From a virus (lineage: Duplodnaviria > Caudoviricetes): a DNA stretch of 63,816 nucleotides. Both the position numbers and the translations under genes were made by a program. Shown here piece by piece: positions 1 to 63,816 of this stretch. A model generated the notes under the pieces. It ran no database searches and was not told the origin of the DNA. It worked only from the letters and a program-made list of their open reading frames with translations. Positions within the stretch are counted from its first letter, which is position 1, and every line of letters begins with the position of its first letter. The stretch is from the IMG/VR virus record IMGVR_UViG_3300005253_000675, positions 1 to 63,816 of that record, one strand, 5' to 3'.

Positions 1-44
1 CCCCCGGCCCCCCCCCCCCCCCCCAAGTGGGGGGGGGGGGGGGG
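1..44. repeat. Poly-C / poly-G low-complexity end
   Basis: C-run followed by G-run at the window start; similar runs occur at the other end. Confidence 0.9.
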
Positions 45-90
45 ACCACCTCGGCCACGTGTCCGTCGCTCATCTGTCGGGTGGCGTACC

Positions 91-2745
91 TCACGCCTCC
101 GCCCTCTTGGGCAGGTCAGCCCGCCGCTTGCGCCAGGTGCCCTCCTCGGCTGGCTTGCAGCTGCCCCAGTCCTCTCCAAACTCGATGTCGACCACCACCG
201 GGACGCGGAGCTGAAAGTCCTCCATCTTCTCGCGGAGCACCCGGTTGAACCGGCCCCGGGCGCGCTTCTCCCGGGGCACGCTGAAGTCCAGCTCGTCGTG
301 GACGGTCAGGTGCATGGGCGTCGTCTCCCAGTCCAGGCCGTCGGCGACGGAGATCATCGCCTTCTTCATCAGGTCGGCCGCGCTGCCCTGGAGCAGGGCG
401 TTGAGCGCCTTGTGGGTGTGGGCGTAGCCGCGGCCGCGCTTCTCGAACCGGCGCTTCCGCCCGCCCCAGGTGACGATGTAGCCGCGCTGGTTCGCCCGGC
501 GGTCGGCGCGGTTGTAGAGGCGGCTCACCTCGGGCAGGCGGTCGTGGTACTCCTCCAGGAGGAGCGCCGCCTCGTGGAGGCTGACGCCGAGCTTCGCGGC
601 CATCAGCTTCTTGCCCATCCCGTAGACGATCCCGAAGTTGATGTTCTTGGCCGGGCGTCGCGGGATGCCGACCAGCTCCGCGCATATCTGGTGGAAGTCG
701 ATGTCCGGGTCCTCGTTGTAGGCCCGGGCGAGCTGGCCGCCGGCGTAGTGGGCCAGGTACCGGAACTCGATCTGAGAATTTTTACTAAACACTCCACAAG
801 AGAGGGCGAAGTTGTGGTCCCCCTCCACCGTGACGTGGTAGACGACTCTCTCTCCAGCTGGCTCGACGCTGACGACCCGGTGGTTCAGGGCAGCGGGCGC
901 ACCGCACCGGCGACAGGAGACGCAACGTACATTTACCTGACTCGGCCACTGATAGAACGCGTCACCGCAGTCCACGCAGGTTTGATCTTCCTTGCCGCCT
1001 CGCCAGTTGGGGTTGCCCTTACCCGCGTAGGAGCGGCGCCGTCTCAGGGCCGACCTGAGCACGCGAAGGCGCGTCTGCTCGTCGACGGTCTTGAAGGCGT
1101 GGAGCGCCCTGTGCTCCGTCTGGTCGACGTAAGCCAGGTTCCTCGGCGAGTTGTTTCGCTTGGCCTCGTCTACGTGGTGGACCTCCGCGCCCACCGGCTT
1201 GGGCCCGTGGTACGCCTCGGCCACCAGGTCGTGGGTATAGCGGTACTCGAAGGCGGAGGCGCTGTAGACGGTCTCGTAGCCAGCCCCGGCGGAGCCTCGA
1301 CGAAAGGCGGCTAAGCCGACGCCGGGCCTCAGGTCCTCAACCCTCACCTTGCCGCCGTCTCTCAGCACCATCTCGTGGTCGCCCGTGGCCGTGAACGACC
1401 CCTCGTTGTCGAGCGTGACCTTGAACGTGGGGGCCCTTCCGATCCGCGCCCACCTCGACACCTCTCCCCAGGACACCCGGCCCGCGTGCCAGGTAAACAC
1501 CCTGTCGCCGGCCGTCAGGCTGTCGATTCGCCTGGGCCCGGTGAGGGTCTCCACCATCGTCTCGCCCACCAGACAGTAGTCGGCCTTCTCCCAGACCTGC
1601 GTCCGGCTCGCCGGGACGTAGAGCCCGCGGATCAGCGGCGCCCACTCCTCGTCCCGGGCCGGCACGTTCTGGAGGTTGAGGCCGCCGCCGCTGGAGAACC
1701 GGCCGGACCGGGTGCCGAACCGCGGGTTCCGGAGCGGGTGGAACTCGCCGTGGATGACGCCGTTGGGGTCGACGTTCGCGAGGACGTAGTTGTCGATGAA
1801 CGTGCCCTTGAAGTGCTTGAGCTTCTTCATCCGCGTGATCGCCTCGGCGACCGGGTGCTGCACGTACTCCAGGTCGTCCTTGGTGATCGACGCGTTGCCC
1901 TCCGTGATGCCCTTCTCCAGCATCTTCTCCGTGGGCTGGTTCCGACGGTACGGGAGGCCCAGCTTGTCGAACAGCGTCGCGAGCTGGGCCGTGCTGGTGT
2001 AGCTGACGTCACCGAAGTCACTCTCCCACTTCCGCTCGGCCCGGGTGAGGAGCCGGCCCAGCTTATCCTTCAGGGCCAGCGCCTTGTTCACGTCCACCGG
2101 CACGCCGACCATGTGCATCCGCAGGAGGATCGGGATCAGCCGTAGCTCCATCTCGTAGACGTCGGCCAGTCCCTCCTCGCCCAGCCGCGGGCCGAGGTGG
2201 TCACCGAGCCCCAGCGTGATGCGGCTGTCCCGCTTCGCGTAGGGCTCGACCACGTCGCCGTGGGCCCGCCAGATGTTCTTGGCCTGGGCCTTGCGGGTGG
2301 CGCCGCCGCCGAACGCCTGCGAGCAGAAGTCCCACAGCTCGTCGCCCTCCTTCTCCATCTCGATGTGGCGCTGACCCAGGCCGTCGAGCGTGAGGTCCGG
2401 CTCCAGCTCGTTCAGGAGCGCGGCCATGAACCCGGTCTCCTCCACCCGGGCTCGCGGGAACGGGTGCTCGTGGCCCAGCTCGTAGGCCAGCATCCGGAGG
2501 TCGAAGCCGGCGGAGTGCATGAAGACGGTGAGGTCAGAGCGGTTCACCTCCCGCTTGACCCACCGGAGGACCTCCCGCTTGGAGCAGTTGTTGCCGCCCA
2601 TCTCGTGGCCCCAGCGGTAGTAGTGGTCGGAGCCGTCCGGCAGCGAGACGGAGAGCCCCACCAGCCGGTCGTCGTACGTCACCCCGGTCGTCTCGGTGTC
2701 CAGGCCGATCCGATCGACGCGGGCCAGGTCGACGAACTCAGCCAC
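91..2745 (-). CDS. polA: DNA polymerase family A (3'-5' exonuclease + polymerase), intein-interrupted
   Basis: ExoI LDTETTG, TRSGRFSS..NLQNVP, motif A ADY|SQIE, motif B AKNINFGIVYG, motif C VHDE. Confidence 0.97.
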   Translation of the reverse strand: MAEFVDLARVDRIGLDTETTGVTYDDRLVGLSVSLPDGSDHYYRWGHEMGGNNCSKREVLRWVKREVNRSDLTVFMHSAGFDLRMLAYELGHEHPFPRARVEETGFMAALLNELEPDLTLDGLGQRHIEMEKEGDELWDFCSQAFGGGATRKAQAKNIWRAHGDVVEPYAKRDSRITLGLGDHLGPRLGEEGLADVYEMELRLIPILLRMHMVGVPVDVNKALALKDKLGRLLTRAERKWESDFGDVSYTSTAQLATLFDKLGLPYRRNQPTEKMLEKGITEGNASITKDDLEYVQHPVAEAITRMKKLKHFKGTFIDNYVLANVDPNGVIHGEFHPLRNPRFGTRSGRFSSGGGLNLQNVPARDEEWAPLIRGLYVPASRTQVWEKADYCLVGETMVETLTGPRRIDSLTAGDRVFTWHAGRVSWGEVSRWARIGRAPTFKVTLDNEGSFTATGDHEMVLRDGGKVRVEDLRPGVGLAAFRRGSAGAGYETVYSASAFEYRYTHDLVAEAYHGPKPVGAEVHHVDEAKRNNSPRNLAYVDQTEHRALHAFKTVDEQTRLRVLRSALRRRRSYAGKGNPNWRGGKEDQTCVDCGDAFYQWPSQVNVRCVSCRRCGAPAALNHRVVSVEPAGERVVYHVTVEGDHNFALSCGVFSKNSQIEFRYLAHYAGGQLARAYNEDPDIDFHQICAELVGIPRRPAKNINFGIVYGMGKKLMAAKLGVSLHEAALLLEEYHDRLPEVSRLYNRADRRANQRGYIVTWGGRKRRFEKRGRGYAHTHKALNALLQGSAADLMKKAMISVADGLDWETTPMHLTVHDELDFSVPREKRARGRFNRVLREKMEDFQLRVPVVVDIEFGEDWGSCKPAEEGTWRKRRADLPKRAEA
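778..1575 (-). mobile_element. Intein (266 aa) with HNH homing endonuclease in PolA motif A
   Basis: Starts CLVGETMV right after ADY and ends HNF..GVFSKN before SQIE; block B TGDH; internal HNH (VHHVDEAKRNNSPRNL). Confidence 0.95.
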
Positions 2746-2986
2746 GCGTCCTCGTCCACATCGTCTCGCGGAATTCTCTTGAGCCGATGCCGTACTTCTC
2801 GTGGAGCCGCCGGTTCAGGTCGCGGTCGAAGCAGCTCAGCCGGAGATGACGACCCTCGCGCAGCTCGTAGACCCGGCAGCGCTTGCTGCGGAAGAAGCCG
2901 CTGACCTGGCCGTCCGTCAACCCGATCCCGCGCAGGTAGATGCCGGCGCGCCGTCTCAGCTCTTTCAGGTCGCCGGGGTCAGCCAC
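2738..2986 (-). CDS. Hypothetical protein (82 aa)
   Basis: GTG start overlapping thyX end; fills the gap to polA. Confidence 0.6.
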   Translation of the reverse strand: MADPGDLKELRRRAGIYLRGIGLTDGQVSGFFRSKRCRVYELREGRHLRLSCFDRDLNRRLHEKYGIGSREFRETMWTRTRG

Positions 2987-3830
2987 GGATCGCCTCCAGC
3001 TTGGCCAGGAACTCGTCGGCCTCGCGCCCCTCCAGGCCGTACTCCCGCACCTCGTCTCGCGCCAGGCTCCAGTTGGGCGTGAGCACCAGGCCGCGCAGCG
3101 CCAGCAGCTCCGTTCGGCTGAACGTGACCGCCGCGGTACGGTAGTCGTGGAAGGCGTCGCTGATCGTGGGGAACGCCAGGTGAAAGAAGTAGAGGACCAC
3201 GTTGGCGTACTCGCGGATCTCCTCCTGGGCGTGGCTGTCCAGGCGCAGCCCCAGGAAGTGCATGAGGTTGTGGACGTCGATCTTCCAGAACGCCAGGGTG
3301 TAGGTCGAGAGCGGCAGGTCCTTCCGCGCCTGCTCTCGGGCCACGCCCGCGTCAAGCCGGCTCTTATATATCCACCGCGCTCGTTGCTGGAAGGCCACCT
3401 CCTCCTGGCTCAGCCGCTCGCCGACGTTCGACGCCACGCCCTGATCCGAGCCCTGCCTGTTCGCCTGGCTCTGGAGCCGCCAGGCGTCAGGCGCCGTCAC
3501 GGCCGTGTCGTCGATCGCCGCGGTATACCGCGTCGAGTACTCGTTGACGCTGGCCGTTCGGTGCCGGATCCACTGGCGCCAGGTGTCCATCGGGACCTTG
3601 ACGATGAAGACCATCTCGCACTGCTCGAAGGGCGTCGTGTGGTGGTGCCGCATCATGTAGCGCAGGAGGCGGCGGTCACCCGCCTCGTCTCGCTCGCCGT
3701 GCCTCCCGTAGCTGATGCGGGCGGCGTCCACCACCCGGTCGTCGTCGCCCATCACGTCCACGAGCTGGACGTATCCGTGGGTGCCCACGTCGACCTTCTC
3801 GCCGAGGGCGTCAGTCGCCATCTGATTCAT
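2979..3830 (-). CDS. thyX: FAD-dependent thymidylate synthase
   Basis: AARISY, HHTTPFE, RQWIRHRTASVNEYSTRY (RHRx7S), EQARKDLP, HAQEEIR. Confidence 0.97.
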   Translation of the reverse strand: MNQMATDALGEKVDVGTHGYVQLVDVMGDDDRVVDAARISYGRHGERDEAGDRRLLRYMMRHHHTTPFEQCEMVFIVKVPMDTWRQWIRHRTASVNEYSTRYTAAIDDTAVTAPDAWRLQSQANRQGSDQGVASNVGERLSQEEVAFQQRARWIYKSRLDAGVAREQARKDLPLSTYTLAFWKIDVHNLMHFLGLRLDSHAQEEIREYANVVLYFFHLAFPTISDAFHDYRTAAVTFSRTELLALRGLVLTPNWSLARDEVREYGLEGREADEFLAKLEAIRG

Positions 3831-5068
3831 CGTTCTCCTCCTTGTTTTATCTCTGCTGTCTGGGTGGCTTGAAGATACGTCTGTGCCGCCTGAAGGAAAG
3901 CCCCGTCGTCGAGCATACCGAGCGAGACGTTACACCCGCGACACAGGAGGCCGCGCACCTCCCCGGTTCGGTGATCGTGGTCGATCACCAACCTACGGTC
4001 GTCACGTTGGCAGATCCCGCAGAGGCCGTTTTGACTCAGCAGAAGTAGTTGATAGTCGTCTGGCCCCAGGTCGTACTTGATCAGGATCGAGCATCGTCGA
4101 CATCGGTGAGATGAGGCGGTCTGGTGTCCCTGCCAGTAGTGCTCATCGGTACGCGGCAGCACGTACCTGCAGGTGTTACACAACAGTCCGTCAGAGTGAT
4201 GAGGTTGAAGCTGGTCTTGATACCATCGCGCTGAGGCTGGGAGGTTGGTGCTCATGCTCCCTTTTCTCCCGGGCACGCCGGCCGCGGTTCTCGCCCATCT
4301 GACTACCCGCGCCCACCGCTGCTCGGCGCGGTCACCGCTGTCCACCTGAAGACGACGAGGTACGACGAACATGGGCGGTAAGTCCTCGGCGCGGCTTGGC
4401 TCGTGGAGCGCGTTTAGCGCGTCCAGGTCACGATCTACGTAGGCGTGTAGGCTTCCCGTTTGATGCAGGTACCAACCGACGTCAACCGCCAGGGCGTAGG
4501 CCACTGCATGTTGAAGGTTTGTGAACATCCAGGCGTCGTAGGGCAGGCCCCAGAAGACGTCGTTTGACCGCATCGTAGCGATCATGTCGAGTCGGCCGTT
4601 CCTGATGAAGAACTGAAACTGGAGCGTACAGGGAATGTCCTTGGACGGTAGCCTGTTGTCCCACGGGCGCCAGATCAACGCGCAGGCTTGACGCGTGTCG
4701 GGGTCTCGTCCCAGCAGCTCGATGAGTCGGGGAAACTGCTCGTAGGTGCGGGGACCGTAGGCGCCGCGCAGACGGTCACTCTCAACGAACTGTGTGAAGT
4801 TCTTCGTGATCGAGATCAGCTGGGCTGCGTCTGAGAGCCCGGCTATCAGCTGTACCGACTCGGCGGCGCCGATCTCTAGTCGTAGCTTACGCCCCGTCCC
4901 GATCGGCACGACGCGTGAGGGGTCGTGAATCAGAATGGTCACGCCTCGTAGCTCCCGGGTCCTGAGGCCTCGGGGTGAGACCTCGTCGCCCTCATCTAGG
5001 ACCTTGCGTACGATCGCGGCGTAGCTGTCCGTCAGGCTGTCGACCTCGAAGTCAGCGACGAAGGGCAT
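3827..5068 (-). CDS. Thymidylate-synthase-fold dCMP hydroxymethylase/methylase-like enzyme with C-terminal endonuclease VII domain
   Basis: GAYGPR, DTRQA, KDIPCT, MRSNDVFWGLPYD, GSLHAY; C-terminal CGIC..IDHDHRTGEVRGLLCRGCN. Confidence 0.9.
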   Translation of the reverse strand: MPFVADFEVDSLTDSYAAIVRKVLDEGDEVSPRGLRTRELRGVTILIHDPSRVVPIGTGRKLRLEIGAAESVQLIAGLSDAAQLISITKNFTQFVESDRLRGAYGPRTYEQFPRLIELLGRDPDTRQACALIWRPWDNRLPSKDIPCTLQFQFFIRNGRLDMIATMRSNDVFWGLPYDAWMFTNLQHAVAYALAVDVGWYLHQTGSLHAYVDRDLDALNALHEPSRAEDLPPMFVVPRRLQVDSGDRAEQRWARVVRWARTAAGVPGRKGSMSTNLPASARWYQDQLQPHHSDGLLCNTCRYVLPRTDEHYWQGHQTASSHRCRRCSILIKYDLGPDDYQLLLLSQNGLCGICQRDDRRLVIDHDHRTGEVRGLLCRGCNVSLGMLDDGAFLQAAQTYLQATQTAEIKQGGER

Positions 5069-5951
5069 CGATGGCCTCCTTGATGGGGTAGGGCTCGCCG
5101 TGATGGAAGCGCTTGGCGAACTGAGGGTGGTCCATGGGCTCGTGCTCGAAGCCGTGGGACGTCAGCCAGTCCTGGGCCACCTTGCCCAGCCCGATGATCC
5201 CGAGGGGGTTCAGCCGCTCGATGAAGCTGGGGTCCTCGGGCTGGCCGTCCGGCCTGAGGGCGTTGACCCAGTACAGCCAGCGCTCGTCCACGCCGGTCAG
5301 CTTCTCGGAGAGCCACGCGCTGCAGCCGTTGGTGCTGACGAACGGGAGCGGCGGGCCCGGCAGGTTGACGTTGATCCCGTTGGCCCGCTCGCCGACGAGC
5401 AGGACGGAGGTGTGCTCGAACCAGCCGACGCCCGGGCCGTGGTTGCCGGGCGAGCGGATCGTGACCAGGTCGTCACACAGCCGCTCCACCGTGTGACGGG
5501 TCCAGTCGTACGTGGTCGTGGGCAGCATCGACCCCTGCGTCTTGTAGAGCCGGTAGACCCACTCCAGCTGGTCGAGGGTGTCGAGCATCTCCAGCTGCTC
5601 GCGAGCCAGCCACGCGTCCCGGACGTGCGGGTCGTAGGGCGGGTAGCAGACGACCTGGACCACGCCGCCCAGGCCGAGGAGGGCGCGCTCCAGCACGCGC
5701 TGACCGTCGTCGCCGAGCATGTCGTGCTGCCGGAAGACCGGGCCGTAGATCCGCTCGCCCAGGTGGAGCCGGTCGCAGAGCACGTGCGACTGCTGGTACA
5801 GGTTCCGGGACATCGCGCCCAGCGTCTCGGTCAACACGTTCTGATGGTACGGTCCCTGATGGTGGCGGTTGACGCCGATCCAGCGGTAGGCCAGGTCGTC
5901 GGCCAACGTGCTCTTACCGGCGCCGTCGGGGCCTTCAACTATCGTCAGCAT
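5052..5951 (-). CDS. dNMP/thymidylate-kinase-like P-loop domain fused to UDG-superfamily-like domain
   Basis: IVEGPDGAGKST, CDRLHLGERIYG; C-half VLLVGER..PF..IIGLG..HPQF. Confidence 0.75.
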   Translation of the reverse strand: MLTIVEGPDGAGKSTLADDLAYRWIGVNRHHQGPYHQNVLTETLGAMSRNLYQQSHVLCDRLHLGERIYGPVFRQHDMLGDDGQRVLERALLGLGGVVQVVCYPPYDPHVRDAWLAREQLEMLDTLDQLEWVYRLYKTQGSMLPTTTYDWTRHTVERLCDDLVTIRSPGNHGPGVGWFEHTSVLLVGERANGINVNLPGPPLPFVSTNGCSAWLSEKLTGVDERWLYWVNALRPDGQPEDPSFIERLNPLGIIGLGKVAQDWLTSHGFEHEPMDHPQFAKRFHHGEPYPIKEAIDALRR

Positions 5952-6666
5952 CTGTCGTCTCCTTTTCTAGGAACGTCACGGGCTTGCCTCGTGAGCGGGC
6001 GTAGTCGATCTCGGCCTGGGTGGACGAGCCCACGTAGCCGCCCACGTTAACGACGCCCACCTCGTCAGCCAGGTCGATCTTGTGTAGGTGGAGCTGGTCC
6101 AGCTCCGCCTTCGTGGTGGCGTCCACGTCCTCCTCGTCAGCGTGGGAGAAGAACCCCACGCTGAGCACCATGAAGCCCGCGAGGGTGAAGTGCCGGTTCC
6201 AGCGAGCGTAGGCCTCCTTGAACTTCGTGGACCCGCAGAGGCACACGATCCTGGGCCCGGCCGAGTAGACCGGCGCGGGGACGCCGCTCGCTACGGCCCG
6301 GTCGATGATGCGCGCCGAGCGCGGCGGCTCCCAGCCCTCGGGCTTGCCCAGGTCGAACCCGCCGTAGGCGCGCTCGCTGACCACGCGCTCCTTCGACATG
6401 TTGGCTCGCTGGACGTCGGCCCAGAGCGCGTGCCAGGGGAGGCCCATCATCACGGCGGTGCCCATGGCCACGACCACCAGGTCGATCAGCGCGTCTGCCG
6501 CCTCGGGCAGGTCGTCCCGCTGGCAGGCCGCGTCGAACTCCAGCAGCTCCTCGCGCATGAAGCCCGACCGAAAGAGCTGGTCGGTCGTGGACAGGAACGT
6601 GGGGCCCGTCTCGATCGGCAGGCGGTGGTGCTGGTGCATCCGGTAAATGGAATCGAAGTTGGTCAC
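5935..6666 (-). CDS. All-alpha NTP pyrophosphohydrolase (MazG/PRA-PH-like) fused to nucleoside-deoxyribosyltransferase-like domain
   Basis: EELLEF..ADALIDL..NMSK..KPEGW; C-half CLCGSTKF..KIDLAD..GYVGSST.AEIDYA. Confidence 0.8.
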   Translation of the reverse strand: MTNFDSIYRMHQHHRLPIETGPTFLSTTDQLFRSGFMREELLEFDAACQRDDLPEAADALIDLVVVAMGTAVMMGLPWHALWADVQRANMSKERVVSERAYGGFDLGKPEGWEPPRSARIIDRAVASGVPAPVYSAGPRIVCLCGSTKFKEAYARWNRHFTLAGFMVLSVGFFSHADEEDVDATTKAELDQLHLHKIDLADEVGVVNVGGYVGSSTQAEIDYARSRGKPVTFLEKETTDADDS

Positions 6667-7763
6667 GTGATGATCTCCTCAGTGTGGTCCTTCTCCAGGT
6701 CGACGACGAACCGCCGACCGCGTTGACGCCGGCCGCGTTCCACGGCTCGGCGAAGGTTGTGGCCCAGCCACTCGCCGACGGTCGGCAGCACCGCCTGCGC
6801 CACCTCTGGGTAGCACGCCTCGGGCGTGGGCGGCGAGAACTCGTAGTCCACGGGATAGCCGCAGAGGACCTGCGACTCCTTGACGCTGAGCCAGCGGTCC
6901 TCGGTGGGATGAACGAGGTGGGTGCCGCCCATCATGGTCTTGCACGGCACGTTCGGCCGCAGACGTCGGTACGTGAACGCGGGCCGACCGATGACGGCGC
7001 CCAGCTTGTTGCGGGGCCAGGTCTCCTCGGGCCCGACGGTGGCGCGCATCTTCGCCTCCCAGTGGAGCCGGAGCGCCTGGCCCGGCGGACAGCCCTCCAT
7101 CATCGCCCGATCCCCGGCGCTCTCCATGTGACGGAAGGCGACGTGGGCGCGACACCTGAGGAGACCGGCCGCTCGCCAGGCCCGCGTGACCGAGACCTGC
7201 TGGTCAGGCTCCAGGTGAGGGTACTCCCAGTCGATCTTGACGCGGTGCGCCACGAAGAAGAACCGGCGGCGCTGCTGGGGCAGCCCGACGTGGACGCCGT
7301 TCAGGAGGACGTAGCTCACGGAGTAGCCCAGCTCCACCGCCTCCTCGGCCAGCTCGTCACACAGCTCGCGTCCCCGGTGGAAGGCGCCCTGCACGGACTC
7401 CCAGCACCAGACCGACGGGCGCAGGTACCGGATGGCGTCGAAGGCGTTGTAGACGCAGCTGACCCGGGGGTCGTGACGATAGTTGTCCTTGAAGTCGTGG
7501 TCGATCATCCGCTTGGGTCGGATGCCGGCGCCCGACCACGGGGCGCAGGGCGGGTTGCAGAACACCACCTTCACGCCGCGGCCGCGGTACGCGTCGAAGG
7601 GCCACGTCTCCGGGTTCGTGTGGACCTCGATACCGGGCATGTTCTGCCGGACCGTGTCCACGCCGAACGGGCCGTCCTCGAGATGGCCCAGCACGTCGAA
7701 CCCGGCGGCGCGCATGCCGATGGAAAAACCGCCTCCAAAAATATATATTCCGAGCGCGTTCAT
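6663..7763 (-). CDS. Atypical C5 cytosine DNA methyltransferase
   Basis: Catalytic NPPC, WESV (motif VI), PQQRRRFF (VIII), RWLSVKE..GYP (IX); divergent motifs I and X. Confidence 0.85.
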   Translation of the reverse strand: MNALGIYIFGGGFSIGMRAAGFDVLGHLEDGPFGVDTVRQNMPGIEVHTNPETWPFDAYRGRGVKVVFCNPPCAPWSGAGIRPKRMIDHDFKDNYRHDPRVSCVYNAFDAIRYLRPSVWCWESVQGAFHRGRELCDELAEEAVELGYSVSYVLLNGVHVGLPQQRRRFFFVAHRVKIDWEYPHLEPDQQVSVTRAWRAAGLLRCRAHVAFRHMESAGDRAMMEGCPPGQALRLHWEAKMRATVGPEETWPRNKLGAVIGRPAFTYRRLRPNVPCKTMMGGTHLVHPTEDRWLSVKESQVLCGYPVDYEFSPPTPEACYPEVAQAVLPTVGEWLGHNLRRAVERGRRQRGRRFVVDLEKDHTEEIIT

Positions 7764-7921
7764 CTCGGGGCCTTTTCGAGCAGCTTCTTCTTCTGTTCAG
7801 CGTGTCTTTTACAGAAACATCCGTACGAGACGGTCCCGCTGCTCCGGACCTCGTAGGTAGCCTGCCTGAGACAGCCGGACGCTTGACACGTATCCAGTAA
7901 CCTCACCAGGTAGAACGCCAT
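7760..7921 (-). CDS. Small Cys/His protein (53 aa)
   Basis: MAFYLVRLLDTCQASGC..FCKRH; GAGG RBS; ATGA coupling to the MTase. Confidence 0.55.
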   Translation of the reverse strand: MAFYLVRLLDTCQASGCLRQATYEVRSSGTVSYGCFCKRHAEQKKKLLEKAPR

Positions 7922-7931
7922 GATCGCTACC

Positions 7932-9443
7932 TCAGTGATGAGAGAATAGGGGGTTGTCGAAGCCGATGAGCTGAAGGGTTTCTTTCGCTCTGGTCAGGCC
8001 GACGTAGAAGACGCGTCGCTCGTGGTCCGGCTCGCGCTGGATCTCGCGCTGGATCACCCGGCTCAGGTCGGTCAGGAGGACGACGTGATCGGCCTGGCCG
8101 CCCTTGGCCGCGTGGATCGTCGAGAGGAAGACCTTGGGGGCGTCCGTCAGCGCCTTGGCCCCGTGGTGCCGGACCACCCGCCGGATGTAGCTGACCTCGT
8201 CGTCGGGGATCTTGTCCAGCGCCTCGAACCACGGCTCGTCCGTGAGCAGGCCCAGCTCCTCCCGTGCCGTGTCCAGGTCCACCTTCTCGCGCTCGCATCG
8301 CTCCAGCCGGGCGCGAGCGTCCAGGGAGACGCCGCGGCCCACGGTCATCGCCTCGTAGACCTCGTGCAGCTGGGCGGGCGAGACGCGGCCCTGCTTCCGC
8401 AGGCTCTCCCACAGCACGATGGGGTGCGACCAGGCGCCGCCGACGGTCGGCCGCTGGCCGTGGCCGAAGGGGACGCCCTCGCTCCGCAGGCGCGCCTCGA
8501 CCGCCTGGCCGAGGTAGTGGTTCCGGTACAGCACCAGGTACGAGCCCTCGCGGTCGTAGTCCACGTTCTCCTGGCTCATCAGCCAGCGGACCTCGCCGGC
8601 CTCGTCGCGGGGCTTCCACTCCTTGGGCTGCCGGCGCCGGATGCGGCTGACCATCTGGCCGGCCAGCTCGTGAACCGCGGCGGGGACGCGGTAGCTCTGG
8701 CCGAGCACCTCGACCTCCCCCTGCAGCGTCAGCAGCTCCTCGGGCTCGGCGCCCGCCCAGGCGAAGATCGCCTGGTCGTCGTCGCCCGCCACGTACACCC
8801 TCTCGGCGTCGGCCGCGAGCCGCTCCAGCGTGCGCCACTGGAGCCAGCTCAGGTCCTGGGCCTCGTCCACGAGGACGACGTCCACCGGCAGCGGGCCCTC
8901 GACGTTGATCAGGAGGTCGGTGAAGTCGAGCAGCCCCTCGTCCGTCTTCCACCTCGCGTAGGTCTCGCAGAAGTGCCGGGTGATGAAGAGGTCCTCGTCC
9001 TCGCGCCACCCGCGATAGCCCTCCTCGATCGTCTGACCGCGGTGCCGGCGGAGGTGGTCGAACGTCAGGAACCGGTCGCCGCGGAGGTTGCCGTTGGTCA
9101 TGGTCAGACCGGACTCCGTGGCGCGGCTCGGCCCCGTCATCTCCATGCCGATCAGCTCCGAGAACTCTCGCAGCTCGCCGTGGTGGATCATCATCGGGCC
9201 GCTGACCTCCAGCTCCCGGTAGGCGATGGAGTGCAGCGTCCGGAAGAACGGCATCTGCTCCTCGGTGAACCCGAACCGCTCGACCGTCCGGCTGACCGCC
9301 TCGCGGCGGGCCTTCGTGGTGAACGTGACGTAGGCGACTCGTTCAGGGGGAGTGCCTTCTTCTAGCGCCTCTTCGAGAAGGTTGAGGAGCGTGGTTGTCT
9401 TCCCCGTGCCCGGCGGGCCGAAGATCTTGGTCACCTGGTTCAT
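7932..9443 (-). CDS. UvrD/Rep SF1 helicase
   Basis: GPPGTGKT, VDEAQD, GDDDQAIF, QSYR, STIHAAKG, FYVGLTRA. Confidence 0.95.
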   Translation of the reverse strand: MNQVTKIFGPPGTGKTTTLLNLLEEALEEGTPPERVAYVTFTTKARREAVSRTVERFGFTEEQMPFFRTLHSIAYRELEVSGPMMIHHGELREFSELIGMEMTGPSRATESGLTMTNGNLRGDRFLTFDHLRRHRGQTIEEGYRGWREDEDLFITRHFCETYARWKTDEGLLDFTDLLINVEGPLPVDVVLVDEAQDLSWLQWRTLERLAADAERVYVAGDDDQAIFAWAGAEPEELLTLQGEVEVLGQSYRVPAAVHELAGQMVSRIRRRQPKEWKPRDEAGEVRWLMSQENVDYDREGSYLVLYRNHYLGQAVEARLRSEGVPFGHGQRPTVGGAWSHPIVLWESLRKQGRVSPAQLHEVYEAMTVGRGVSLDARARLERCEREKVDLDTAREELGLLTDEPWFEALDKIPDDEVSYIRRVVRHHGAKALTDAPKVFLSTIHAAKGGQADHVVLLTDLSRVIQREIQREPDHERRVFYVGLTRAKETLQLIGFDNPLFSHH

Positions 9444-9529
9444 TGGTCGCGCCACTCCTTCCAGAGGTCGAGCACGGCCACCACGAACGTGAACAGCGCG
9501 GCCGCGAAGTTGATGAGCGACCTGGTCAT
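9440..9529 (-). CDS. Micro membrane peptide (29 aa)
   Basis: MTRSLINFAAALFTFVVAVLDLW; ATGA overlaps on both sides. Confidence 0.5.
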   Translation of the reverse strand: MTRSLINFAAALFTFVVAVLDLWKEWRDQ

Positions 9530-9729
9530 CGGTCGCGCTGCTCTCGCCCGACCGCCTCGACGACCGCGTCGTCCAGGGCCATGTACTCGTCGGCCGTCAA
9601 GGGCAGCCACAGCTGGTCGCCGATCTCGACGGACCGGAGCGTCTGTATGATGATCACGCTGATGGCGATCAGCAGGCCGACGACCACCACGACCGCGGCT
9701 ATGAATGCCTCAAAAATCAGGTCCGTCAT
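9526..9729 (-). CDS. Small membrane protein
   Basis: N-terminal hydrophobic helix. Confidence 0.6.
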   Translation of the reverse strand: MTDLIFEAFIAAVVVVVGLLIAISVIIIQTLRSVEIGDQLWLPLTADEYMALDDAVVEAVGREQRDR

Positions 9730-11269
9730 GTCCCTTCTCCTTGTAGTCCTGGGTCTGCTCCTTGGTGGGCGTCGGCATCCACCAGACGGCCAGGTCCGCG
9801 CCGCCGACCTTCAGGGTCGTGAAGCCGCCGCCCTCGTTCCTGATGACGCTCCAGATCCCGACGCTGTTCATGTCCCGGGCGCGACGGTTCTCCAGGAACT
9901 CGATGAGGGCGAGGGAGCGGAAGTAGACGCGGCCCTTGTGCTCCCAGGGCTTGTTGTCCAGGAGGTCCTCGTCGGTGTCCGACTTCATCCGCAGCATGAG
10001 GAACTCCATCAGCCGCAGGAGGAACTGGCCCAGCGGGCCGGCGTCGTCGGGCACCTCCACCACGATGTGGGTGGCGATCAGGTCGCGGACCTTCGTGTCC
10101 CAGTCCACGTTCTTGAGCTGGGGCACCTGGATCTTCGTCTTGCGGAAGGCCGTACGCTTGAACAGGGTCATGGAGCCCAGCTCGTCGGGCGTCAGCGTCA
10201 TCCGCCGGCCCGCCAGCTCCAGCTCGTATAGCGGGTCGTCGCGGCCGTTCTCGAAGCTGACCAGGCGGCCGAGCGGCGGGAAGGCGGCGCGGGCCGCGAC
10301 GCGGCTGAAGCGCTCGATCCCGAACTCCCGCTTCCGGCAGAGCGTCTTCTTGCAGAGCGTCTCGATCGGCGCGTCCTTGCACTTGTAGACGTAGTCGCTC
10401 CGGGTCAGGCTCCGGACGATGTTCTCGATCTCGTCGGCCGGGAGCGACGGGGTGACCACGCCGCTGTTCTCGTTGTAGTCCTCCAGGACCTTCTCCCAGC
10501 TGTCGGGGAACTTCAGCTTGAGGAAGATCCCGATGTTGTGGAGGGCGCCGTTCCGCGAGCCCTTGCCAATCTGCGTTTGGTGTAGGGTCTGGAGGCAGGG
10601 CGGCCCGTCCAGGAAGAAGGCGTCGTGGTCGACGCCCAGCTGGACCTGACGCACGTCCAGCTCGTTCTCGGTGAGCCGCATGGACTCGGCGTGATCGAGG
10701 AACGCCTCGAGGCTCATCGCCTCGCCGGCCTCGTCCACGCAGTAGCGGGTGGTGTCGTCGCTCCCGAAGTACGGTAGGTTGAGCCAGTTGCCCTTCTGCC
10801 CGGGCGAGAGCGCGATCTGCTTGGGAAAGTATTCCAGGGGCGGGGCGTTCCCCTCGTCGTCCGCTGGGTTCGTCAGCCCCAGCAGCTCGCTCCACCGCTT
10901 CATCTTGGCGAGCAGGTGGACCGGCTTGATCGGCTCCATGAAGAACAGAAACAGGTGGGCGCCGCCGCTCTTGGAGCGACAGATGACGAACGGCAGGCCG
11001 AGGACGCCCACCTCCTGGATGAGCGACGCGTGGTCCGTCTCGTCGTCGTCTAGGTCGATGCAGCCCCAGTGGCATGTGCCCGCGTCGCTGATCGGTACGA
11101 TGCCGATGCCCGTCTTGTCCCCGGCCAGATGCCGGTCCCACGCCCCGTCGGGGATGGGACCGGCCTTGGTGTAGGCGTTCAGCTTCGCCCCTGTCTTGGG
11201 GTCGGCCTCGTACTGCCCGTACCAGTCCTCGTTGCCGCGGAAGAGACGCTCGAAGCGCTCTCTCGACAT
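9710..11269 (-). CDS. Archaeo-eukaryotic-type primase with PriCT-like domain
   Basis: WGCIDLD, RSKSGGAH, GNWLNLPY, PPC, G.RN. Confidence 0.85.
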   Translation of the reverse strand: MSRERFERLFRGNEDWYGQYEADPKTGAKLNAYTKAGPIPDGAWDRHLAGDKTGIGIVPISDAGTCHWGCIDLDDDETDHASLIQEVGVLGLPFVICRSKSGGAHLFLFFMEPIKPVHLLAKMKRWSELLGLTNPADDEGNAPPLEYFPKQIALSPGQKGNWLNLPYFGSDDTTRYCVDEAGEAMSLEAFLDHAESMRLTENELDVRQVQLGVDHDAFFLDGPPCLQTLHQTQIGKGSRNGALHNIGIFLKLKFPDSWEKVLEDYNENSGVVTPSLPADEIENIVRSLTRSDYVYKCKDAPIETLCKKTLCRKREFGIERFSRVAARAAFPPLGRLVSFENGRDDPLYELELAGRRMTLTPDELGSMTLFKRTAFRKTKIQVPQLKNVDWDTKVRDLIATHIVVEVPDDAGPLGQFLLRLMEFLMLRMKSDTDEDLLDNKPWEHKGRVYFRSLALIEFLENRRARDMNSVGIWSVIRNEGGGFTTLKVGGADLAVWWMPTPTKEQTQDYKEKGHDGPDF

Positions 11270-11275
11270 CCCAGG

Positions 11276-12106
11276 CTAGAAGCCCGGAGCGCCGTCTTCG
11301 ACCTCTGCCTCGGGTATCGCCTCGCCGTCCATCCGGCGCCAGTCCACCTGGCCGGCTCCGGCGTCCATCAGCTCCTCGAAGCCCCTGGCTCTGGGCACCA
11401 GCTCGCCCGCCTCCTCCATGTCGAAGAGGTCGACCTGGCACTCCGGCTTCTTCAGCACGAAGAACCGGCCCTTGTCGTTGACCTTCTCCACGGTGGTCGC
11501 CTTCCAGACGCTCCACCAGCGGGGCAGGTCGGCGTGGACCACGCCGTCGATCTCTCGGCGCTGGCGGCCGATGTCCGTGTTCCACAGGCGCGAGGGCGTG
11601 AGCCCCGTCATCTTCAGGGGGAAGATGGCCTCGCTCCAGCTGCCGTCCGGCAGCCGTACGAGGACGGCCTGCTGGTGGGTGTCCACGAGGTCGTGCTTGT
11701 CGAGGTCCTTGCAGTTGGCCTCGGCCTCCCGCATGTCCGGCGGGTGGAGCCCGACGAACCCGCCGCCCTCCTTCCGCTTGATCCACTCGATGATGTGGCG
11801 GCTGAAGTGGCAGGGGATGATCATCACGCCCTCGTCCCCGTCCCAGATGGCGCCGCTCACGGACTCGTGGAACATGCCGGGCTCGGCGCCCTCCACGTAG
11901 GCGTCGTCCTTCTTCGCGACCTGGGGGCTGAGCGCCTGCAGGATGTTGAGGAACGGCAGGGCCATCTCGGCCTGGCCGACCTCCTTGCTCCCGGCGCCGG
12001 CGTAGGCGGTCGCCATCTCTCCCCTGCTCATGCCGCCGATGATGGCGGTGTCCGTCTTCTTCCTCGCGACGCTCTTGGCGGGCTTCTTTTTCCTTGGTGT
12101 GGCCAT
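11276..12106 (-). CDS. Putative ssDNA-binding protein
   Basis: LPFLNILQALSPQV, GAEPG, acidic tail ending in F; located in the replication module. Confidence 0.6.
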   Translation of the reverse strand: MATPRKKKPAKSVARKKTDTAIIGGMSRGEMATAYAGAGSKEVGQAEMALPFLNILQALSPQVAKKDDAYVEGAEPGMFHESVSGAIWDGDEGVMIIPCHFSRHIIEWIKRKEGGGFVGLHPPDMREAEANCKDLDKHDLVDTHQQAVLVRLPDGSWSEAIFPLKMTGLTPSRLWNTDIGRQRREIDGVVHADLPRWWSVWKATTVEKVNDKGRFFVLKKPECQVDLFDMEEAGELVPRARGFEELMDAGAGQVDWRRMDGEAIPEAEVEDGAPGF

Positions 12107-12133
12107 GACTAAACTCTCCTAGGTGTGATGGTG

Positions 12134-12607
12134 TTAGGCCTTCCTGAGGACAGCCTTCAGGAATGGGTGGGTGGTAATCGTAGCGGGTAGCTCGTTGCCC
12201 TCGGCGACCTGCTCCTTGCAGAACGCCTTGAGCGTCGACGGGTGGACGTGCTCCACCAGTAGATCGCCGTGCCCGTTCTTCTCCAGCCAGACGTAGAACG
12301 CCGGCCGATCTCCAGCGGGCAGCGCCACGTGCATGTCAGACTGGAGGAAGACCTTCCGCCCGTCCTGGAGGGTGAAGCCTCCCTTGCCGGTGGCCGCGAC
12401 CATCCCGGCCTCGTGCATGGCGTCGGGCAGCTCCTCCAGTCTGATGTGGTCGTAGGTCTTTTTCAACCCCTTCGCCTCGTCCGTCAGCTCATCCAGACGG
12501 TCCTTGGCGGTGGCCATGCGCCGAGCCAGCTCCAAGACGGCCGACGCCTTCGCGGGGTCAACCTCCTTAGCTTCGTGCTCGGCGAGCAACGTGCGTGGGT
12601 CTAACAA
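12134..12607 (-). CDS. Conserved phage replication-module protein
   Basis: Coiled coil + WLEKNGHGDL..VHPSTLKAF. Confidence 0.7.
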   Translation of the reverse strand: MLDPRTLLAEHEAKEVDPAKASAVLELARRMATAKDRLDELTDEAKGLKKTYDHIRLEELPDAMHEAGMVAATGKGGFTLQDGRKVFLQSDMHVALPAGDRPAFYVWLEKNGHGDLLVEHVHPSTLKAFCKEQVAEGNELPATITTHPFLKAVLRKA

Positions 12608-12623
12608 GCTGTACCTCCTCTCT

Positions 12624-12956
12624 TCAGGCGTGGTTGCAGGGGACGACGTAATACACCGGCACCCCGCGGTCCTTGCTCATCTGGCGGTCAAATTTTATCA
12701 TCGCGTACCGACCGCCGTTGGCACGCGCTGCCTCCACGCAGGCGATCCCAATGCCCGCCGGGTCACCGTTGGGTAGGATGAAGTCGTCGTCGCTGAAGTC
12801 TCGCAACGCGGTCCTGATCTTCTGGATCGTGGGGACCGCGTTGAGGAACACCTGGTCGCCGGCCGGCAGGAGAAAGACCAGCTCGCCGTAGTCAGCAGCG
12901 GGTAGGAAATTTTTGCGCGAATCCTCCTGGATAATGAACACTCTACCTTTTTTCAT
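12624..12956 (-). CDS. Hypothetical phage protein
   Basis: A.DYGEL, DDFILPNGDP; in operon. Confidence 0.7.
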   Translation of the reverse strand: MKKGRVFIIQEDSRKNFLPAADYGELVFLLPAGDQVFLNAVPTIQKIRTALRDFSDDDFILPNGDPAGIGIACVEAARANGGRYAMIKFDRQMSKDRGVPVYYVVPCNHA

Positions 12957-13567
12957 TTGCGCTCCTTTTCTGCAGTTCGTCTCCGTCTCTGTCCTTCTCG
13001 GTGACGGCGTTTAGCGTCAGGGTCGTTAAACCTTTTCTTCTGCGCCCTACTCATATGACGCCGGGTCTCGTCACTGTGCGTTCTAGGCGGTCGTTTAAGC
13101 GCCGATTGGCTCATATTTTTTCGAGCTTCAAGCGACTTTTTAACCCCCCTAAGCTTTTCTCCGATACAAATTTTTGCTTTTTCGGTGTGCCTATACCCAC
13201 GAAGTTTACGCCTAGTTTCCTCAGATACCGGGGGCCTTCTTAAAGCAGCTTCGCTCATTTTGTTTCTTGTATCGTCAGTGACTACACGAACCTTAACGGC
13301 CTCGCTGATTCTACATTTCGCCTCTGGGCTATGGCGGTAGGTCACCGGTCCTGAGCCACCTGCGTTAAGGTTCCGCTTCGGTCGCCAAAGGTCGATGAGC
13401 TTCCTCTCAAGCCACTGCGCATACGCTCTATCGCACCGTACGAATCTCCTAAACGTTGCGCCCTTGAATTTTCGTTTATGCTCACGCTCACGTTTGAGTG
13501 GCCGCTTGGTCAGCCCGACGTACACCAGTGAACCTTTCTGGTATATCCCATATACGACGTACGGCAT
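12953..13567 (-). mobile_element. Free-standing GIY-YIG homing endonuclease with NUMOD3-like repeats
   Basis: VYGI..VYVG.T..R..EH..E..LI..N; repeated HS.ET(R)..MS; AT-richer than flanks. Confidence 0.85.
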
Positions 13568-13569
13568 GG

Positions 13570-15342
13570 CTAGATCCACTCCCGCCATGAGTCGCCCGTG
13601 ATCAGGTCCGCGAGATTCTTCTTAGACCGCAGAGTCTCGAGGACCTTCTTGTCTAAGGTATCTCGCGCGACCAGGTCGACGTAGGTGACCGTCTTGTCCT
13701 GGCCGATCCGGTGGGCCCGGTCCTCGGACTGGAGGCGCGACTCCAGGTTGAAGCTGTTGCTGTAGTAGACGACCGTGTCGGCCGCGGTCAGGGTGATGCC
13801 GAGCCCGCCCGTCTCGGTCTGCCCGACGAAGAACCGGGTCGGGCTGGCCAGGTCCTGGAAGCGCTTGCGTCCCGCCGTGCGGAGGACGGTGCTGGTGCCG
13901 CCGTGGAACTGGGTCACGGCGTCCTCGCCCCACCGCGCCGCCAGGCCGTCGGCGATCAGCGCGATTTCCGCCCGGAACCGGGCCCAGATGATCACCTTGC
14001 TCGTCTCGGCCAGGTCCTCGAGGAACTCCATCAGCGCGACGATCTTCGCGTTGGTCCCCAGGATCGGCTCGACGTGGGTCTCCTCCAGCTCGGTCAGGTC
14101 GTTGTACGTCGTGATCGGCAGGAAGCCGCCGACGATCTGCTGGAGCCGGAGGAGCTGGGTGAGGACGATCGTGACGGACACCCGCTGGACCGCCTCCCGC
14201 CGCGTCACGACGTCGGTGAACATGTCCGCCTTCATCTGGTCGTAGGCGACGCGCTGCTCCTTGCCGAGGTCGACGTGGAGCCGCTCGAAGACCTTCGGCG
14301 GGAGGTCGATGCACTCGGCCCGCGTGACCCGGTAGGAGTAGGGCTCGATGATCTCGACCAGCTCCTCGAGGTTGGCGTAGCCGACGACCTGCTTGAGGTT
14401 GAACCCGCCCATGACGGCGTACCGGTTCCGGAACGTGTAGAAGCTGGAGAAGCCGAGGATGCCCGGGTCGAGGAACTTGAACTGGGTGTACAGGTCGAGC
14501 GGGCCCTGGGTGACGGGCGTCCCGCTCATCACGCGCCGGTAGGCGGCCAGCTGGCCCAGCTTGATCACGTTCTTCGTGCGCTTCGCCTTGGGCGTCTTGA
14601 TCCGGCTGGACTCGTCCACGATCATCAGGCAGCGGTGGAGCTGGAGGAACCGCTCGCAGGCCTCGTAGGCGCGGTCGGAGCTGAGCCCCTCGACGTTGAC
14701 GACGAACCACCTGAGAGCGGGGCTCGGGTGAGCGTCTACCGTTAGGAACGCGGCGATCCGGTCGCGCTGGGCCCGCCTCGCCTGGGCCGACCAGATCACC
14801 ACCTCGTGGGAGGACCACTCCGGCGCCATCAGCGCGACCTCCTCCTCCCAGGTGTCCTTGACGGAGTTGGGGCAGACGACGAGGACCCCGGCGATCTCGC
14901 CCTTGGCTCGCAGGTACGTGCCCGTGTCCACCTCGATGCGCGTCTTGCCCGTGCCCATCTCCATGAAGAGGGCGAACTCGGGCAGGTCCCGGCTCAGGGC
15001 GAAGACCTCCTCCTGGTGCTCGAACGGCGGGAGGCGGGTGCTGAACTTGAAGTCGGGCGCCCGCAGCCCCTGCTTGCGGCTCTCCCGGAGCACGTCCGAG
15101 TGGGCCTGCTGCTTGACGACCTTCTCGCGGATGGCGGCCGCGGGCTCGGACCAGGCGGCGGCGGGGAACGCCTCCAGCGCCCGGGTCACGTTGGGCCCGC
15201 TGGGCACGAAGATCCAGGCGCCGTTGCCCTCCGCGTAGTCCGGTTTCCAGTACCGGCGGTCGGGGAGTGAGCGCGCCAGGCTGACCGCCTCGATGGGCGA
15301 GACGAGCGCCAGGTTGTTCCCGAACTTTTCGATGCGGATCAT
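13570..15342 (-). CDS. SNF2-family helicase
   Basis: MEMGTGKT, VDESS, SGTP, GGLGITL, QSEDRAHRIGQ; start placed downstream of the promoter. Confidence 0.95.
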   Translation of the reverse strand: MIRIEKFGNNLALVSPIEAVSLARSLPDRRYWKPDYAEGNGAWIFVPSGPNVTRALEAFPAAAWSEPAAAIREKVVKQQAHSDVLRESRKQGLRAPDFKFSTRLPPFEHQEEVFALSRDLPEFALFMEMGTGKTRIEVDTGTYLRAKGEIAGVLVVCPNSVKDTWEEEVALMAPEWSSHEVVIWSAQARRAQRDRIAAFLTVDAHPSPALRWFVVNVEGLSSDRAYEACERFLQLHRCLMIVDESSRIKTPKAKRTKNVIKLGQLAAYRRVMSGTPVTQGPLDLYTQFKFLDPGILGFSSFYTFRNRYAVMGGFNLKQVVGYANLEELVEIIEPYSYRVTRAECIDLPPKVFERLHVDLGKEQRVAYDQMKADMFTDVVTRREAVQRVSVTIVLTQLLRLQQIVGGFLPITTYNDLTELEETHVEPILGTNAKIVALMEFLEDLAETSKVIIWARFRAEIALIADGLAARWGEDAVTQFHGGTSTVLRTAGRKRFQDLASPTRFFVGQTETGGLGITLTAADTVVYYSNSFNLESRLQSEDRAHRIGQDKTVTYVDLVARDTLDKKVLETLRSKKNLADLITGDSWREWI

Positions 15343-15379
15343 GAGGCGTGGTCTGCTGTCTGGGTAGCAACGGAGGACC

Positions 15380-15408
15380 ATCATACACCGCGCCTGGCCA
15401 CTTGTAAA
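15380..15408 (-). promoter_or_regulatory. Sigma70-type promoter of the replication arm
   Basis: TTTACA-N17-TATGAT. Confidence 0.75.
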
Positions 15409-15417
15409 CCGGCACTA

Positions 15418-15446
15418 TGTCCGTACACGTCTGGAGGTGGTATCTT
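15418..15446 (+). promoter_or_regulatory. Cassette-type promoter, copy 1
   Basis: TGTCCG-N17(..TCTGGAGGTGG)-TATCTT. Confidence 0.7.
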
Positions 15447-15489
15447 TCAATCTTAGACAGTAGACCACCACATCGAGAGGAGGCGGATC

Positions 15490-16467
15490 ATGCCCGCAGC
15501 AGTCGAGTCAATGGCCTACGTCGGCCAGGTCCCGTGGCACGGGCTGGGCGAGAAGGTGAAGCCCGGCGTCAGCGCCGACGCCATGCTCAAGGCGGCCGGC
15601 CTGGACTGGGAGGTGGCCACCGCCAAGGCCAAGTGGGAGTACACGTTCAGGGGGAAGAAGAGGTATCGGACGTCGGACCAGATCCAGGTCCTGTACCGGA
15701 CGGACACGGGCGAGGACCTCAGCATGGTCGGCCCGAAGTACCAGCCCTTCCAGAACCACGAGATCCTGTCGTTCTTCCAGGAGTACGTGGAGCTGGGCGA
15801 CGCGGTGATCGAGACCGTGGGCAGCCTGAACGGCGGCCAGCACGTCTGGGCCCTGGCGGACCTCGGCGTCGGCTACGACGTCGGGACGAAGAGGAACCCC
15901 GACCAGGTCCAGGGGAAGGTGCTCCTCTTGAACCCTCACCTCTACGGGAAGGCCGCCATCCTGAAGATGACCGAGGTGCGCGTCGTCTGCTGGAACACCG
16001 CGACGGCCGCCCTCAGGGACGGCAACGAGTCCGTCCGGCTCTGGCACAACAAGGAGTTCAACGAGGAGCGGCAGGAGGAGGCCAAGCGTCGGCTCGGGAT
16101 CGCTCGCGAGCAGCTGAAGGCCGCGGAGAAGGAGGCGAGGCTCCTGAGCAAGACGGGGCTGGAGGACCCCATCGCGATCAGGGTCGCCGCCGGCGTCATG
16201 CGGGGCGACCCCGAGAACCCCGAGTACGAGGCGCAGAACCGGCGCACGCGTCGCGTCCTCGACCTCTTCTGGGGCGAGGGGATGGGCGCTGACCTGCCGT
16301 CCGCCTCGGGCACCGCGTGGGGCCTGCTCAACGCCGTCACGCAGTACCTGGACCACGAGTACGGGCGGTCGGTCAACAACCGGCTGGCGTACGCGTGGCT
16401 CGGCGGCGGCGAGGCCGTGAAGAACCGGACGCGTCGCGCGCTGCTGGAGATCGCGGCGAAGAACTAG
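15490..16467 (+). CDS. DUF932-family phage protein
   Basis: PWHGLG, AGLDWEV, Y.PFQN, RVVCWNT, GTAWGLLNAVT.Y.DH. Confidence 0.9.
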   Translation: MPAAVESMAYVGQVPWHGLGEKVKPGVSADAMLKAAGLDWEVATAKAKWEYTFRGKKRYRTSDQIQVLYRTDTGEDLSMVGPKYQPFQNHEILSFFQEYVELGDAVIETVGSLNGGQHVWALADLGVGYDVGTKRNPDQVQGKVLLLNPHLYGKAAILKMTEVRVVCWNTATAALRDGNESVRLWHNKEFNEERQEEAKRRLGIAREQLKAAEKEARLLSKTGLEDPIAIRVAAGVMRGDPENPEYEAQNRRTRRVLDLFWGEGMGADLPSASGTAWGLLNAVTQYLDHEYGRSVNNRLAYAWLGGGEAVKNRTRRALLEIAAKN

Positions 16468-16642
16468 GACGCGCCCACGTGCGGGGGAGGGCCAGCCCGG
16501 TCCTCCCCCTCCTTCAGACAGAGGACAGACCCATGAACAAGACGGAAACCGTGATGGCGGAGTTCATGAACGCTATCGTCAAGGTGATCATCGTCGTCGC
16601 GATCGGCGTCGGCAAGTTCGTCGCCGCGCTGGAGCTTGAGCT

Positions 16643-17026
16643 ATGACCGACCCGATCGAGTACAACGGCAAGCCGATGAGGTTCGAGCCAATCAACATCA
16701 CCACCCTGGACATGCTTCGGCTCATGCGCCGAGGCACGCCTCAGGTGGTGCTCCTGGAGCCCGGGGACGCGACCAGGTACACCCTGCTGGCGGTCCCCCT
16801 GGGCACCGACGTGGCTTCTCACCTGGATGACTTTGGCATCCCCCGTAGGGAGGCGCACAACTACCTGTTCGTGAGCAAGCTGGCGGCTGAGGAGTGCCCA
16901 GGGACCTGGCTGCCCTTCGGTTCGGACCTGACGGTGGGCACCTACGACGTCGTACCACTCACGGACAACGAGTGGAGCAGGCGGTTCCTGGCCTGGTGGT
17001 TCACGAGGCTGTACGAGCTACTCTAG
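16643..17026 (+). CDS. Hypothetical protein
   Basis: Coupled ORF in the plus-strand early operon. Confidence 0.7.
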   Translation: MTDPIEYNGKPMRFEPINITTLDMLRLMRRGTPQVVLLEPGDATRYTLLAVPLGTDVASHLDDFGIPRREAHNYLFVSKLAAEECPGTWLPFGSDLTVGTYDVVPLTDNEWSRRFLAWWFTRLYELL

Positions 17027-17041
17027 ACAGGAGACAGACAG

Positions 17042-17452
17042 ATGACCAAGCCGAGATGGACCCCGGAGCTCTACCGGGCCGACGCGATCCCCGAGGGAGA
17101 GCGCTTTACCGTGGAGGAGGAGAGCCTGGGCCGGATGCACTACGCCCTGGAGGGCCGCGCCGTCAGGATGGCACTTCAGGCCGGCGCGGAACGCGTCACG
17201 GTGGTGGAGCTGGACCGCGACGTGATCGCCCACGTGGCCCCGTACCTTGACCCTCGTCGCGTCGCCGTGGTTCAGGGGGACGCGTTCATCCTCCGGCACC
17301 CGGTCGGGAGCCGCTGGTCCGTGGTCTGGCACGAGCTGTGCGAGGACAACCTTCCGCTGATGACCAAGCTTCACCGGAAGTTCGGCGGCCGGTGCGACTG
17401 GCAGGGCAGCTGGAGCCGAGAGTTCCTGGAACGGAGGAGGCCGAGATGGTAG
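17042..17452 (+). CDS. Class I SAM-methyltransferase/spermidine-synthase-like fragment, motif I missing
   Basis: VTVVELDRDVI, VVQGDAF; no GxGxG. Confidence 0.55.
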   Translation: MTKPRWTPELYRADAIPEGERFTVEEESLGRMHYALEGRAVRMALQAGAERVTVVELDRDVIAHVAPYLDPRRVAVVQGDAFILRHPVGSRWSVVWHELCEDNLPLMTKLHRKFGGRCDWQGSWSREFLERRRPRW

Positions 17453-18021
17453 CCCAGGCGTCGGACTGGGTCTACCTCCACGCGGTCTGCCACCCCGGCG
17501 CCGGCACGTGGCTGCGGCTCGGACCCAACGGCGCCCACGTCCTGGAGTGCAAGGAGTGCCGCCAGATCGTCACCGCGTTCCGGGTCCTGAGCGGCGAGGC
17601 CGAGAACATCACGCACGAGCCGGGGCTGACGTACGAGGAGGCGGTGGAGCCGTTCTTCGCTCCCGAGGTCGGAGTGGTCTGCCACAACTGCGAGGCGGTG
17701 TTCACCTTCTCTCCGTCAGTACAACTGGCGGTCGAGGCGGGCTGGCTCCAGAGCGACTCGACGACCTGGGCCTGCCCGTCCTGTCGATCGAAGGCTATCC
17801 TTGACGCCTTGCCGCCGGACTACGAGCCAGGGCAGTGTAGGGCTCGCACCAAGGAGGGCTGGCGCTGTAAGCGGTCCGCGGCCGAGGGCCATGACATGTG
17901 TCGCCTACACCTGCGCACGGGCGGCGGGATCTGCGGCGCGGCCCACGACAGCGACCTGGGTCTCCAGATCTGTCGACGAGCCGCCGGACACAAGGAGGGC
18001 TGCGACTATGAGCCGATCTAG
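17446..18021 (+). CDS. Multi-Zn-finger protein
   Basis: Several CxxC pairs and CRARTKEGWRC..CRLH. Confidence 0.65.
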   Translation: MVAQASDWVYLHAVCHPGAGTWLRLGPNGAHVLECKECRQIVTAFRVLSGEAENITHEPGLTYEEAVEPFFAPEVGVVCHNCEAVFTFSPSVQLAVEAGWLQSDSTTWACPSCRSKAILDALPPDYEPGQCRARTKEGWRCKRSAAEGHDMCRLHLRTGGGICGAAHDSDLGLQICRRAAGHKEGCDYEPI

Positions 18022-18247
18022 CGGCGACGTACGGTGCCGGTTCACGGTGACCCTGGAGTTCGACATCACGGTTCAGGCCAACGACCCGGAGGTGGGTTTA
18101 CAAGAGGCTTTGACAAGAGCCGGTGAGGAACTCGGTGGCTACAATTTTGTAGAGGCCACCGATGTGAGGCTGGACTGGACCGAGGACGGCCGAGAGTGGA
18201 AGCCTGGAACAACCGGGAGGGGGCTTGAGACGGTCTACAACCACTAG
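18008..18247 (+). CDS. Hypothetical protein
   Basis: GGAGG RBS, overlapping start. Confidence 0.55.
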   Translation: MSRSSGDVRCRFTVTLEFDITVQANDPEVGLQEALTRAGEELGGYNFVEATDVRLDWTEDGREWKPGTTGRGLETVYNH

Positions 18248-18425
18248 TGCCGGGAGACAGACTGATGCCGACGATGACGACGGACCGAGACGGACATCCA
18301 TGGAAGGCGTACCCCAGCGGCCGGATCCTCTGCGCCGCGACGACGCCCCTGCACGACGCTCTCCTGGACGACGGCACGTGCGACTGCCTCATCGCATCCT
18401 ACACGTGGCCCCTACGGAGGCGGTC

Positions 18426-18674
18426 GTGAGCTGGGGCGTGTGGTGCGCCCGGACGGGCGGCGCGTGGCTGAGGGAGGACGGCGAGGAGTGGACGGCCGTC
18501 ACCGAGGAGGAGGCGGTCGTCAAGGCGCAGGAGACGAGCCTCAGCGCGTACGAGACCCTCGTGATGGCGGGACGTGAGAACCCGCTGACCTACCGGGCCC
18601 GACTGTACGACGGTCGGGCCGCCAAGAGAGAGATCTACGAGACCCTGAGAACGAGGAGAGAGACCGATGGCTAG
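18426..18674 (+). CDS. Hypothetical protein
   Basis: GGAGG + GTGA coupling. Confidence 0.55.
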   Translation: MSWGVWCARTGGAWLREDGEEWTAVTEEEAVVKAQETSLSAYETLVMAGRENPLTYRARLYDGRAAKREIYETLRTRRETDG

Positions 18675-18841
18675 AGGCGACCAGATCCCGATGTTCAGGC
18701 CACGACCCGCTACGCTCCTAGAGGCAGCCCAGTGCGAGCTGGGCTACGCGGAGCCGCTCCAGAGCAGAACCGAGGGCGAGCGCACGCCAGAGCTGGCCAA
18801 GGAGCCGCCACGCGTCCAGCGAGCGATCTACGAGGCCCACC

Positions 18842-19117
18842 ATGAGTGATCTTCCGACGCGGTTCGGGTTTCTCGAGACCGGGATGGTGGTCCTTCTAAA
18901 GGTTGACAAGGCAGAAGGCTTTGACGAGGAGCCGGTCATCCTAGTCGAGGAATCAGGGGAGACGACCTGGGTGTACGACGATGGTGACGGGAACATGCTC
19001 GAGGTTCCCACGAACCAGCTTCTAGCGGGCCGCGTGATCGAGCCTCTCGACGAGTACACCGAGGCCTGGGCCGCGATGCTTAGGCGCGAGAAGAGGAGGT
19101 TGAGGATCGTGCGCTAG
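18842..19117 (+). CDS. Hypothetical protein
   Basis: Last ORF before the terminator. Confidence 0.6.
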   Translation: MSDLPTRFGFLETGMVVLLKVDKAEGFDEEPVILVEESGETTWVYDDGDGNMLEVPTNQLLAGRVIEPLDEYTEAWAAMLRREKRRLRIVR

Positions 19118-19146
19118 GACTCTCCTGTCCCCAGCGGCGCGGTCGG

Positions 19147-19187
19147 CCCCCTGAACCAGCGGCATCGGTTCAGGGGGGTTCTTTGTT
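19147..19187 (+). terminator. Rho-independent terminator
   Basis: CCCCCTGAACC/GGTTCAGGGGG stem + TTCTTTGTT at the convergence point. Confidence 0.85.
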
Positions 19188-19354
19188 CCGCGAGGGCTTG
19201 GGGTCAGCAGGTCGCGGAGCCGCTCCAGGGTCTTTCGCCTGAGGACGACCACCCGTTCCTTCCTATGGGAGAGCGTCACGCGGTCCTCGCTGTCGTGGAG
19301 CCGGACCTCGAAGCGGCCGGCGCTCAGCACGCGCTCCGTCCTCAGCTTGGCCAC

Positions 19355-19606
19355 CTAGGCATCACCCTTGTGCCAGCCGAGCGGCAGATCCCAGACCTTA
19401 TCCTCGTACGCGCTCCCCATGCCGTGGCCAGGGAAGGCGATCTTTACGATGGAGAACGTTACCTCCACGAGCGCGTCGCACCAGCAGCACCGGGCCGTTA
19501 GCCGCGTTGTGGCCTCGCCTATCGTTCTATGGTGCCGGTGGATCTCATGGCCGCAGTGAAAGTCGTCGTCATCTCGGGGCTTGGGGCAGAATGGGTTCTT
19601 GGCCAT
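19355..19606 (-). CDS. Small Cys/His protein
   Basis: TGATG coupling; HCGH, CCWC. Confidence 0.55.
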   Translation of the reverse strand: MAKNPFCPKPRDDDDFHCGHEIHRHHRTIGEATTRLTARCCWCDALVEVTFSIVKIAFPGHGMGSAYEDKVWDLPLGWHKGDA

Positions 19607-19707
19607 CACATCCTTGGGGCGGTCAGCATCATGAACCCAAGATACATTAACGCAATTAAGAATGTTACCATCAGCAGGGTCACTGCCACCACCAGCCATG
19701 GTCTCAT
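19606..19707 (-). CDS. Micro membrane peptide (33 aa)
   Basis: MRPWLVVAVTLLMVTFLIALMYLGF; ATGA coupling. Confidence 0.55.
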   Translation of the reverse strand: MRPWLVVAVTLLMVTFLIALMYLGFMMLTAPRM

Positions 19708-19787
19708 GTTGCGATCTCCCAGAAGGCCACGCCCAACACGAAGCCCAGCGCCACCGTCAGCCAAAAGTATGCGTTCCAGGATCTCAT
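19704..19787 (-). CDS. Micro membrane peptide (27 aa)
   Basis: MRSWNAYFWLTVALGFVLGVAFW; ATGA coupling. Confidence 0.55.
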   Translation of the reverse strand: MRSWNAYFWLTVALGFVLGVAFWEIAT

Positions 19788-19933
19788 TCGAACACCATCA
19801 CCTTGTGGCACTCCACGTGCCCACGGATGTCTACCTCGCAGCGGTAGGTCACGGTATACCTAAGTTCGACGGGAGAAGAGCAGGCAACTCCCCACAGCAC
19901 AAACCCCAGTATGAGACAGAGTCGCGTAGACAA
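19784..19933 (-). CDS. Small putative lipoprotein (49 aa)
   Basis: AAAGGAGG + TTG; hydrophobic stretch ending GVAC. Confidence 0.5.
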   Translation of the reverse strand: MSTRLCLILGFVLWGVACSSPVELRYTVTYRCEVDIRGHVECHKVMVFE

Positions 19934-19952
19934 GGTGCCTCCTTTAGATAGG

Positions 19953-20438
19953 TTACTCATACCTCTCTCCTAGATCAACCCAGGTCCCGTCCGTCACCTT
20001 GGCGTCACCCCGGTTCGCGAAGATGAGGGCGTCGAGCTCTCGGGCCAGCAGGTTCTTCACGTCCTTCAACGCCATCTGAGCCAGCGTGAGCTCCCGTAGG
20101 TTCTCACGTTGGATGACGTCGGGCACGTACCAGGGAAGCACGAGGACGTCCCTGTCGACGAGGACGACCACGAACCCGCGACCGCCGTCGTCCTCGCACC
20201 AGTCGCGGAGGTGGGCCCGCTGCTCCAGGGTGAGCCCCAGCGTCAGGGGCGTCGCGTCGCGGACCGGCCAGTGCGGCACGTACTTCAGCTCCAGCCAGGC
20301 CATCTGGCCCGGCGGCCGGTAGGCCACGTCGGGGACGCCCGCCCGCGTGCTCGTGCCCACCTTCCAGGCGCGTCGCCCGAAGTGCGTCGAGGTGAGGGCC
20401 GGCTTGACGTGGTTCGCCCAGAACGTCTCCTCGGTCAC
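19953..20438 (-). CDS. PD-(D/E)xK nuclease, VRR-NUC/Holliday junction resolvase-like
   Basis: E..FW, GVPD, WLELK, LT.EQ. Confidence 0.8.
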   Translation of the reverse strand: MTEETFWANHVKPALTSTHFGRRAWKVGTSTRAGVPDVAYRPPGQMAWLELKYVPHWPVRDATPLTLGLTLEQRAHLRDWCEDDGGRGFVVVLVDRDVLVLPWYVPDVIQRENLRELTLAQMALKDVKNLLARELDALIFANRGDAKVTDGTWVDLGERYE

Positions 20439-20523
20439 AGCAGCTCGTCCAGCGTGAGAAGCACGAAGACGACGACCACCCAGACGGCTGCCCCGACCAA
20501 CGCGACCCCAACTATGTTCGCGA

Positions 20524-20970
20524 TCACCTCCGCTCTCCCAAGTAGCCTTGGCTGACCCACTGGCCGTCAACCCAGTCAACCTCTATGGGACCCGGTGGAC
20601 CGCCCCAGCCACCGTCGATCAGCCATGTGCCGCTCTGATAGTCAGAGCGGTTCAAGAACTCACCGACGGTACCCTTCCACATGGGTCCACGGCCCTCTCC
20701 GCGGCGCCAGATCGCCACGCCGACGCCCAGCGTGCCCGTCTCCGCGGCTAGAGTCGTCGGCAACCCGTTCGCCGTCAAGGCCTCTATGATGTTCTTCACC
20801 TCCGCCTCCATCGCGGGGACCGACGTCTCTGGGATCAGCTGAGCCAGCTGGGTCACGAGCGTCTTGGTGGAGTAGCCGTGCCGGGTCAGCGCCGTCAGCA
20901 TCGCGTAGGCCACGACGCCGTCGCCCTCGGTCATCAGGCCGTGCTGAACCATCCGCTCCCAGAGGCTCAT
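20524..20970 (-). CDS. Hypothetical protein
   Basis: Coupled ORF. Confidence 0.65.
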   Translation of the reverse strand: MSLWERMVQHGLMTEGDGVVAYAMLTALTRHGYSTKTLVTQLAQLIPETSVPAMEAEVKNIIEALTANGLPTTLAAETGTLGVGVAIWRRGEGRGPMWKGTVGEFLNRSDYQSGTWLIDGGWGGPPGPIEVDWVDGQWVSQGYLGERR

Positions 20971-21206
20971 CGGCCGGTCGCCTGCCGCATGAGACGCAGG
21001 GCGCTGAGCAGCATCAGCCGCGGGTTGGGCTCGACGCGGTCGAGCTTCATCGTCTCGTTCACGCCTCGCGACGCCCAGCTCAGCTGAAGCCCGCCGCTCT
21101 CGTCGGCGCGGAGCGTCAGCGTGTCGCGCTCCGGGTCAACCAGCAGCGCCTCCAGGTGGTCCATCAGGTCGTCGATCGGGTCGGTCTCCAGCTCGGGGTC
21201 AACCAC
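20967..21206 (-). CDS. Hypothetical protein
   Basis: AAGGAGG RBS. Confidence 0.65.
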   Translation of the reverse strand: MVDPELETDPIDDLMDHLEALLVDPERDTLTLRADESGGLQLSWASRGVNETMKLDRVEPNPRLMLLSALRLMRQATGR

Positions 21207-21220
21207 GTCAGCCTCCTTGG

Positions 21221-21484
21221 TTATGGTCCGGTCTCGTCACAGCCCAGCGGGCAGGTCAGCACGCTGGGGTTCCGGCCGCGGAAGACGAGCTTCGACCCGC
21301 AGTGGTCACAGTCGCCCACCTCGCCCTCCCAGCCCTCGTCCAGGTGGCGCTCCGCCGTGGCCAGGGCCCGCAGCCGCTGGGCCATGCGCCCCAGCTCCTC
21401 GCGGCTCTGGCTGATCACCGCGTCCCGGAGGCCGTCGAGCGCGTCGGCCACCTCGCGGAGCGCCTCGCCCGACGTCTCAGCCAT
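21221..21484 (-). CDS. Small Zn-ribbon protein
   Basis: CDHC..CPLGC. Confidence 0.6.
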   Translation of the reverse strand: MAETSGEALREVADALDGLRDAVISQSREELGRMAQRLRALATAERHLDEGWEGEVGDCDHCGSKLVFRGRNPSVLTCPLGCDETGP

Positions 21485-22076
21485 CGACCGGCCGCTTCAG
21501 CTCGCCCGCGCCCTCGTAGACGCTGGCCACGGCCAGTTCGTAGTTCGCGGAGCCGCAGCTGGGGCAGTAGCCGCCGGCGTGGAGGGCGGGGTCGGCCTCG
21601 TACTTCGTCCGGCAGTGGAGACACAGCCGCAGCTCGGGCTCCTCGGCCTGGGCGCCGGTCCCGGAGCCGAGCACCCTCACCTCCACGCCGCCGGCCCTCA
21701 GGATCGCGACGCCGGCCTCCTCGTCACGGTGCCGTCCCTGGTACCACACGGTCTCGACGTTCCCCTGGTTCACGATCCGCTTGGCGCAGGCGGTACAGGG
21801 GGAGATCGTCGTGAACAGGACCAGGCCGCGCTCCTCGGTCCGGAGCTTGACCAGCGCGTTGTCCTCGGCGTGGAGGCAGCCGCAGTTCCCGGGCTCCTCG
21901 CGATCGCAGGCGTGGGGGCCGCCGCGGTAGTTGCCGTTGTAGCCGATGGAGTAGATCGCGGTCAGCCGGGCGTCGGCGACCACGCAGCCGACCTTGAGAC
22001 GGGCGCACGTAGCCCGGCGGGCCATGAGCCTCGCCACGCACATCATCGTCTCCTCCATCGAGGGGCGGTCGGTCAC
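21477..22076 (-). CDS. dCMP deaminase with C-terminal Zn ribbon
   Basis: C.RLKVG, GYNG, LHAEDNAL, SPCTAC. Confidence 0.93.
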   Translation of the reverse strand: MTDRPSMEETMMCVARLMARRATCARLKVGCVVADARLTAIYSIGYNGNYRGGPHACDREEPGNCGCLHAEDNALVKLRTEERGLVLFTTISPCTACAKRIVNQGNVETVWYQGRHRDEEAGVAILRAGGVEVRVLGSGTGAQAEEPELRLCLHCRTKYEADPALHAGGYCPSCGSANYELAVASVYEGAGELKRPVDG

Positions 22077-22319
22077 GTGAGAGCCCGGATATTCTTCGAT
22101 CGCTGTTCTATCCGCATTATCTCAGTCTGCGCCTCAAGGCAAGCGCGCGAAGATTTTCAAGTTCCTCGGCACGTTCTGGGCTCAGTGCTTCGCCTGGATT
22201 TAGGTAGCGGTCACCGTTGGGATCACGAGCGCGAACGCCAAACCCAAGCCGATGCGTTAGAGGATGCTTGCGTTCTCGGTTGCGTTCCACCAGCGCGCGT
22301 AATTCGTGCTCTTGAAGTC

Positions 22320-22673
22320 TCACAGGTTCATCCTCGTCTTCTTGCCGGTCGGTCGCAGGCGTCGGGTCCACTCCTCGGTCTCCTGGTCGGTGAGCACGTC
22401 GGCCGCCTTCTGGGAGACGCGCTCGAAGTGCTCGGTGTGGGGTCGCAGCCCCAGGGTCTCGCCGCGCACGTAGTGGGCCTTCCACTCGCGCCAGGCCCTC
22501 ACTATCGCCTCGCCGTCTCCAGGGCGCACGGGGAGGCCGCGGAGAGCCTGGTTCACGGTGTGGTAGCTGAGGTCCAGCTTGAGCTTGGCCGCGGCGTTCG
22601 CGGCCGTGCCGAAGAGGGACGTGATCTCGGCCCGCACGGCCTTGGCGATCGCGTAGGTCTTCTGGGTGGTCAC
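22320..22673 (-). CDS. Putative HTH-like regulator, paralogue of 28558-28926
   Basis: LFGT.ANA, ALRG.PV, AWR.WK..YVRG shared between the two. Confidence 0.7.
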   Translation of the reverse strand: MTTQKTYAIAKAVRAEITSLFGTAANAAAKLKLDLSYHTVNQALRGLPVRPGDGEAIVRAWREWKAHYVRGETLGLRPHTEHFERVSQKAADVLTDQETEEWTRRLRPTGKKTRMNL

Positions 22674-22854
22674 GTCGCTTTCTCTCCGGCTATGAGGATC
22701 TTCACGGTCTCGAACAGACGATGCCGTTTACAGAGCGCCCCGTTGCTCCAGCCTGACTCCGGGGCCAGGCACCGGTCGGTGATCTCAGCCGTGCAGCCGG
22801 GAAGGTACCCCTCAAGCGCGATGAGTTCTTCATTTGTGAAGGTCTTTACAAGGC

Positions 22855-23130
22855 TCATTTTTTAGCCTCCTCGTCAGGGGCCCAGTCGGGGCGGCCGATC
22901 TCCAGCTGGATCGGCTGCATGGGCTGGCCGAAGCACATGAGGGTCAGGTAGACGTCCTCGCCCGCGGCGATCTCGGCCCGCTCGGCGTCGTCCAGCTTCC
23001 AGCGGGTCATGGTGCCCACCGTGCCGTCGCTGTACTCCACCACGGCCACGCAGCAGGTGAGGTACTCCGGCTGCTCCTCGGCCATCATGATCTCGCGGCA
23101 GCCGACCCTAGGCGCAACGGCCCTAGGCAT
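22855..23130 (-). CDS. Hypothetical phage protein
   Basis: Q.EY..TRWKL..ER..I..QP; start uncertain. Confidence 0.65.
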   Translation of the reverse strand: MPRAVAPRVGCREIMMAEEQPEYLTCCVAVVEYSDGTVGTMTRWKLDDAERAEIAAGEDVYLTLMCFGQPMQPIQLEIGRPDWAPDEEAKK

Positions 23131-23437
23131 CTTTTTCCCAGGCCAGGACCATTGCTATGCCCATATCCGGGTCAAGTGGGTGATCTGGGATTTCTATGAG
23201 GATCCCGCGCCTGATCATCTCGTCCCGGATGTCGAGACCAAATGGGCCCTCGCTGGCGTCAGCGCGCCGACAGACCCACGCCAGCGCCTCTTGGTACCCG
23301 AGGAAGATCTCGCTGGCGTCGTCGCCCGGCGGGTAGGCGTAGGCTCGGGCGTAGCTGCCCTGCCGGATCAGCACGTAGTCAGGGAACTCGTCGCCCTCGT
23401 CCTGGGGGATCTCCAAGATCAGCGGGGGCTTAGACAT
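23123..23437 (-). CDS. Hypothetical protein
   Basis: Coupled ORF. Confidence 0.6.
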   Translation of the reverse strand: MSKPPLILEIPQDEGDEFPDYVLIRQGSYARAYAYPPGDDASEIFLGYQEALAWVCRRADASEGPFGLDIRDEMIRRGILIEIPDHPLDPDMGIAMVLAWEKDA

Positions 23438-23693
23438 CGGCGTCGCCCACGTAGTGCTGCTCCCGGACGTGGAACGGCCAGTCCTTCTCCTGGCGGCTGA
23501 GCGCCATCGCGGTGAGCCACGAGAGGTTGAGCACGGTGTGGCCCTCAAGGAGCGGGAGCCGCTCGACGTCGTGGGTCTCGAACGGCTCGCCCACGTCGTT
23601 GTGCGAGGCCAGGTGGGCGATCGCCCCGTCGTCCAGCTCCAGGTCCAGCTCGTGGAGGCGCTCGTTCAGCTTCCCCGTCGTCATGCGGCTCAT
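23430..23693 (-). CDS. Hypothetical protein
   Basis: ATGA coupling. Confidence 0.6.
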   Translation of the reverse strand: MSRMTTGKLNERLHELDLELDDGAIAHLASHNDVGEPFETHDVERLPLLEGHTVLNLSWLTAMALSRQEKDWPFHVREQHYVGDADV

Positions 23694-23950
23694 CCTCGGA
23701 ACCGCCCGGTCTCGAAGCTGCGGACCGTCACCGGCATGTGGCCCGCGCAGGGCTCGCCATGCTCGACGGCCTTCCGGTTACACGGCCGGCCGCTCCGTCG
23801 ATCGATCACGCCACAGCGCTCGTAGGCGTGGTCCTTGGAGTGGCGGTGACAGAAGAGGGGGTCGGCGTCGATCACGCGGTTCTGGCACCGGCGCCTGTGG
23901 AACGTCTGGGCGGTGCAGCGGGAGTTCTGTCCCTGGGGGTTCATCGTCAC
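23690..23950 (-). CDS. Tandem C3H Zn-finger protein
   Basis: Two C..C..CxxH units. Confidence 0.6.
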   Translation of the reverse strand: MTMNPQGQNSRCTAQTFHRRRCQNRVIDADPLFCHRHSKDHAYERCGVIDRRSGRPCNRKAVEHGEPCAGHMPVTVRSFETGRFRG

Positions 23951-24156
23951 TCGTCCCTGAAGATGCGGGAGGTGACCTGCTCGATCCCGATCTGGGCGGC
24001 CTCGCCGTTGCCCATGTTTCCCCGCCAGACCCGCATGGCGACGTCCACGGCCTCCTGGCGGGCCTCCGGCGTCAGCCGCCGGCCCACCGGGTCACGGTCC
24101 ACGTTCTGCTCGATCACGGCCCGGTTGCCGGGCAGGTGTCGGTGCGTCATGTTCAT
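23947..24156 (-). CDS. Hypothetical protein
   Basis: AGACAGGAGAC leader before the ATG. Confidence 0.6.
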   Translation of the reverse strand: MNMTHRHLPGNRAVIEQNVDRDPVGRRLTPEARQEAVDVAMRVWRGNMGNGEAAQIGIEQVTSRIFRDE

Positions 24157-24492
24157 GTCTCCTGTCTGGAGGTGTAGTTGCGGTGGTTCTTGGCCCGGGC
24201 CCGCGAGGCTCGGTGCCGGCTCTTGTCCCGGAGGGCCTCGCGCTCCTCCAGGGTGATCTCGTACGACGTGCCGGCGGCGCGGTTCCAGGTCCAGAGCCGG
24301 CCGCAACGACGTCGGTGCTCCAACCTCGCCAGGCCCTTCATTCGTCGATACCTGGACGCCAGTCAAAGTGCTTGGCGGCCTCACGCAGCCTGTTTGCGTG
24401 CTCGGGTTCGTGGTCCCGGTCAGCTTTGTCGGCTTCCCTAATGAGTTCCTCCTGCTTGATTTCGCGCTGGTGCCGTTTGATCGTAATGTGTT

Positions 24493-24690
24493 TCATAGGG
24501 AGCTTGGGACAGATAATGCGTCATCATCACGTGAACGCGCCCTGAGCTGACGGTAGGTGCTCCGTCGCGTGAGGCCGTACAGCACCACCCGGGACAGGAA
24601 CTCGGGGTCGGTCCGCTGGACCTCCTCGGCCTGCCTGGCGATGTCGTGCGGCAGCCTCACCTCGAGGCTGATCGTCCTGGTCTCCCACAT
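24493..24690 (-). CDS. Small ribbon-helix-helix-like protein
   Basis: TISLEVRLPHDIA pattern (beta strand followed by helices). Confidence 0.6.
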   Translation of the reverse strand: MWETRTISLEVRLPHDIARQAEEVQRTDPEFLSRVVLYGLTRRSTYRQLRARSRDDDALSVPSSL

Positions 24691-24691
24691 G

Positions 24692-25405
24692 TCAAGCCTC
24701 CTCTCGCGCTCGGTTGAGCGTGTCCTCCGCGAACTGCGCGGGCTCCTCGACCTCGTGGTTCGAGATCTTCTCTAGCGCCTCTCGGTACCTCTTGAGAGGT
24801 CCGTCACCCGGCCTCACCCCGTCGAGAGCGGTGCGGGCGATCTCGGCGATTGCCGGGATCTTCGTGTTCTCGTGTGCGCCACCCTTGATAACGCTCTCGA
24901 TGGCTTCCAGAGCCTCACGCAGCTTGGCTTCCGTCGGACCAGAGGCACGAATGAACGCCGCCTCAGCCTCCCGCAGCCCATCGTCTAGCTGCTCGCGGCT
25001 ATGATCCGCGTCGATCAGCCCCGTGGCATCGCCACGTCTGTGCACCTCACAAATCCCAGCGCCACTCCCAGCAAACCGTACGCACTGCCGTCCAGTTTCC
25101 CGCGATACAGCCTTGCACCTCACCACATTTTCCCGCAGCCCATCGCTGGGCGCTGGTGGGCGGGTGAAACGACGGTCCCCCTTGCGTTTATCATTCGGCC
25201 CACAGTTGCATGGACGTGGGGGCCATTCGTGGGGCACCCCGTCGCGACACGTTGTCGGTTCACCCGTCACGCCATTGCGGTCCCAACCTTTTTTGACGGA
25301 ACAGCCAGAGCACAAATCCAACTCATTCGAACGACACCAGCTTGTGTGTTCACTCTCTCGCTCCCCACCAATGACCGGATCAGGGGCTGGTTTTTTAGTT
25401 GCCAT
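24692..25405 (-). CDS. Mosaic Cys-rich hypothetical protein
   Basis: Zn-finger-like modules and repeated (L/Y)REALE.I. Confidence 0.6.
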   Translation of the reverse strand: MATKKPAPDPVIGGERESEHTSWCRSNELDLCSGCSVKKGWDRNGVTGEPTTCRDGVPHEWPPRPCNCGPNDKRKGDRRFTRPPAPSDGLRENVVRCKAVSRETGRQCVRFAGSGAGICEVHRRGDATGLIDADHSREQLDDGLREAEAAFIRASGPTEAKLREALEAIESVIKGGAHENTKIPAIAEIARTALDGVRPGDGPLKRYREALEKISNHEVEEPAQFAEDTLNRAREEA

Positions 25406-25940
25406 ATCTACTCACTTCGATTCCCATTCCGCTTTTGGTATCTAGTTGGATGCCTTCGTCGTTCGTTGGTCCGGCCCAAGTGATTTCATGGACGCCGCCC
25501 GCCATCCGCTGCACGACAACCAAGGCGAGGTCTGCTACCGCATCGGGTATGGGCTCTGCGCCGTAACTATCCCAATCCTTCTTCAAGCTGCGGAAATGCA
25601 CGATACGCTTCACCACATCAGTTTCTAGCTGGATGGGCTTCTCGGGCTCTCCCCGCTCCTCGGTGGCTGCCTTGGCGTCGGCCTTGGCCTTGGCTCTTAA
25701 TACACCGACATTGTGTGGATCAAACGAGCCCCTACATGATGTCCCAGTGTGGGGAGCCTCAAGGATGCATCCCAGTTCACATTTCTTCTCCCCCCCACCG
25801 CTTGTATCGCTTTCGGTGGCTGCTGGGGGCTTGGGATCAATCCTGGGCATCCACCGGTGACCGCACACTCCACACTGTTTGCCGTAGCCGCCGAATTTCA
25901 CGAGTGTACTGTCGCAGGTACCGCATCGCTCACCCATCAT
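25395..25940 (-). CDS. Mosaic hypothetical protein
   Basis: CGTC..CGVC; DWDSYGAEPI module; lower GC. Confidence 0.6.
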   Translation of the reverse strand: MMGERCGTCDSTLVKFGGYGKQCGVCGHRWMPRIDPKPPAATESDTSGGGEKKCELGCILEAPHTGTSCRGSFDPHNVGVLRAKAKADAKAATEERGEPEKPIQLETDVVKRIVHFRSLKKDWDSYGAEPIPDAVADLALVVVQRMAGGVHEITWAGPTNDEGIQLDTKSGMGIEVSRYGN

Positions 25941-26060
25941 CCTGGCTCCTGCTCGGTGGGGGTGCCAAGTAATGTTTGGGTCTTGGGCTCTCGCTCACCC
26001 AACGGCGGACCCACATATAGCTTGCCATTCCATATCCTAAGGTAAAGCGTAAATACGACC

Positions 26061-26837
26061 TTACACATCTGGCTTCTCCTCCTGCGCTGGGGGCTCGGTA
26101 ATGAGCGGTTCATTCCACTCCAACATCAGACTCTTGTTGTAATGGCTGCCCTCATGTCCAGCTTTTCGAGTGCAGACTACGGGACACGCCTCGACCTTTC
26201 GGTCTATCGCTTCGCACTGTACTGTGGGCATTTCATGTTCTATTCGGGCTATATACTTAAGCATCCCCTCGAACCATGCCTGATCAACAGCGTTGCCCCT
26301 GGCCCTAGCGGCTTCCACATCTTCCCGGGCTTCTCGCTTCATCCTTTGCCAGTGTGTCTCGTCCACTTCTGTTGGGGGCTCGGCGGTGAGGGCGGCGCGG
26401 GCTTCGCAGTTATGGCATCCACATGGAGGATCACAGGCGTAATTTGCGAAGGGCTTCAGTGCCTTGCGCAACCTCGCCGCTCGCGCTCCCTCCAGCTCAT
26501 CCCTGGCTGTGGCGCAGAATGGGCACTCAATGTTGCCATCGTCCACTGAATAATGCTGCCCGCATACCTCACAGCTACGAGGACCCATGTCCCCCACAGG
26601 TCCAGCCTTCTCCTCATCCCCGGCTGTGGCTGATGGGTAAATGAGCAGGTGCCCCATCTCTGTGTTGAACCACCGCGCAAACTCTCTCGCGGCCTCCTCT
26701 ACCTCTACCCCGTCCGCGAAAACGAACCTGCCGTCGGCGGTGATGCGAAACATTTCCTCGCCCTCATTGGGATGAAATACGAGGGGGTGAGGCTCGGATT
26801 GCGACATTTTCATTTTTATCGGTGTGCGCTCACTCAT
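26061..26837 (-). CDS. Mosaic hypothetical protein
   Basis: Several small modules joined by EPP linkers; lower GC. Confidence 0.6.
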   Translation of the reverse strand: MSERTPIKMKMSQSEPHPLVFHPNEGEEMFRITADGRFVFADGVEVEEAAREFARWFNTEMGHLLIYPSATAGDEEKAGPVGDMGPRSCEVCGQHYSVDDGNIECPFCATARDELEGARAARLRKALKPFANYACDPPCGCHNCEARAALTAEPPTEVDETHWQRMKREAREDVEAARARGNAVDQAWFEGMLKYIARIEHEMPTVQCEAIDRKVEACPVVCTRKAGHEGSHYNKSLMLEWNEPLITEPPAQEEKPDV

Positions 26838-27084
26838 CGGCTTTGGGCTCCTGGGGAGAGAGACGTTTGACCCACGCCTCATCGAACGCGGCCATCGCTT
26901 CTGCGGGCGAATCTCCGAAACCCGCAACGCCGTCTTGGAGATTCTCACCGTAGAGTGCGCACCACTGATCGCCGTCGATGCTCAGACTTGGACGGAAGAT
27001 GGTGCTGGGACAGACCGCTACGTTCGCGGCATCTAGCCGCCTGTCTGCTGAGGCGTTGTCGATGTCATCGCTGTAGGCTGTCAT
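26830..27084 (-). CDS. Conserved phage hypothetical protein
   Basis: DGDQWCALYGENLQDGVAGFGDSP. Confidence 0.7.
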   Translation of the reverse strand: MTAYSDDIDNASADRRLDAANVAVCPSTIFRPSLSIDGDQWCALYGENLQDGVAGFGDSPAEAMAAFDEAWVKRLSPQEPKADE

Positions 27085-27148
27085 TCCTGTTTCTCTTCCT
27101 GCGCTGGGGCCTCACGGTTATACTTGCCCTTCCAATTACACAGCCGCT

Positions 27149-27364
27149 CTACCTCCATGGTCGAGACGACCCGGCCTTCGCGTGACCGGGCAGCTTGCCC
27201 TGCGAGCTAAGATGGCCCGACAGGCCACGCGCCGAGGGGAAGCCCTGGCCGCAGGTGCACCAGGCCACCCGGGGAAGGGCCGCGTACCAGCACGGTAGAC
27301 AGCGGCCAGCTGCCCCGGGGAAGTCGGCCGACGGCCGCTTTCCGCAGGTCCGGCAGGAGCTCAC
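27149..27364 (-). CDS. Small Zn-finger protein
   Basis: CRTC, CLPC, CTCG..F....L.GH. Confidence 0.5.
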   Translation of the reverse strand: MSSCRTCGKRPSADFPGAAGRCLPCWYAALPRVAWCTCGQGFPSARGLSGHLSSQGKLPGHAKAGSSRPWR

Positions 27365-28266
27365 GAGGCCACCTTGAACCGGCGCCGCAGGTTCTGGCCG
27401 TCGGTGCGTCGGGCCTCGTGGTACCGGCCGAACTCGCAGAGGCAGTTCTCCACGTCGGAGCGGTCCAGGTAGACGTAGTCGAGCGCGCCGTGGTCCCAGC
27501 TGGGCATCCGGCCCTCGAGGAACCGGTCCTGGCGGCCGCGGAGCCAGACGAGGCGCTCATTGTAGCCCGCCTCGCCGGGGCCGCGGTCGGGCGCGTTGTC
27601 GACGAGGTCCATCCCCCGCCGCGCGCCGGGCCCGAGCAGGGCGTACCCGTCGTTGGAGTGCGGCAGGTTTAACCCGTTCTCCGGGTAGCTGAGGTCCAGG
27701 CAGGTCTGGTAGGCGACGAAGGGGCCGATCCCCTGGAACTCACGTAGGAGCCGGAGCAGCTGACGCCGGTCCAGGAGCGTCCAGTCAGGCGCCTCGTCCT
27801 GGCGACGAGCGGCCAGCTCCGCCGCGGCCCGGGCCCAGAGCGTCGGCCAGCTGTCCCGCTTGGGGCCCGGGATGCCGGCGTTCCCGAGGAGGTACGCGCC
27901 CGTGTACGGATGGCCGGGGCCGAAGTCCGCCATCCGGGCCCTGACGTCATCCGCGTTCGAGAGACCGGCCTCGTCGATCGTCAGCCACCCCACGTGCGCC
28001 TTCGAGTCCTCGCGCAGCCCCTGGCGATACGCCAGGACGTTCAGGAGCACCTCGTCGTTCGACGCGTCTAGGTCGAGGCGGCCCTCGGCGACGTGGTCCA
28101 CCAGCCAGGCCGTCCCGGGGTCGAGCCGCCGGTAGACGTTCGTGAACCGGTAGGCGCGGAGGTACGGGTCGTCGGTCCACGGCGACGGCCGGCCCTCGAC
28201 GTGGCGGGCGTACCAGATCCGGTGTCGCTCCCGGACCCAGTGCCAGAACAGCTTCTCGTTGGTCAC
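27361..28266 (-). CDS. aGPT-Pplase1 / 5-hmdU DNA kinase helical-domain family base-modification enzyme
   Basis: ERHRIW..R..G.P.PWTDDP.L..YRFTNVYR..D; HhH GIGPFVAYQ..D; GPGA.RG; DVENCLCEF.RY. Confidence 0.9.
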   Translation of the reverse strand: MTNEKLFWHWVRERHRIWYARHVEGRPSPWTDDPYLRAYRFTNVYRRLDPGTAWLVDHVAEGRLDLDASNDEVLLNVLAYRQGLREDSKAHVGWLTIDEAGLSNADDVRARMADFGPGHPYTGAYLLGNAGIPGPKRDSWPTLWARAAAELAARRQDEAPDWTLLDRRQLLRLLREFQGIGPFVAYQTCLDLSYPENGLNLPHSNDGYALLGPGARRGMDLVDNAPDRGPGEAGYNERLVWLRGRQDRFLEGRMPSWDHGALDYVYLDRSDVENCLCEFGRYHEARRTDGQNLRRRFKVAS

Positions 28267-28490
28267 GTCGCCTTCTCCACCGGCATCGTCGCACCGCAGC
28301 ACGTGGACCAGCCCGTCCGCAGGCACGCGGTCACGTCCTCAGCCGACAGCTCCTCGATCCGGTCGCACGTCGGGCAGCGCACGATCATGAGCCCGAGGGC
28401 GTCGGAGATCGTCTCGTGCAGGGTCGCGGCCCGGGTGAGGAGCTCGCTCACCTCCTCTGACCTGACCGCGCCGCCGGCGTCCTTCTCCAC
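28263..28490 (-). CDS. Small Zn-ribbon protein
   Basis: CPTC..GW.TCCG.TM. Confidence 0.6.
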   Translation of the reverse strand: MEKDAGGAVRSEEVSELLTRAATLHETISDALGLMIVRCPTCDRIEELSAEDVTACLRTGWSTCCGATMPVEKAT

Positions 28491-28526
28491 GTCCGTCGTC
28501 CTGTCCTCTGTCTGAGGTGGGCTCAG

Positions 28527-28555
28527 ATGGTAGCTCCCCGCCGGCCGTTTGTACA
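28527..28555 (-). promoter_or_regulatory. Sigma70-type promoter upstream of the kinase-like operon
   Basis: TGTACA-N17-TACCAT, then CAGACAGAGGACAG leader. Confidence 0.6.
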
Positions 28556-28557
28556 AT

Positions 28558-28926
28558 CTATTTTGCGGAGCTCTCCGCGAAGCGGTGAAACCGGCCCCTC
28601 CGCCGCTTCCACTCGGCGACCTCCTGCTCCGACAGCCGGTCCATCGCCCGGTAGGCCAGCTCGATCGTCTCCGGTAGGCGGAACGTCATGTCCGGGGAGA
28701 AGGCCAGGCCCCTCACGTAGAGCTGCTTCCAGGTGCGCCAGGCCACCACGACGTCGTCGGCGTGAGACTTCGGCACCGGGTTTCCGCGGAGCGCCTCTCG
28801 CATCACCTGGTAGGGCACGTGACCACAGCGCAGCAGGCGCTGGGCGTTGGCGATCGTGCCGAACAGCGGTAGGACCTGGTCGCTGATGTCTTCGTCCACG
28901 GTGAGCTTCTCTTGGTGCTGACCCAT
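28558..28926 (-). CDS. Putative HTH-like regulator, paralogue of 22320-22673
   Basis: Shared motifs; first gene of the leftward arm. Confidence 0.7.
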   Translation of the reverse strand: MGQHQEKLTVDEDISDQVLPLFGTIANAQRLLRCGHVPYQVMREALRGNPVPKSHADDVVVAWRTWKQLYVRGLAFSPDMTFRLPETIELAYRAMDRLSEQEVAEWKRRRGRFHRFAESSAK

Positions 28927-28939
28927 GGGTCTCTCTCCT

Positions 28940-29130
28940 ATTACACGTGAGAATAAATTAATATAAAATATATACTTTTAATTCACTAGAACTACAGACT
29001 AGAGGCTAGAGGCAAGGGCGACAAGGTTTTAGGATAGGTAGATCAGGGGGACGAACCGAAGAAATAGTGCCCGGAGGAACTTACGAAAGTCGCTCGTGGT
29101 TGGGTATTCTTCTTTTTCGCTCGTGTAGTA
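28940..29130. promoter_or_regulatory. AT-rich divergent control region (promoters, or possible ori/packaging site)
   Basis: Nearly pure A/T at 28952-28983 between divergent arms. Confidence 0.6.
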
Positions 29131-29393
29131 GGTGGCGAGCCTTGAGGGTGGACGCTACCGTAAAGCGTTGATCGCCGAGGCCCTCGAGGAGAACCCATGG
29201 ACGTCCTGATCCCCCTGTCCGCCTTCCTGGCTGGGCTCGGCGTTCACCGTTGGAGAGAGCGTCTGCGGCGGGCTCGTGAGAGAGACGTCAGGGTCCGGGC
29301 GCGGGTGGACCTGGTGCTGCTCGACGCGGCGGCGCTCGCTGAACATCTCCAGGGTGACTAGGTGAGACGGGAGATCCGGGAGACGCGGCGCTG

Positions 29394-30191
29394 ATGCCCG
29401 GCCGCATCACCAAGGACCTCGTCAAGGCGAGGGGCGCACCCCCGGAGAAGGGCGGCGCCGCCTGGCGGAAGCTGGTGGCCCGGATCGTCAGGCACGTTCA
29501 CCAGAACCAGCCCATCTGCGGCGAGGCTGGCGGGAGGCGTCGGGACGGCTGGCCGTGCGAGAGCCGCTGGACCATGGCCAACGGGCTCTGCAAGATGCAC
29601 GGCGGAGCCGCCCGTCGAGGGGCCGAGCACCCCGCCTTCGTCCACGGCCGCGCCTCGCGCGTCTACGACGGTCTCCCCGCCCGGTTCAAGCAGGCCTATC
29701 TGGCCAGCATCCAGGACGACGACCTCCTGTCCCTGCGGTCGGAGCTGGCCATGGCCGACGTGCGCGCCGGGGAGCTGGTCGAGCGGCTCGACACCGGGGA
29801 GTCGGGCGAGCGGTGGCGGCGCCTGGGCCAGCTGGCCGAGGGGCTGGTGTCGGAGCTGGGGACGGACGACCCGTCCCCGGACGCGCTGCGAGGCAAGGCG
29901 GCCGAGATCTCGGCGCTGTCCGAGCGGGCGGCCGACGACGAGCGGGCGTGGCGCGAGCTGCGGTCCTCACACCAGCACCGGCGGAAGCTGGCCGACACGG
30001 AGCGGAAGCGTCTCAAGGACCTGCACGCGTACCTGACGGCCGAGGAGGCGCTGGCCATCATAGCCAGGCTCACGGACACCATCGTGCGGCACGTGGAGGA
30101 CAAGGCCGCGCTGACGGCTATCCTGCACGAGATCCAGGCGCTGACCGGCAACGACCCGGGCGATCAGCGGCGCTTGGCCCTGCTGTCGTGA
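29394..30191 (+). CDS. terS: Terminase small subunit-like (HGGxSTG-type Zn finger)
   Basis: C..C..NG.CKMHGG, HG..S, SLR.EL; upstream of TerL. Confidence 0.75.
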   Translation: MPGRITKDLVKARGAPPEKGGAAWRKLVARIVRHVHQNQPICGEAGGRRRDGWPCESRWTMANGLCKMHGGAARRGAEHPAFVHGRASRVYDGLPARFKQAYLASIQDDDLLSLRSELAMADVRAGELVERLDTGESGERWRRLGQLAEGLVSELGTDDPSPDALRGKAAEISALSERAADDERAWRELRSSHQHRRKLADTERKRLKDLHAYLTAEEALAIIARLTDTIVRHVEDKAALTAILHEIQALTGNDPGDQRRLALLS

Positions 30192-30361
30192 CGAGGGGCC
30201 CACGAGAGAAGGGGCGACGCCGGCGCGGCAAGCACCACCGACGACGACGTGAGCGGGAGGAGCGACGTGAGAGGCGGGTACGCCAGACGACGGGCCAAAC
30301 GTACCCCGCGGGAGTCCGAGCGATCGGAGCCTGGGGCGACGTGGCGAAGAAGGCTGACTGA
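30188..30361 (+). CDS. Arginine-rich peptide (57 aa)
   Basis: GTGA-coupled to terS; GRRRRGKHHRRRREREERRERR. Confidence 0.5.
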   Translation: MTRGPREKGRRRRGKHHRRRREREERRERRVRQTTGQTYPAGVRAIGAWGDVAKKAD

Positions 30362-30369
30362 GAGGTGGA

Positions 30370-30481
30370 GACTCCTGGGATGGCTGACCAGACTGTTGAG
30401 ACGATAGCCGACGCGGTGTCGAGCGGACCGCGCGACCCGGCGTTCTCCCTACTCGGTCGCCAGCACGTTAGCCCCAGGGTC
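30370..30481 (+). ncRNA. Candidate multi-stem structured RNA
   Basis: Closing stems CCTGGG/CCCAGG and GCTGAC/GTTAGC enclose three hairpins. Confidence 0.4.
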
Positions 30482-30486
30482 AGCGC

Positions 30487-30990
30487 GTGATCGTCTTTCA
30501 GGTGTGTGGGTACTGCAAGAGGCGTCAACCTGTCACCTTTGAGACTGACGGGATGGGTGGAGTCTTTGATCGTGGTCTGGACTATGATTGCGTTGATCGA
30601 CGGCGACGTGGGGTGTGCCTAGACTGCCCTCGCCCGGTGGAGGGGCCACGCTCCTTTCGTTGTCGCGTGTGTAAGACGGCCGTGAAGAAGAAGCGGTTGA
30701 GGTTGAGGCGGGAGGTGATCTTGGCTCGGCAGCGTATCTACTGGAAGAGACACCCGAGCTATAACACGAGGCGTCGCCCCGCGGCCCGCCGGTACAAGCA
30801 CGACTATGGGACCAAGTACGTCGGGGTCAACTGTAAGCCTCCCACGTGCCGATGCTGCGGTGACGACGTGCCGTTCTCCGGGCGGGGCCGACCGTTCCTG
30901 GAGTGCCCGCCGTGCCGCGCTAAGCTCAGGGCCAAACGTCTGGGTAACTGGGGCGGCCGGCGCGGGACCTACGTGACGGACCCAGCGTGA
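30487..30990 (+). CDS. Basic multi-CxxC Zn-finger protein, paralogue of 63187-63702
   Basis: FETDGMG, RRPAAR.YKHDY, GRGRP.LEC, WGGRRG shared. Confidence 0.8.
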   Translation: MIVFQVCGYCKRRQPVTFETDGMGGVFDRGLDYDCVDRRRRGVCLDCPRPVEGPRSFRCRVCKTAVKKKRLRLRREVILARQRIYWKRHPSYNTRRRPAARRYKHDYGTKYVGVNCKPPTCRCCGDDVPFSGRGRPFLECPPCRAKLRAKRLGNWGGRRGTYVTDPA

Positions 30991-32522
30991 CCCACCCCAT
31001 CGCCCTCCAGATGCTGGACCAGGTCGCGGCGCGGCTGGCTCAGGAGGTCGGGGAGGAGGCGCCCGAGACCCGGCGCACGTACGAGTGGGAGGACGACTGG
31101 GAGGCCTGGCTCGACCGCATGTTCCCCGCCGCCTTCGCCGACGACTTCGCGCCTCACCAGGCGGAGTTCTGGGCCTGGGTCTGGAAGCTGCGTCGGGGCG
31201 TGCTCCCGGAGGAGCCGTTCGTCGGCGTCTGGAGCCGGGGCGGCGGGAAGTCCTCCTCGGCCGAGGGGGCGACGGTGGCGGTCGGCGTCCGCGGGGTACG
31301 TGGGTACGGGCTCTACGTCCGCGCCACCCAGGACCTGGCGGACACCAGCGTGGGGAACGTGGCCGCGAAGCTGGAGTCGTCCACCGTGGAGCGCTACTAC
31401 CCGGCCCATGCCCGGCGGCTGCTGTCCAAGTTCGGCAGCTCCCGGGGCTGGCGGCGGAACCGGATCCGGACGGCGGGCGGCTTCACCCTCGACGCGCTGG
31501 GCCTGGACGTGGCCGCGCGTGGCGTGAAGATGGAGGACCAGCGCCCGGACTTCATCATCTTCGACGACCTGGACGAGCTGCACGACTCGCCCCACGCGAC
31601 CAAGAAGAAGATCGACACCTTGACGAAGTCGCTGCTGCCAGCCGGCTCCAAGGACGTGGCGGTGATGGGCATCCAGAACCTGATCATCCCCCACGGCGTC
31701 TTCAGCCAGCTGGCCGACGGGCGCGCCCCGTTCCTGGTCAAGCGCCGGGTCAGCGGGCCGCACCCCGCGATCCGGGGGATGAAGACCAAGGTGAAGACGG
31801 TCAAGGGCAAGCGGATGGCGGTCATCACCGGCGGCACGCCGGTGTGGGGCGGCCAGGACCTGAAGGCCTGCCAGGACCTCATGGACCTCATCGGGCTGCC
31901 CGCGTTCCAGCAGGAGTGCCAGCACCAGGTGACCGAGCGCGAGGGCACGCTGTGGACGAAGGACATGATCAAGTACGTTGATCAGGTGCCCGAGCTGAAG
32001 CGGGCCGCGGTGGCCTGCGACCCCTCGGGCGGCGCGACCGAGATCGGGATCGTGGCGGCCGGCGAGGGCTACGACGGCAAGGCCTACGTGTTCGCGGACG
32101 AGACCCAGCCCGGCGCGCTGGGCTCGCTCAACTGGGGCAACGCGCTGATCGACGTGTACGACGAGTGGGAGCTGGACAAGATCCTGGGGGAGCGGAACTA
32201 CGGCGGCGACATGGTGGAGGGGAACATCAAGGCGGCCGCCGGGCTGAGGCGCGTCCCCTTCGAGTACGTGATCGCCTCCAGGGGCAAGACGCTCCGGGCC
32301 GAGCCCGTCTCCACGTTGTACGAGAACGGCGAGGTGCTGCACGTTGGAACCCACCCGGAGCTGGAGATCGAGATGACGGGCTGGGTGCAGGGCGACCCGT
32401 GGTCGCCGAACCGGCTGGACGCGCTGGTCCACGTCCTGACCTGGCTGATGCTGGGCAAGCGGAAGAAGGGCATGCGGTGGGGCTCACAGGCGAAGAAGAA
32501 AGCGAGGAGGGTGGCGGCATGA
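30987..32522 (+). CDS. terL: Terminase large subunit
   Basis: SRGGGKSS, FIIFDD, VACDPS, ERNYGG, K..RAEP, SPNRLDA. Confidence 0.95.
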   Translation: MTHPIALQMLDQVAARLAQEVGEEAPETRRTYEWEDDWEAWLDRMFPAAFADDFAPHQAEFWAWVWKLRRGVLPEEPFVGVWSRGGGKSSSAEGATVAVGVRGVRGYGLYVRATQDLADTSVGNVAAKLESSTVERYYPAHARRLLSKFGSSRGWRRNRIRTAGGFTLDALGLDVAARGVKMEDQRPDFIIFDDLDELHDSPHATKKKIDTLTKSLLPAGSKDVAVMGIQNLIIPHGVFSQLADGRAPFLVKRRVSGPHPAIRGMKTKVKTVKGKRMAVITGGTPVWGGQDLKACQDLMDLIGLPAFQQECQHQVTEREGTLWTKDMIKYVDQVPELKRAAVACDPSGGATEIGIVAAGEGYDGKAYVFADETQPGALGSLNWGNALIDVYDEWELDKILGERNYGGDMVEGNIKAAAGLRRVPFEYVIASRGKTLRAEPVSTLYENGEVLHVGTHPELEIEMTGWVQGDPWSPNRLDALVHVLTWLMLGKRKKGMRWGSQAKKKARRVAA

Positions 32523-32647
32523 CCGGAGCGACGTTCCGGGGGTGGGCACGCCGACGGAGGTGACGGTGCCGCTCACCCTGGGCACGGACACGGTCCACGG
32601 CGGCGGCCTGATCACGGGAGAGCTACAGAAACTAGAGGAGGGGTGAC

Positions 32648-34084
32648 ATGGCGGCGGAGAACGTAGGCAAGGCGTGGCGGCTGCTGGGGTCGCTGTTCAG
32701 CCGGGGCGGCGACTTCGCCCGGCGGATGGGGAAGACCTTCGGCGGGCTGCGTGACCTGTGGCCCACGCTGGGCTACCGAGACGACCCCGACGTTGAGACG
32801 TACCTGGACTTCTACGGGCGAGGCGACATCGCCTCCCAGATCGTGGACCTGCCGCCGGACACGTGCTGGCGCTTCCCCCCGGAGCTGCGTCTCGAGGGCG
32901 ACGAGGAGCAGACCGAGGGCAAGACGTTCCTCGACGAGGTCGACGAGCTGGACGACCGCATCGGGCTCTGGGCGAAGATGGCCCAGGTCGATCGGCTGTC
33001 GGGGATCGGGCGGTACGGGCTGCTCCTGATCGGGGCGCGGGGCACCGACGGCACGGAGACGCTGGCCGAGCCCCTCGACCGGTTGGACAGCCTCAAGGAC
33101 GTAATGTTCCTGAAGGCGTTCCACGAGGGGCTGACCAGCGTCAACAAGTGGGTGGTGGACGAGATGGACCCGCGGTTCGGCCTGCCCGAGAGCTACAACG
33201 TGGACTTCAGCACGGGGAGCGACGCCGGCCGGACCGGTCGCTCCGGCAGCTCCCGGACGCTGGTGGTCCACTGGACGCGGGTCATCCACGTGGCGGAGAA
33301 CCTGGTGGACGACGAGACGTTCGGCATCCCTAGGCTGGAGCGCGTGGTCAACAAGCTCGACGACCTAAACAAGCTCATCGGCTCAGCGGCCGAGATCTTC
33401 TGGGTGGCGGTGGCCGGCGTGCTCCACGCGGACATCGACCCGGACGTCGACGTGGACCCCGAGGACCAGGCGGCCTTCGAGACGGACCTGATCGAGGCGA
33501 TGCAGGGCATGCGGCGCGTGGTCCAGACCCGCGGCGTCGAGCTGAGCCGGATCGCCCACTCCGGGAGCGTCGACCCGCAGCCCACGTACGAGGCGATCGT
33601 CCAGCTGATCAGCGCCACGGCGCGCATCCCCGAGCGGGTGCTGTTCGGGTCGGAGCGGGGCGAGCTGGCGAGCTCCCAGGATCAGCGGCAGTGGCACGCG
33701 ACCATCAACGCCCGGCAGAACAACCACGTGGTGCCCGTCATCATCCGGGCGTTCTTCAACCGCATGGAGATGCTGGGCGTGAAGGTGCCCGACTACAAGG
33801 TGTTCTGGCAGCCGCTCGACTCGCCCACCGAGCTGGAGCTGGCCGAGATCGCCAAGCTCAAGGCCGAGGCCGCGGTGGCCCTGGCGCCGGGCCAGCAGGC
33901 CGACTTGCTGATCAAGCCCTGGGAGGCGCGGGAGATGCTCGGCCTGACGCCGGTGCCCGAGGACCCGCCCGAGGGCGCCGAGGAGGCGTTCTTTGAGCCG
34001 GTCGACGACACCCTCGTGATCGAGGAGCCGACGCCGCCCCTGGAGCTGCCGCCGGCGCCACCCGTTGAGGAGGAGGTTGCGTAA
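32648..34084 (+). CDS. Portal protein (DUF1073-type)
   Basis: RFGLPESY, VHWTRVIH, IP.RVLFGSERGELAS.QD; follows TerL. Confidence 0.9.
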   Translation: MAAENVGKAWRLLGSLFSRGGDFARRMGKTFGGLRDLWPTLGYRDDPDVETYLDFYGRGDIASQIVDLPPDTCWRFPPELRLEGDEEQTEGKTFLDEVDELDDRIGLWAKMAQVDRLSGIGRYGLLLIGARGTDGTETLAEPLDRLDSLKDVMFLKAFHEGLTSVNKWVVDEMDPRFGLPESYNVDFSTGSDAGRTGRSGSSRTLVVHWTRVIHVAENLVDDETFGIPRLERVVNKLDDLNKLIGSAAEIFWVAVAGVLHADIDPDVDVDPEDQAAFETDLIEAMQGMRRVVQTRGVELSRIAHSGSVDPQPTYEAIVQLISATARIPERVLFGSERGELASSQDQRQWHATINARQNNHVVPVIIRAFFNRMEMLGVKVPDYKVFWQPLDSPTELELAEIAKLKAEAAVALAPGQQADLLIKPWEAREMLGLTPVPEDPPEGAEEAFFEPVDDTLVIEEPTPPLELPPAPPVEEEVA

Positions 34085-34257
34085 TGAGCACCAAGTGGCT
34101 GGACAACGTCACCTGGCCGAAGGCCGCGCTGTTCGGCGGCGTGGGCGTGGTGATCTTGCTCATCGTACATCCCCCGACGGCTGAGAGGATCCTCCTGGCG
34201 ATCATGGACCTGGCTCGGATCCTCGCCAACGCCGTCGGCACCCTAGGGGGAGGTTGA
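34084..34257 (+). CDS. Small membrane protein (57 aa)
   Basis: TAATG coupling, GGAGG RBS, hydrophobic helix. Confidence 0.6.
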   Translation: MSTKWLDNVTWPKAALFGGVGVVILLIVHPPTAERILLAIMDLARILANAVGTLGGG

Positions 34258-34258
34258 T

Positions 34259-34654
34259 ATGAACCCGCGTAATTACGTCGTAATCGCGGCGCTCCTGCTC
34301 GCCGCCCCGCTCGCCGCTCAGCAGACCCAGACCACCGTGGTCCCCGACGTGGAGGTCACCGTCAACGGGGACACGATCGTGGTGAACGTGGAGGTGCTGT
34401 CCGACAGCGTCCGCCTCGCCCGGATCGCCGAGGCCGTCGAGGCGATCGCCGCGGCCGTCGCCGAGTGCGGCTGCCAGCAGCCCGCCGGCTCCTCCACGGT
34501 GGTTCGGGTTGGGCAGGGCCTGCTGGTCGTCGCCGCGTTCCTGGGCGTCCTCCAGCTGAAGCGGATCGCGGACCGGGAGCCGGACGTCCACAACGACGTG
34601 ACCGTGCCGCCTCACGGGCACCCCAAGCACGACCACGGAGAGAGCCCAGGATGA
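34259..34654 (+). CDS. Signal-peptide + TM protein
   Basis: MNPRNYVVIAALLLAAPLAA; second hydrophobic segment. Confidence 0.65.
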   Translation: MNPRNYVVIAALLLAAPLAAQQTQTTVVPDVEVTVNGDTIVVNVEVLSDSVRLARIAEAVEAIAAAVAECGCQQPAGSSTVVRVGQGLLVVAAFLGVLQLKRIADREPDVHNDVTVPPHGHPKHDHGESPG

Positions 34655-34965
34655 CCGTGACCCTAGAGTCCATCGCCGCGGCCACCATCCCGTCGGGCAA
34701 GCTCCTCGCCTGGATCGCGGCGACCGGCGCCGCGCTGTTCATGGCCGGCGTCGGGGCGACCCTGCAGTTCGGCTCGACGGCCGAGAACATCGAGGCCATC
34801 CCCGCCATGCAGGCCGACATCGCGGCCCGCCAGACCTCGCTGGATCAGCTGCTGGACTCCGTGGCCGTCGCCAGCGAGGCCCGGGCGCAGATCCTCTGCG
34901 TGGTGGTCATCGCGGTGGGCGGTGAGGTCCTGACCGCGCCCGAAGTCATCCGGAGGTGTCCGTGA
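34651..34965 (+). CDS. TM + coiled-coil protein
   Basis: LLAWIAATGAALFMAGVGA; ATGA coupling. Confidence 0.6.
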   Translation: MTVTLESIAAATIPSGKLLAWIAATGAALFMAGVGATLQFGSTAENIEAIPAMQADIAARQTSLDQLLDSVAVASEARAQILCVVVIAVGGEVLTAPEVIRRCP

Positions 34966-35207
34966 CCCAGGTGGTCCCCCTGACCCGGAACGTGGACCTC
35001 GACGACTGGCCCGCGGGGCAGTACCGGCGGACCAGGGTTCAGCTGCCGCCGGGCTTCTTGGCCGTGATCACCTGCCCGGCCTGCGGGGAGCGCGGCTCAC
35101 TGCACGACAGCCACGACGTCCACGCTGACGGGACGGTTCAGCCCAGCGTCGTCTGCCCGTGCGGGTTCCACGCGTACATCACCCTGGAGGGATACGCCGA
35201 TGCCTGA
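34956..35207 (+). CDS. Small Cys/His protein
   Basis: CPAC..H..DGTV.PS.VCPCG.H. Confidence 0.65.
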   Translation: MSVTQVVPLTRNVDLDDWPAGQYRRTRVQLPPGFLAVITCPACGERGSLHDSHDVHADGTVQPSVVCPCGFHAYITLEGYADA

Positions 35208-35556
35208 CCGCCTGGTCATCGACCCGACCGCCGAGAACACCTTCTTCCGGTGCCACGCGGTGATCATGGCCATGGACGTGCGGACCGTGCGTGACCAGCT
35301 CCTGAAGCTGGGCCGCTGGCCGGCGGACCGGGCGGTCCTGCGCGTGCTCGACTGGGAGGAGGCGGTGACCCGGCTCAAGAGCGACGCCGACTCCATGCTC
35401 GCGCTGACCCGGATGGTGGTGGCGATCGAGGACCCGGCTGGGCGGCTGTACCTGGTCCGCACGCCCGACCTCGTCTCCGGCGTGCCCGACGTCCACCGAC
35501 ACGTCCGCGAGGAGCAGGTGCGGCGGGCCCGCGACGAGGTGGGGCTCAAGGCGTGA
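35200..35556 (+). CDS. Hypothetical protein
   Basis: Coupled ORF with RBS. Confidence 0.6.
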   Translation: MPDRLVIDPTAENTFFRCHAVIMAMDVRTVRDQLLKLGRWPADRAVLRVLDWEEAVTRLKSDADSMLALTRMVVAIEDPAGRLYLVRTPDLVSGVPDVHRHVREEQVRRARDEVGLKA

Positions 35557-36629
35557 GCACCGCGATCCGGCGGAACGTCCTGCCCAGCCGGCGACGGGAC
35601 GAGACCAAGGCGGAGTTCATCGACCGGTGTATGGGCCACCCCGAGGCGGTTAGGGAGTTCCCGCGGCCCGACCAGCGACGCGCGGTCTGCGAGACCCGGT
35701 CGGCGCCGCCCCGGGCCCGCCTCGCCCGGCGGCGTTACCGACGGCACCTCCAGACGGTCCGGCCGCCGAGGGGCGACCCGTCGCGCACCTCTCGGATCGT
35801 GCGGCGGTACCAGGCCGACCTGGCCCGGCGGTGGCGGGAGGTGAACCGCGTCCTGCGTCAGCTCATCGTGACGGACGACGTCCTCGGGCTGGGCACGCCG
35901 CCCCGGGCGTTCCTGCAGATCGATCTGCCGGGCCGGTTTGACTTCCCCGCTGACGTGCCCGGCAAGGCCGCCGCGTTCGACCGGTTCATGCGGGCGCTCC
36001 TCGACGCCGAGGTCCTGGAGCTGTCGCCGATCAGCGGGACCGGGAGCGGCTGGCAGAACAAGTACGTCCGGGCGTCGTACTCGGTCGGCGTCCAGCACGC
36101 GGACGCCTCGCTGCGGGCGGCGGGGGTCGAGCCGCCGCCGGGCGCGCTGGCCCAGACCCTCAACCAGCCGATCCACGCGGAGAAGCTCCAGCTCCTCTTC
36201 AGCCGGAACTTCAACGAGCTGCGGGGCGTGACGAACGCGCAGGCCCAGAGCCTCAGCCGGATCGTCACCGAGGGGCTGGCCACGGGACAGTCGCCGCGGG
36301 TGGTGGCCACCGAGATCAGCCGGTCCATCAGCTCGATCGGCGTGGTCCGCGGCCGGGTGATCGCCCGGACCGAGACCATCCGGGCCCACGCCACGGCGAC
36401 CCTGGCCCGGTTCGAGCAGAGTGGGATCGAGACGGTCGAGGGCTTCGCGGAGTTCGTGACGGCCGGCGACGACCGGGTCTGCCAGACGTGCCAGGACCTG
36501 GAGGGCCGGCGCTTCCCGCTGGACGAGGCGGCCGGCGTCATCCCCGTCCACGCCAACTGCCGGTGCGTGTGGCTGCCGGTACCCGACCCCCGCGAGCCGT
36601 CCTTCCGGACGCCCGAGTTCTTCGGGTGA
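35553..36629 (+). CDS. Head morphogenesis protein (Mu gpF/SPP1 gp7)
   Basis: IARTET, D.RVC..C, IPVHANCRC. Confidence 0.92.
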   Translation: MSTAIRRNVLPSRRRDETKAEFIDRCMGHPEAVREFPRPDQRRAVCETRSAPPRARLARRRYRRHLQTVRPPRGDPSRTSRIVRRYQADLARRWREVNRVLRQLIVTDDVLGLGTPPRAFLQIDLPGRFDFPADVPGKAAAFDRFMRALLDAEVLELSPISGTGSGWQNKYVRASYSVGVQHADASLRAAGVEPPPGALAQTLNQPIHAEKLQLLFSRNFNELRGVTNAQAQSLSRIVTEGLATGQSPRVVATEISRSISSIGVVRGRVIARTETIRAHATATLARFEQSGIETVEGFAEFVTAGDDRVCQTCQDLEGRRFPLDEAAGVIPVHANCRCVWLPVPDPREPSFRTPEFFG

Positions 36630-36877
36630 GCGTCGCCGAGGCGACGGAGCGCTGCCACTGCGCCGAGCAGGCGCTGGGCCGGGTGGAGCACCCGGAGCGC
36701 ACGTGCCCCGTCCACGGCCGCGTGTGGGCGCAGAACGAGCAGGTGCTGGCCTACGTCCAGGGCCGGCTGGGCGACCATACCAGCGCGGGTCAGTGCATCC
36801 TTCACATCGGCCCGGGCGGCGAGATCCGGCGGCTGGAGTGGCGGGCCGTCGAGAAGGTCGAGGACCTCCTGGAGTGA
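36626..36877 (+). CDS. Hypothetical protein
   Basis: GTGA coupling. Confidence 0.5.
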   Translation: MSVAEATERCHCAEQALGRVEHPERTCPVHGRVWAQNEQVLAYVQGRLGDHTSAGQCILHIGPGGEIRRLEWRAVEKVEDLLE

Positions 36878-36924
36878 CGTGGCGGGACAATCGTGATCTC
36901 GCCACCAAACCCAGGGAGGGTAAC

Positions 36925-37152
36925 ATGTCGTTGAAGCTCGGAGAGACCGTGAGATACGTGGACGCCAGGGGGCGTGAGCGTCCGGCGCTGGTGACCGCGA
37001 TCCACGGGTCGGTGGAGAACGACCCCTCGATCAACCTCGTGATCGTCTCAGACGACGAGGAGAGGCACGACGCCTACGGGCGTCAGATCGAGCGGGAGAC
37101 GTCGGTCGTACACGAGTCTGACCAGGGCGCCGACGGGAACTTCTGGAGGTAG
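36925..37152 (+). CDS. Conserved small phage protein
   Basis: GGAGG RBS; ALVTA..INL..D.YGRQ.ERETSV.H. Confidence 0.7.
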   Translation: MSLKLGETVRYVDARGRERPALVTAIHGSVENDPSINLVIVSDDEERHDAYGRQIERETSVVHESDQGADGNFWR

Positions 37153-37197
37153 CGGCGAGACCGCCTGGAACCTCTGACGGGGAACCTCTCACGGCGG

Positions 37198-37226
37198 TGT
37201 ACTTATATCTCCAGAGGTGTTATCTT
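37198..37226 (+). promoter_or_regulatory. Cassette-type promoter, copy 2 (moron)
   Basis: TGTACT-N17(..CCAGAGGTGT)-TATCTT + CCAGACAGGAGACAG leader. Confidence 0.75.
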
Positions 37227-37270
37227 TTAACATGAGACAGACGACAGCCCACCAGACAGGAGACAGCGAG

Positions 37271-37444
37271 ATGACCGAGATCCAGAGAGCCGTGCTCGCC
37301 CAGATGCCCGGCGCCGTCTACGTGACGCTGAACAATCGCGGATGGGTGTTCCCCATCGACGTGCGGAACGACCCCGATCTCGCGACGTGGATTCTGGGGA
37401 CGTGGCTGGCAGACGCGTGGATCGCCGACCGGGAGGTGGCCTGA
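37271..37444 (+). CDS. Moron gene 1
   Basis: ATG after the leader RBS. Confidence 0.6.
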   Translation: MTEIQRAVLAQMPGAVYVTLNNRGWVFPIDVRNDPDLATWILGTWLADAWIADREVA

Positions 37445-37445
37445 G

Positions 37446-37652
37446 ATGGTGACTACCGGCACGGTGCGATATGATCTCCTGGTTCACGCCGCGAACATTA
37501 TCAATCGGCGTGGTATGAAGGCGCTATGGGCGAACAGCGAGATCATAGCCTCCGGCGACCCTGAGGATCTTCCGTGTAGCGTAGAACCGTGGAGGGAGGT
37601 CTCTGAAAATGAGGCGTGGACCTTCGTTCCAACGGAAGAGGCCCACGCGTAG
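37446..37652 (+). CDS. Moron gene 2
   Basis: GGAGGT RBS; lower GC. Confidence 0.5.
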   Translation: MVTTGTVRYDLLVHAANIINRRGMKALWANSEIIASGDPEDLPCSVEPWREVSENEAWTFVPTEEAHA

Positions 37653-37734
37653 CGCGGATGATAGAGGCCGCCGGCTTCTCGTAAGAGGAGGCTTGAGACG
37701 AGGGCCCCGTCGGCGTTGTCACCCTCTCCCCCTG

Positions 37735-37763
37735 TTTACATCCCGACGGGGGGAGGTTACCTA
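37735..37763 (+). promoter_or_regulatory. Putative promoter for head genes
   Basis: TTTACA-N17-TACCTA. Confidence 0.45.
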
Positions 37764-37831
37764 TCCAACGGCGAGACACCCCCACCCGGAACCTCGTTCT
37801 CTGAAGCACGTCATCAGGAGACGAGGGTTCC

Positions 37832-38248
37832 ATGAGCTTCATCAACGTTCCCGGGTTCGTTGAGGACGTCGCGTTGGACGACAGCGACAAGGTCATCACG
37901 GTGCCCGCTGGGGAACGCTGGGAGCTGCTCGGCGTCTACGCTGACCTGAGCACCACCACCGCGGTGGGCGTCCGTCAGCTGGAGATCGAGATCGCGACCG
38001 CCACCGGCGTCCTGATCCGGCTGGAGTTTGGCGAGACCCAGGCCCAGAGCGTCGCTAACAAGCTGTACGCCGCCGCTCTGGGCCTGGTGTCAGAGGTCCA
38101 CGTCGCCGGCGAGATGGTCTTCGAGCAGCTGCCCGCGTTCCATCTCGTGGAGGGCGACACCGTCCGGGTCTTCGACAGCGCGGTGATCGACGCCGGGGCC
38201 GACGACCTGGTCGTCCAGATCAACCGCCTCAGCAGCTCTGAAAAGTGA
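37832..38248 (+). CDS. Beta-rich putative virion protein
   Basis: TVPAGERW pattern; head region. Confidence 0.65.
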   Translation: MSFINVPGFVEDVALDDSDKVITVPAGERWELLGVYADLSTTTAVGVRQLEIEIATATGVLIRLEFGETQAQSVANKLYAAALGLVSEVHVAGEMVFEQLPAFHLVEGDTVRVFDSAVIDAGADDLVVQINRLSSSEK

Positions 38249-39696
38249 GCAAGACGCGACAGGTCCTGAGGGTCAACGCCCAGCACCTCGTCCGCGACGA
38301 GGCCCGCGACGGCACCATGTTCCTCGTGGTGCCCGTGGTCATGCTCCAGGAGCAGATCCTCTTCTGCTCCAACTGCCACCCCGACGGCGAGTTCATCTCG
38401 GCCACCGAGATCACGAGCAGCCTCGTCGGCTGGAACAACCGGCCGGTGACGCTGAGCCACCCCGCCGCGGAGTGGAGCCCAGCCAACCACCAGCGCCTCG
38501 AGGTGGGCCGGGTCTTCAACGCGTTCTGGGACGGGAAGCTGAAGGCCGAGATGTGGCTGGACCTCAAGGCCCTGCGGCGCACCAGCGAGGGCAAGGCCGT
38601 CGAGGCCGGCTTCCGCGACCACAAGCTGCAGGAGGTGAGCACGGGCTACTTCGTGGACCGCATCGCCCGCGCCGGCAGGTTTCGGGGACAGACCTTCGCG
38701 ATCGTACAGATGAACATCGTGCCTGACCACCTCGCCGTCCTGACGAACGAGGTGGGGGCGTGCTCGATAGAGGGCGGCTGTGGCGCCCCTCGTCTCAACT
38801 CCAACGGAGGAGACCCCATGGATGATGAGACCACTTTCATAGAGCGTTTGGTTGGTGGGGCGAAGGCCCTGCTGGCCCTTGGCTCAGCCGTTGGGGATGG
38901 GTCCGACGACGGCGACAAGAAGTCACACGGACCCGGTAACGACGGAGACAAAGGGAAGGAGGCTTCCATGAAGAGGAAGGAACTCGTCGCTCTGCTCCTC
39001 AAGACCGAGAAGGTGTCGTTCTCGGAGAAGGAGCTGGGCAAGATGAAGGACGAGCAGCTGAAGTCACTGGCCACGTTGGCCGGCTGCGACTGTGGTGACG
39101 ACGACGCTGCCGAGGCCAAGAGGAAGGTCGAGGCCGAGGCCAAGAAGAAGGTCGAGGCCGAGGCCAAGGAGGAGGAGGCTTCCATGAAGAGGAAGGAACT
39201 CGTCGCCTGGCTGCTCAAGGCCGAGAACGTGGTGTTCTCGGAGGAGGAGCTGGGCAAGATGAAGGACGAGCAGCTGAAGTCGTTGGTGAAGCTGGCTGGC
39301 GATGACGCCGGCAGCTTCAACCCGGAAGACCAGAAGTTCCTGACGGCCCTCAGGGCCGCCGGTGGCGACTCGGTCGACGGGCTGGTCGCGCTGATGGAGG
39401 CCGGGAAGGTGGAGGCCGCGCGTCGGCAAGCCCTGCACGACGACCTCGTCAAGCAGCTGAACAAGGACGAGATCGTCGCGATGAGCAAGGCCGTGCTGAA
39501 CGGCATGAGCCTGGAGGCGCTCGAGGGCCTGGACCGCTCCCTGAACCCGACCAACTACGCTGGTCGGGGTGGAGCCCGGATCGAGAACCGGGGAGGCGAC
39601 GAGGAGCACTTCGCGCCTGACGCCCCCGCGATCCTTCTGGCGGAGCCCGACGGCACGAAGTCAGGCGACGGCGACGACGAGGGAGGTGACTCATGA
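38245..39696 (+). CDS. Prohead protease/scaffold (DUF2213-type)
   Basis: PVTLSHP, EVSTGY, PDHLAVL..GACS..GCG; charged C-terminal scaffold. Confidence 0.9.
   Translation: MSKTRQVLRVNAQHLVRDEARDGTMFLVVPVVMLQEQILFCSNCHPDGEFISATEITSSLVGWNNRPVTLSHPAAEWSPANHQRLEVGRVFNAFWDGKLKAEMWLDLKALRRTSEGKAVEAGFRDHKLQEVSTGYFVDRIARAGRFRGQTFAIVQMNIVPDHLAVLTNEVGACSIEGGCGAPRLNSNGGDPMDDETTFIERLVGGAKALLALGSAVGDGSDDGDKKSHGPGNDGDKGKEASMKRKELVALLLKTEKVSFSEKELGKMKDEQLKSLATLAGCDCGDDDAAEAKRKVEAEAKKKVEAEAKEEEASMKRKELVAWLLKAENVVFSEEELGKMKDEQLKSLVKLAGDDAGSFNPEDQKFLTALRAAGGDSVDGLVALMEAGKVEAARRQALHDDLVKQLNKDEIVAMSKAVLNGMSLEALEGLDRSLNPTNYAGRGGARIENRGGDEEHFAPDAPAILLAEPDGTKSGDGDDEGGDS
38957..39300 (+). repeat. About 128-bp internal duplication (period 216 bp) in the scaffold
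   Basis: EASMKRKELVA.LLK.E.V.FSE.ELGKMKDEQLKSL occurs twice. Confidence 0.95.
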
Positions 39697-40136
39697 GCCC
39701 CTCTGGAAGAGTCATCGTGCTCAAGGGCAACCCGATCGTGAAGGAAGCGTCAGCGTCTGTGGCAGGTCTCCTGCCCGGCATCCGTGTCAACCTTGAAGCT
39801 GCTGGTCAGCTTGAAGTTGCTGGTGTCGCGACCGAGCAAGACCCCGGTCGTAAGGCGTTTGTGGTTGAAGCCGATGTGGTAGGTAACACGGCGGCCGACG
39901 CATACGCGGACGACGATCAGGTGAAGTACATTGTCGCTGGACCTGGTGATGAGATTCTCATTCGTGTGACCGCTGCCCTTACGTGGGCGATCGGTGATCC
40001 GTTGTACGCTGCCGCTCTCGGGCGAGTCGGCGACATTCCACTCAGTACCGGCGTCGCTGCGGCGCCTATCGGCTATGCGCTGGAAGCGAATGCTGCGGCA
40101 GCGGTCGATACCCTCTTTGCCATGGAGGTGGCATGA
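39693..40136 (+). CDS. Head decoration/cement protein
   Basis: Small Ala/Gly-rich protein between protease and MCP. Confidence 0.75.
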   Translation: MSPSGRVIVLKGNPIVKEASASVAGLLPGIRVNLEAAGQLEVAGVATEQDPGRKAFVVEADVVGNTAADAYADDDQVKYIVAGPGDEILIRVTAALTWAIGDPLYAAALGRVGDIPLSTGVAAAPIGYALEANAAAAVDTLFAMEVA

Positions 40137-41131
40137 TGAGAAACGGGGCAGCCTCCACCAGGTCGCTGCAGCAGCTGGCCGGCATCGGCAGCGCTGGAAA
40201 GCGGTTCGCCGCTTCAGGCTTCAACGTCAAGGTCCTTAGGACCTTGGACCTTCTTCGGAAGGACGAGTGGATCAGGGTGGACGAGGCGGTGGTGCGGGTG
40301 GCGCGCTCGCAGCTGGGCGCGGTCACGGACCTTCGCAACGCTGGGCTCGTGCGGAACCTCGGCTCCATCGGGGTGATGCTGGACCAGTTCGAGAAGGTCA
40401 CCGAGGTCGACGAGGCCGAGCAGAACATGACCGGGATCGCTCCCGGCCAGCGGGACCTGCCCGAGTACACGCTGGCCACGGTGCCCATCCCGGTGACGTT
40501 TCGGGACTTCCAGGTGAACATCAGGGTGCTGGAGGCCTCGCGTACCCGTGGCGCTGCCATGGACACGGTCACCGCGGAGATGTGCACCCGCCGGGTGACG
40601 GAGAAGCTGGACGACATGGTGTTCAACGGCTCGGTGGTCCAGGCCGACGGGGCGACCATCCTCGGTTACACGACCCATCCCGACCGGGCCACCGGTACGC
40701 TGACCGACACCGCTGGTGAAGGTTGGTTGCCGTCTGCGGCTCGTGACATCATCGCGGACGTGGTGGCCATGGTCGCGGTCCTGGAGGCGAGGAACTACCG
40801 TGGACCGTACATCCTGTACGTCCCGGTGAACTACAAGTCCGAGCTGCGGAACGACTACAGCACGGCCAAGGGTGACCGCACCTTCGAGGAGCGTATCCTG
40901 GCGATCGAGGAGATCACCGCGGTCAGGTCCACGGTCTCGCTCACGGCCGAGGTCGTGCTGGTACAGATGACGTCAGACGTGGTCGACCTGAGCGTGGGTC
41001 AGGACATCACCACCGTCGAGTGGGACGAGATGGGTGGGCTGGTCTCGAACTTCAAGATCATGGCGGCCTTGGCGCCCCGCGTCAAGAGCAGCGCGATCGA
41101 CGAGAACGGGGTCGCGCACTTCAGCGTCTAG
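40133..41131 (+). CDS. Major capsid protein (HK97 fold, Linocin/encapsulin-like)
   Basis: LRKDEW..D..V, PIP...DF....R.L..SR, G.T.HP.R; position. Confidence 0.9.
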   Translation: MMRNGAASTRSLQQLAGIGSAGKRFAASGFNVKVLRTLDLLRKDEWIRVDEAVVRVARSQLGAVTDLRNAGLVRNLGSIGVMLDQFEKVTEVDEAEQNMTGIAPGQRDLPEYTLATVPIPVTFRDFQVNIRVLEASRTRGAAMDTVTAEMCTRRVTEKLDDMVFNGSVVQADGATILGYTTHPDRATGTLTDTAGEGWLPSAARDIIADVVAMVAVLEARNYRGPYILYVPVNYKSELRNDYSTAKGDRTFEERILAIEEITAVRSTVSLTAEVVLVQMTSDVVDLSVGQDITTVEWDEMGGLVSNFKIMAALAPRVKSSAIDENGVAHFSV

Positions 41132-41170
41132 GCGAGCTGAGGGTGACGAGCGGTAACGCAGGACGAGCAC

Positions 41171-41202
41171 CCGGGAGCCGAGCGACTCAGCTCGGCTCCC
41201 GG
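41171..41202 (+). terminator. Perfect 13-bp hairpin after MCP (no U-tract)
   Basis: CCGGGAGCCGAGC/GCTCGGCTCCCGG. Confidence 0.55.
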
Positions 41203-41226
41203 TCCTCCTAAACGGGAGCACAAAAG

Positions 41227-41697
41227 ATGGCCAAGACGATCAAGGCGACGCACCGGCTACGCCGACCGCACGGCGTGATCTTCGACCCCAAGCGTCACTT
41301 TCTCAAGGGTGACGACGTGCCCGAGGCGGGAGCTCGGGTCACGCTCTCGGCCGGCACGCACGTCATCCCCTCGGTCGGGCAGCTCGCGAACCTGCCTGAC
41401 CGGTTCGAGTCCCTGTCAACCCCCGAGGCACCCGCCGAGATAGACGACCCCGAGGACGACGGTGACGGCGACCCCGAGGACGACGAGGGGAGCGAGGATG
41501 ATCACCGCGCGGCGGACGCCGCGGTCGACGCCGCCCTCGAAGCGGTGGGCGGCGACTGGAGCGCCCTGACGTCCCCGCAGCTGAGGGACCTGGCTGAGGC
41601 GTACGAGCTGGAGGTGCAGGGCACCGGGAGCGGCGGGAACGTGCTCAAGGCAGACTGGATACAGGCGGTCCAGGGAGCGCGTGGGGCGGTCGCCTAG
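41227..41697 (+). CDS. Protein with acidic linker and small C-terminal helical domain
   Basis: LT..QLR.LA..V.GTG.GG.V.K.D (HeH/PSBD-like). Confidence 0.7.
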   Translation: MAKTIKATHRLRRPHGVIFDPKRHFLKGDDVPEAGARVTLSAGTHVIPSVGQLANLPDRFESLSTPEAPAEIDDPEDDGDGDPEDDEGSEDDHRAADAAVDAALEAVGGDWSALTSPQLRDLAEAYELEVQGTGSGGNVLKADWIQAVQGARGAVA

Positions 41698-41698
41698 C

Positions 41699-41802
41699 GG
41701 CGTCGTCTTGGCCTGGGTGCGTGGTCTAGGGAGCAAGGCCATGCCCTAGGCCGCCACCCGGCCGAACGAGGGACGCCTCGCCGCTGAGCGAACAGCGGCG
41801 GG
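41699..41802 (+). ncRNA. Long bulged hairpin + second hairpin (candidate ncRNA or processing site)
   Basis: Nested stems GGCGTC/GACGCC, GGGTG/CACCC, CTAGGG/CCCTAG. Confidence 0.4.
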
Positions 41803-41830
41803 GACGACAACCTGAGAGGGAGGCCAAGCG

Positions 41831-42226
41831 ATGGCCCTGAGAACGTCGGCGCCGGAGGTGTGCGCCATCATCGAGACGGACCTGGACGCGGACGCGGTCC
41901 TGCCGTTCATCATCCCGGCGAGCGCGCTGGTCGACCAGCACCTCGCGGGCTTCACCCCGGCGATTAGCGACGGCCTCCTCCTCCAGGTCGAGACGTACCT
42001 GGCCGCGCACTTCCTCGCCCTGTTCGACCCCCGCGCCGAGAGCGAGTCGGCCGACGGCGTACGGTTCAAGTACGAGGGCAAGACGGACATGGCCCTAGAC
42101 TCCAGCAAGTACGGGCAGATGGCCCAGGTCCTCGACCCGTCGGGCCGGCTGAAGCAGCTGAGCAAGGACAACCGGGTGGGCTGGCAGGTATCGGTCGCCA
42201 ACGAGCGGGACGTGGAGAACCTCTGA
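41831..42226 (+). CDS. Head-tail adaptor
   Basis: IETDL..FI..A..VD, LAAHF, S.YGQ.A..LDPSG.L. Confidence 0.8.
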   Translation: MALRTSAPEVCAIIETDLDADAVLPFIIPASALVDQHLAGFTPAISDGLLLQVETYLAAHFLALFDPRAESESADGVRFKYEGKTDMALDSSKYGQMAQVLDPSGRLKQLSKDNRVGWQVSVANERDVENL

Positions 42227-42645
42227 TGGCCGGCGGCTTCCTCAGGCTCACCGGCGTGAGCGCGCTGGCCAGGCTGTTCAAGGACGTGGCCGACGCGGCC
42301 CGGTTCCCGGGCGAGTGGTGGGTGGGCTCGGCCGTGCCGTACGGCCCGTTTCACGAGTTCGGCACCACCCGGATCGTGGCGCGGCCCCACTGGCAGCCGT
42401 CGATCAACGCCGTGACCGCGAAGTTCGGGCTGGCGCCCGCGCGCCGTCAGCAGGAGTTCGTCAACGCGATGATCGAGGCGCCCCGCGGGCTGGTCAAGCT
42501 GGTGGCCTTCGACCTGGAGCGGACGGTGAAGATCTCGATCACCGCCCAGGGCATCATCGACACCAGCAACTACCGCAGCTCGATCGCCACCGGGCCCACG
42601 GAGGACGCGGCCTTCGGGGCCAGCGTCGGACAAACGATCAAGTGA
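42226..42645 (+). CDS. HK97 gp10-like tail completion protein
   Basis: VGS.V.Y...EFGT....RP; IDT....SI. Confidence 0.75.
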   Translation: MAGGFLRLTGVSALARLFKDVADAARFPGEWWVGSAVPYGPFHEFGTTRIVARPHWQPSINAVTAKFGLAPARRQQEFVNAMIEAPRGLVKLVAFDLERTVKISITAQGIIDTSNYRSSIATGPTEDAAFGASVGQTIK

Positions 42646-43688
42646 GCGCCTTCACCCGGATGGCTCGCCGCCACGGCGAGGACTTTGTGTATACCGGGTT
42701 TACCGAGGCCGTCAACTCCAAGATGGTACTCCCCGGGACCGCGGCCAATAACTCCAGCACCGATGACGATCTCGCGTTTGACGTGCTGGTCGGGGACCTG
42801 GACCTGAGGATCAAGCTGCAGATGGCGGACTTCTCGCGAGCCGGCGTCTTTCAGTACCTCATCCACAAGGCCGCGGGGACGCCGGCCACCACGGGCTTCT
42901 ACCTCAGGATGGAGAGCAGCGGCCTACTGCGGATGGTCGTCGCCGAGGGGGCCGTACAGCATAGTATAACGTCCACGGTTGAGGTTCCCGCCGCCCTGAA
43001 CGGGACCATCATCTGGCTCAGGGCCGCCATTGACCTCGACGACGGGGCGGGGAACCACGTGGTGGTGTTCTACACCTCGGTCGACGACCAGCGTACCTGG
43101 GTCGTGGTAGACACCGTGACCACCGCGGGGGTGATCGGCGCCGTGAACGACGTCGCCGAGAAGCTCAGGGTGGGCACCGACTACGTCGGGGCCAACTTCA
43201 CGACGGCCGACGTGTACCGGGTCCAGGTGCGGAACGGGATCGGCGGCGCCCTCGTGTACGACGCCCACTACGCAGCCCAGGCGGTAGGGGCCACGAGCTT
43301 CGCCGACCTCGCGTCCGCGTTGACCGTAACCATCAACGCCCCCGCCACGATCGCGGCGTCGGCCATCACGAGTCACGATGAGTACGGCGACGTGACGTAC
43401 ACGGCCGACGCTACCCCAGACACGATCAGGGGCATACGGCTCGACTCGAAGGACCGAAACGTGCTGGACGAGACCGGCGAGGAGAGGAGCGTCGACATCG
43501 AGGTGCTTGTGCCCGCCCCGCTCAAGAACTCCGCCGGGGTCGCGCTCACGCTGTCGGACGTCACGTCAGACAGGGCGCCGACGTTGACCGACGCGTCTGG
43601 GCGGCTATACCAGGTCGTCGGGATCGGCCACGAGGCCGCCACCCCGGTCGGCGCGCAGCGCATCCTCTGCGCCAGGCAGGTGGACTGA
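42642..43688 (+). CDS. Head-closure-like protein with inserted LamG/ConA-like domain
   Basis: GTGA start; DEYG and C-terminal beta-barrel pattern flank a large beta-sandwich. Confidence 0.6.
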   Translation: MSAFTRMARRHGEDFVYTGFTEAVNSKMVLPGTAANNSSTDDDLAFDVLVGDLDLRIKLQMADFSRAGVFQYLIHKAAGTPATTGFYLRMESSGLLRMVVAEGAVQHSITSTVEVPAALNGTIIWLRAAIDLDDGAGNHVVVFYTSVDDQRTWVVVDTVTTAGVIGAVNDVAEKLRVGTDYVGANFTTADVYRVQVRNGIGGALVYDAHYAAQAVGATSFADLASALTVTINAPATIAASAITSHDEYGDVTYTADATPDTIRGIRLDSKDRNVLDETGEERSVDIEVLVPAPLKNSAGVALTLSDVTSDRAPTLTDASGRLYQVVGIGHEAATPVGAQRILCARQVD

Positions 43689-44155
43689 TGCCTCTCCCCG
43701 TTAACGAGCCCAAGGTCCTGATCCTGGACCTTATCGAGGCGAAGTGGCTGGCCGCGAACGTCGTCGGCGACATGACGCCGGACTTTCACACGGGCTGGTG
43801 GAACCCTCGGTCTCTTCGGCCGCAGATCACGTTCACCAACCAGGATGAGGTCTACCAAGGCGTCTCGGGCTACGGCGCGATCGGGGCCGCCGGCCCGGTG
43901 CAGATCGCAGATGGCACGTTGTCCGTGAACTGCTGGGCTGTCCGCGACGAGGGCGCGGGTGGGACGAACCCCAAGAAGCTCGTACGTGAGATGGCGGAGG
44001 AGGTTCGGCGCATCATCCTGGCGAACGTCGTGCTCGTCACCAATCTCGAGTACGTCAGCGTCCTGTCGGTCGTGGACGTGGCACCGGTGGCCGGCAACAA
44101 GCCGGTGGTATTTCGGAAGAGCATCACCGTTGGCTTTAACTGGAGCACCACATGA
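43688..44155 (+). CDS. Tail terminator-like protein
   Basis: Size and position before the tail tube. Confidence 0.7.
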   Translation: MPLPVNEPKVLILDLIEAKWLAANVVGDMTPDFHTGWWNPRSLRPQITFTNQDEVYQGVSGYGAIGAAGPVQIADGTLSVNCWAVRDEGAGGTNPKKLVREMAEEVRRIILANVVLVTNLEYVSVLSVVDVAPVAGNKPVVFRKSITVGFNWSTT

Positions 44156-44331
44156 AGATCAAGGCCGTGAGCACGAGCACGCGGGCCATCACCCACCAGG
44201 GTGAGCGCGTGGAGTTCGACGAGAAGGGAGTCGGTACCATCAGCGACGTGAACGGCAGAGACCTCGTCGCCAACAACCCCAACTTCACCAAGGTGAAGAC
44301 CAGCAAGAAGGAGACGACCGATGCCGAATGA
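44152..44331 (+). CDS. Small protein (59 aa)
   Basis: ATGA coupling; overlaps tail tube start. Confidence 0.6.
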   Translation: MKIKAVSTSTRAITHQGERVEFDEKGVGTISDVNGRDLVANNPNFTKVKTSKKETTDAE

Positions 44332-45553
44332 AGCGGGGATCCGAGCGCTGCGAGCCAACTTTATCCGGGAGACGATCCCCGGGGTGACGGACGCAGACCC
44401 AGACTGGCTGCGGTTCAGCGACGAGCTGGACGCGGCCACCTACGCCCCAGAGGGGAACGTCTTCGAGCGACGCGCCATCGGCTCGCCCGACGTGAGGGGG
44501 TTCGAGCTGGGGCCCGAGGCCCACGCGATGGGCGTCATCTACTCGATGCAGCGGTGGCTGGTGGGCGCCGACCCGCAGCCGGCGCCGCTGGACGCGGCCG
44601 CGGACGGCCTGCTCCGCGACGCCGAGGGCGGCTACCTGTCCACCCACTCCGTCCTGACGCGGCAGGCGTTCGCGACCGGCGGCACGGACGAGAACGGCTT
44701 CCGGATCTACTCCTATGGGGCCGGCGGGTTCCTCAGCGTGGTCAACGTGTCGGGCAACCCCGACTCGGGCGACCCGAGCAAGGTCGAGCTGACCTACCAG
44801 TTCGAGCGGGCGCGGTCGCACCTGATCAACCAGCCGGCCGTCACGGGCGGCGTGACGATCGTCAGCGACAGCGCCCTGGACACCACCCAGAGCGTGACGG
44901 TCGAGAACGAGGGCGCCGGCACCACGGAGACCATCGCGCTGAACGGCACGACCCCGGTGGTGGGGCTGACCCTGACCTTCGCGGACATCGACGCGATCGC
45001 GCTGGACGCGGAGACCGAGGGGAACATCACGATCACGTTCACCACGGGCGGCCTGGTCTGCGCGGTGATCGAGGGCAAGGTCAGCAACAACGGGATCGAG
45101 GGCGACCTCGGCCTGCCGCTGCTGGGCGCCGGCAGCTTCGAGGCGGCGCTGGGCCTCGCGTTCCAGACGGTGCTGAACGCCGGCGTGGCGAGGGGCGTCA
45201 GCCCGATCGCGACCAACGTCATGGGCATCAGCTTCGAGGTCACGAACAACCTGGCGCAGGACGCGGTGGTGGGCACGCGGAGGATGGTCATCAGCCCCGG
45301 AAACCGTGACCTGAAGTTCAACGCCACCGTCTTCAGCGACCAGGCGTCGCACGACGACATCGTGGCTCACCTCCAGGCCACCGAGGCGGACATGGTCTGG
45401 ACCTTCACCGGGGGCGCGACGGCCAGAGAGGTCACCCTCGGGGCGGCGGCGCTCACCTCGCCGGGCGAGCGGTCGTACGCCAAGGGCGAGGCCACGATGC
45501 AGCGGGACAACGAGTTCACGGCGAAGACCATCGCCATCACCGACGGGCTGTAA
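44321..45553 (+). CDS. Major tail tube protein with inserted domain
   Basis: Position before chaperone and TMP; beta-rich. Confidence 0.75.
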   Translation: MPNEAGIRALRANFIRETIPGVTDADPDWLRFSDELDAATYAPEGNVFERRAIGSPDVRGFELGPEAHAMGVIYSMQRWLVGADPQPAPLDAAADGLLRDAEGGYLSTHSVLTRQAFATGGTDENGFRIYSYGAGGFLSVVNVSGNPDSGDPSKVELTYQFERARSHLINQPAVTGGVTIVSDSALDTTQSVTVENEGAGTTETIALNGTTPVVGLTLTFADIDAIALDAETEGNITITFTTGGLVCAVIEGKVSNNGIEGDLGLPLLGAGSFEAALGLAFQTVLNAGVARGVSPIATNVMGISFEVTNNLAQDAVVGTRRMVISPGNRDLKFNATVFSDQASHDDIVAHLQATEADMVWTFTGGATAREVTLGAAALTSPGERSYAKGEATMQRDNEFTAKTIAITDGL

Positions 45554-45580
45554 GAGAACCAGCCCAGCTGTCACTGAGGA

Positions 45581-46006
45581 GTGATCATGGCCGACGACAT
45601 CACCTCCTTCCTCGTCAAGCGTGACGGAGAGGGAAACGTAGAGCCGTACGAGGTAAAGGTCACGGGGATCAGGGAGGAGAACGAGCCCCTGCTCATCAAG
45701 ATCCTGCCCACGACGGTGGGCTCGCTGAAGGGGCTGACAGACCCCAACGCGGACGTGATCAAGTGGAGCATCGAGGACAAGATCGAGTACGTGCGTCGTC
45801 ACGTGGTGGAGCCGGACTTCGGGGCCCTCACCGCGGAGGAGCTGGAGGAGCGGATGACGATGTGGGACCTGGACATGATCCTCATCTCGGCGGTCCAGCA
45901 CGGCGGGCCGATGAGGCAGAAGAGGGGAGACGGTAAGAAGGGCCCTACCGGGGGCGGCCGGTCGAAGAGGAGATCGCCGCACTCGAAGCGTACCTCCACG
46001 ACCTAG
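45581..46006 (+). CDS. Tail assembly chaperone (G)
   Basis: Position; GAGGAG RBS. Confidence 0.75.
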   Translation: MIMADDITSFLVKRDGEGNVEPYEVKVTGIREENEPLLIKILPTTVGSLKGLTDPNADVIKWSIEDKIEYVRRHVVEPDFGALTAEELEERMTMWDLDMILISAVQHGGPMRQKRGDGKKGPTGGGRSKRRSPHSKRTSTT

Positions 46007-46167
46007 GCTACCGGTACACCGGGCCCGGCAACCTGTACCAGGTGACGTTCTTCGAGATCGCGAGCCTCTCGGAGGGACGCCGGATCCTAGGACTCGTGGC
46101 GGACGGCGTGACCAGCGCGGAGGAGGCGGAGCTGAACAGGCTGGCTGAGGAGCTAGAGACGAGATAG
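45937..46167 (+). CDS. Tail assembly chaperone -1 frameshift extension (GT)
   Basis: Open -1 frame ending at the TAG just before the TMP ATG; G GGC CCT at 45940-45946. Confidence 0.65.
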   Translation, partial: EGPYRGRPVEEEIAALEAYLHDLGYRYTGPGNLYQVTFFEIASLSEGRRILGLVADGVTSAEEAELNRLAEELETR

Positions 46168-48486
46168 ATGGCCACCTTTCCGATCGGGGCACAGGTAGGC
46201 GCGGACACCAGCGCGTTCGTCGGCGCGATGGGCGGAGCCACCCGCGGGCTCAGCGCGTTCACGGGGGCGGCGGGCCTGGGCGCCGCGGCGATCGGCGTCT
46301 TCGCGGGGGCGGCCGGCCTGGGCGTCGCGATCAGCGCGGCCCGCGAGTTCCAGACCGAGATGATCAAGCTCAACACGCTGGTGGGCATCCAGTCCGAGCA
46401 GGTGGAGGCGTGGGCCGACTCGATCAAGGACCTGGCCGTCGAGACGGGGAAGGCGCCGGCCGACCTGGCCCGGGCGATGTTCGCCATCACGTCGGGCGGC
46501 GCGCGAGGGCAGGAGGCGCTGGACCTGCTGGAGCAGGCGGCCAAGGCGAGCGCCATCGGCCTGGGCGACATGACGGCGATCGGTCGCACGGCCACCGCGA
46601 TGCTCCAGGCCTTCGGGTCCGAGGGGCTCACGGCCGAGAAGGCGATCGACATCATGACCGCCACGGTGCGGCTGGGCAACCTGGAGGCCAGCGGCCTGGC
46701 CACCGCGTTCTCACGGGTCCTGGGTCCGGCCAAGGCGCTGGGTACCAACGTGGAGAACATCGGCGCGTTCATGGCCACGTTCACCCGCCTGGGCGGCTCC
46801 ACCGAGGAGGCGGCCACCGGGCTGCTCAACGTCTTCAACCTCCTGATCAAGCCGCCCAAGGACGCTCGCAAGGCGATGGCGGAGTTCGGCATCTCGATCG
46901 AGGACGTACGGGCGACTCTCGCCGAGGACGGGCTGCCTGCCGCCCTAGCCCAGATGAAGGCCGGCTTTGAGGGCAACATCGACGCGATGGGCCGGGTGAT
47001 CCCCAACACGCGAGCCCTCATCGGGTTCCTGAACACCGCCGGCCTGCAGGCGGACAGCTTCGCCTCCGACCTGATCTCGATCGAAAACTCCTTGGGAGAA
47101 ACGGAGGTGGCCTTCGAGACCTGGGGTCAGACGGCCGACGCGGCGTTCGACCGGTTCTCGGCCCAGGCGAAGACGGCCGCGATCACGATCGGCGACCTCT
47201 TCCTGCCCCCGCTGATCTTGCTGCTCAACACGCTGACCAGCCTGGTCGGGTTCCTGGAGAAGTCGGCCGACGGCTGGGGCCTGATCTTCGGGGCGGTCGG
47301 CAAGGCTGGCGAGGAGGTGAAGGAGTTCCTCGCGCTGGCGGCCTCGGTACCCGTAGAGATCGAGCCGGGCACCCAGGCCGTGTCGGAGTTTGCGGAGGCG
47401 CTGGAGGGTATGAGCGACCTCAACCTGGAGTCGCTCCAGGGCCTGGCCGTGTTCAACATCCGTCAGCTGCAGGAGGCGCTCGCCTCTGGGAAGCTGACCG
47501 CTGATCAGCGGGAGCAGGCCATCGGCCAGCTGGAGCGAGAGCGTGAGCGGTTGCGGCTGGTGAACGACGAGATCCGGGAGCAGATCGCCGCCCGCGACGC
47601 AGCCGCCGAGGCGCTCAAGAACGAGGTGGAGGAGAAGGCGTTGGCGCGGCTCGCGACGGAGGACGAGCTGGAGGGCATCGAGTCGATCGTGAACGCGCTT
47701 CAGGATGAGCTGGACGGGCTGACGATGACCCGGGCCGCGATCATCGACAAGGAGCTGGTAGACCTGCGGGCCACGGACACGACGCGCGAGGCCGTGGCAG
47801 AGCTCCTGGAGGAGATCAGGGCTCAGAACGCTCTGGCCGACGCGGTGAAGGACGCGGCCCGCGAGAAGGACAAGTCGGCCCGGGACGAGACGCGTCGCCT
47901 CGCAACCCTGAAGAAGGAACGGGAGCGGGCGGCCGCGACAGCCCAGCGAAGGGCAGAGCGTGAGGAGCTGGCCAAGCTGAACGCTGAGATGCAGGAGGCC
48001 ATGGCGATCGCCCAGCAGTTCGCCGACACGATCGCGACCGCGTTCGAGGACGTGATCAGCGGGACGTCCAGCGTCGCCGAGGCCTTTGGCACCATGGTGA
48101 CCGAGATCCTGAAGCAGATCCAGCGGATCATCATCCAGAAGACCATCGTCGAGCCGCTCGTGGGCGCGCTTCTGGGTCAGATTGGGCCGTCTGCGTCGCG
48201 AGCCCACGGTGGCTCGGTATCGGCGGGCAGCTCGTTCTTGGTCGGCGAGCGCGGACCGGAGCTGTTCACGCCCGGCACCTCGGGCAACATCACGCCGAAC
48301 AGTCAGCTAGGCGGCGGGGCCGCGGTCATCGTGCAGCAGACGATCATCTTCTCGCCGAGCCTGATCGACGGGCGGTCAGGGGAGCGGTTCATCCAGGAGC
48401 AGGCCGGCGTCATCACGGGCCTGGTCGCCGAGGGCGCCCAGCGCAGCGCCCAGCTGGCCGGCGCGTTCCAGGGCGAGACGGGATGA
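46168..48486 (+). CDS. Tape measure protein
   Basis: TP901-like core, Ala-rich coiled coil, RAHGG.V..VGERGPELF. Confidence 0.95.
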   Translation: MATFPIGAQVGADTSAFVGAMGGATRGLSAFTGAAGLGAAAIGVFAGAAGLGVAISAAREFQTEMIKLNTLVGIQSEQVEAWADSIKDLAVETGKAPADLARAMFAITSGGARGQEALDLLEQAAKASAIGLGDMTAIGRTATAMLQAFGSEGLTAEKAIDIMTATVRLGNLEASGLATAFSRVLGPAKALGTNVENIGAFMATFTRLGGSTEEAATGLLNVFNLLIKPPKDARKAMAEFGISIEDVRATLAEDGLPAALAQMKAGFEGNIDAMGRVIPNTRALIGFLNTAGLQADSFASDLISIENSLGETEVAFETWGQTADAAFDRFSAQAKTAAITIGDLFLPPLILLLNTLTSLVGFLEKSADGWGLIFGAVGKAGEEVKEFLALAASVPVEIEPGTQAVSEFAEALEGMSDLNLESLQGLAVFNIRQLQEALASGKLTADQREQAIGQLERERERLRLVNDEIREQIAARDAAAEALKNEVEEKALARLATEDELEGIESIVNALQDELDGLTMTRAAIIDKELVDLRATDTTREAVAELLEEIRAQNALADAVKDAAREKDKSARDETRRLATLKKERERAAATAQRRAEREELAKLNAEMQEAMAIAQQFADTIATAFEDVISGTSSVAEAFGTMVTEILKQIQRIIIQKTIVEPLVGALLGQIGPSASRAHGGSVSAGSSFLVGERGPELFTPGTSGNITPNSQLGGGAAVIVQQTIIFSPSLIDGRSGERFIQEQAGVITGLVAEGAQRSAQLAGAFQGETG

Positions 48487-50567
48487 CCCTCAAGCCCAGC
48501 ATCGCCAGCCCGGAGGTCGAGTTCGACGCCCGCAGCGTCGCCGGCGTGCCCGAGGACGACTGGGACCAGACGGTCACGTGGCCCGACACGGCGGGAAAGC
48601 TCGGCGGGCCGTTCGACGGCACCGGCGCCGGGGGCACGCGACGGTTCGAGGAGTTCGGCGTCCGCGGCACGTTGCCCCAGGTCCGGTGCCGAGGCACGGG
48701 CAGCACGCCCGCTCGTCAGGACCGGTTCAGCTTTGACGCCGCGCCCTTCATCAACAGCAACGTCACCTTCTTCGCGGTCGTCCACGCGATCAGCCTGACC
48801 AACCATCTCCCGATCATCGGATCAAGCGTGGCTTCGACGCCACCTCGGATATGGTCTGTGTTCGCTAAGTCGAACGGAGCCATTGTCTTTACTCGTGGCA
48901 CCGACCCCTACGACGTGATCTCGGCGACCGGGGTCATCGTCGCGGGTGGGCTCTACGTGATCACGGCGAGGGCCGAGGGAACGACCATGATCCTGCGCGT
49001 GAACGGGGTCCAGGTTGGGGTCAACGCCTCCGCGGGGTCCGTTCTCGACTGGGCTAGCCCTCGTCTCTTTGAGGTTAAAGATACGACGACCGGTGGCGTG
49101 GGCGACACCACGGGTCGGGACAAGGCCGCGGCGTGGATCAGCGGCTACAGCTCGGCGGCGTCGGACCAGGACGTCATCGACATGGAGGGCTTCCTCGCCG
49201 ACCGGTTCTCGGTGCCCGGGGTGGTCTCGCCCACGGCGTCAAAGCCCGCCATCGCCAGCCCACAGATCGAGTACGACGTGAACTCCCTCGGCGCCCTCGG
49301 CGAGGGCGACACCGTCGCCCCCTGGGACGACCAGACCGTCAACGGGAACGACGCCATCGCGGTGGGCACCCCGGAGATGGACCTCGGCGGGTGGCTGAAG
49401 GACGGCGGGCCGGCCGTGCGGATGACGCTGCCCGACGGGCAGGTCAACTTCACCGACCCGGGCTTCGGGGGAGAGGACGAGATCACGTGCTTCTGGGTCT
49501 TTCGGTTGGTGGACATGTCCGCCACGAACGTCCTCACGGGCGGGACCTCGTTCACGTCCCTGACGCAGATCGAGGCCTTCGTCACAGCAGCCGGCAAGGT
49601 CACGGTCAGCTTCGGGACCGACGAGGGGGTGCTGGCGGTGTCGTCCGCGGACGGCGAGATCCTGCCCGACACCGACTACGTCCTCAGCTTCACCCACTCC
49701 TCGACGGACGGGAAGATCCTCCGCAAGAAGGTGCTCGACGTGAACGGCGTCCAGATCGGGGCCAACCCCGCCAGCACCGGCAACCTCATCGTCTGGAGCG
49801 GGCCCCAGCTCTGCAACATCGTCGACGTCGCCTTCGCCAAGTTCATGAAGTACATGTGGTTCAGCGGCTACACGTCCCTGGCCTCCGTCGGCCAGCTCAT
49901 CCAGATGGAGGAGTTCCTGGCCGAGACGTTCCTCGGCCAGAGCCCCCTGGCGGGGTTCCCTCGCGACGTGCCGCCCCGGCGCGTGGGCGGCCTGTTCAAC
50001 CCGGGCGCCGTCAAGCGTCGCACGAACGCGGGGCTCACGCAGATCAGGTCACTGACCGCGATCGGCTGGTCGTGGACGGAGACCTTTCCCCTGCTCCGGG
50101 TGTCTGATCCCGACCACGTGGCGCTGACGGCGTTCATCAAGAACGCCTGGCATGCGGGCCAGATCTTCAAGGCCGTCCACCCCCTGCGTCCGGGCAGCGG
50201 GCTCACGCCCAACGGGCTCGGCACCGCGAACGTCATGGTCGTGGGAGCGGGCCAGACGGGGAACAGCGTTCTCACCGACGGGTGGCCCATCAACACTGTC
50301 AACTGCGTCGTGGCCGGGGACGTGATCTCCATCGGCGGCGAGGTCGCCGTCTACGAGGTGGTCCAGTCGGCCGACTCCAACGGGACGGGCGAGGTGACCG
50401 TCCTCGTGAACCCTAACCTTCGGTCGTCGCCCGCTGACAACGCCCTCGTGACGACGACCGACGTGGAGTTCGTCGTGACGATCCTAGACCGCTCCAGGTT
50501 CGAGTCGGCCCAGCCGCCGAACCTCTTCGCGGACTATCAGGTGACGTTCGGCGAGGCGCTGCTCTGA
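48483..50567 (+). CDS. Distal-tail-like protein with two N-terminal LamG-like repeats
   Basis: KP.IASP..E.D repeated twice; C-terminal ~200 aa paralogous to the next gene. Confidence 0.75.
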   Translation: MTLKPSIASPEVEFDARSVAGVPEDDWDQTVTWPDTAGKLGGPFDGTGAGGTRRFEEFGVRGTLPQVRCRGTGSTPARQDRFSFDAAPFINSNVTFFAVVHAISLTNHLPIIGSSVASTPPRIWSVFAKSNGAIVFTRGTDPYDVISATGVIVAGGLYVITARAEGTTMILRVNGVQVGVNASAGSVLDWASPRLFEVKDTTTGGVGDTTGRDKAAAWISGYSSAASDQDVIDMEGFLADRFSVPGVVSPTASKPAIASPQIEYDVNSLGALGEGDTVAPWDDQTVNGNDAIAVGTPEMDLGGWLKDGGPAVRMTLPDGQVNFTDPGFGGEDEITCFWVFRLVDMSATNVLTGGTSFTSLTQIEAFVTAAGKVTVSFGTDEGVLAVSSADGEILPDTDYVLSFTHSSTDGKILRKKVLDVNGVQIGANPASTGNLIVWSGPQLCNIVDVAFAKFMKYMWFSGYTSLASVGQLIQMEEFLAETFLGQSPLAGFPRDVPPRRVGGLFNPGAVKRRTNAGLTQIRSLTAIGWSWTETFPLLRVSDPDHVALTAFIKNAWHAGQIFKAVHPLRPGSGLTPNGLGTANVMVVGAGQTGNSVLTDGWPINTVNCVVAGDVISIGGEVAVYEVVQSADSNGTGEVTVLVNPNLRSSPADNALVTTTDVEFVVTILDRSRFESAQPPNLFADYQVTFGEALL

Positions 50568-51193
50568 TGGCCGTCTTCCCGGCGGCACCGGCGCCCATCA
50601 CCGTGGGCGACCTCTGGGGCTCGGGCGCGCTCAAGGACGTCGGGCCGTCGGGGCTCATCCAGCTGCGACCCACGAAGGCCGCGGGCTGGTCGTGGAACCA
50701 GACCTGGGGACTGCTCAGCGTGCGCAGCTTCGTCCACATGGAGCTGATCGCCTTCCTGGACCGGGCCTGGAACCGGGGGGAGATCTTCGACGTCACGCAC
50801 CCGCTGGTGCCCGGCAGTGGCACGTCGCCCAACGGGCTCGGCACGAGCGGGGTCCTGGTCGACGGCGCGGCTCAGCTGGTCGGCGCGACCTCCATCTTCA
50901 CGGACGGGTGGCCGGTCTCCACGCAGGACGTGACGCGAGCCGGGGACGTGATCAAGATCGCCGGCGACTCGGCGGTCTATCTCGTCACCGCCCGCGTCTC
51001 CTCGAACGGCGCGGGCGGGGCGGAGGTGCCCATCACCCCGCCCCTCAGAAAGAGCCCGGCTGACGACGCGGCCGTGACCACCGCCGACGTGACGTTCAGG
51101 GCGGTGCTGGCGGAGCGGTCACGGTTCGAGGCCTCACGCCCGCCCCTGTTCCACGGGGGCTACTCGGTCGTCTTCACGGAGGCCCTAGCGTGA
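50567..51193 (+). CDS. Distal-tail-like protein
   Basis: AGDVI.I.G..VY, I.PPLR.SPAD. Confidence 0.75.
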   Translation: MAVFPAAPAPITVGDLWGSGALKDVGPSGLIQLRPTKAAGWSWNQTWGLLSVRSFVHMELIAFLDRAWNRGEIFDVTHPLVPGSGTSPNGLGTSGVLVDGAAQLVGATSIFTDGWPVSTQDVTRAGDVIKIAGDSAVYLVTARVSSNGAGGAEVPITPPLRKSPADDAAVTTADVTFRAVLAERSRFEASRPPLFHGGYSVVFTEALA

Positions 51194-51846
51194 GCCCGCG
51201 TACACTGAACACGGCGGTAGACGCGGAGAGGCTGGAGTTCACCTACCTCTACGAGATCAACCACAGCGGTGGGACGATCTTCATCACCAACGCGTCCCGG
51301 GACATCGTCGCCCTGGGCGAGACGTGGACCGCGGTCGGCGGCGCGCTGCTGCAGGGGCCGGTGTCGGACATGTCCGACCGCAAGGCCCAGGGCGTGGAGC
51401 TGAGCCTCTGGGGCGTCAGCCAGACGATCATCGCGCTGATCCAGCTCAACCAGTTCCGGGGACGGACCATCCTGATCTACCTCGTCGGCGGCGACCCCGA
51501 CACGGGCGCGTTTACGACGCCCGACCTCATCTTCAGGGGACGCCAGAACTCGGACTACAAGATCACCGAGGAGCGGGACCACGACTCCACGACGTCGGGC
51601 GGCTCGGTCGTCGTGAAGACCCGCATCTCGTCGGACCTCTCGCAGATCAACACCAAGATGTCCTGCCGCTGCTCGGTGCCCAGTCACCAGGCATACCTGA
51701 GTCGCGCCGGCTTAGACCCGGACGACGACTTCTTCGAGCGCACCCTCTCGATCATGAACACGGCGATCTACTGGGGCACGGAGAACCCCGACCTCCCGGA
51801 GCCCACGCCGCAGAACATCTGGGCCAACCGCGGTGGTGACAACTGA
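51190..51846 (+). CDS. Minor tail/baseplate hub protein
   Basis: Position; D.FFE..IYWG. Confidence 0.75.
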   Translation: MSPRTLNTAVDAERLEFTYLYEINHSGGTIFITNASRDIVALGETWTAVGGALLQGPVSDMSDRKAQGVELSLWGVSQTIIALIQLNQFRGRTILIYLVGGDPDTGAFTTPDLIFRGRQNSDYKITEERDHDSTTSGGSVVVKTRISSDLSQINTKMSCRCSVPSHQAYLSRAGLDPDDDFFERTLSIMNTAIYWGTENPDLPEPTPQNIWANRGGDN

Positions 51847-52301
51847 TGACCAGGCCGCGGCTGGAGCGCGTCGAGAACTGGGACTCACGCCTGGTAGAGT
51901 TCGCCCGAGAGGTCACGGACCAGCCGTTCGAGTGGGGCGTGACCGACTGCGCCTCGCTCGCGCGACGCGGGCTGGAGGTCGTCTTCGGGCTGGACCTGTG
52001 GCGGGGACACGTCGGCACGTGGAAGACGAGGCGCGGCGCCCTCGGCGTGTCCGGGCGAACGGAGCACCAGGAGGCCCTCAGAGCGTCCGGGGCGGTCGAG
52101 GTAGGCAAACACTACGCCTGGAGCGCCGACGTGGCACTGGGGGACAGCGTGGACGACCACGGCATGCTGCAGGTCGCGCTCCTGCTGCCCACGAGGAAGG
52201 CGATGACGTCCACGCCCGAGCGGGGCGTCCTGATCGTCGACAAGCTCAGCCTCGCCGAGGGCACCACGTTCTGGCGGTACACCACCGAGGAGACGGGCTG
52301 A
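51846..52301 (+). CDS. NlpC/P60-like tail assembly protein
   Basis: PFEWGVTDC. Confidence 0.8.
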   Translation: MTRPRLERVENWDSRLVEFAREVTDQPFEWGVTDCASLARRGLEVVFGLDLWRGHVGTWKTRRGALGVSGRTEHQEALRASGAVEVGKHYAWSADVALGDSVDDHGMLQVALLLPTRKAMTSTPERGVLIVDKLSLAEGTTFWRYTTEETG

Positions 52302-54745
52302 TGTCCGGCGCCAAGGACTTCATCATCGGCGGCGTGGCCATCGGGCTGAGCTTCGTAGCGGCCGCGGTGCCGGGCGGGCAGTTCCTCGCGGGGCCGCTGT
52401 TCGCGTACGGCACCGGGCGGATCATCCAGGGGCTGACCAAGATCTTCTTCACCGAGGAGCAGCGGATCCAGGGGCAGAAGCTCAACGTCCGCAGCACCCA
52501 GGCGTCGCTCCCGGTGGTCTACGGGATCAGCCGCGTGGGCCTGAAGGTCATGGACATGCGCATCGTCAACGACCAGGACCCCGCCACACCGAGCGCCGAC
52601 CCGGCGGCGCTGTTTCCCACGGGCGGCGGGGAGGACGCGGACGAGGCCGCGGACAACGATGACATCCTCGCGAAGGTCGGCGCCCTGGCCCTGGGCGCGG
52701 TGGACGGCACCGGCGTCCAGGACATGAACAACGTCCGGGTCTACTCGGACACGTTCAACGCCATCCCCAACCCCGGCCCGTTCTCGGCGGCGCCGACTAA
52801 CGCGGGCGTGGACGCCCGGTACGCCACCCACCTGAAGTACATCCTGGAGGACGGGAGCGACGTCCAGTCGCCACGCGTCGAGCTACAGAACCAGCTGGGG
52901 TGGACCGCCAACTTCCACGGCCGAGGCGTGGCCTACGCCGCGTTCTTCTCGTTCTACCGGCCCGACGTGTGGAACCAGGGGATGCCGCAGTACACGGTCG
53001 AGGTCACGGGGAACCGGGTCTACGACCCGCGGACCTCGGCGTTCATCAACTTCGCCACGTCCGGGCCGTCGTCGGACAACCCCGCCCTCTGCGTCCTGGA
53101 CTACCTCACCTCGGGGAGGTACGGCGGGGCGGTCCCGTACGCGGCCCGCGACGGCGGGGCCGACGACTTTATCGACGAGCAAAGCTTCATCGACGCGGCC
53201 AACTACTGCGACGACCTGGTCTCGATCCAGCCGTCGGGGACCGAGAAGCGGTTCCGGATGAACGCTGCGCTCGACACCGGGATCATGGTGGCCGCCAACG
53301 TCCAGGACATGCTGGCCACCTGCCGGGGCGAGCTGATCTGGCAGAACGGGCTCTACCGGCTGATCATCCGACAGGTGACCACCCCGGAGACGTTCGAGCT
53401 CACGGAGGACAACATCGTCGGGGCGATCCAGTGGACCCGGAAGGGCGCGTCCGTCCCCAACCACATGGAGGCGGTCTTCCCCGACTCGCTGGACAACGAC
53501 TACAACCCGAACACGGTGACGTGGCCGCTGGTCGGCGACACGACGCTCCTGGACGAGGACGCCGGCGTGGAGAACCGGGCGGAGCTGGCCCTGCCCTACA
53601 CGACCACGTACCTGCAGGCCCAGCGTACGATCATGGTCCTGCTCCGCGAGGCGCGGAACGACGTCTTCATCAACCTCACCGCGACCCAGGCTGCCTACGA
53701 GCTGCAGGTGGGCGCCGTGGTGAAGGTCACCCACGAGGGGCCCGGCTTCGATCAGCTGGAGATGACGGTCCGCCAGATCTCCCTGACCCCGGACGGGCTC
53801 GTCGGGCTCGCGCTCCAGCAGTACACGGCCGCGGCCTACGACCTGGACACGCTCGCCGCCCAGCCGTCGGCGCCGACGACGAACCTTCCGGACCTGACGT
53901 CGATCGATCCGCCAACCGCGCTGGTATTAACCGCGGACGAGACGACCACGCTGCGGACCCAGGACGGTCAGGCGGTGCCCCGGATCCGGGTGGAGTGGAC
54001 GCCGCCGGTGGACCCGTACCTGTCGCACTACGAGGGCCAGTTCTTTCGGACCGCGGCACCGACGGAGCTGGAGGCGATCGCCAACCCGCAGAAGTTCGAC
54101 GACAACATCTTCATCTGGCCGGTGACGGAGGCCGAGAACTACACGGTCCAGATCAGGTCGGTGAACAGCCTCGGGGTCAAGAGCGCGTTCGTCTCGGCCA
54201 GTATAACTGTGGTCAGTGAGGGCCAACCCGACTTCTCGTTGACGGCGATTCTCGACGTATCCCTGGCGGCGGTCGTGGAGGCGGACGGGAACGCGGGAGT
54301 GGCGTCCTACAAGATCGCCTTCGTGAAGGGGTTCTCGCCGCTCACCGAGCCGACCGACGCGGTGGTCCGAGCCAGGGGGTTCGTGAACGGCCAGAAGCTC
54401 AGCGTCGCGGACGTCAACGCGGCCTACACCGACGTCCCGGTGGCGCTCGGCCCCGGCGAGGCGTGCCTGTTCAAGGCGTTCGCCTACTCGCTGGCGGGTG
54501 GCGTGGGGAACGAGTCAGAGCTGCCGGTGACGGCGTTCGTGACCCGGTTCATCGACCTGGTGTTCCTCAACCTGGCCGGGGGCAACTATACGATCGTGCA
54601 GGACGAGCTGCTCCACAACGCCGACATCGTGTTCGACCTGAGCGAGAGCCGGCTCAGGATCCAGGACTCGGTGCAGGGCGGGGCGGCGTTGGCCATCACG
54701 AGCGGTGACAGGATCCTGATCCTGGCCGCGCCGGACGTACCCTAA
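52301..54745 (+). CDS. Central tail tip/host-specificity protein (J-like) with FN3-like domain
   Basis: LPVVYG..RV, G.AY, G..VYDPR, NPALC..DYL...RYG, F..AANYCD. Confidence 0.9.
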   Translation: MSGAKDFIIGGVAIGLSFVAAAVPGGQFLAGPLFAYGTGRIIQGLTKIFFTEEQRIQGQKLNVRSTQASLPVVYGISRVGLKVMDMRIVNDQDPATPSADPAALFPTGGGEDADEAADNDDILAKVGALALGAVDGTGVQDMNNVRVYSDTFNAIPNPGPFSAAPTNAGVDARYATHLKYILEDGSDVQSPRVELQNQLGWTANFHGRGVAYAAFFSFYRPDVWNQGMPQYTVEVTGNRVYDPRTSAFINFATSGPSSDNPALCVLDYLTSGRYGGAVPYAARDGGADDFIDEQSFIDAANYCDDLVSIQPSGTEKRFRMNAALDTGIMVAANVQDMLATCRGELIWQNGLYRLIIRQVTTPETFELTEDNIVGAIQWTRKGASVPNHMEAVFPDSLDNDYNPNTVTWPLVGDTTLLDEDAGVENRAELALPYTTTYLQAQRTIMVLLREARNDVFINLTATQAAYELQVGAVVKVTHEGPGFDQLEMTVRQISLTPDGLVGLALQQYTAAAYDLDTLAAQPSAPTTNLPDLTSIDPPTALVLTADETTTLRTQDGQAVPRIRVEWTPPVDPYLSHYEGQFFRTAAPTELEAIANPQKFDDNIFIWPVTEAENYTVQIRSVNSLGVKSAFVSASITVVSEGQPDFSLTAILDVSLAAVVEADGNAGVASYKIAFVKGFSPLTEPTDAVVRARGFVNGQKLSVADVNAAYTDVPVALGPGEACLFKAFAYSLAGGVGNESELPVTAFVTRFIDLVFLNLAGGNYTIVQDELLHNADIVFDLSESRLRIQDSVQGGAALAITSGDRILILAAPDVP

Positions 54746-54758
54746 AGGGAGAGACAGA

Positions 54759-55559
54759 ATGTCAACCTTCGTACTGATCGACGTCGGGGGCGGAGACCTT
54801 AGCGACCCGCTGAGGCTGGAGAACGACACGTCCGGGAACGCCGCGATCTTCCGGGTTCAGAACAACGGCAACCTCGTCGTGCTCATCGACGGCGTGCTCA
54901 TCACGCTGGCCAACCACGTACAGATCTCCAACAGCTTGATCGTCGGGCTGGGCCTCGTGCAGACGGGCACCGCCAGCGTGGGCTTCGGGCTCACCCCGCC
55001 CGCCGACGGGAAGCTGTTCGCCACGAAGACCGCCTCCAGCGGCTTCATCTTCGAGGGCGTGGACACGGAGGTCACGAACCCCTTCGGGATGCTGCTCAAC
55101 TTCTCGGCGTCCTCGCCGGACGACAACATCCGTCGGTTCCTGGAGTGTATCGACGCCACCACCGCTCGGTTGTTCATCGACTCAGACGGTGACGTGAACA
55201 ACCATGACGGGATCTACGGGACGATCTCCGACGAGACGCTCAAGCAGGACATCGAGGACGCCGCGTCTCAGTGGGACGACTTCAAGGCGCTGCGGTTCCG
55301 GAAGTTCAAATTCAAGACGGACGTGGCGGCGCACGGGGCTGGCGCGCAGACCAAGCTCGGGCTGGTCGCGCAGGAGGTGCGGGCCACGTCACCCGGCCTC
55401 GTCGGCTCGTCCGACATGAGGCACGACCAACGAGACCCCAAGAAGCCTCACGTTCCCGACATGAAGCTGACCCTGAAGCAGTCCATCGTGTTCATGAAGG
55501 GGATGAAGGCGCTACAGGAAGCGATGCTGCGGATCGAGGCACTGGAGGCGGGACCATGA
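54759..55559 (+). CDS. Tail fibre with peptidase S74 intramolecular chaperone
   Basis: ISDETLKQDI, GLVAQEV, KALQEA..RIE.LE. Confidence 0.88.
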   Translation: MSTFVLIDVGGGDLSDPLRLENDTSGNAAIFRVQNNGNLVVLIDGVLITLANHVQISNSLIVGLGLVQTGTASVGFGLTPPADGKLFATKTASSGFIFEGVDTEVTNPFGMLLNFSASSPDDNIRRFLECIDATTARLFIDSDGDVNNHDGIYGTISDETLKQDIEDAASQWDDFKALRFRKFKFKTDVAAHGAGAQTKLGLVAQEVRATSPGLVGSSDMRHDQRDPKKPHVPDMKLTLKQSIVFMKGMKALQEAMLRIEALEAGP

Positions 55560-55774
55560 AGCTAGACAGCGAGGAACAACGAGAGGATCTGCTGGAGCTG
55601 CTCAGCACCGTGAGGGTCAGCACGACGCTCGGCACGATCCATGAGACGCAGGCCGAGGCCGACCGGATCATGGACCCGATCAGGAACGCCGGGATCGAGG
55701 GCGAGGACGAGCGGCCAGTGGTACCGATCGAGAGCCTGGCGCCTGACCCGCCGAAGCTGGAGGCCGTGCCGTGA
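55556..55774 (+). CDS. Small protein
   Basis: GGAGG + ATGA coupling. Confidence 0.6.
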   Translation: MKLDSEEQREDLLELLSTVRVSTTLGTIHETQAEADRIMDPIRNAGIEGEDERPVVPIESLAPDPPKLEAVP

Positions 55775-56088
55775 GCATGTTCAACGACGAGAAGGGCAAG
55801 ACGAGCATGGGCCGCGCTCTGCTCCTGACCCACACGTTCTTCAACTGGATCTGGATGTGGCTGTTCATCCTCGGGCTCGTGGAGCCGATGGACGGCGACG
55901 TGCTCAACATGCTGATCGGCTCGCTGGACGTCACCATGTTCATCGTCTTCGGCGGCTGGGTGATCGGGCCTAGATCCTTCCAATACCTCTTCCCGCAGCT
56001 GGGCACGGTCGCGTCGGCCGCGGGGAAGCTGGTCGGTCGAGCCAGGGGGACCGACGACCGGTACACCGACGACGAGAGGGACCTGTGA
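55771..56088 (+). CDS. Holin-like membrane protein
   Basis: Two hydrophobic segments, charged C-terminus, next to the amidase. Confidence 0.65.
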   Translation: MSMFNDEKGKTSMGRALLLTHTFFNWIWMWLFILGLVEPMDGDVLNMLIGSLDVTMFIVFGGWVIGPRSFQYLFPQLGTVASAAGKLVGRARGTDDRYTDDERDL

Positions 56089-56639
56089 GGGGCGTGCTCG
56101 GGTGGGACTACGAGCTGGTCGAGACCGTGGCCAACGGACAGTACAGCTCCCGGCTGAGGGACGAGCGGCGCGGGGTCATGCTGCACTACGACGGCTCGGG
56201 CTCGGACCGCGGGGCGGTCCAGTGGTTCGGCGACCCGCGCTGCCGGGTCTCCTACAACGTGCTCGTGCTCGACGACGGGGACTACGTTCAGATCGCCCCG
56301 GACGAGGCCCGTGCCTGGCACGCCGGCCGGTGCGCGACGTCTGACCCGGCCCAGCTCCCGTACACCGACGCCAACAGCGCCTTCTACGGGGTGGCCATCG
56401 CCAGCTCCGGCAAGGAGGCCGTCACGCCGGTCCAGCTGCTCACGGTGGTGGCGCTCTGCCGCGGCTACTTCCGGAGGCACGGGTGGCCACTGGGCCAGAC
56501 GTGGCGCATCGTGAGTCACCGGTCCGAGGCGACGCCCCGTGGCCGGAAGACCGACCCGGAGGGCGCGGACCTGAAGAACCCGATCATGTCTACCGAGTAC
56601 GTCCGCGGGCTACTATCTAAGGTGAGAGAGACGACGTGA
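56085..56639 (+). CDS. Endolysin, N-acetylmuramoyl-L-alanine amidase (Amidase_2)
   Basis: MLHY, VSYN, AWHAG, SH, RKTDP. Confidence 0.9.
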   Translation: MRGVLGWDYELVETVANGQYSSRLRDERRGVMLHYDGSGSDRGAVQWFGDPRCRVSYNVLVLDDGDYVQIAPDEARAWHAGRCATSDPAQLPYTDANSAFYGVAIASSGKEAVTPVQLLTVVALCRGYFRRHGWPLGQTWRIVSHRSEATPRGRKTDPEGADLKNPIMSTEYVRGLLSKVRETT

Positions 56640-57424
56640 GCCCTCCAGGTCAGCGCTACCAGGTTCGACGGGACGACTTCTTCTACCTGCTGGCTCAGGG
56701 GCTCATCCCCAAGGCGAGCGGCCTCAACAAGTTTGGCCGAAATCCCGACATCGACACCGGCACCCTGCCGGAGGACGTGTGGGACGCGGGCGGCGTCTGG
56801 GTGCCCCCGACCATCGCCCGCGTCCACGACCTGGTCAGCACGAGCGTCAACGACGCGGCGGGGGGAACCGGCGCACGAACGGTCCGGCTCACGGGCCTGA
56901 CCAGCTGGTCGGCGCTACCGGAGACTGAGGTGGTGACCTTGGACGGCACCACCCCCGTCGCGACCCTCAAGGCCTGGGTCGTGATCTACCGGATGGAGAC
57001 GCTCACGTTTGGCGGCACGCGGTCGAACGAGGGCGACGTCACGGCGACGGCTGTCGTGGACGCGACCGTCACGGCCCAGATCGGCGTGGGCTCGGGTCAG
57101 ACGCTCATGGCCATCTTCGCGATCCCGTCGGCGCAGAAGCTCTTTCTCACGAGATACTACATAGGATGGGTTCGAAGCGCCGCGGCGGCCAACAGCGCTG
57201 ACCTGGACCTGTTGGTGAACCTTCGACCTGACCAGGCAGACGGCGGCTTCGTCACGAAACACCACCTGGGCCTGTTCGGCTCGGGTACCACGCATATCCC
57301 CCATGAGTTCAAGCCCTACCTCGTCATCCCCGGGCCGGCGATCATCAAGCTACAGGTGACGGACGTGAGCGCGAGCAACACGAGCATCACGGGCGGCTTC
57401 GACGGCGTAGTCGTGGAGGTGTGA
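56636..57424 (+). CDS. Putative virion protein
   Basis: NKFGRNPDID..EDVW, GTGARTV. Confidence 0.75.
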   Translation: MSPPGQRYQVRRDDFFYLLAQGLIPKASGLNKFGRNPDIDTGTLPEDVWDAGGVWVPPTIARVHDLVSTSVNDAAGGTGARTVRLTGLTSWSALPETEVVTLDGTTPVATLKAWVVIYRMETLTFGGTRSNEGDVTATAVVDATVTAQIGVGSGQTLMAIFAIPSAQKLFLTRYYIGWVRSAAAANSADLDLLVNLRPDQADGGFVTKHHLGLFGSGTTHIPHEFKPYLVIPGPAIIKLQVTDVSASNTSITGGFDGVVVEV

Positions 57425-58212
57425 TGAGCGTCGAGACCGAGCTGACGAACGTGACCAAGGTGGAGGTGAGGTTCAACCTAGCCAGCCTCTCTAACGTAGA
57501 GATGCTGCCAGGTCTAGTGCCGCTGGAGCTGCCGCGGCTCGGTGACCTCACGCTCTACTACGACCCTCTAGAGCAGGGCGACCTCTCGATCATCGAGGAC
57601 GTGGTCAGCGGGGAGAGCATGACGCGGATCCCCTCGCTCGACTTCTCGTACAACGCCAGCCCGCCGTCCGTCGACCTGGCCGTGGGCACCGACGCTCGGA
57701 ACCTGCTCGTGGACCCGTCGCTCATCCGCGCCGGCGCCGACGGTATCCAAACCATCATGATGCTGCTGAAACCTGACGGCGTCATCGCCGACCAGTACGC
57801 GTTGGACTACGGGACCAACGGAAACACCATCCTCCTGGGATTCGTCGACAGCCGCTGGGAGTTCTTCGTCGGCGTCGGTGACTTCACGGGCGACGACCCG
57901 CGGACGGGCACGCAGATGGTCGCCACCGCGGGGGCGTGGCAGACCGTGTGCTACACGGTCGACGTGGACGGGGCCGGCAAGCAGAGCGGCTACCTCGACG
58001 GCGCGCTGGCCGTGGGTCCGCTCAATAAGACGTTCGACCTCACCCAGGCGGCCGCGGTGCTGGACCTGGGTCACACCAACGGCGCGGCCGACCTCGTGGG
58101 CGAGTTCGGGGCCTACCTGCACTGGACGGTCGCCCTGACGGCCGCCGAGGTCGCCCAGGCCCACAATTTCCTGCGAGCCATCAACGCGGGCTACGGACTA
58201 ACGGAGGCGTAG
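57421..58212 (+). CDS. LamG/ConA-like protein
   Basis: WQTV..T..YLDG..LG. Confidence 0.7.
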   Translation: MMSVETELTNVTKVEVRFNLASLSNVEMLPGLVPLELPRLGDLTLYYDPLEQGDLSIIEDVVSGESMTRIPSLDFSYNASPPSVDLAVGTDARNLLVDPSLIRAGADGIQTIMMLLKPDGVIADQYALDYGTNGNTILLGFVDSRWEFFVGVGDFTGDDPRTGTQMVATAGAWQTVCYTVDVDGAGKQSGYLDGALAVGPLNKTFDLTQAAAVLDLGHTNGAADLVGEFGAYLHWTVALTAAEVAQAHNFLRAINAGYGLTEA

Positions 58213-58216
58213 ACGT

Positions 58217-58588
58217 ATGAGCCAGTGCCAGACGTTTAACTTTCAGGCAGGGCAGGTCAGAGCCCGGATCATCCTGGCGGTAAAGACACGGGATCCCATC
58301 ACCCAGCTCCTGTCCGCCCTGGACCTGTCGGCCGCCACCCAGTTCGACGTCACGATCAAGAAGCCGTCCGGTGGCAAGGTCACCTATCTGTCCGGGCCCG
58401 GTGAGGTGATCTTCACCCCACCGCCCGACGGGACAGGGGACGGCACCGACGGCCTCATCGAGGCGGCTACCCTCCTCGCGACCGACCTGGACGAGGCCGG
58501 CACCTACCTCGTCCAGGCTGAGATCACGGACGCCGGGATCGACGGCTTCACGCAGGTCGGGTCGTTCACGGTGGGGGCGAACCTATGA
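58217..58588 (+). CDS. BppU-N-like virion protein
   Basis: DLS.A..KKPSG, DLDEAG.Y..Q, F.V..NL. Confidence 0.7.
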   Translation: MSQCQTFNFQAGQVRARIILAVKTRDPITQLLSALDLSAATQFDVTIKKPSGGKVTYLSGPGEVIFTPPPDGTGDGTDGLIEAATLLATDLDEAGTYLVQAEITDAGIDGFTQVGSFTVGANL

Positions 58589-59277
58589 TGAAGGCCCAGC
58601 AGCTCGTCATCCTGGTCCTGGCGGTGGTCGTCACCGTCGGGGCCACCCGGTTCGTGGACGGCTTCGGTCGCCGCGGCCTCCAGCACGCCCTGGACACGCT
58701 CGCCTCCAACGAGATCCTGCGGCGCGCGGCCGACTCGCTACGGTGGGAGGTCCAGCTCGCGACCATCTCCGACGACCTCGGGGACCAGCTCCGCGCCGCG
58801 TCCGACTCGACCGGCAGCCTCGAGGACCGGACAGCCGTCCTGATCGCCAAGGTGGAGAGCCTCCAGGGCCGCGTCCAGCAGGCGACCGAGGTGAGCGTCA
58901 GCCTGATCGCCGCGCTCCGGACCGACTCCGCCTGGGCCGAGGTCTTCGCCGCCGCCCCGGACGCGCTGCCCGACTCCATCACGTCGCCGTACGACGACGG
59001 CCTCCTCTCGGGCCGCATCGCGTTCTATCCCCCTGTCACCGAGTTCGGCCTGGAGTACACGGCCCAGATCAGGGGGACGCTCGTGACCGCGGAGCTGCCG
59101 GACGGACGCTGGTCCGTGTTCGCTGCGGCCGAGGACACGGCCCGCGTCCGGTTCGACCTGCCGCGCGTCTTCATCGACCCGGCCGACCCGGTCGCGTACT
59201 GCTCCATCGTACAGCGCGGGAGGTGGGGCGGGCTCGGTGGGCTCATCGGCTATCTGGTGGGCTCGTTCGGCGGCTGA
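58585..59277 (+). CDS. Membrane-anchored coiled-coil protein (spanin-like)
   Basis: N-terminal TM, coiled coil, hydrophobic Gly-rich C-terminus. Confidence 0.55.
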   Translation: MMKAQQLVILVLAVVVTVGATRFVDGFGRRGLQHALDTLASNEILRRAADSLRWEVQLATISDDLGDQLRAASDSTGSLEDRTAVLIAKVESLQGRVQQATEVSVSLIAALRTDSAWAEVFAAAPDALPDSITSPYDDGLLSGRIAFYPPVTEFGLEYTAQIRGTLVTAELPDGRWSVFAAAEDTARVRFDLPRVFIDPADPVAYCSIVQRGRWGGLGGLIGYLVGSFGG

Positions 59278-59397
59278 GCTTGGTGGGGTGCGTGCGGCGG
59301 GCAGGATCGCGAGAGCGGCCGCGCCACGTAGCGCGTACGACGTGCGGGGACCACCTGGAGTGGTAGCGTCAGGGCGAGATACCCGGACGGCGTGAGC

Positions 59398-59444
59398 ACA
59401 AACGAAACAACCCCGGACGTCTAAGAGATTCAGACGCCCGGGGT
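59398..59444 (-). terminator. Rho-independent terminator for the right accessory arm
   Basis: ACCCCGGGCGTCT/AGACGTCCGGGGT stem + TGTTTCGTTTGT on the minus strand. Confidence 0.8.
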
Positions 59445-59474
59445 CCGGCCTCGCTGGGAGGGCTGGTTCGAGGC

Positions 59475-59666
59475 TCAGTCAGCGACCTCCACGGTGCAGC
59501 CCCACACGTCACAGACGCCGGTCATGTCGCCGTCCTTGTCATGGCGAGGGACGGCGCCCAGCTGGGCGATCCGGTCTGAGAGCGCGTCGCTGAAGTGTTC
59601 CTCCAGTGCCTCCACGGCCTTGAGGTCGTCACCCTTGATGGTGATGGTCACGGTACGTATCTTCAT
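59475..59666 (-). CDS. Hypothetical protein
   Basis: ATGA coupling. Confidence 0.6.
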   Translation of the reverse strand: MKIRTVTITIKGDDLKAVEALEEHFSDALSDRIAQLGAVPRHDKDGDMTGVCDVWGCTVEVAD

Positions 59667-60448
59667 GAGATCTTCTTGGTCTCGCTGAAGTCGCCCTCGT
59701 TGACGCCGCGGCCGGCGACGTCCACCTTGCTGCCGGCGCGTTGTCCGTCCTGCATACCGCGGTAGTTGCTCGTTCTCTTGGTGGTGAGGAACCGCGCCTT
59801 GCTGTATTCCTGGTGGCTCATCCACTCCTGGACCGCGTCCGCCTCGTCGTCTAGCCGGACGAGGGCGGTGTTGCTGGCGTACTGGACCTTGATCTCGTCC
59901 CGCTGCTCACGGAGGCGCCGCTGCACCTCAGCGACGAAGGCCTGCCGCCACGACTCCTTGAAGCCCAGTGCCTCGGTGACGGTGCGCTTCTCGCCGGGTG
60001 CCCGGCGGCCGCTGGTCCGGTTACCGTAGAAGACCTTGCGGTAGTCGCGCTCGCTCATGTTGACCACGAACCGAACGAGGAAGGCGGCGAGGTACGAGGC
60101 GATCTCCACGTTACCCTTGCGACCGATGATGTCGTAGGTGTTTCCGCCGCAGAGAATAATGCGGCAGTTTTGGCTTCGGCAGATGGAGCCGATCAGCTGC
60201 TCCATCCACTTGACCCGTACCTTGGAGTGTTTGATGTCGTGCTCTTCCGGCCAGAAGTGAAAGGCTCCGATTGGCTGGCCCGCCTTGCGCTCGGTCCAGT
60301 CGATGGCGCTCAGCTCCAGCTGCTCGCGGGCGGCGATCTCGGCGGCCTTGGCGGCGAAGGCCGCGGCCTCGGCCTGGGTGGTCGCGTCGTCGTTGGCCTG
60401 GGCCAGCAGCTTCTTGATGAGGTCGATGGTCTTCTCTTGCGGCGTCAT
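59663..60448 (-). CDS. DUF2786-like protein
   Basis: IKKLLAQA..EAAAF.AKA; ESW..AF; G...G. Confidence 0.8.
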   Translation of the reverse strand: MTPQEKTIDLIKKLLAQANDDATTQAEAAAFAAKAAEIAAREQLELSAIDWTERKAGQPIGAFHFWPEEHDIKHSKVRVKWMEQLIGSICRSQNCRIILCGGNTYDIIGRKGNVEIASYLAAFLVRFVVNMSERDYRKVFYGNRTSGRRAPGEKRTVTEALGFKESWRQAFVAEVQRRLREQRDEIKVQYASNTALVRLDDEADAVQEWMSHQEYSKARFLTTKRTSNYRGMQDGQRAGSKVDVAGRGVNEGDFSETKKIS

Positions 60449-60492
60449 GTCTCTGTCTCCTGTCTGGTTTCGCTGTCAACTGTCTATATGAA

Positions 60493-60521
60493 AAGATACC
60501 ACCTCCAGAGAAGTTAGTACA
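60493..60521 (-). promoter_or_regulatory. Cassette-type promoter, copy 3
   Basis: TGTACT-N17(..TCTGGAGGTGG)-TATCTT. Confidence 0.8.
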
Positions 60522-60551
60522 CCATATCCCTCCCTCTATATCCCTCAGCCC

Positions 60552-61697
60552 TCAGATGTGGCAGTCCACGATCGTCAGCCGCGCGCCGTCGGGCAGCGAG
60601 TCCAGCAGCTCGGCGAGCCGGGTCTCCCACTCCTGCGGGTCCACCTCGTCGCTGACCACGGCCCACGAGCCCATGGCGCCTCGCTCGTGCCACGTGCCGT
60701 CCTTCACCACCGCGTGAACGGAGAGGGCGCGGTCTCTCGCCCGCTGGACGTAGTCCTCGCGGGCCGTCGTCCAGACGCCGCTGTCCGCCGCGAGGTACGT
60801 CTTCGCCGAGAACGCCCACGCCGTCACGTCCCTTACCGCGGGCTGCTCGCGGTAGCTGGTCGCCGCCTCCTCGCGGCTGAGCTTCCCCGCGTCCAGCTCG
60901 GCGAGGAACGCCGTCCAGGGGGTGAACTCCCGGCCGGCGATCACCCCCTGGACGGCGTCCCACAGGGCGCCGGCGTCGGCGCCGGCCGCCACCCGCATCG
61001 TCTCCACGTCCACGTCGCGCTTGAGGGCCGAGTCCGCGCGGCCCGGGCCCGCTGGCCTCGTCCGCATCCCGGGCTCACCGACCTCGCCCTCGCCGCCGTC
61101 CCTCAAGAGGAAGTAGCCGGTCCACCGCCCGCCGACGAGGTACCAGTCCCACTGGGCGTTGGGGTTCGTGCGCCGAACGGTCTTGACGACGGCGCCCACC
61201 TCGTCCACGAGCGTATAGCCGTACTTGTGCTCGCCCTCCGTGTCCGGCTCCTCGCCGTGGGCGACGAGCGCGCGGTCATACCACTCCACGCAGAACTCTG
61301 GGAAGGAGCGTCGCTCGCTGGTCGGCAGGTCAGCCTCCTCCCAGCCGGCCGGCACCTCGTGGACCTGGGTGCGGTAGCCGCGGCCGTCGTCCCAGTCGTG
61401 CGACGTCCACTGGAGGCCCTTCCCGTTCCCGCCGGTCCCCCCGAGCGGGCCGATCTCCGTGGCCTCCGTGAGGGTGGGCTCGCGGTAGCAGGCCGGGGCG
61501 AAGCGGCTGACCCACTCGTGGTCGGCGTCCTCGCGGACCAGCGCGTCCGTGTGCCTGCAGTATGCGGTCCAGGCGTCGTCGGTCTCGTTCAGCTCCTGGA
61601 CGTGTTGGTCGTCTTGTCCCGTACACTCAAACTCGTGGAACGGGGCCAGCTGGTCCTCGACGTCGTCGCCGATCACCAGCACGGGGAAGTGTGACAT
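60552..61697 (-). CDS. Conserved phage hypothetical protein
   Basis: MSHF.VLV, NPNA.WDWY.VGGRW.G, G.WHE.G.MG, VDCHI. Confidence 0.85.
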   Translation of the reverse strand: MSHFPVLVIGDDVEDQLAPFHEFECTGQDDQHVQELNETDDAWTAYCRHTDALVREDADHEWVSRFAPACYREPTLTEATEIGPLGGTGGNGKGLQWTSHDWDDGRGYRTQVHEVPAGWEEADLPTSERRSFPEFCVEWYDRALVAHGEEPDTEGEHKYGYTLVDEVGAVVKTVRRTNPNAQWDWYLVGGRWTGYFLLRDGGEGEVGEPGMRTRPAGPGRADSALKRDVDVETMRVAAGADAGALWDAVQGVIAGREFTPWTAFLAELDAGKLSREEAATSYREQPAVRDVTAWAFSAKTYLAADSGVWTTAREDYVQRARDRALSVHAVVKDGTWHERGAMGSWAVVSDEVDPQEWETRLAELLDSLPDGARLTIVDCHI

Positions 61698-61700
61698 GGG

Positions 61701-62111
61701 TCAGTCTCCTGTCTCTGAGAGGGTGGGGAACGAGGCACGTCGGTTCCAGGCGTTGAACACGTGGAGGCGGTTCTCGTGATGGACGGCCTGCTTCTGGGAG
61801 TGCTCCTTGCCGTAGATGTCTGTCCACGTATGGGTCCGGTGGCCGTCTCGCGTTGGTCCGCTGGCGTCGCAGTTGGGGCACCATAGAGAGCCGGGATCGC
61901 CCGTCTCCGCCGGCTCAAAGAACGTGGGCTCCTCGCCGCAGAACGGGCAGGGCTTCGCGTACTTGGTCCGGCACCGCTGGCGCTGGGGCTCGGCCCAGAC
62001 GGCCGAGACGGTCAGCGCGTCGCTGACCCTCACGTTACACAGAGGCAAGCCCTCGTCGTCCAGATAGTGAGTCTGGCCGGTAGGGCTCGCCCCAACTCTC
62101 GGGGCTGTCAT
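61701..62111 (-). CDS. Lar-like (restriction alleviation) Zn-ribbon protein
   Basis: KPCPFCG..C..C.A.GP..AWNRR. Confidence 0.65.
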   Translation of the reverse strand: MTAPRVGASPTGQTHYLDDEGLPLCNVRVSDALTVSAVWAEPQRQRCRTKYAKPCPFCGEEPTFFEPAETGDPGSLWCPNCDASGPTRDGHRTHTWTDIYGKEHSQKQAVHHENRLHVFNAWNRRASFPTLSETGD

Positions 62112-62359
62112 ATTGACTCTGTCTCCTGTCTAGAGGTCGTTCAACCTACGCGTCTCTCCCACGGACGACCACCTTCTATACGTTGTCCATGCTGTGATGG
62201 TAGAAGCCCTCGGCGATCGCGACGTCATACAGCTCGCCGGTCAGCCCCTCAAAGTCCTCGCTCACGCGGCACAGCTCCACGTGGAGCTTGGGGTTGGCGT
62301 CGCTCCAGTCGAAGAAGAACCGGAGGACGTCGTCGAGCTGCCTCTTGGTGGTGGCCGTC

Positions 62360-62563
62360 TCAGGCCCCCTCCTGTAGGCCGAGCGCACCGGCGATCTCGT
62401 TCAGCTTCTCGGACACGTATCCCATGGTGCCGACGTGCGCCCAGTTGACGTCGTCGGTCTCGGCCTCGTTCGCGCGGCTGTTGAGTTCGAGGTAGATCTG
62501 GCGGGCGAGCTTCTCGTTCTCACCGCTAATCTCGATGAAGCGCTCTCTGGCGGTCTTGGTCAT
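62360..62563 (-). CDS. Small phage protein
   Basis: Leader RBS; VNWAHVG. Confidence 0.7.
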   Translation of the reverse strand: MTKTARERFIEISGENEKLARQIYLELNSRANEAETDDVNWAHVGTMGYVSEKLNEIAGALGLQEGA

Positions 62564-62601
62564 CTGTCTGTCTCCTGTCTGGTGGACGTTGCTCATACTA
62601 A

Positions 62602-62630
62602 AATATACCACCTCTAGAGAAGTCTGTACA
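62602..62630 (-). promoter_or_regulatory. Cassette-type promoter, copy 4
   Basis: TGTACA-N17(..TCTAGAGGTGG)-TATATT. Confidence 0.8.
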
Positions 62631-62642
62631 CTATATCCCTCA

Positions 62643-62682
62643 CCTCAGATGTGGCAGTCCACGATCGTCAGCCGCGCGCCGT
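62643..62682 (-). repeat. 40-bp exact copy of 60550-60589 (orphan gene 3' end)
   Basis: CCTCAGATGTGGCAGTCCACGATCGTCAGCCGCGCGCCGT present twice. Confidence 0.95.
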
Positions 62683-62783
62683 TGAGCTATCCGGCGAGGT
62701 GGCGGTGTACGCGCGGCCTCATGGGCGGACGTTGCCCAGGAACTTTCTCATGATCTCCACGTACCGGGCCGCGGGTGACCGTC

Positions 62784-63116
62784 TTAGGCTACCTCCTGGA
62801 TAAGGTTATTGACAACGTACCGCTTGGCGGCCTTAAAGGAGCGGAAGATCTTGCTCCGAACCTCTACCGGGTAGGGCTCACCGCTGATCTTATCGACGGC
62901 ATCAAAGGCGAGAAGACCCGCGCGGCAGCCGTCGTCCGCCCAGTAGTTCCAGCGCGGGATCTCCATGTAACCCTGATGGTCGGCGCTGATCAGGCCGACC
63001 CGCTCACCGTCCACTAGGACCGCGTACTGTCCAGGCTGGTGGCCGATAGAGGAACGGTCGCCGAAGGTAACGAAGGCCTTGGCGATCTTCTTGAAAGTAA
63101 TGGTCCGGTTGGTCAT
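62784..63116 (-). CDS. Hypothetical protein
   Basis: Leader RBS. Confidence 0.7.
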   Translation of the reverse strand: MTNRTITFKKIAKAFVTFGDRSSIGHQPGQYAVLVDGERVGLISADHQGYMEIPRWNYWADDGCRAGLLAFDAVDKISGEPYPVEVRSKIFRSFKAAKRYVVNNLIQEVA

Positions 63117-63154
63117 CTCTCTGTCTCCTGTCTGGTGTGCGTTGCTCATACTAA

Positions 63155-63183
63155 AATATACCACCTCTAGGGGTGTAGGTACA
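63155..63183 (-). promoter_or_regulatory. Cassette-type promoter, copy 5
   Basis: TGTACC-N17(..CCTAGAGGTGG)-TATATT. Confidence 0.8.
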
Positions 63184-63186
63184 TGG

Positions 63187-63702
63187 TTATTTATCAGACG
63201 CATAGACGCCTCGTCGCCCTCCCCAAGGGTGATGCGAAGCCTTGATCTTGGCTAGGCATGCTGGGCACTCCAGCTTGGGTCGTCCACGTCCATCGTACGG
63301 CGCCTCGTCGCCGCAGCATCGACACATTGGAGGTTGACATCTGATCCCCACGTGCCTCGTCTGATAGTCGTGTTTGTACTGCCGAGCGGCTGGACGCCGG
63401 TTCTTATTGTAGCGGCGCTTGTGCCGTCTCCAATACCGGCGTTGCCTCTCTCGTGTCTCCTCTGGGATCAGCCGTCGGCGTCTGTCTTTCATAGCCTTCT
63501 TACAGGCCGCACATCTGAGCGCCACCCTCAGCCGACCCTCTACCCGATTCGGGCAGTCCTGACACAGGCCGCGTCGTCGTCGAGCCTCACAGCCACAGGT
63601 GAGACCGCCCTCGCGTACGACGCCCATGCCGTCGGTCTCGAAGCTGACGGCCTGACGTTTCCTACAGTGCTTGCACGTGAGAAAGGTCTTCTCCATCACC
63701 AC
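63187..63702 (-). CDS. Basic multi-CxxC Zn-finger protein, paralogue of 30487-30990
   Basis: Colinear motifs over the full length; GGGAGGT RBS. Confidence 0.8.
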   Translation of the reverse strand: MVMEKTFLTCKHCRKRQAVSFETDGMGVVREGGLTCGCEARRRRGLCQDCPNRVEGRLRVALRCAACKKAMKDRRRRLIPEETRERQRRYWRRHKRRYNKNRRPAARQYKHDYQTRHVGIRCQPPMCRCCGDEAPYDGRGRPKLECPACLAKIKASHHPWGGRRGVYASDK

Positions 63703-63758
63703 TGAACGACCTCCCTCTCGGGGTCTCCCCCTGGTCGCCGGCGACCCGGCCGAAGGTC

Positions 63759-63816
63759 GGGGGGGGGGGGGGGGGCGCCCCCCCCCCCCCCGGTGCCCCC
63801 CCCCACCTCGGGGGCG
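63759..63816. repeat. Poly-G / poly-C low-complexity end
   Basis: G-run followed by C-runs. Confidence 0.9.

Follow-up and report, generated by a model that had tools for sequence, protein, structure and literature searches.

The window, the whole 63,816-nucleotide stretch of IMG/VR record IMGVR_UViG_3300005253_000675, represents an approximately 84% complete genome (about 16% is unseen) of a high-GC tailed phage with replication genes distantly akin to those of M6-, PaMx11- and Pam3-type phages. The replication backbone shared with M6/PaMx11-type phages comprises an SNF2 protein (33–34% identical), proteins like Pam3 gp33 and gp34, and PolA, and two window proteins have exact or near-exact copies elsewhere, on contigs that measure 97.6 kb and 61 kb. 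Profile searches of the window against Pfam and PHROGs placed a block reaching from a C5 cytosine DNA methyltransferase (C5-MTase) to PolA at 91–7763, with a dCMP deaminase and a PF18723 gene at a distance, as given in a preliminary description of this DNA. The block includes a minus-strand run of five tightly packed genes (2979–7763), neighbours overlapping by 4 to 17 bases (ORF table), followed by a 233-base gap and then PolA. PolA (91–2745, minus strand) is a family A DNA polymerase with 3'-5' exonuclease and polymerase domains (PF00476, E = 4e-61; PF01612), into which an intein with an HNH endonuclease is inserted (Hint_2, Intein_splicing; HNH_3, residues 502–546).

In order of rising coordinates, the run opens on ThyX (2979–3830, minus strand; PF02511, E = 5e-47; phrog_85; GC3 = 0.93), a flavin-dependent thymidylate synthase that converts dUMP to dTMP and can supply dTMP as originally proposed, followed by a thymidylate synthase (TS)-fold gene (3827–5068). 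Next is a fusion of a dNMP-kinase domain with a family-4 uracil-DNA glycosylase (UDG)-like domain (5052–5951, minus strand), which carries the Walker A motif GPDGAGKS and an invariant DR motif. Its earlier assignment as ‘dNMP kinase/UDG-like’ is confirmed by a confident predicted structure (pLDDT 95) whose N-terminal half resembles thymidylate and deoxynucleoside kinases (Foldseek, TMK/dNK) and whose C-terminal half, to which no Pfam family was matched, resembles family-4 UDGs (Foldseek; 1ui0/1ui1, E = 1.3e-4; 4zbx, E = 4e-4); the gene product is a putative hydroxymethyl-dCMP (hm-dCMP) kinase joined to a uracil-type DNA glycosylase. The adjoining gene (5935–6666, minus strand) encodes a MazG-type NTP pyrophosphohydrolase (MazG/PRA-PH, residues 9–89; PF01503, E = 7e-11; PHROG nucleotide pyrophosphohydrolase) with a C-terminal domain, and is a putative dCTPase, dCTP specificity being assumed. 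It had been described as ‘NTP-PPase/NDT’, of which the MazG part stands; the C-terminal part is possibly NDT/SLOG-like, with Atlas feature scores of 0.80–0.83 to DUF2493/DUF4406-named clusters that serve as leads only, no Pfam match and no DUF4406 (PF14359) in a six-frame search of the window. At the high-coordinate end of the run lies the C5-MTase (6663–7763, minus strand; PF00145, residues 11–336, E = 2.5e-22), which carries the PC motif NPPCAPWS. The dCMP deaminase (21477–22076, minus strand; PF00383, E = 1e-14; phrog_174, E = 2e-35), which converts dCMP to dUMP and feeds ThyX, lies 16 kb away from the TS gene.

Active site and relatives of the TS-fold enzyme

The TS-fold protein (3827–5068, minus strand), a predicted dCMP 5-hydroxymethylase, combines a TS domain (residues 1–225; PF00303, residues 15–215, E = 2.5e-19) with an Endonuclease VII domain (about residues 288–405; Endonuclease_7, residues 328–400), a fusion found in 5 of 120 homologues among the matches listed. 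Its GC3 is 0.72 compared to about 0.93 in neighbouring genes. The TS domain contains RSNDVFWGLPYD, the final Asp of which aligns with E. coli ThyA N177 in both HMMER and MAFFT alignments, in agreement with the preliminary description. The signature residues (ThyA numbering) are D143, C146, T147, D169 and D177, all invariant across 57 aligned TS family members, and the catalytic Cys (C146) is aligned in 129 of 129 rows. The enzyme reads SKD-IPC and RSND, so that position 143 is acidic and 169 is Asp instead of Asn. Asp177 is common to the window TS, T4 gp42 and all 120 metagenome homologues among the matches listed, while the enzymes of seven hmU phages (SP10, ViI, phiW-14, SPO1 gp29, PaMx11 gp51, M6 gp58 and Pam3_52) all have Asn177; a four-position signature reads DCDD in the window TS and T4 gp42 and DCDN in the hmU-phage enzymes. 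The best solved relative, the MilA CMP hydroxymethylase (E = 9e-19), likewise has Asp aligned at position 177.

Asp at position 177 accompanies cytosine selection (PMC13326640, section 24; PMC8670742, section 11), an acidic residue at 143 indicates a hydroxymethyl rather than a methyl product and Asp instead of Asn at 169 separates such enzymes from 5hodCMP synthase (PMC13326640, sections 24 and 28), and a further rule is given for position 147 (PMC8670742, section 11). By sequence, the window TS matches the published dCMP 5-hydroxymethylase signature and differs from those of methylases, 5-hydroxy-dCMP synthases and enzymes acting on dUMP; hydroxymethylation of dCMP is thus predicted on four diagnostic residues, and the cytosine-type reading proposed at the outset, with Asp177 as in T4 gp42, is retained. 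In a quick tree the window TS falls in a clade apart from that of T4 gp42 (about 30% identical over part of the length); the Asp type may still have arisen only once. No member of the window TS clade is characterised.

The same clade includes the TS of DSL-LC01 (OQ999401, a metagenome-assembled Actinomycetia phage covered by one 12.6 kb stretch) and of IMG/VR loci L017–L020, in which the gene order is kinase(/UDG), Asp-type TS, dCMP deaminase and, in part, PolA. In L019, L020 and DSL-LC01 the kinase/UDG gene adjoins the Asp-type TS, which is in turn followed by the dCMP deaminase; at the kinase/UDG position L017 has a match to the N-terminal kinase only. None of the four genomes with loci L017–L020 (0/4) has PF18723, unlike the window, and tblastn with window proteins detected homologues of neither ThyX nor the MazG fusion nor the C5-MTase at these loci; a C5-MTase homologue was absent from every related locus searched. 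The kinase/UDG fusion is thus kept beside TS in phages without PF18723, which together with its thymidylate-kinase-like DR motif fits a nucleotide kinase.

The PF18723 protein and the search for hypermodification partners

The PF18723 protein (aGPT-Pplase clade 1, named ‘HMUDK_hel’ in Pfam), which scores 122 bits where the curated cut-off is 25, is encoded on the minus strand at 27361–28266 (profile-matched ORF, 27361–28326), 22 kb from the TS gene, the database start giving 301 aa. A promoter of its own had been suggested, but its GTG start at 28266 is joined to the stop codon of the preceding ORF in a GTGA overlap, and a scan of 26900–29500 revealed no promoter-like site on the minus strand. 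The protein is probably functional because all of the family motifs are kept (FTNVYRxLDPGT, GIGPF..Q...DL.Y, NC.CE and RRRF) and GC3 is 0.93. The predicted model (pLDDT 88) has a helix-hairpin-helix glycosylase-like fold, with VIA Z values of 10.0 for OGG (3knt), 9.8 for PaMx11 gp46 (8z2n) and 8–9.7 for AlkA, Mag1 and EndoIII, values near 10 being moderate evidence when a protein is helical. It has no Walker A motif; in-frame Walker A proteins of the window are limited to UvrD and the dNMP-kinase fusion. The PF18723 protein is a paralogue of amino acid:DNA transferases with a glycosylase fold and not a kinase, contrary to its first description as ‘5-hmdU DNA kinase-like’. The kinase activity belongs to separate P-loop proteins, M6 gp54 and PaMx11 gp49 (PMC8989533, Table 1), of the Pfam family PF18748. 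PF18723 corresponds to M6 gp55, which was dispensable in vitro (PMC8989533), and the available portions of the 2018 and 2021 papers assign no activity to the PF18723 paralogue. In a PF18723 tree, 10 of the 11 IMG/VR loci in the window's clade are without TS within 10 kb, and one genome of that clade (G054), 98% complete, has no kinase or transferase family; members of this subfamily mostly have no TS, kinase or transferase gene next to them.

PF18723 paralogues are shared with the thymidine-hypermodifying phages M6, PaMx11, ViI, phiW-14 and SP10 (PMC8989533, PMC5889632). Compared with M6-type clusters, the window TS is Asp-type and not Asn-type, PF18723 lies away from TS, and the P-loop 5-hmdU DNA kinase, amino acid:DNA transferase and HD nucleotidase are missing from the window. 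Searches of its six frames found PF18748, PF18747, PF18751, PF18724, PF20691 and PF12851 absent at E ≤ 1, TAGT and TET_JBP were not found in the window, and the cluster proteins of PaMx11, M6 and Pam3, used as tblastn queries, matched only TS and PF18723 at E < 0.001. Within those searches, M6 gp54 and PaMx11 gp49, as queries for the P-loop 5-HMUDK, had no match below E = 0.15, and the HD nucleotidases PaMx11 gp52, M6 gp59 and Pam3_53 gave no window match better than E = 0.7. No glycosyltransferase or other hmC-decorating enzyme was seen in the window, and the earlier statement that neither an amino acid:DNA transferase nor a glycosyltransferase is recognisable is confirmed. Hypermodification of thymidine of the M6/PaMx11 type was rejected for the window, given the Asp-type TS and the absence of PF18748 and PF18724 from a record that is 84% complete. 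The visible part of the genome contains no nameable post-replicative hypermodification enzyme.

Candidate modification pathways

The pre-replicative hmC set of phage T4 consists of the gp56 dCTPase, gp42 dCMP hydroxymethylase, gp1 dNMP kinase, cd deaminase and td. The same set of roles is present in the window, and the gp42 active-site signature is shared (DCDD plus Thr147). The window differs from T4 in that its pyrophosphatase is MazG-type, its kinase carries a fused UDG-like domain and its TS a fused Endonuclease VII domain, ThyX takes the place of td, a C5-MTase is added and no glucosyltransferase is seen. Judged on sequence, the phage probably replaces cytosine with 5-hydroxymethylcytosine before replication in the manner of T4. 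The MazG-type pyrophosphatase would convert dCTP to dCMP, the TS-fold enzyme is predicted from its residues to hydroxymethylate dCMP, and the kinase half of the kinase/UDG fusion, to go by its fold and conserved adjacency, would make hm-dCDP. Host NDP kinase and phage PolA would then bring hmC into DNA; dCMP deaminase and ThyX would maintain dTMP, like T4 cd and td, and the fused UDG-like domain, by fold and conserved motifs, probably excises uracil-type bases from phage DNA. The C5-MTase in the run counts against this hmC reading because fully replaced cytosine leaves no substrate. Also weighing against it are the separate, uncharacterised TS clade, the lack of an hmC-decorating enzyme such as T4 has, the assumed dCTP specificity of MazG and the missing 16% of the genome. 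The pathway is best read as of a known kind, with a new enzyme clade and new fusions. Because the TS gene set fits T4 logic, the departure from textbook routes put forward in the preliminary description is largely withdrawn for the core, which for the most part matches a characterised pathway. The hmC reading gives the apparently functional PF18723 protein no role.

Such a role would follow if incorporated hmC were flipped out by PF18723 and its 5-substituent exchanged or decorated, whether by PF18723 unaided, together with the kinase/UDG fusion working as a kinase on hmC in DNA, or helped by enzymes encoded in the unseen 16%, a scenario that is unlikely but has points in its favour. Four IMG/VR records (G081, G082, G086 and the 100% complete G090) have PF18723 with an Asp-type TS as the sole TS-fold gene and no PF18748 or PF18724, and so does the complete genome of the cultured Microbacterium phage Golden (cluster EA1), which also has MazG and a thymidylate-kinase-like gene and in which a Ploopntkinase3 gene overlaps the PF18723 gene; a search of these records for TET_JBP, run without a positive control, found none. 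The Golden record labels its Asp-type TS as ThyX. The window PF18723 protein retains every family motif, its fold most resembles PaMx11 gp46, a transferase that acts on DNA, and glycosylases that flip bases, and the fusion joins a base-flipping fold to a kinase domain that may activate the hydroxymethyl group. Since PF18723 recurs where an Asp-type TS is present and any other source of hmU is lacking, a role for it unbound to hmU, in which it flips 5hmC and starts an undescribed cytosine hypermodification in the window phage, Golden and several IMG/VR phages, is given a small chance. However, both the TS and the PF18723 of the window lie outside the clades of the Asp-linked examples, Golden's included, and 22 kb separate its two genes; the co-occurrence that the preliminary description proposed to test holds for the four IMG/VR records and Golden, but PF18723 is in only 3 of 50 records retrieved via window-type TS and in none of the closest. 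The kinase/UDG fusion also stands beside TS where PF18723 is absent, its DR motif is thymidylate-kinase-like, and no PF18723 protein has a known function.

It is rather improbable that the TS makes another C5 product (5-methyl-dCMP as in XP-12, or an unknown one) or was recently carried in by a mobile Endonuclease VII cassette and scarcely affects the phage DNA. The lower GC3 of the TS gene (0.72 against about 0.93 nearby), its fused endonuclease domain and its uncharacterised clade would agree with this, and a C5-MTase in the run is sensible if cytosine is unmodified at the nucleotide level, but Asp rather than Leu at 143 and Asp rather than Asn at 169 point to a hydroxymethyl product, the five signature residues are invariant in the alignment (n = 57), and the TS gene overlaps both flanking genes of the run. 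Least probable, and very unlikely, is the indirect route of the preliminary description, in which the phage dCMP deaminase would turn hm-dCMP into hm-dUMP and PF18723 would act on hmU in DNA as in T-hypermodifying phages. In L017, L019, L020, L135 and DSL-LC01 the deaminase gene directly follows the Asp-type TS, and of 39 PF18723 loci with a flanking TS, 35 have one of the dUMP-hydroxymethylase type. In the window, though, the deaminase is 16 kb off TS, ThyX shares the run with TS and dTMP is therefore made, the HD-type nucleotidase that adjoins TS in M6, PaMx11 and L128 is unmatched (best E = 0.7), and neither a 5-hmdU kinase nor a transferase was found; T4 has both the deaminase and gp42, yet makes no hmU.

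If the T4-like core reading is true, hmC replacement of the T4 kind would occur widely among small high-GC and freshwater phages, using a second clade of Asp-type TS enzymes, so far uncharacterised, and a kinase/UDG fusion that is conserved, and would be relevant to restriction evasion, sequencing bias in viromes and enzyme sourcing. The orphan PF18723, found also in phages without a recognisable hmU source, marks a gap in knowledge.

Gene organization of the phage record

Genes were chosen by third-position GC content (GC3) and named with Pfam and PHROGs on a complete, linear IMG/VR entry of 63,816 bases with ~67% GC and 84% estimated genome completeness (CheckV). A PolA interrupted by an intein and HNH insert (91–2745, −; Hint_2, Intein_splicing, HNH_3) precedes ThyX (2979–3830, −), a TS-fold/Endonuclease VII fusion protein (3827–5068, −), a 299 aa P-loop protein (5052–5951, −), a MazG/PRA-PH protein (5935–6666, −), and a C5 DNA methyltransferase (6663–7763, −). 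Successive genes in the five-gene stretch 2979–7763 overlap by 4–17 bases (ORF table). Beyond these lie UvrD, an AEP primase, Pam3 gp34-like and gp33-like proteins, a GIY-YIG endonuclease, and an SNF2 helicase, followed by a dCMP deaminase (21477–22076) and the PF18723 protein (27361–28326 as an ORF, −; database gene calls start at GTG 28266 and give 301 aa), with a structural and lysis module in the right arm. Phage records gave no megablast match to 2979–12106. Proteins exactly identical to the P-loop protein and 98% identical to the PF18723 protein occur on other contigs of 97,603 and 61,084 bases, respectively, and fuller copies of the phage may therefore exist.

Several other features accompany these modules. 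The PolA intein, with its HNH_3 endonuclease, spans approximately residues 391–655 and splits the exonuclease from the polymerase half, and the GIY-YIG endonuclease (12953–13588, −; GC3 0.51) is of the homing type (NUMOD3) and sits among replication genes. Towards the right end are a DUF2786/DUF7168 protein (59663–60448, −), a family also found near PF18723 in Microbacterium phage Golden, a 381 aa protein (60552–61697, −) from a well-populated viral family (phrog_10079, E = 1.7e-94) with no Pfam family and only unnamed matching Atlas clusters, and a Lar-like restriction alleviation protein (61701–62111, −; PF14354, E = 9.5e-8).

The TS-fold enzyme and the predicted 5-hydroxymethylcytosine module

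The motif reported for the TS-fold enzyme in the preliminary description, RSNDVFWGLPYD, is present in the protein, and its last Asp aligns to the ThyA Asn and to the Asp of the MilA CMP hydroxymethylase in HMMER comparisons with solved structures, among which MilA was the top match (E = 9e-19). The enzyme was compared with the 120 metagenome homologues listed, the enzymes of T4, SPO1, SP10, ViI, phiW-14, M6, PaMx11, and Pam3, and those of the IMG/VR loci. Residues around position 177 (E. coli ThyA numbering) were read from a MAFFT alignment; hmmalign misplaced the 177 loop. This position is Asp in the window, T4 gp42, and 120/120 of the listed homologues (Asp-type), and Asn in 7/7 enzymes of 5-hydroxymethyluracil (hmU) phages (Asn-type). 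Asp177 marks metavirome contigs with modified cytosine, and position 147 is a further diagnostic site (PMC8670742); at position 143 methylating enzymes carry Leu and hydroxymethylating enzymes Asp or Glu, and Asn at position 169 denotes 5-hydroxy-dCMP synthases (PMC13326640). The window enzyme has D143, C146, T147, D169, and D177, a set identical to that of T4 gp42 (MAFFT) and invariant across a 57-row family alignment.

A quick IQ-TREE phylogeny of 69 rows placed the Asn-type hydroxymethylases in a single clade (SH-aLRT 98), as it did true ThyA (SH-aLRT 100), and split the Asp-type rows in two. One Asp-type group held T4 gp42, Golden gp47, and the IMG/VR loci L135, L140, and L144, and the other held the window, the metagenome-assembled phage DSL-LC01, and a Manatee Spring phage with a gene annotated ‘pyrimidine hmase’. 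The Asp-type enzymes may still share one origin. The TS gene has a GC3 of 0.72 compared to ~0.93 in its neighbors, and the Endonuclease VII fusion is shared by five of the 120 listed homologues (P0005, P0006, P0007, P0013, and P0064), which together hint that the cassette may be mobile.

The label ‘dNMP kinase/UDG-like’ given to the P-loop protein was apt, since a model of high confidence (pLDDT 95, built from 66 homologues) matched thymidylate and deoxynucleoside kinases in its N-terminal half and family-4 uracil-DNA glycosylases in its C-terminal half (Foldseek), the latter half matching no Pfam family. Approximately 110 homologues of the fusion have similar lengths. The fusion carries an invariant DR motif past the P-loop. 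A DR motif in this position is typical of thymidylate kinases. The fusion, an Asp-type TS, and a dCMP deaminase directly adjoin one another, in that order, in the loci L019 and L020 and in DSL-LC01, which is described as uncultured (PMC10611076); L017 has an N-terminal-only kinase match at the equivalent position. For the MazG protein, the earlier ‘NDT’ label of the C-terminal half is a weak lead at most.

The TS and kinase/UDG fusion, joined by MazG, ThyX, and the dCMP deaminase, would reproduce the logic of the T4 5-hydroxymethylcytosine (hmC) pathway, with substrates predicted for each enzyme. The likeness to T4 lies in the same logic of roles and the same TS residues as gp42, though the window TS falls in the other Asp-type group of the quick tree. 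On balance, the core of the window is probably a T4-like hmC replacement pathway built from a new enzyme clade and new fusions. The C5 methyltransferase (6663–7763, −) is encoded inside this run of genes, a placement that the hmC reading does not explain.

Identity of the PF18723 protein

The preliminary description regarded the 27361 gene as kinase-like and under its own promoter; the first view fails and the second found no support. Kinase activity towards 5-hmdU DNA is assigned to the P-loop proteins M6 gp54, PaMx11 gp49, ViI gp67 and gp243, phiW-14 gp37, and SP10 gp186, and amino acid transfer to clade 2 proteins (PMC8989533, Table 1); product was still formed in reactions lacking M6 gp55 (PMC8989533). 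Pfam scans of the proteins from that study assigned gp54 to PF18748, gp51 to PF18724, and gp55 to PF18723, such that the Pfam name of PF18723, ‘HMUDK_hel’, is misleading. PF18723 is a glycosylase-fold paralogue, fused to a kinase in some phages only, such as SP10. As for the promoter, the GTG at 28266 overlaps the upstream ORF stop in GTGA, and a consensus scan of 26900–29500 found no minus-strand site.

The model of the window's PF18723 protein (pLDDT 88) had PaMx11 gp46 as its top Foldseek match (E = 0.075), and VIA Z scores were 10.0 for an archaeal OGG, 9.8 for gp46, 9.7 for a queuine salvage enzyme, and 8–9.7 for AlkA/Mag1/EndoIII. The predicted structure has the helix-hairpin-helix glycosylase fold, where a Z near 10 is moderate evidence in a helical protein, and the protein retains every PF18723 family motif. 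In the window, six-frame searches (E ≤ 1) returned none of PF18748, PF18747, PF18751, PF18724, PF20691, or PF12851, in-frame Walker A motifs were confined to UvrD and the kinase/UDG fusion, and 28 proteins from the PaMx11, M6, Pam3, T4, and SPO1 loci matched only the TS and PF18723 (tblastn, E < 0.001).

The neighbors of the PF18723 gene are small Cys-rich proteins. Three ORFs directly downstream (24692–25405, 25395–25940, and 26061–26948, all −; 237, 181, and 295 aa) have GC3 values of 0.62–0.65 and are rich in Cys/zinc-ribbon-like motifs, with no significant Pfam or PHROGs match and no homologues in the related loci examined (tblastn). Two further ORFs beside the gene (28263–28556 and 28558–28926) were read and compared with related loci by tblastn.

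Distribution and ancestry of PF18723 and Asp-type TS

Neither the TS nor the PF18723 protein retrieved anything from IMG/VR as a single query sequence; homologous loci were retrieved only with alignments as the query, for which the first TS alignment (57 rows) was too diverse. The co-occurrence of Asp-type TS with PF18723, proposed as a check in the preliminary description, was counted from both sides. An Asp-type TS alignment fetched 80 loci, from which 50 records were searched (the 30 shortest or most redundant were left out), and PF18723 occurred in three, each a 5–11% fragment of a large phage and carrying a TS of the gp42 clade; it was absent from the closest relatives and from all seven records of at least 90% completeness in this sample. 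Starting from PF18723, 50 of 52 loci were searched (two partial matches were left out), including 19 records at least 90% complete. A TS-fold gene (PF00303) was present in 41/50 records (18/19 of the most complete), PF18748 in 18/50 (12/19), PF18724 in 20/50 (13/19), and PF18751 in 7/50 (3/19). The TS lay within 10 kb of PF18723 at 39 loci, 35 of Asn type and four of Asp type (L135, L136, L140, and L144). The records of these four have one TS-fold gene apiece, none of PF18748, PF18724, or PF18751, and no TET_JBP in a search run without a positive control; in L135 a weak TAGT-like glycosyltransferase and a DUF4406/NDT-like gene are followed by the Asp-type TS.

A further case is the cultured Microbacterium phage Golden (PMC6318371; locus L101). 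Although recorded as ‘ThyX thymidylate synthase’, Golden gp47 (NC_042117, L101 4944–5750) matches PF00303 (E = 2.4e-7) and is Asp-type with a DCDD signature; a Ploopntkinase3 gene overlaps the PF18723 gene, and the pair is 2 kb from gp47. A profile search of Golden found no PF18748 or PF18724, and for cluster EA, DNA modification goes unmentioned in the available part of PMC7302621. No paper tying PF18723 to cytosine was found among the limited set of papers searched. A cytosine-directed role for PF18723 has some recurrent support in other phages and little that is specific to the window, and is considered quite unlikely.

A quick 69-row PF18723 tree assigned the window copy to a 24-row clade (SH-aLRT 89) with close metagenome relatives (70–80% identical) and 11 IMG/VR loci, ten of them lacking any TS within 10 kb. 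One member of this clade (G054, 98% complete) carries a distant Asn-type TS but neither kinase nor transferase families. The closest backbone relative of the window, locus L128 (UvrD 40%, primase 34%, and SNF2 33% identical), encodes consecutively PF18723 (Pplase1), a radical SAM/SPASM enzyme, a TET-associated glycosyltransferase (TAGT, E = 1e-13), an Asn-type TS, and an HD nucleotidase (8780–17580 of G074), with no PF18748 or PF18724 in the record, a gene row that may represent an undescribed thymidine modification. This relationship raised the idea that the window PF18723 was inherited vertically as a remnant of an M6-type cluster; the window and L128 copies fall in different clades of the PF18723 tree, so this origin is not claimed. 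Because the window's PF18723 clade mostly lacks a nearby TS, and the Asp-linked and L128 copies both fall outside it, the window's combination looks like an assortment of separate modules rather than a conserved unit of Asp-type TS and PF18723.

Follow-up and report, generated by a model that had tools for sequence, protein, structure and literature searches.

One gene of the window (the whole 63,816-nt stretch of DNA analysed here, from a phage of marine sediment) joins a base-modifying thymidylate synthase (TS) homologue, in a single reading frame, to an endonuclease VII (EndoVII) module. From sequence comparisons, we put at roughly 45% the probability that this gene is a horizontally moving cassette with an active nuclease that behaves as a homing endonuclease. 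In the proposed mechanism, the TS half and the adjacent kinase-like and MazG-like genes would supply 5-hydroxymethyl-dCMP, yielding phage DNA with 5-hydroxymethylcytosine (5hmC) in place of cytosine. The nuclease half would be an active, probably dimeric DNA-cutting module of the homing type, cutting related alleles that do not carry the nuclease, after which repair would copy the entire TS-nuclease gene across. With the nuclease welded to the TS gene, the base-modification gene would be dragged along between phages.

The fused gene (3827..5068, minus strand) is listed as an open reading frame of 413 amino acids plus stop with zero internal stops, and gives a two-domain Pfam match. Residues 1-293 form a thymidylate-synthase-fold enzyme and residues 294-405 a complete EndoVII module, consisting of a Zn ribbon and an HNH core. 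Thymidylat_synt (PF00303) matches residues 15-215 (E 2.5e-19, 69.9 bits against a cut-off of 24.3) and Endonuclease_7 (PF02945) matches residues 328-400 (E 1e-18, 67.4 bits against a cut-off of 23.6); both domains are also detected with PHROGs. The catalytic core of the TS part (residues 1-215; 4424..5068, minus strand) is delimited by PF00303, by sequence and fold matches to MilA and by invariant columns. It is followed by a variable, helical C-terminal extension (residues 216-293; 4190..4423, minus strand) with helices at 239-262 and 278-290 in the AF2 model. This extension closes with the conserved motif W282-Y-x3-L-x-P, in which W282 is invariant, and two ribbon-less relatives (P0065 and P0088) terminate just past it. 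The Zn ribbon (residues 294-326; 4091..4189, minus strand) aligns with stand-alone phage EndoVIIs, and the HNH core (residues 327-405; 3854..4090, minus strand) is defined by PF02945 and by alignment with T4 endonuclease VII. The preliminary description, which had the TS domain running in frame into an EndoVII-type HNH, is borne out by the single reading frame and the two Pfam domains. All of its motifs are found in the translation, namely CNTC (297-300), CRRC (323-326), the IDHDH-type motif (DHDH, 363-366), RGLLC (372-376) and CN (in CRGCN, 376-380), as is CGIC (350-353). The ribbon, which it listed beside the HNH, is not an extra element but belongs to the EndoVII module: PHROG EndoVII profiles cover residues 288-405, and stand-alone EndoVIIs carry a ribbon of identical pattern. 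Assignment of the ribbon to the TS protein was dropped on the same ground. M273, preceded by GGGAG(N10), was considered as the relic start of a free EndoVII and rejected, because its position falls within the TS extension and before W282, a residue that also occurs in ribbon-less relatives. M273 itself is not conserved (Leu in P0002, Gly in P0003).

It is highly improbable that two separate genes have been joined by chimeric assembly or by an overlooked frameshift. Logan contigs spanning the junction (contigs rather than raw reads, from three runs of two samples in one marine sediment study; X1, one of these, may have supplied the window itself) show 0 differences and 0 indels, and no frameshift or stop separates the domains. 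The same two-domain architecture is found in 33 other metagenomic protein clusters and in 22 of the best 150 representatives at 50% identity, and the fusion is also encoded within one frame at L006 and L082, two independent DNA loci. The fusion occurs in none of the 3106 matching records of isolated phage genomes, in 1 of 80 IMG/VR loci, in 1 of 80 metagenome loci and in none of 80 genome loci. The BFVD viral structure set also lacks it, and a full-text literature search found no published description of it; a jumbo-phage paper (PMC7824862) mentions TS and EndoVII, but apart. The fusion is rare, yet it is a genuine family. The comparison of the locus in related phages that had been suggested at the outset was attempted, and close relatives were not found for this phage. 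A 12-kb megablast query found nothing among phages, an IMG/VR protein scan with the fused protein and a scan with the kinase-like protein each recovered no close relative of the phage, and a scan with ThyX returned a best match of 52% identity with zero other genes in common.

By its active-site signature, the TS half is probably a dCMP 5-hydroxymethylase, with 5-hydroxymethylcytosine as the modified DNA base. PMC13326640 gives three diagnostic positions (E. coli ThyA numbering): N177D indicates a dCMP substrate, L143D/E marks a hydroxymethylase, as in the T4 enzyme and MilA, and D169N characterises 5-hydroxy-dCMP synthases. In the fused protein these positions are Asp178 (4535-4537), placed by TS alignments, Asp144, placed by the MilA alignment, and Asp170, at which the Asp is kept. 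The other key residues are Cys147 (4628-4630), Arg167-Ser168, His208 and Tyr210; Asp170 and Cys147, the catalytic Cys of the TS fold, are invariant within the family. In the control, SPO1 gp29 (annotated as a dUMP hydroxymethylase), the 178 column holds Asn. The best sequence match among solved structures in the PDB is the CMP hydroxymethylase MilA (E 1.8e-18), which is also found by Foldseek (E 1e-19, TMt 0.73) together with many TS structures. A dUMP-type thymidylate synthase was rejected, because Asp178 replaces Asn and equivalog scores are too low, all seven NCBIfam TS models falling far under their cut-offs (73.4 against 174.55 and 56.8 against 327 bits). The ThyA-type folate-closing C-terminal segment is absent, the Pfam match ending at profile position 216 of 266, and the family-specific helical extension replaces the remainder. 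A flavin-dependent 5-hydroxy-dCMP synthase was also rejected, because the diagnostic Asn is missing and Asp170 is kept. The gene was thus correctly recognised from the start as a base-modifying TS homologue, here of the cytosine (Asp) type. The suggestion that it replaced an ancestral dUMP-type (Asn) gene is unsupported, since no Asn is found among readable relatives and the phage has ThyX; Asp occupies the specificity position in 116 of 120 and in 128 of 150 relatives in two sets, the rest being unread.

The fused gene lies in an operon ordered kinase-like gene, fused gene, thyX and polA. A Shine-Dalgarno-like AAGGAGG (5075..5081, minus strand), read in the sequence, precedes the ATG at 5068 by 6 nt and falls within the 3'-terminal part of the preceding kinase-like gene, whose reading frame (5052..5951) overlaps the start of the fused gene by 17 nt. 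At its other end, the fused gene stops at a TGA that overlaps the ATG of thyX as ATGA (3827..3830, minus strand; from the reading frame list and the sequence), and a putative thyX ribosome-binding site, AAGGAGGAG, lies within the final codons of the fused gene. The phage's dTMP is made by ThyX. PolA on the same contig holds another mobile element of the HNH kind, an intein with lowered GC3, which is in keeping with homing. The neat fit of the fused gene into the operon, with a ribosome-binding site of its own and the overlap with thyX, speaks against a homing element. One operon holds the Asp-type TS, a P-loop dNMP-kinase-like gene and a MazG/DR2231-like NTP pyrophosphatase, a context compatible with full cytosine replacement. 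Together with the intact nuclease residues, this context would also suit an arrangement in which the nuclease cuts ordinary-cytosine DNA of the host or of rival phages while the TS half protects the phage's own DNA via 5hmC, a single-polypeptide counterpart of a restriction-modification pair working through the nucleotide pool. The preliminary description had raised this as its alternative. In T4, EndoII and EndoIV do act on cytosine-containing DNA. However, we know of no EndoVII-family enzyme that tells modified from unmodified cytosine, and the sequence itself is silent on this point. In addition, the nuclease has repeatedly been lost while the TS half was kept (see below), indicating that the activities do not depend on each other, and the foreign composition of the gene is left unexplained. 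We consider this arrangement unlikely.

Compositional foreignness is seen at third codon positions. The GC3 of the fused gene is 0.717, compared with 0.926 for ThyX, 0.943 for the kinase-like gene, 0.914 for MazG, 0.896 for Dcm and 0.927 for PolA, so the excess of A/T over the flanks that had been noted by eye is confirmed by the GC3 scan (0.72 against 0.90-0.94). All parts of the gene are low (TS core 0.76, linker 0.75, ribbon 0.58, EndoVII 0.66), and the drop has sharp edges that coincide with both gene ends. The whole fused gene is compositionally foreign and hence entered this phage as one unit, which fits horizontal exchange. Relative to the flanking median, GC3 differs by -0.196 in the fused gene of the window and by -0.120 in that of L006, and all 32 unfused loci from viruses or metagenomes stay at -0.067 or above. 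The preliminary description had set its proposal against a common fusion with unremarkable GC3; instead, GC3 differs and the fusion is rare. However, the contrast comes from the three fused loci with DNA, one of which (L082) has a GC3 equal to that of its neighbours. Further low-GC3 blocks are present in the window, so ordinary mosaic exchange without homing could account for the foreign composition. Homing is also not favoured by the comparison of the window with L006, in which the identity of the fused gene (39%) shows no obvious excess over that of the kinase-like neighbour (32%).

By alignment, the EndoVII module has all of its catalytic residues and zinc ligands intact. T4 endonuclease VII (1e7d) is matched with E 8.6e-5, residues 336-386 aligning with T4 residues 9-68, including DHDH and RGLLCxxCN. 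The predicted Zn site consists of CGIC 350-353 with C376 and C379, and the predicted catalytic residues are D363-H364-D365-H366 and N380; C350, C353, C376, C379, D363, H364, H366 and N380 all match T4 EndoVII. An exact DHDH...RGLLCxxCN is found in 28 of the 34 fused proteins, and four more differ at the third position only (Cys/Asn), as read by eye from the alignment. The AF2 model of the fused protein is compact (mean pLDDT 93.7, pTM 0.91) and suggests a co-evolved interface between the halves, a feature more characteristic of functional fusions than of homing elements; in this model, the module ends ~27 residues past the core. T4 EndoVII dimer structures have been solved. When the module was modelled as two copies, a score of 0.42 was obtained against 0.00 for the best of three controls, which may reflect likeness to, or memory of, those T4 dimers. 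Contact agreement in the two-copy runs was at least 66% and partner pLDDT at least 70, and the pairing mark is reached by 20 of 30 solved same-chain pairs, as against 1 of 23 proteins whose structures are single chains.

By analogy with T4 gp49, the EndoVII half might instead serve the phage as its own nuclease for Holliday junctions and branched DNA, debranching the genome before packaging. Here the obligately dimeric TS fold would provide a dimer scaffold, along with co-expression in the replication operon, and the fusion would be useful, not selfish. We regard this as possible, although somewhat doubtful. The catalytic and Zn residues of T4 EndoVII are all there, and the TS dimer could substitute for the missing T4 dimerisation domain, to which the two-copy prediction and the compact model add some weight, as do the long-term conservation of the nuclease and its co-divergence with the TS core. 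The fused gene also carries the sole EndoVII in the contig, and RusA, RuvC and PF01844 HNH were not found elsewhere in it, so the nuclease could be the phage's resolvase, which weakens the case for homing. DSL-LC01, the nearest isolated phage, has a separate annotated RuvC-like resolvase in the same module. However, the contig is estimated to be 84% complete and ends 90 nt past polA, so that another resolvase may lie outside it. A role as resolvase is also difficult to reconcile with the repeated loss of the HNH core, and leaves the foreign GC3 of the fused genes unexplained. None of the four records of unfused relatives, two of them estimated to be 100% complete, has an EndoVII, RusA or RuvC match, which suggests either that the nuclease is dispensable or that resolvases escape detection. 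Complementary resolvases in unfused relatives (RusA in 0 of 5 records, RuvC in 0 of 5) give no signal for or against.

The history of the fusion can be read from trees of its two halves. In the TS-core tree, all 34 fused proteins fall inside one 81-row clade (SH-aLRT 92), and in the nuclease tree the 34 fused modules lie on one side of a branch and 42 stand-alone EndoVIIs on the other (SH-aLRT 80). The fusion appears to be ancient and to have arisen once, within one clade of phage cytosine-type TS homologues. Pairwise identities of the TS and nuclease halves correlate (Mantel r 0.62; 0 of 2000 permutations equal or higher), indicating that the halves have diverged in step since the fusion. A recent addition of the nuclease is thus unsupported, and the congruence of the trees is equally expected of a vertical, functional fusion, which counts against homing. 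On the TS tree, the fused or unfused state changes 14 times, at least six of these changes being forced by starred branches. Ribbon-only genes account for 38 of the 47 unfused members inside the clade and for 0 of 38 outside it (hand count). A tblastn search downstream of them revealed no HNH remnant at any of seven loci (best E 0.66). Other members retain decayed HNH cores (P0029; P0042, with DYDH; P0046, with DHDA). Loss or decay of the HNH core is a recurrent event in this family.

Ribbon-only genes stop 0-10 residues past the second CxxC, which suggests that a ribbon alone is worth keeping after core loss. Such retention would be expected if the Zn ribbon, alone or together with the HNH core, mainly anchored a nucleotide-making enzyme to replicating or branched DNA and cutting were secondary. 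However, DNA binding by the ribbon is putative, and the strong conservation of catalytic residues in most fused forms argues that cutting matters; a tethering role is very unlikely.

Returning to the mobile cassette with a homing nuclease, one hallmark of homing, sporadic presence among close relatives with decayed and empty alleles, is observed. Another, lodging in an intron, an intein or a reading frame of its own between genes, is not; the nuclease is an in-frame C-terminal domain instead, an unusual lodging for a homing endonuclease. The earlier proposal that a homing endonuclease carried this allele in agrees with the patchy nuclease, the decayed copies and the foreign composition, but a recent addition of the nuclease and the replacement of a dUMP-type gene are unsupported. 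It is also conceivable, if improbable, that the cassette spreads itself because the welded nuclease cuts genomes or alleles lacking it, driving the 5hmC pathway through phage populations; the nuclease might target ribbon-only TS alleles, or rivals whose DNA contains cytosine.

Both halves come from well-known families, but no earlier description of their fusion in one gene was found. Should the nuclease help the gene to spread, DNA hypermodification traits would have a concrete means of passing between phages, with a bearing on phage-host arms races and on the prediction of restriction-resistant phages. If it is merely a resolvase that happened to fuse, the result is a modest annotation note. 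The intact, decayed and ribbon-only forms constitute a natural series for studying the gain and loss of a nuclease domain.

Several known systems resemble parts of the fused protein. T4 gp42 and MilA share with it the TS fold, the catalytic Cys, Asp at N177, an acidic residue at L143 and Asp at D169, and T4-like gp42 models are among its BFVD structure matches. However, they are without the C-terminal nuclease, MilA is only ~25% identical, and the fused protein has a helical extension of its own at 216-293. The flavin-dependent 5-hydroxy-dCMP synthases (RB69 gp48 and AfhB of phage HY126; PDB 9iqc and 9iqu, both among the sequence and fold matches) likewise share the TS fold and the dCMP-type Asp, but their D169N, as given in PMC13326640, is replaced here by Asp170.

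T4 endonuclease VII (gp49) has the same CxxC...DHDH...RGLLCxxCN HNH core. Only residues 9-68 of its 157 are aligned, however, and its C-terminal helical dimerisation domain is missing from the fused protein, which adds an N-terminal Zn ribbon and a covalent TS-fold partner. Mycobacteriophage L5 gp59, phiYeO3-12 gp13.5 and Ralstonia phage DU_RP_I gp26 have the same ribbon-to-core module, but as separate genes of 129-164 aa; such stand-alone EndoVIIs are 35-40% identical over 70-81% of query residues 281-413, and the latter two share the ribbon pattern C-x2-C...E-F/H-Y...C-x2-C. By annotation, two of the nearest stand-alone relatives lie within conserved structural modules, one between T7-type genes 13 and 14 and another between two CDSs both annotated as major head protein, positions in keeping with homing-like behaviour. 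In a self-spreading cassette, the likeness would be to a selfish restriction-modification system, as a one-polypeptide analogue acting via the dNTP pool. With free-standing phage HNH homing endonucleases and the PolA HNH intein, the fused gene shares patchiness, decayed copies and foreign composition, whereas here the nuclease forms the C-terminal part of its carrier protein and is predicted to pack against it in a fixed position.

The fused gene lies at 3827..5068 on the minus strand as a single stop-free ORF of 413 residues, with matches to Thymidylat_synt at residues 15-215 (Pfam, E 2.5e-19) and to Endonuclease_7 at residues 328-400 (Pfam, E 1e-18). PHROGs concur, and all of the motifs named in the preliminary description are found in the protein. 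Its carrier is a linear contig of 63,816 b and 66.7% G+C (estimated completeness 84%), which was found in Logan contigs of three runs, all from one marine-sediment study. The proposed in-frame junction held up: contigs of the three runs (two samples, one study) show 0 differences and 0 indels across it, this coverage coming from contigs rather than raw reads and one of them (X1) possibly being the source of the window itself. The gene has its own ribosome-binding site (AAGGAGG), and its TGA stop codon shares bases with the thyX start codon, ATG. The minus-strand operon runs in the order Dcm-like C5-methyltransferase, MazG-like protein with an extra domain, P-loop kinase-like protein with a UDG-like domain, fused gene, ThyX, and PolA, which carries an HNH intein. 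The intein of this family-A polymerase (91-2745, minus strand) spans about 778-1575, or PolA residues 391-656, and includes an HNH_3 endonuclease; its GC3 is 0.84, down to 0.60-0.73 around the HNH part, versus 0.97 in the exteins. Long, mutually pairable C and G homopolymer runs occupy positions 1-45, 45-90 nt past the polA stop; they form a strong hairpin or else are an artefact of the assembly end.

The best solved relative of the thymidylate synthase (TS) half is the CMP 5-hydroxymethylase MilA (sequence E 1.8e-18, fold E 1e-19). The TS half carries Asp178, Asp144 and Asp170 at the diagnostic positions, together with the catalytic Cys147. In one published account, N177D (E. coli numbering) is associated with a dCMP substrate, L143D/E with hydroxymethylation (compare the T4 enzyme and MilA), and D169N with flavin-dependent 5-hydroxy-dCMP synthases (PMC13326640). 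By these positions, the pattern is that of a hydroxymethylase. The control SPO1 gp29, annotated as a dUMP hydroxymethylase, has Asn in the 178 column, in contrast to the Asp of the fused protein. Replacement of an ancestral, possibly dUMP-type allele had been proposed, but Asp was present in all 116 relatives read of a first set of 120, and among the best 150 there were 128 with Asp, none with Asn and 22 unmatched by the search pattern. Since the family is all Asp-type, there is no allele contrast needing explanation. The fused protein scores far under the cut-off of the NCBIfam ThyA equivalogs, and the phage's dTMP is made by ThyX.

A kinase-like gene is kept beside the TS homologue in L006, an IMG/VR locus with a second fusion (32% identity), and in DSL-LC01, the nearest isolated phage (26%), and the MazG part shows similarity to the NTP pyrophosphatase DR2231. 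Together with the TS half, these genes would fit a T4-like route to 5hmC DNA. The kinase-like protein (5052-5951, minus strand, 299 aa) combines an N-terminal P-loop dNMP/thymidylate-kinase-like part (phrog_761) with a C-terminal 140 aa of candidate uracil-DNA-glycosylase fold (Atlas feature score 0.89, TM 0.76 to a UDG cluster), and L006 and DSL-LC01 both encode the same two-part protein immediately 5' of their TS homologue. The product of 5935-6666 (minus strand) is MazG/DR2231-like over residues ~9-124, and the ~120 residues that follow are without a family match. A C5-cytosine DNA methyltransferase homologue (6663-7763, minus strand) shares the operon with the predicted 5hm-dCMP pathway. 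In L006, from a distant phage, positions 7034-11854 hold the kinase-like gene, the TS-EndoVII gene (39% protein identity), two small ORFs and PolA, with no ThyX there. The preliminary description had also offered a putative nuclease directed at unmodified cytosine DNA, which we regard as improbable.

The fusion proved scarce in phage, IMG/VR, metagenome and genome searches. With tblastn, 3106 of 50,697 phage records were matched, none over 80% of the fused protein; L006 alone is fused among the best 80 IMG/VR loci, L082 alone among the best 80 metagenome loci, and, of the top 80 loci from bacterial and archaeal genomes, none is. BFVD holds no model of the fused protein. The nearest TS relatives among those 80 genome loci are in Actinobacteria, which points to an actinobacterium as the probable host. 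Both Pfam domains occur in 34 of 120 listed metagenomic homologues (identity 35-73%, the window's own cluster counted), and the fusion is in one frame at both L006 and L082. When 1.84 billion representatives were scanned exhaustively with HMMER, the HNH core was present in 22 of the best 150.

In a quick IQ-TREE analysis of the TS core (119 rows, the fragment P0052 left out), the 34 fused proteins all belong to a single clade of 81 rows (SH-aLRT 92), and the fused/unfused label requires 14 changes on the tree, with at least six imposed by starred branches. Counted by hand, two CxxC motifs after residue 250 are kept by 38 of the clade's 47 unfused proteins and by none of 38 rows outside the clade. 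Ribbon-only genes, which keep this zinc ribbon without the core, end 0-10 residues past the second CxxC at all seven loci examined, with no HNH remnant downstream at any. Among the metagenomic homologues, the core of P0029 is decayed, and catalytic residues are missing from P0042 and P0046. Set against 42 stand-alone EndoVIIs, the nuclease modules of all 34 fused proteins occupy one side of a branch (SH-aLRT 80, moderate; 141 columns), and pairwise identities of the two halves are correlated (Mantel r 0.62; 0/2000 permutations as high). The simplest history would be one old fusion whose halves were inherited together and whose core was lost repeatedly, gain and loss of the core not being formally separable because the root of the tree is not known.

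Higher A/T at third codon positions than in the flanking genes was confirmed: GC3 is 0.717 in the fused gene versus 0.926 in ThyX, 0.943 in the kinase-like gene and 0.914, 0.896 and 0.927 in others. It is low in all four sub-regions, the step coincides with the gene ends, and codon use has moved toward CTA, CGA, CGT, TCA, CAA and GTA. The fused gene of L006, a different phage, has a GC3 of 0.72 versus 0.90 and 0.95 in its neighbours; L082 shows no drop (0.897 versus 0.895 nearby). At loci of at least 58% G+C, the GC3 difference (TS gene minus the median of flanking ORFs) is -0.196 and -0.120 for the window and L006, fused loci with DNA numbering only three. Its median is +0.017 for plain unfused genes (n=44) and +0.043 for ribbon-only genes (n=7), and its minimum is -0.067 at 32 unfused loci on viral or metagenome contigs; five unfused TS genes on bacterial-genome contigs also fall below -0.1. 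An ORF block at ~17000-27000 has a GC3 of just 0.62-0.80 and mostly no PHROG matches, so the fused gene is not the sole compositional outlier of the genome.

The patchy distribution, with decayed and empty alleles, and a foreign composition seen in two of three fused genes but at no unfused locus among 32 on viral or metagenome contigs suggest that the nuclease half may be a homing-type, self-spreading cassette, to which we assign a probability of about 0.45. Two of its nearest stand-alone relatives sit within conserved structural modules, as annotated, and PolA on the same contig houses a second HNH mobile element. However, a functional fusion also fits the congruent trees and the compact AF2 monomer (mean pLDDT 93.7, pTM 0.91), the gene is tidily integrated in its operon, and with further low-GC3 blocks in the window ordinary mosaicism could suffice. 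That the nuclease half serves as the phage's own resolvase is a more doubtful reading: it is the contig's sole EndoVII, RusA, RuvC and PF01844 HNH were not found there, and the annotation of DSL-LC01 places a separate RuvC-like gene in this module, but many lineages do without the core, the records of four unfused relatives show no EndoVII, RusA or RuvC match, and the contig stops 90 nt past polA, beyond which another resolvase may sit. Each domain is of a familiar type; what is new, as a variant, is their fusion, together with the ribbon-only forms derived from it and its compositional behaviour. No paper on the fusion was found by full-text literature search, though supplements, outside that search, may name clade members. 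Interest is moderate at present and would be high if the nuclease drives the spread of the modification gene.

Stand-alone phage EndoVIIs align from about residue 281-296 onward, and alignment places the end of the TS protein itself at the W282-Y-x3-L-x-P motif, the stop point of ribbon-less relatives. Residues 9-68 of T4 EndoVII align to the nuclease half with every zinc and catalytic residue matched; the T4 dimerisation domain is absent. Two copies of the module were predicted to pair (score 0.42; best of three controls 0.00; contact agreement at least 66%, pLDDT at least 70), by a mark that, among solved structures, 20 of 30 one-chain pairs and 1 of 23 single chains reach; this may stem from likeness to solved T4 dimers. 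At 52-954 of L246, from Ralstonia phage DU_RP_I, a stand-alone EndoVII lies between two CDSs each annotated major head protein, an arrangement suggestive of a capsid gene interrupted by a mobile nuclease. The ribbon of the fused protein, C-x2-C...E-F/H-Y...C-x2-C, is shared by phiYeO3-12 gp13.5, DU_RP_I gp26 and L5 gp59; thus CNTC..CRRC is the usual N-terminal zinc ribbon of a complete EndoVII module.
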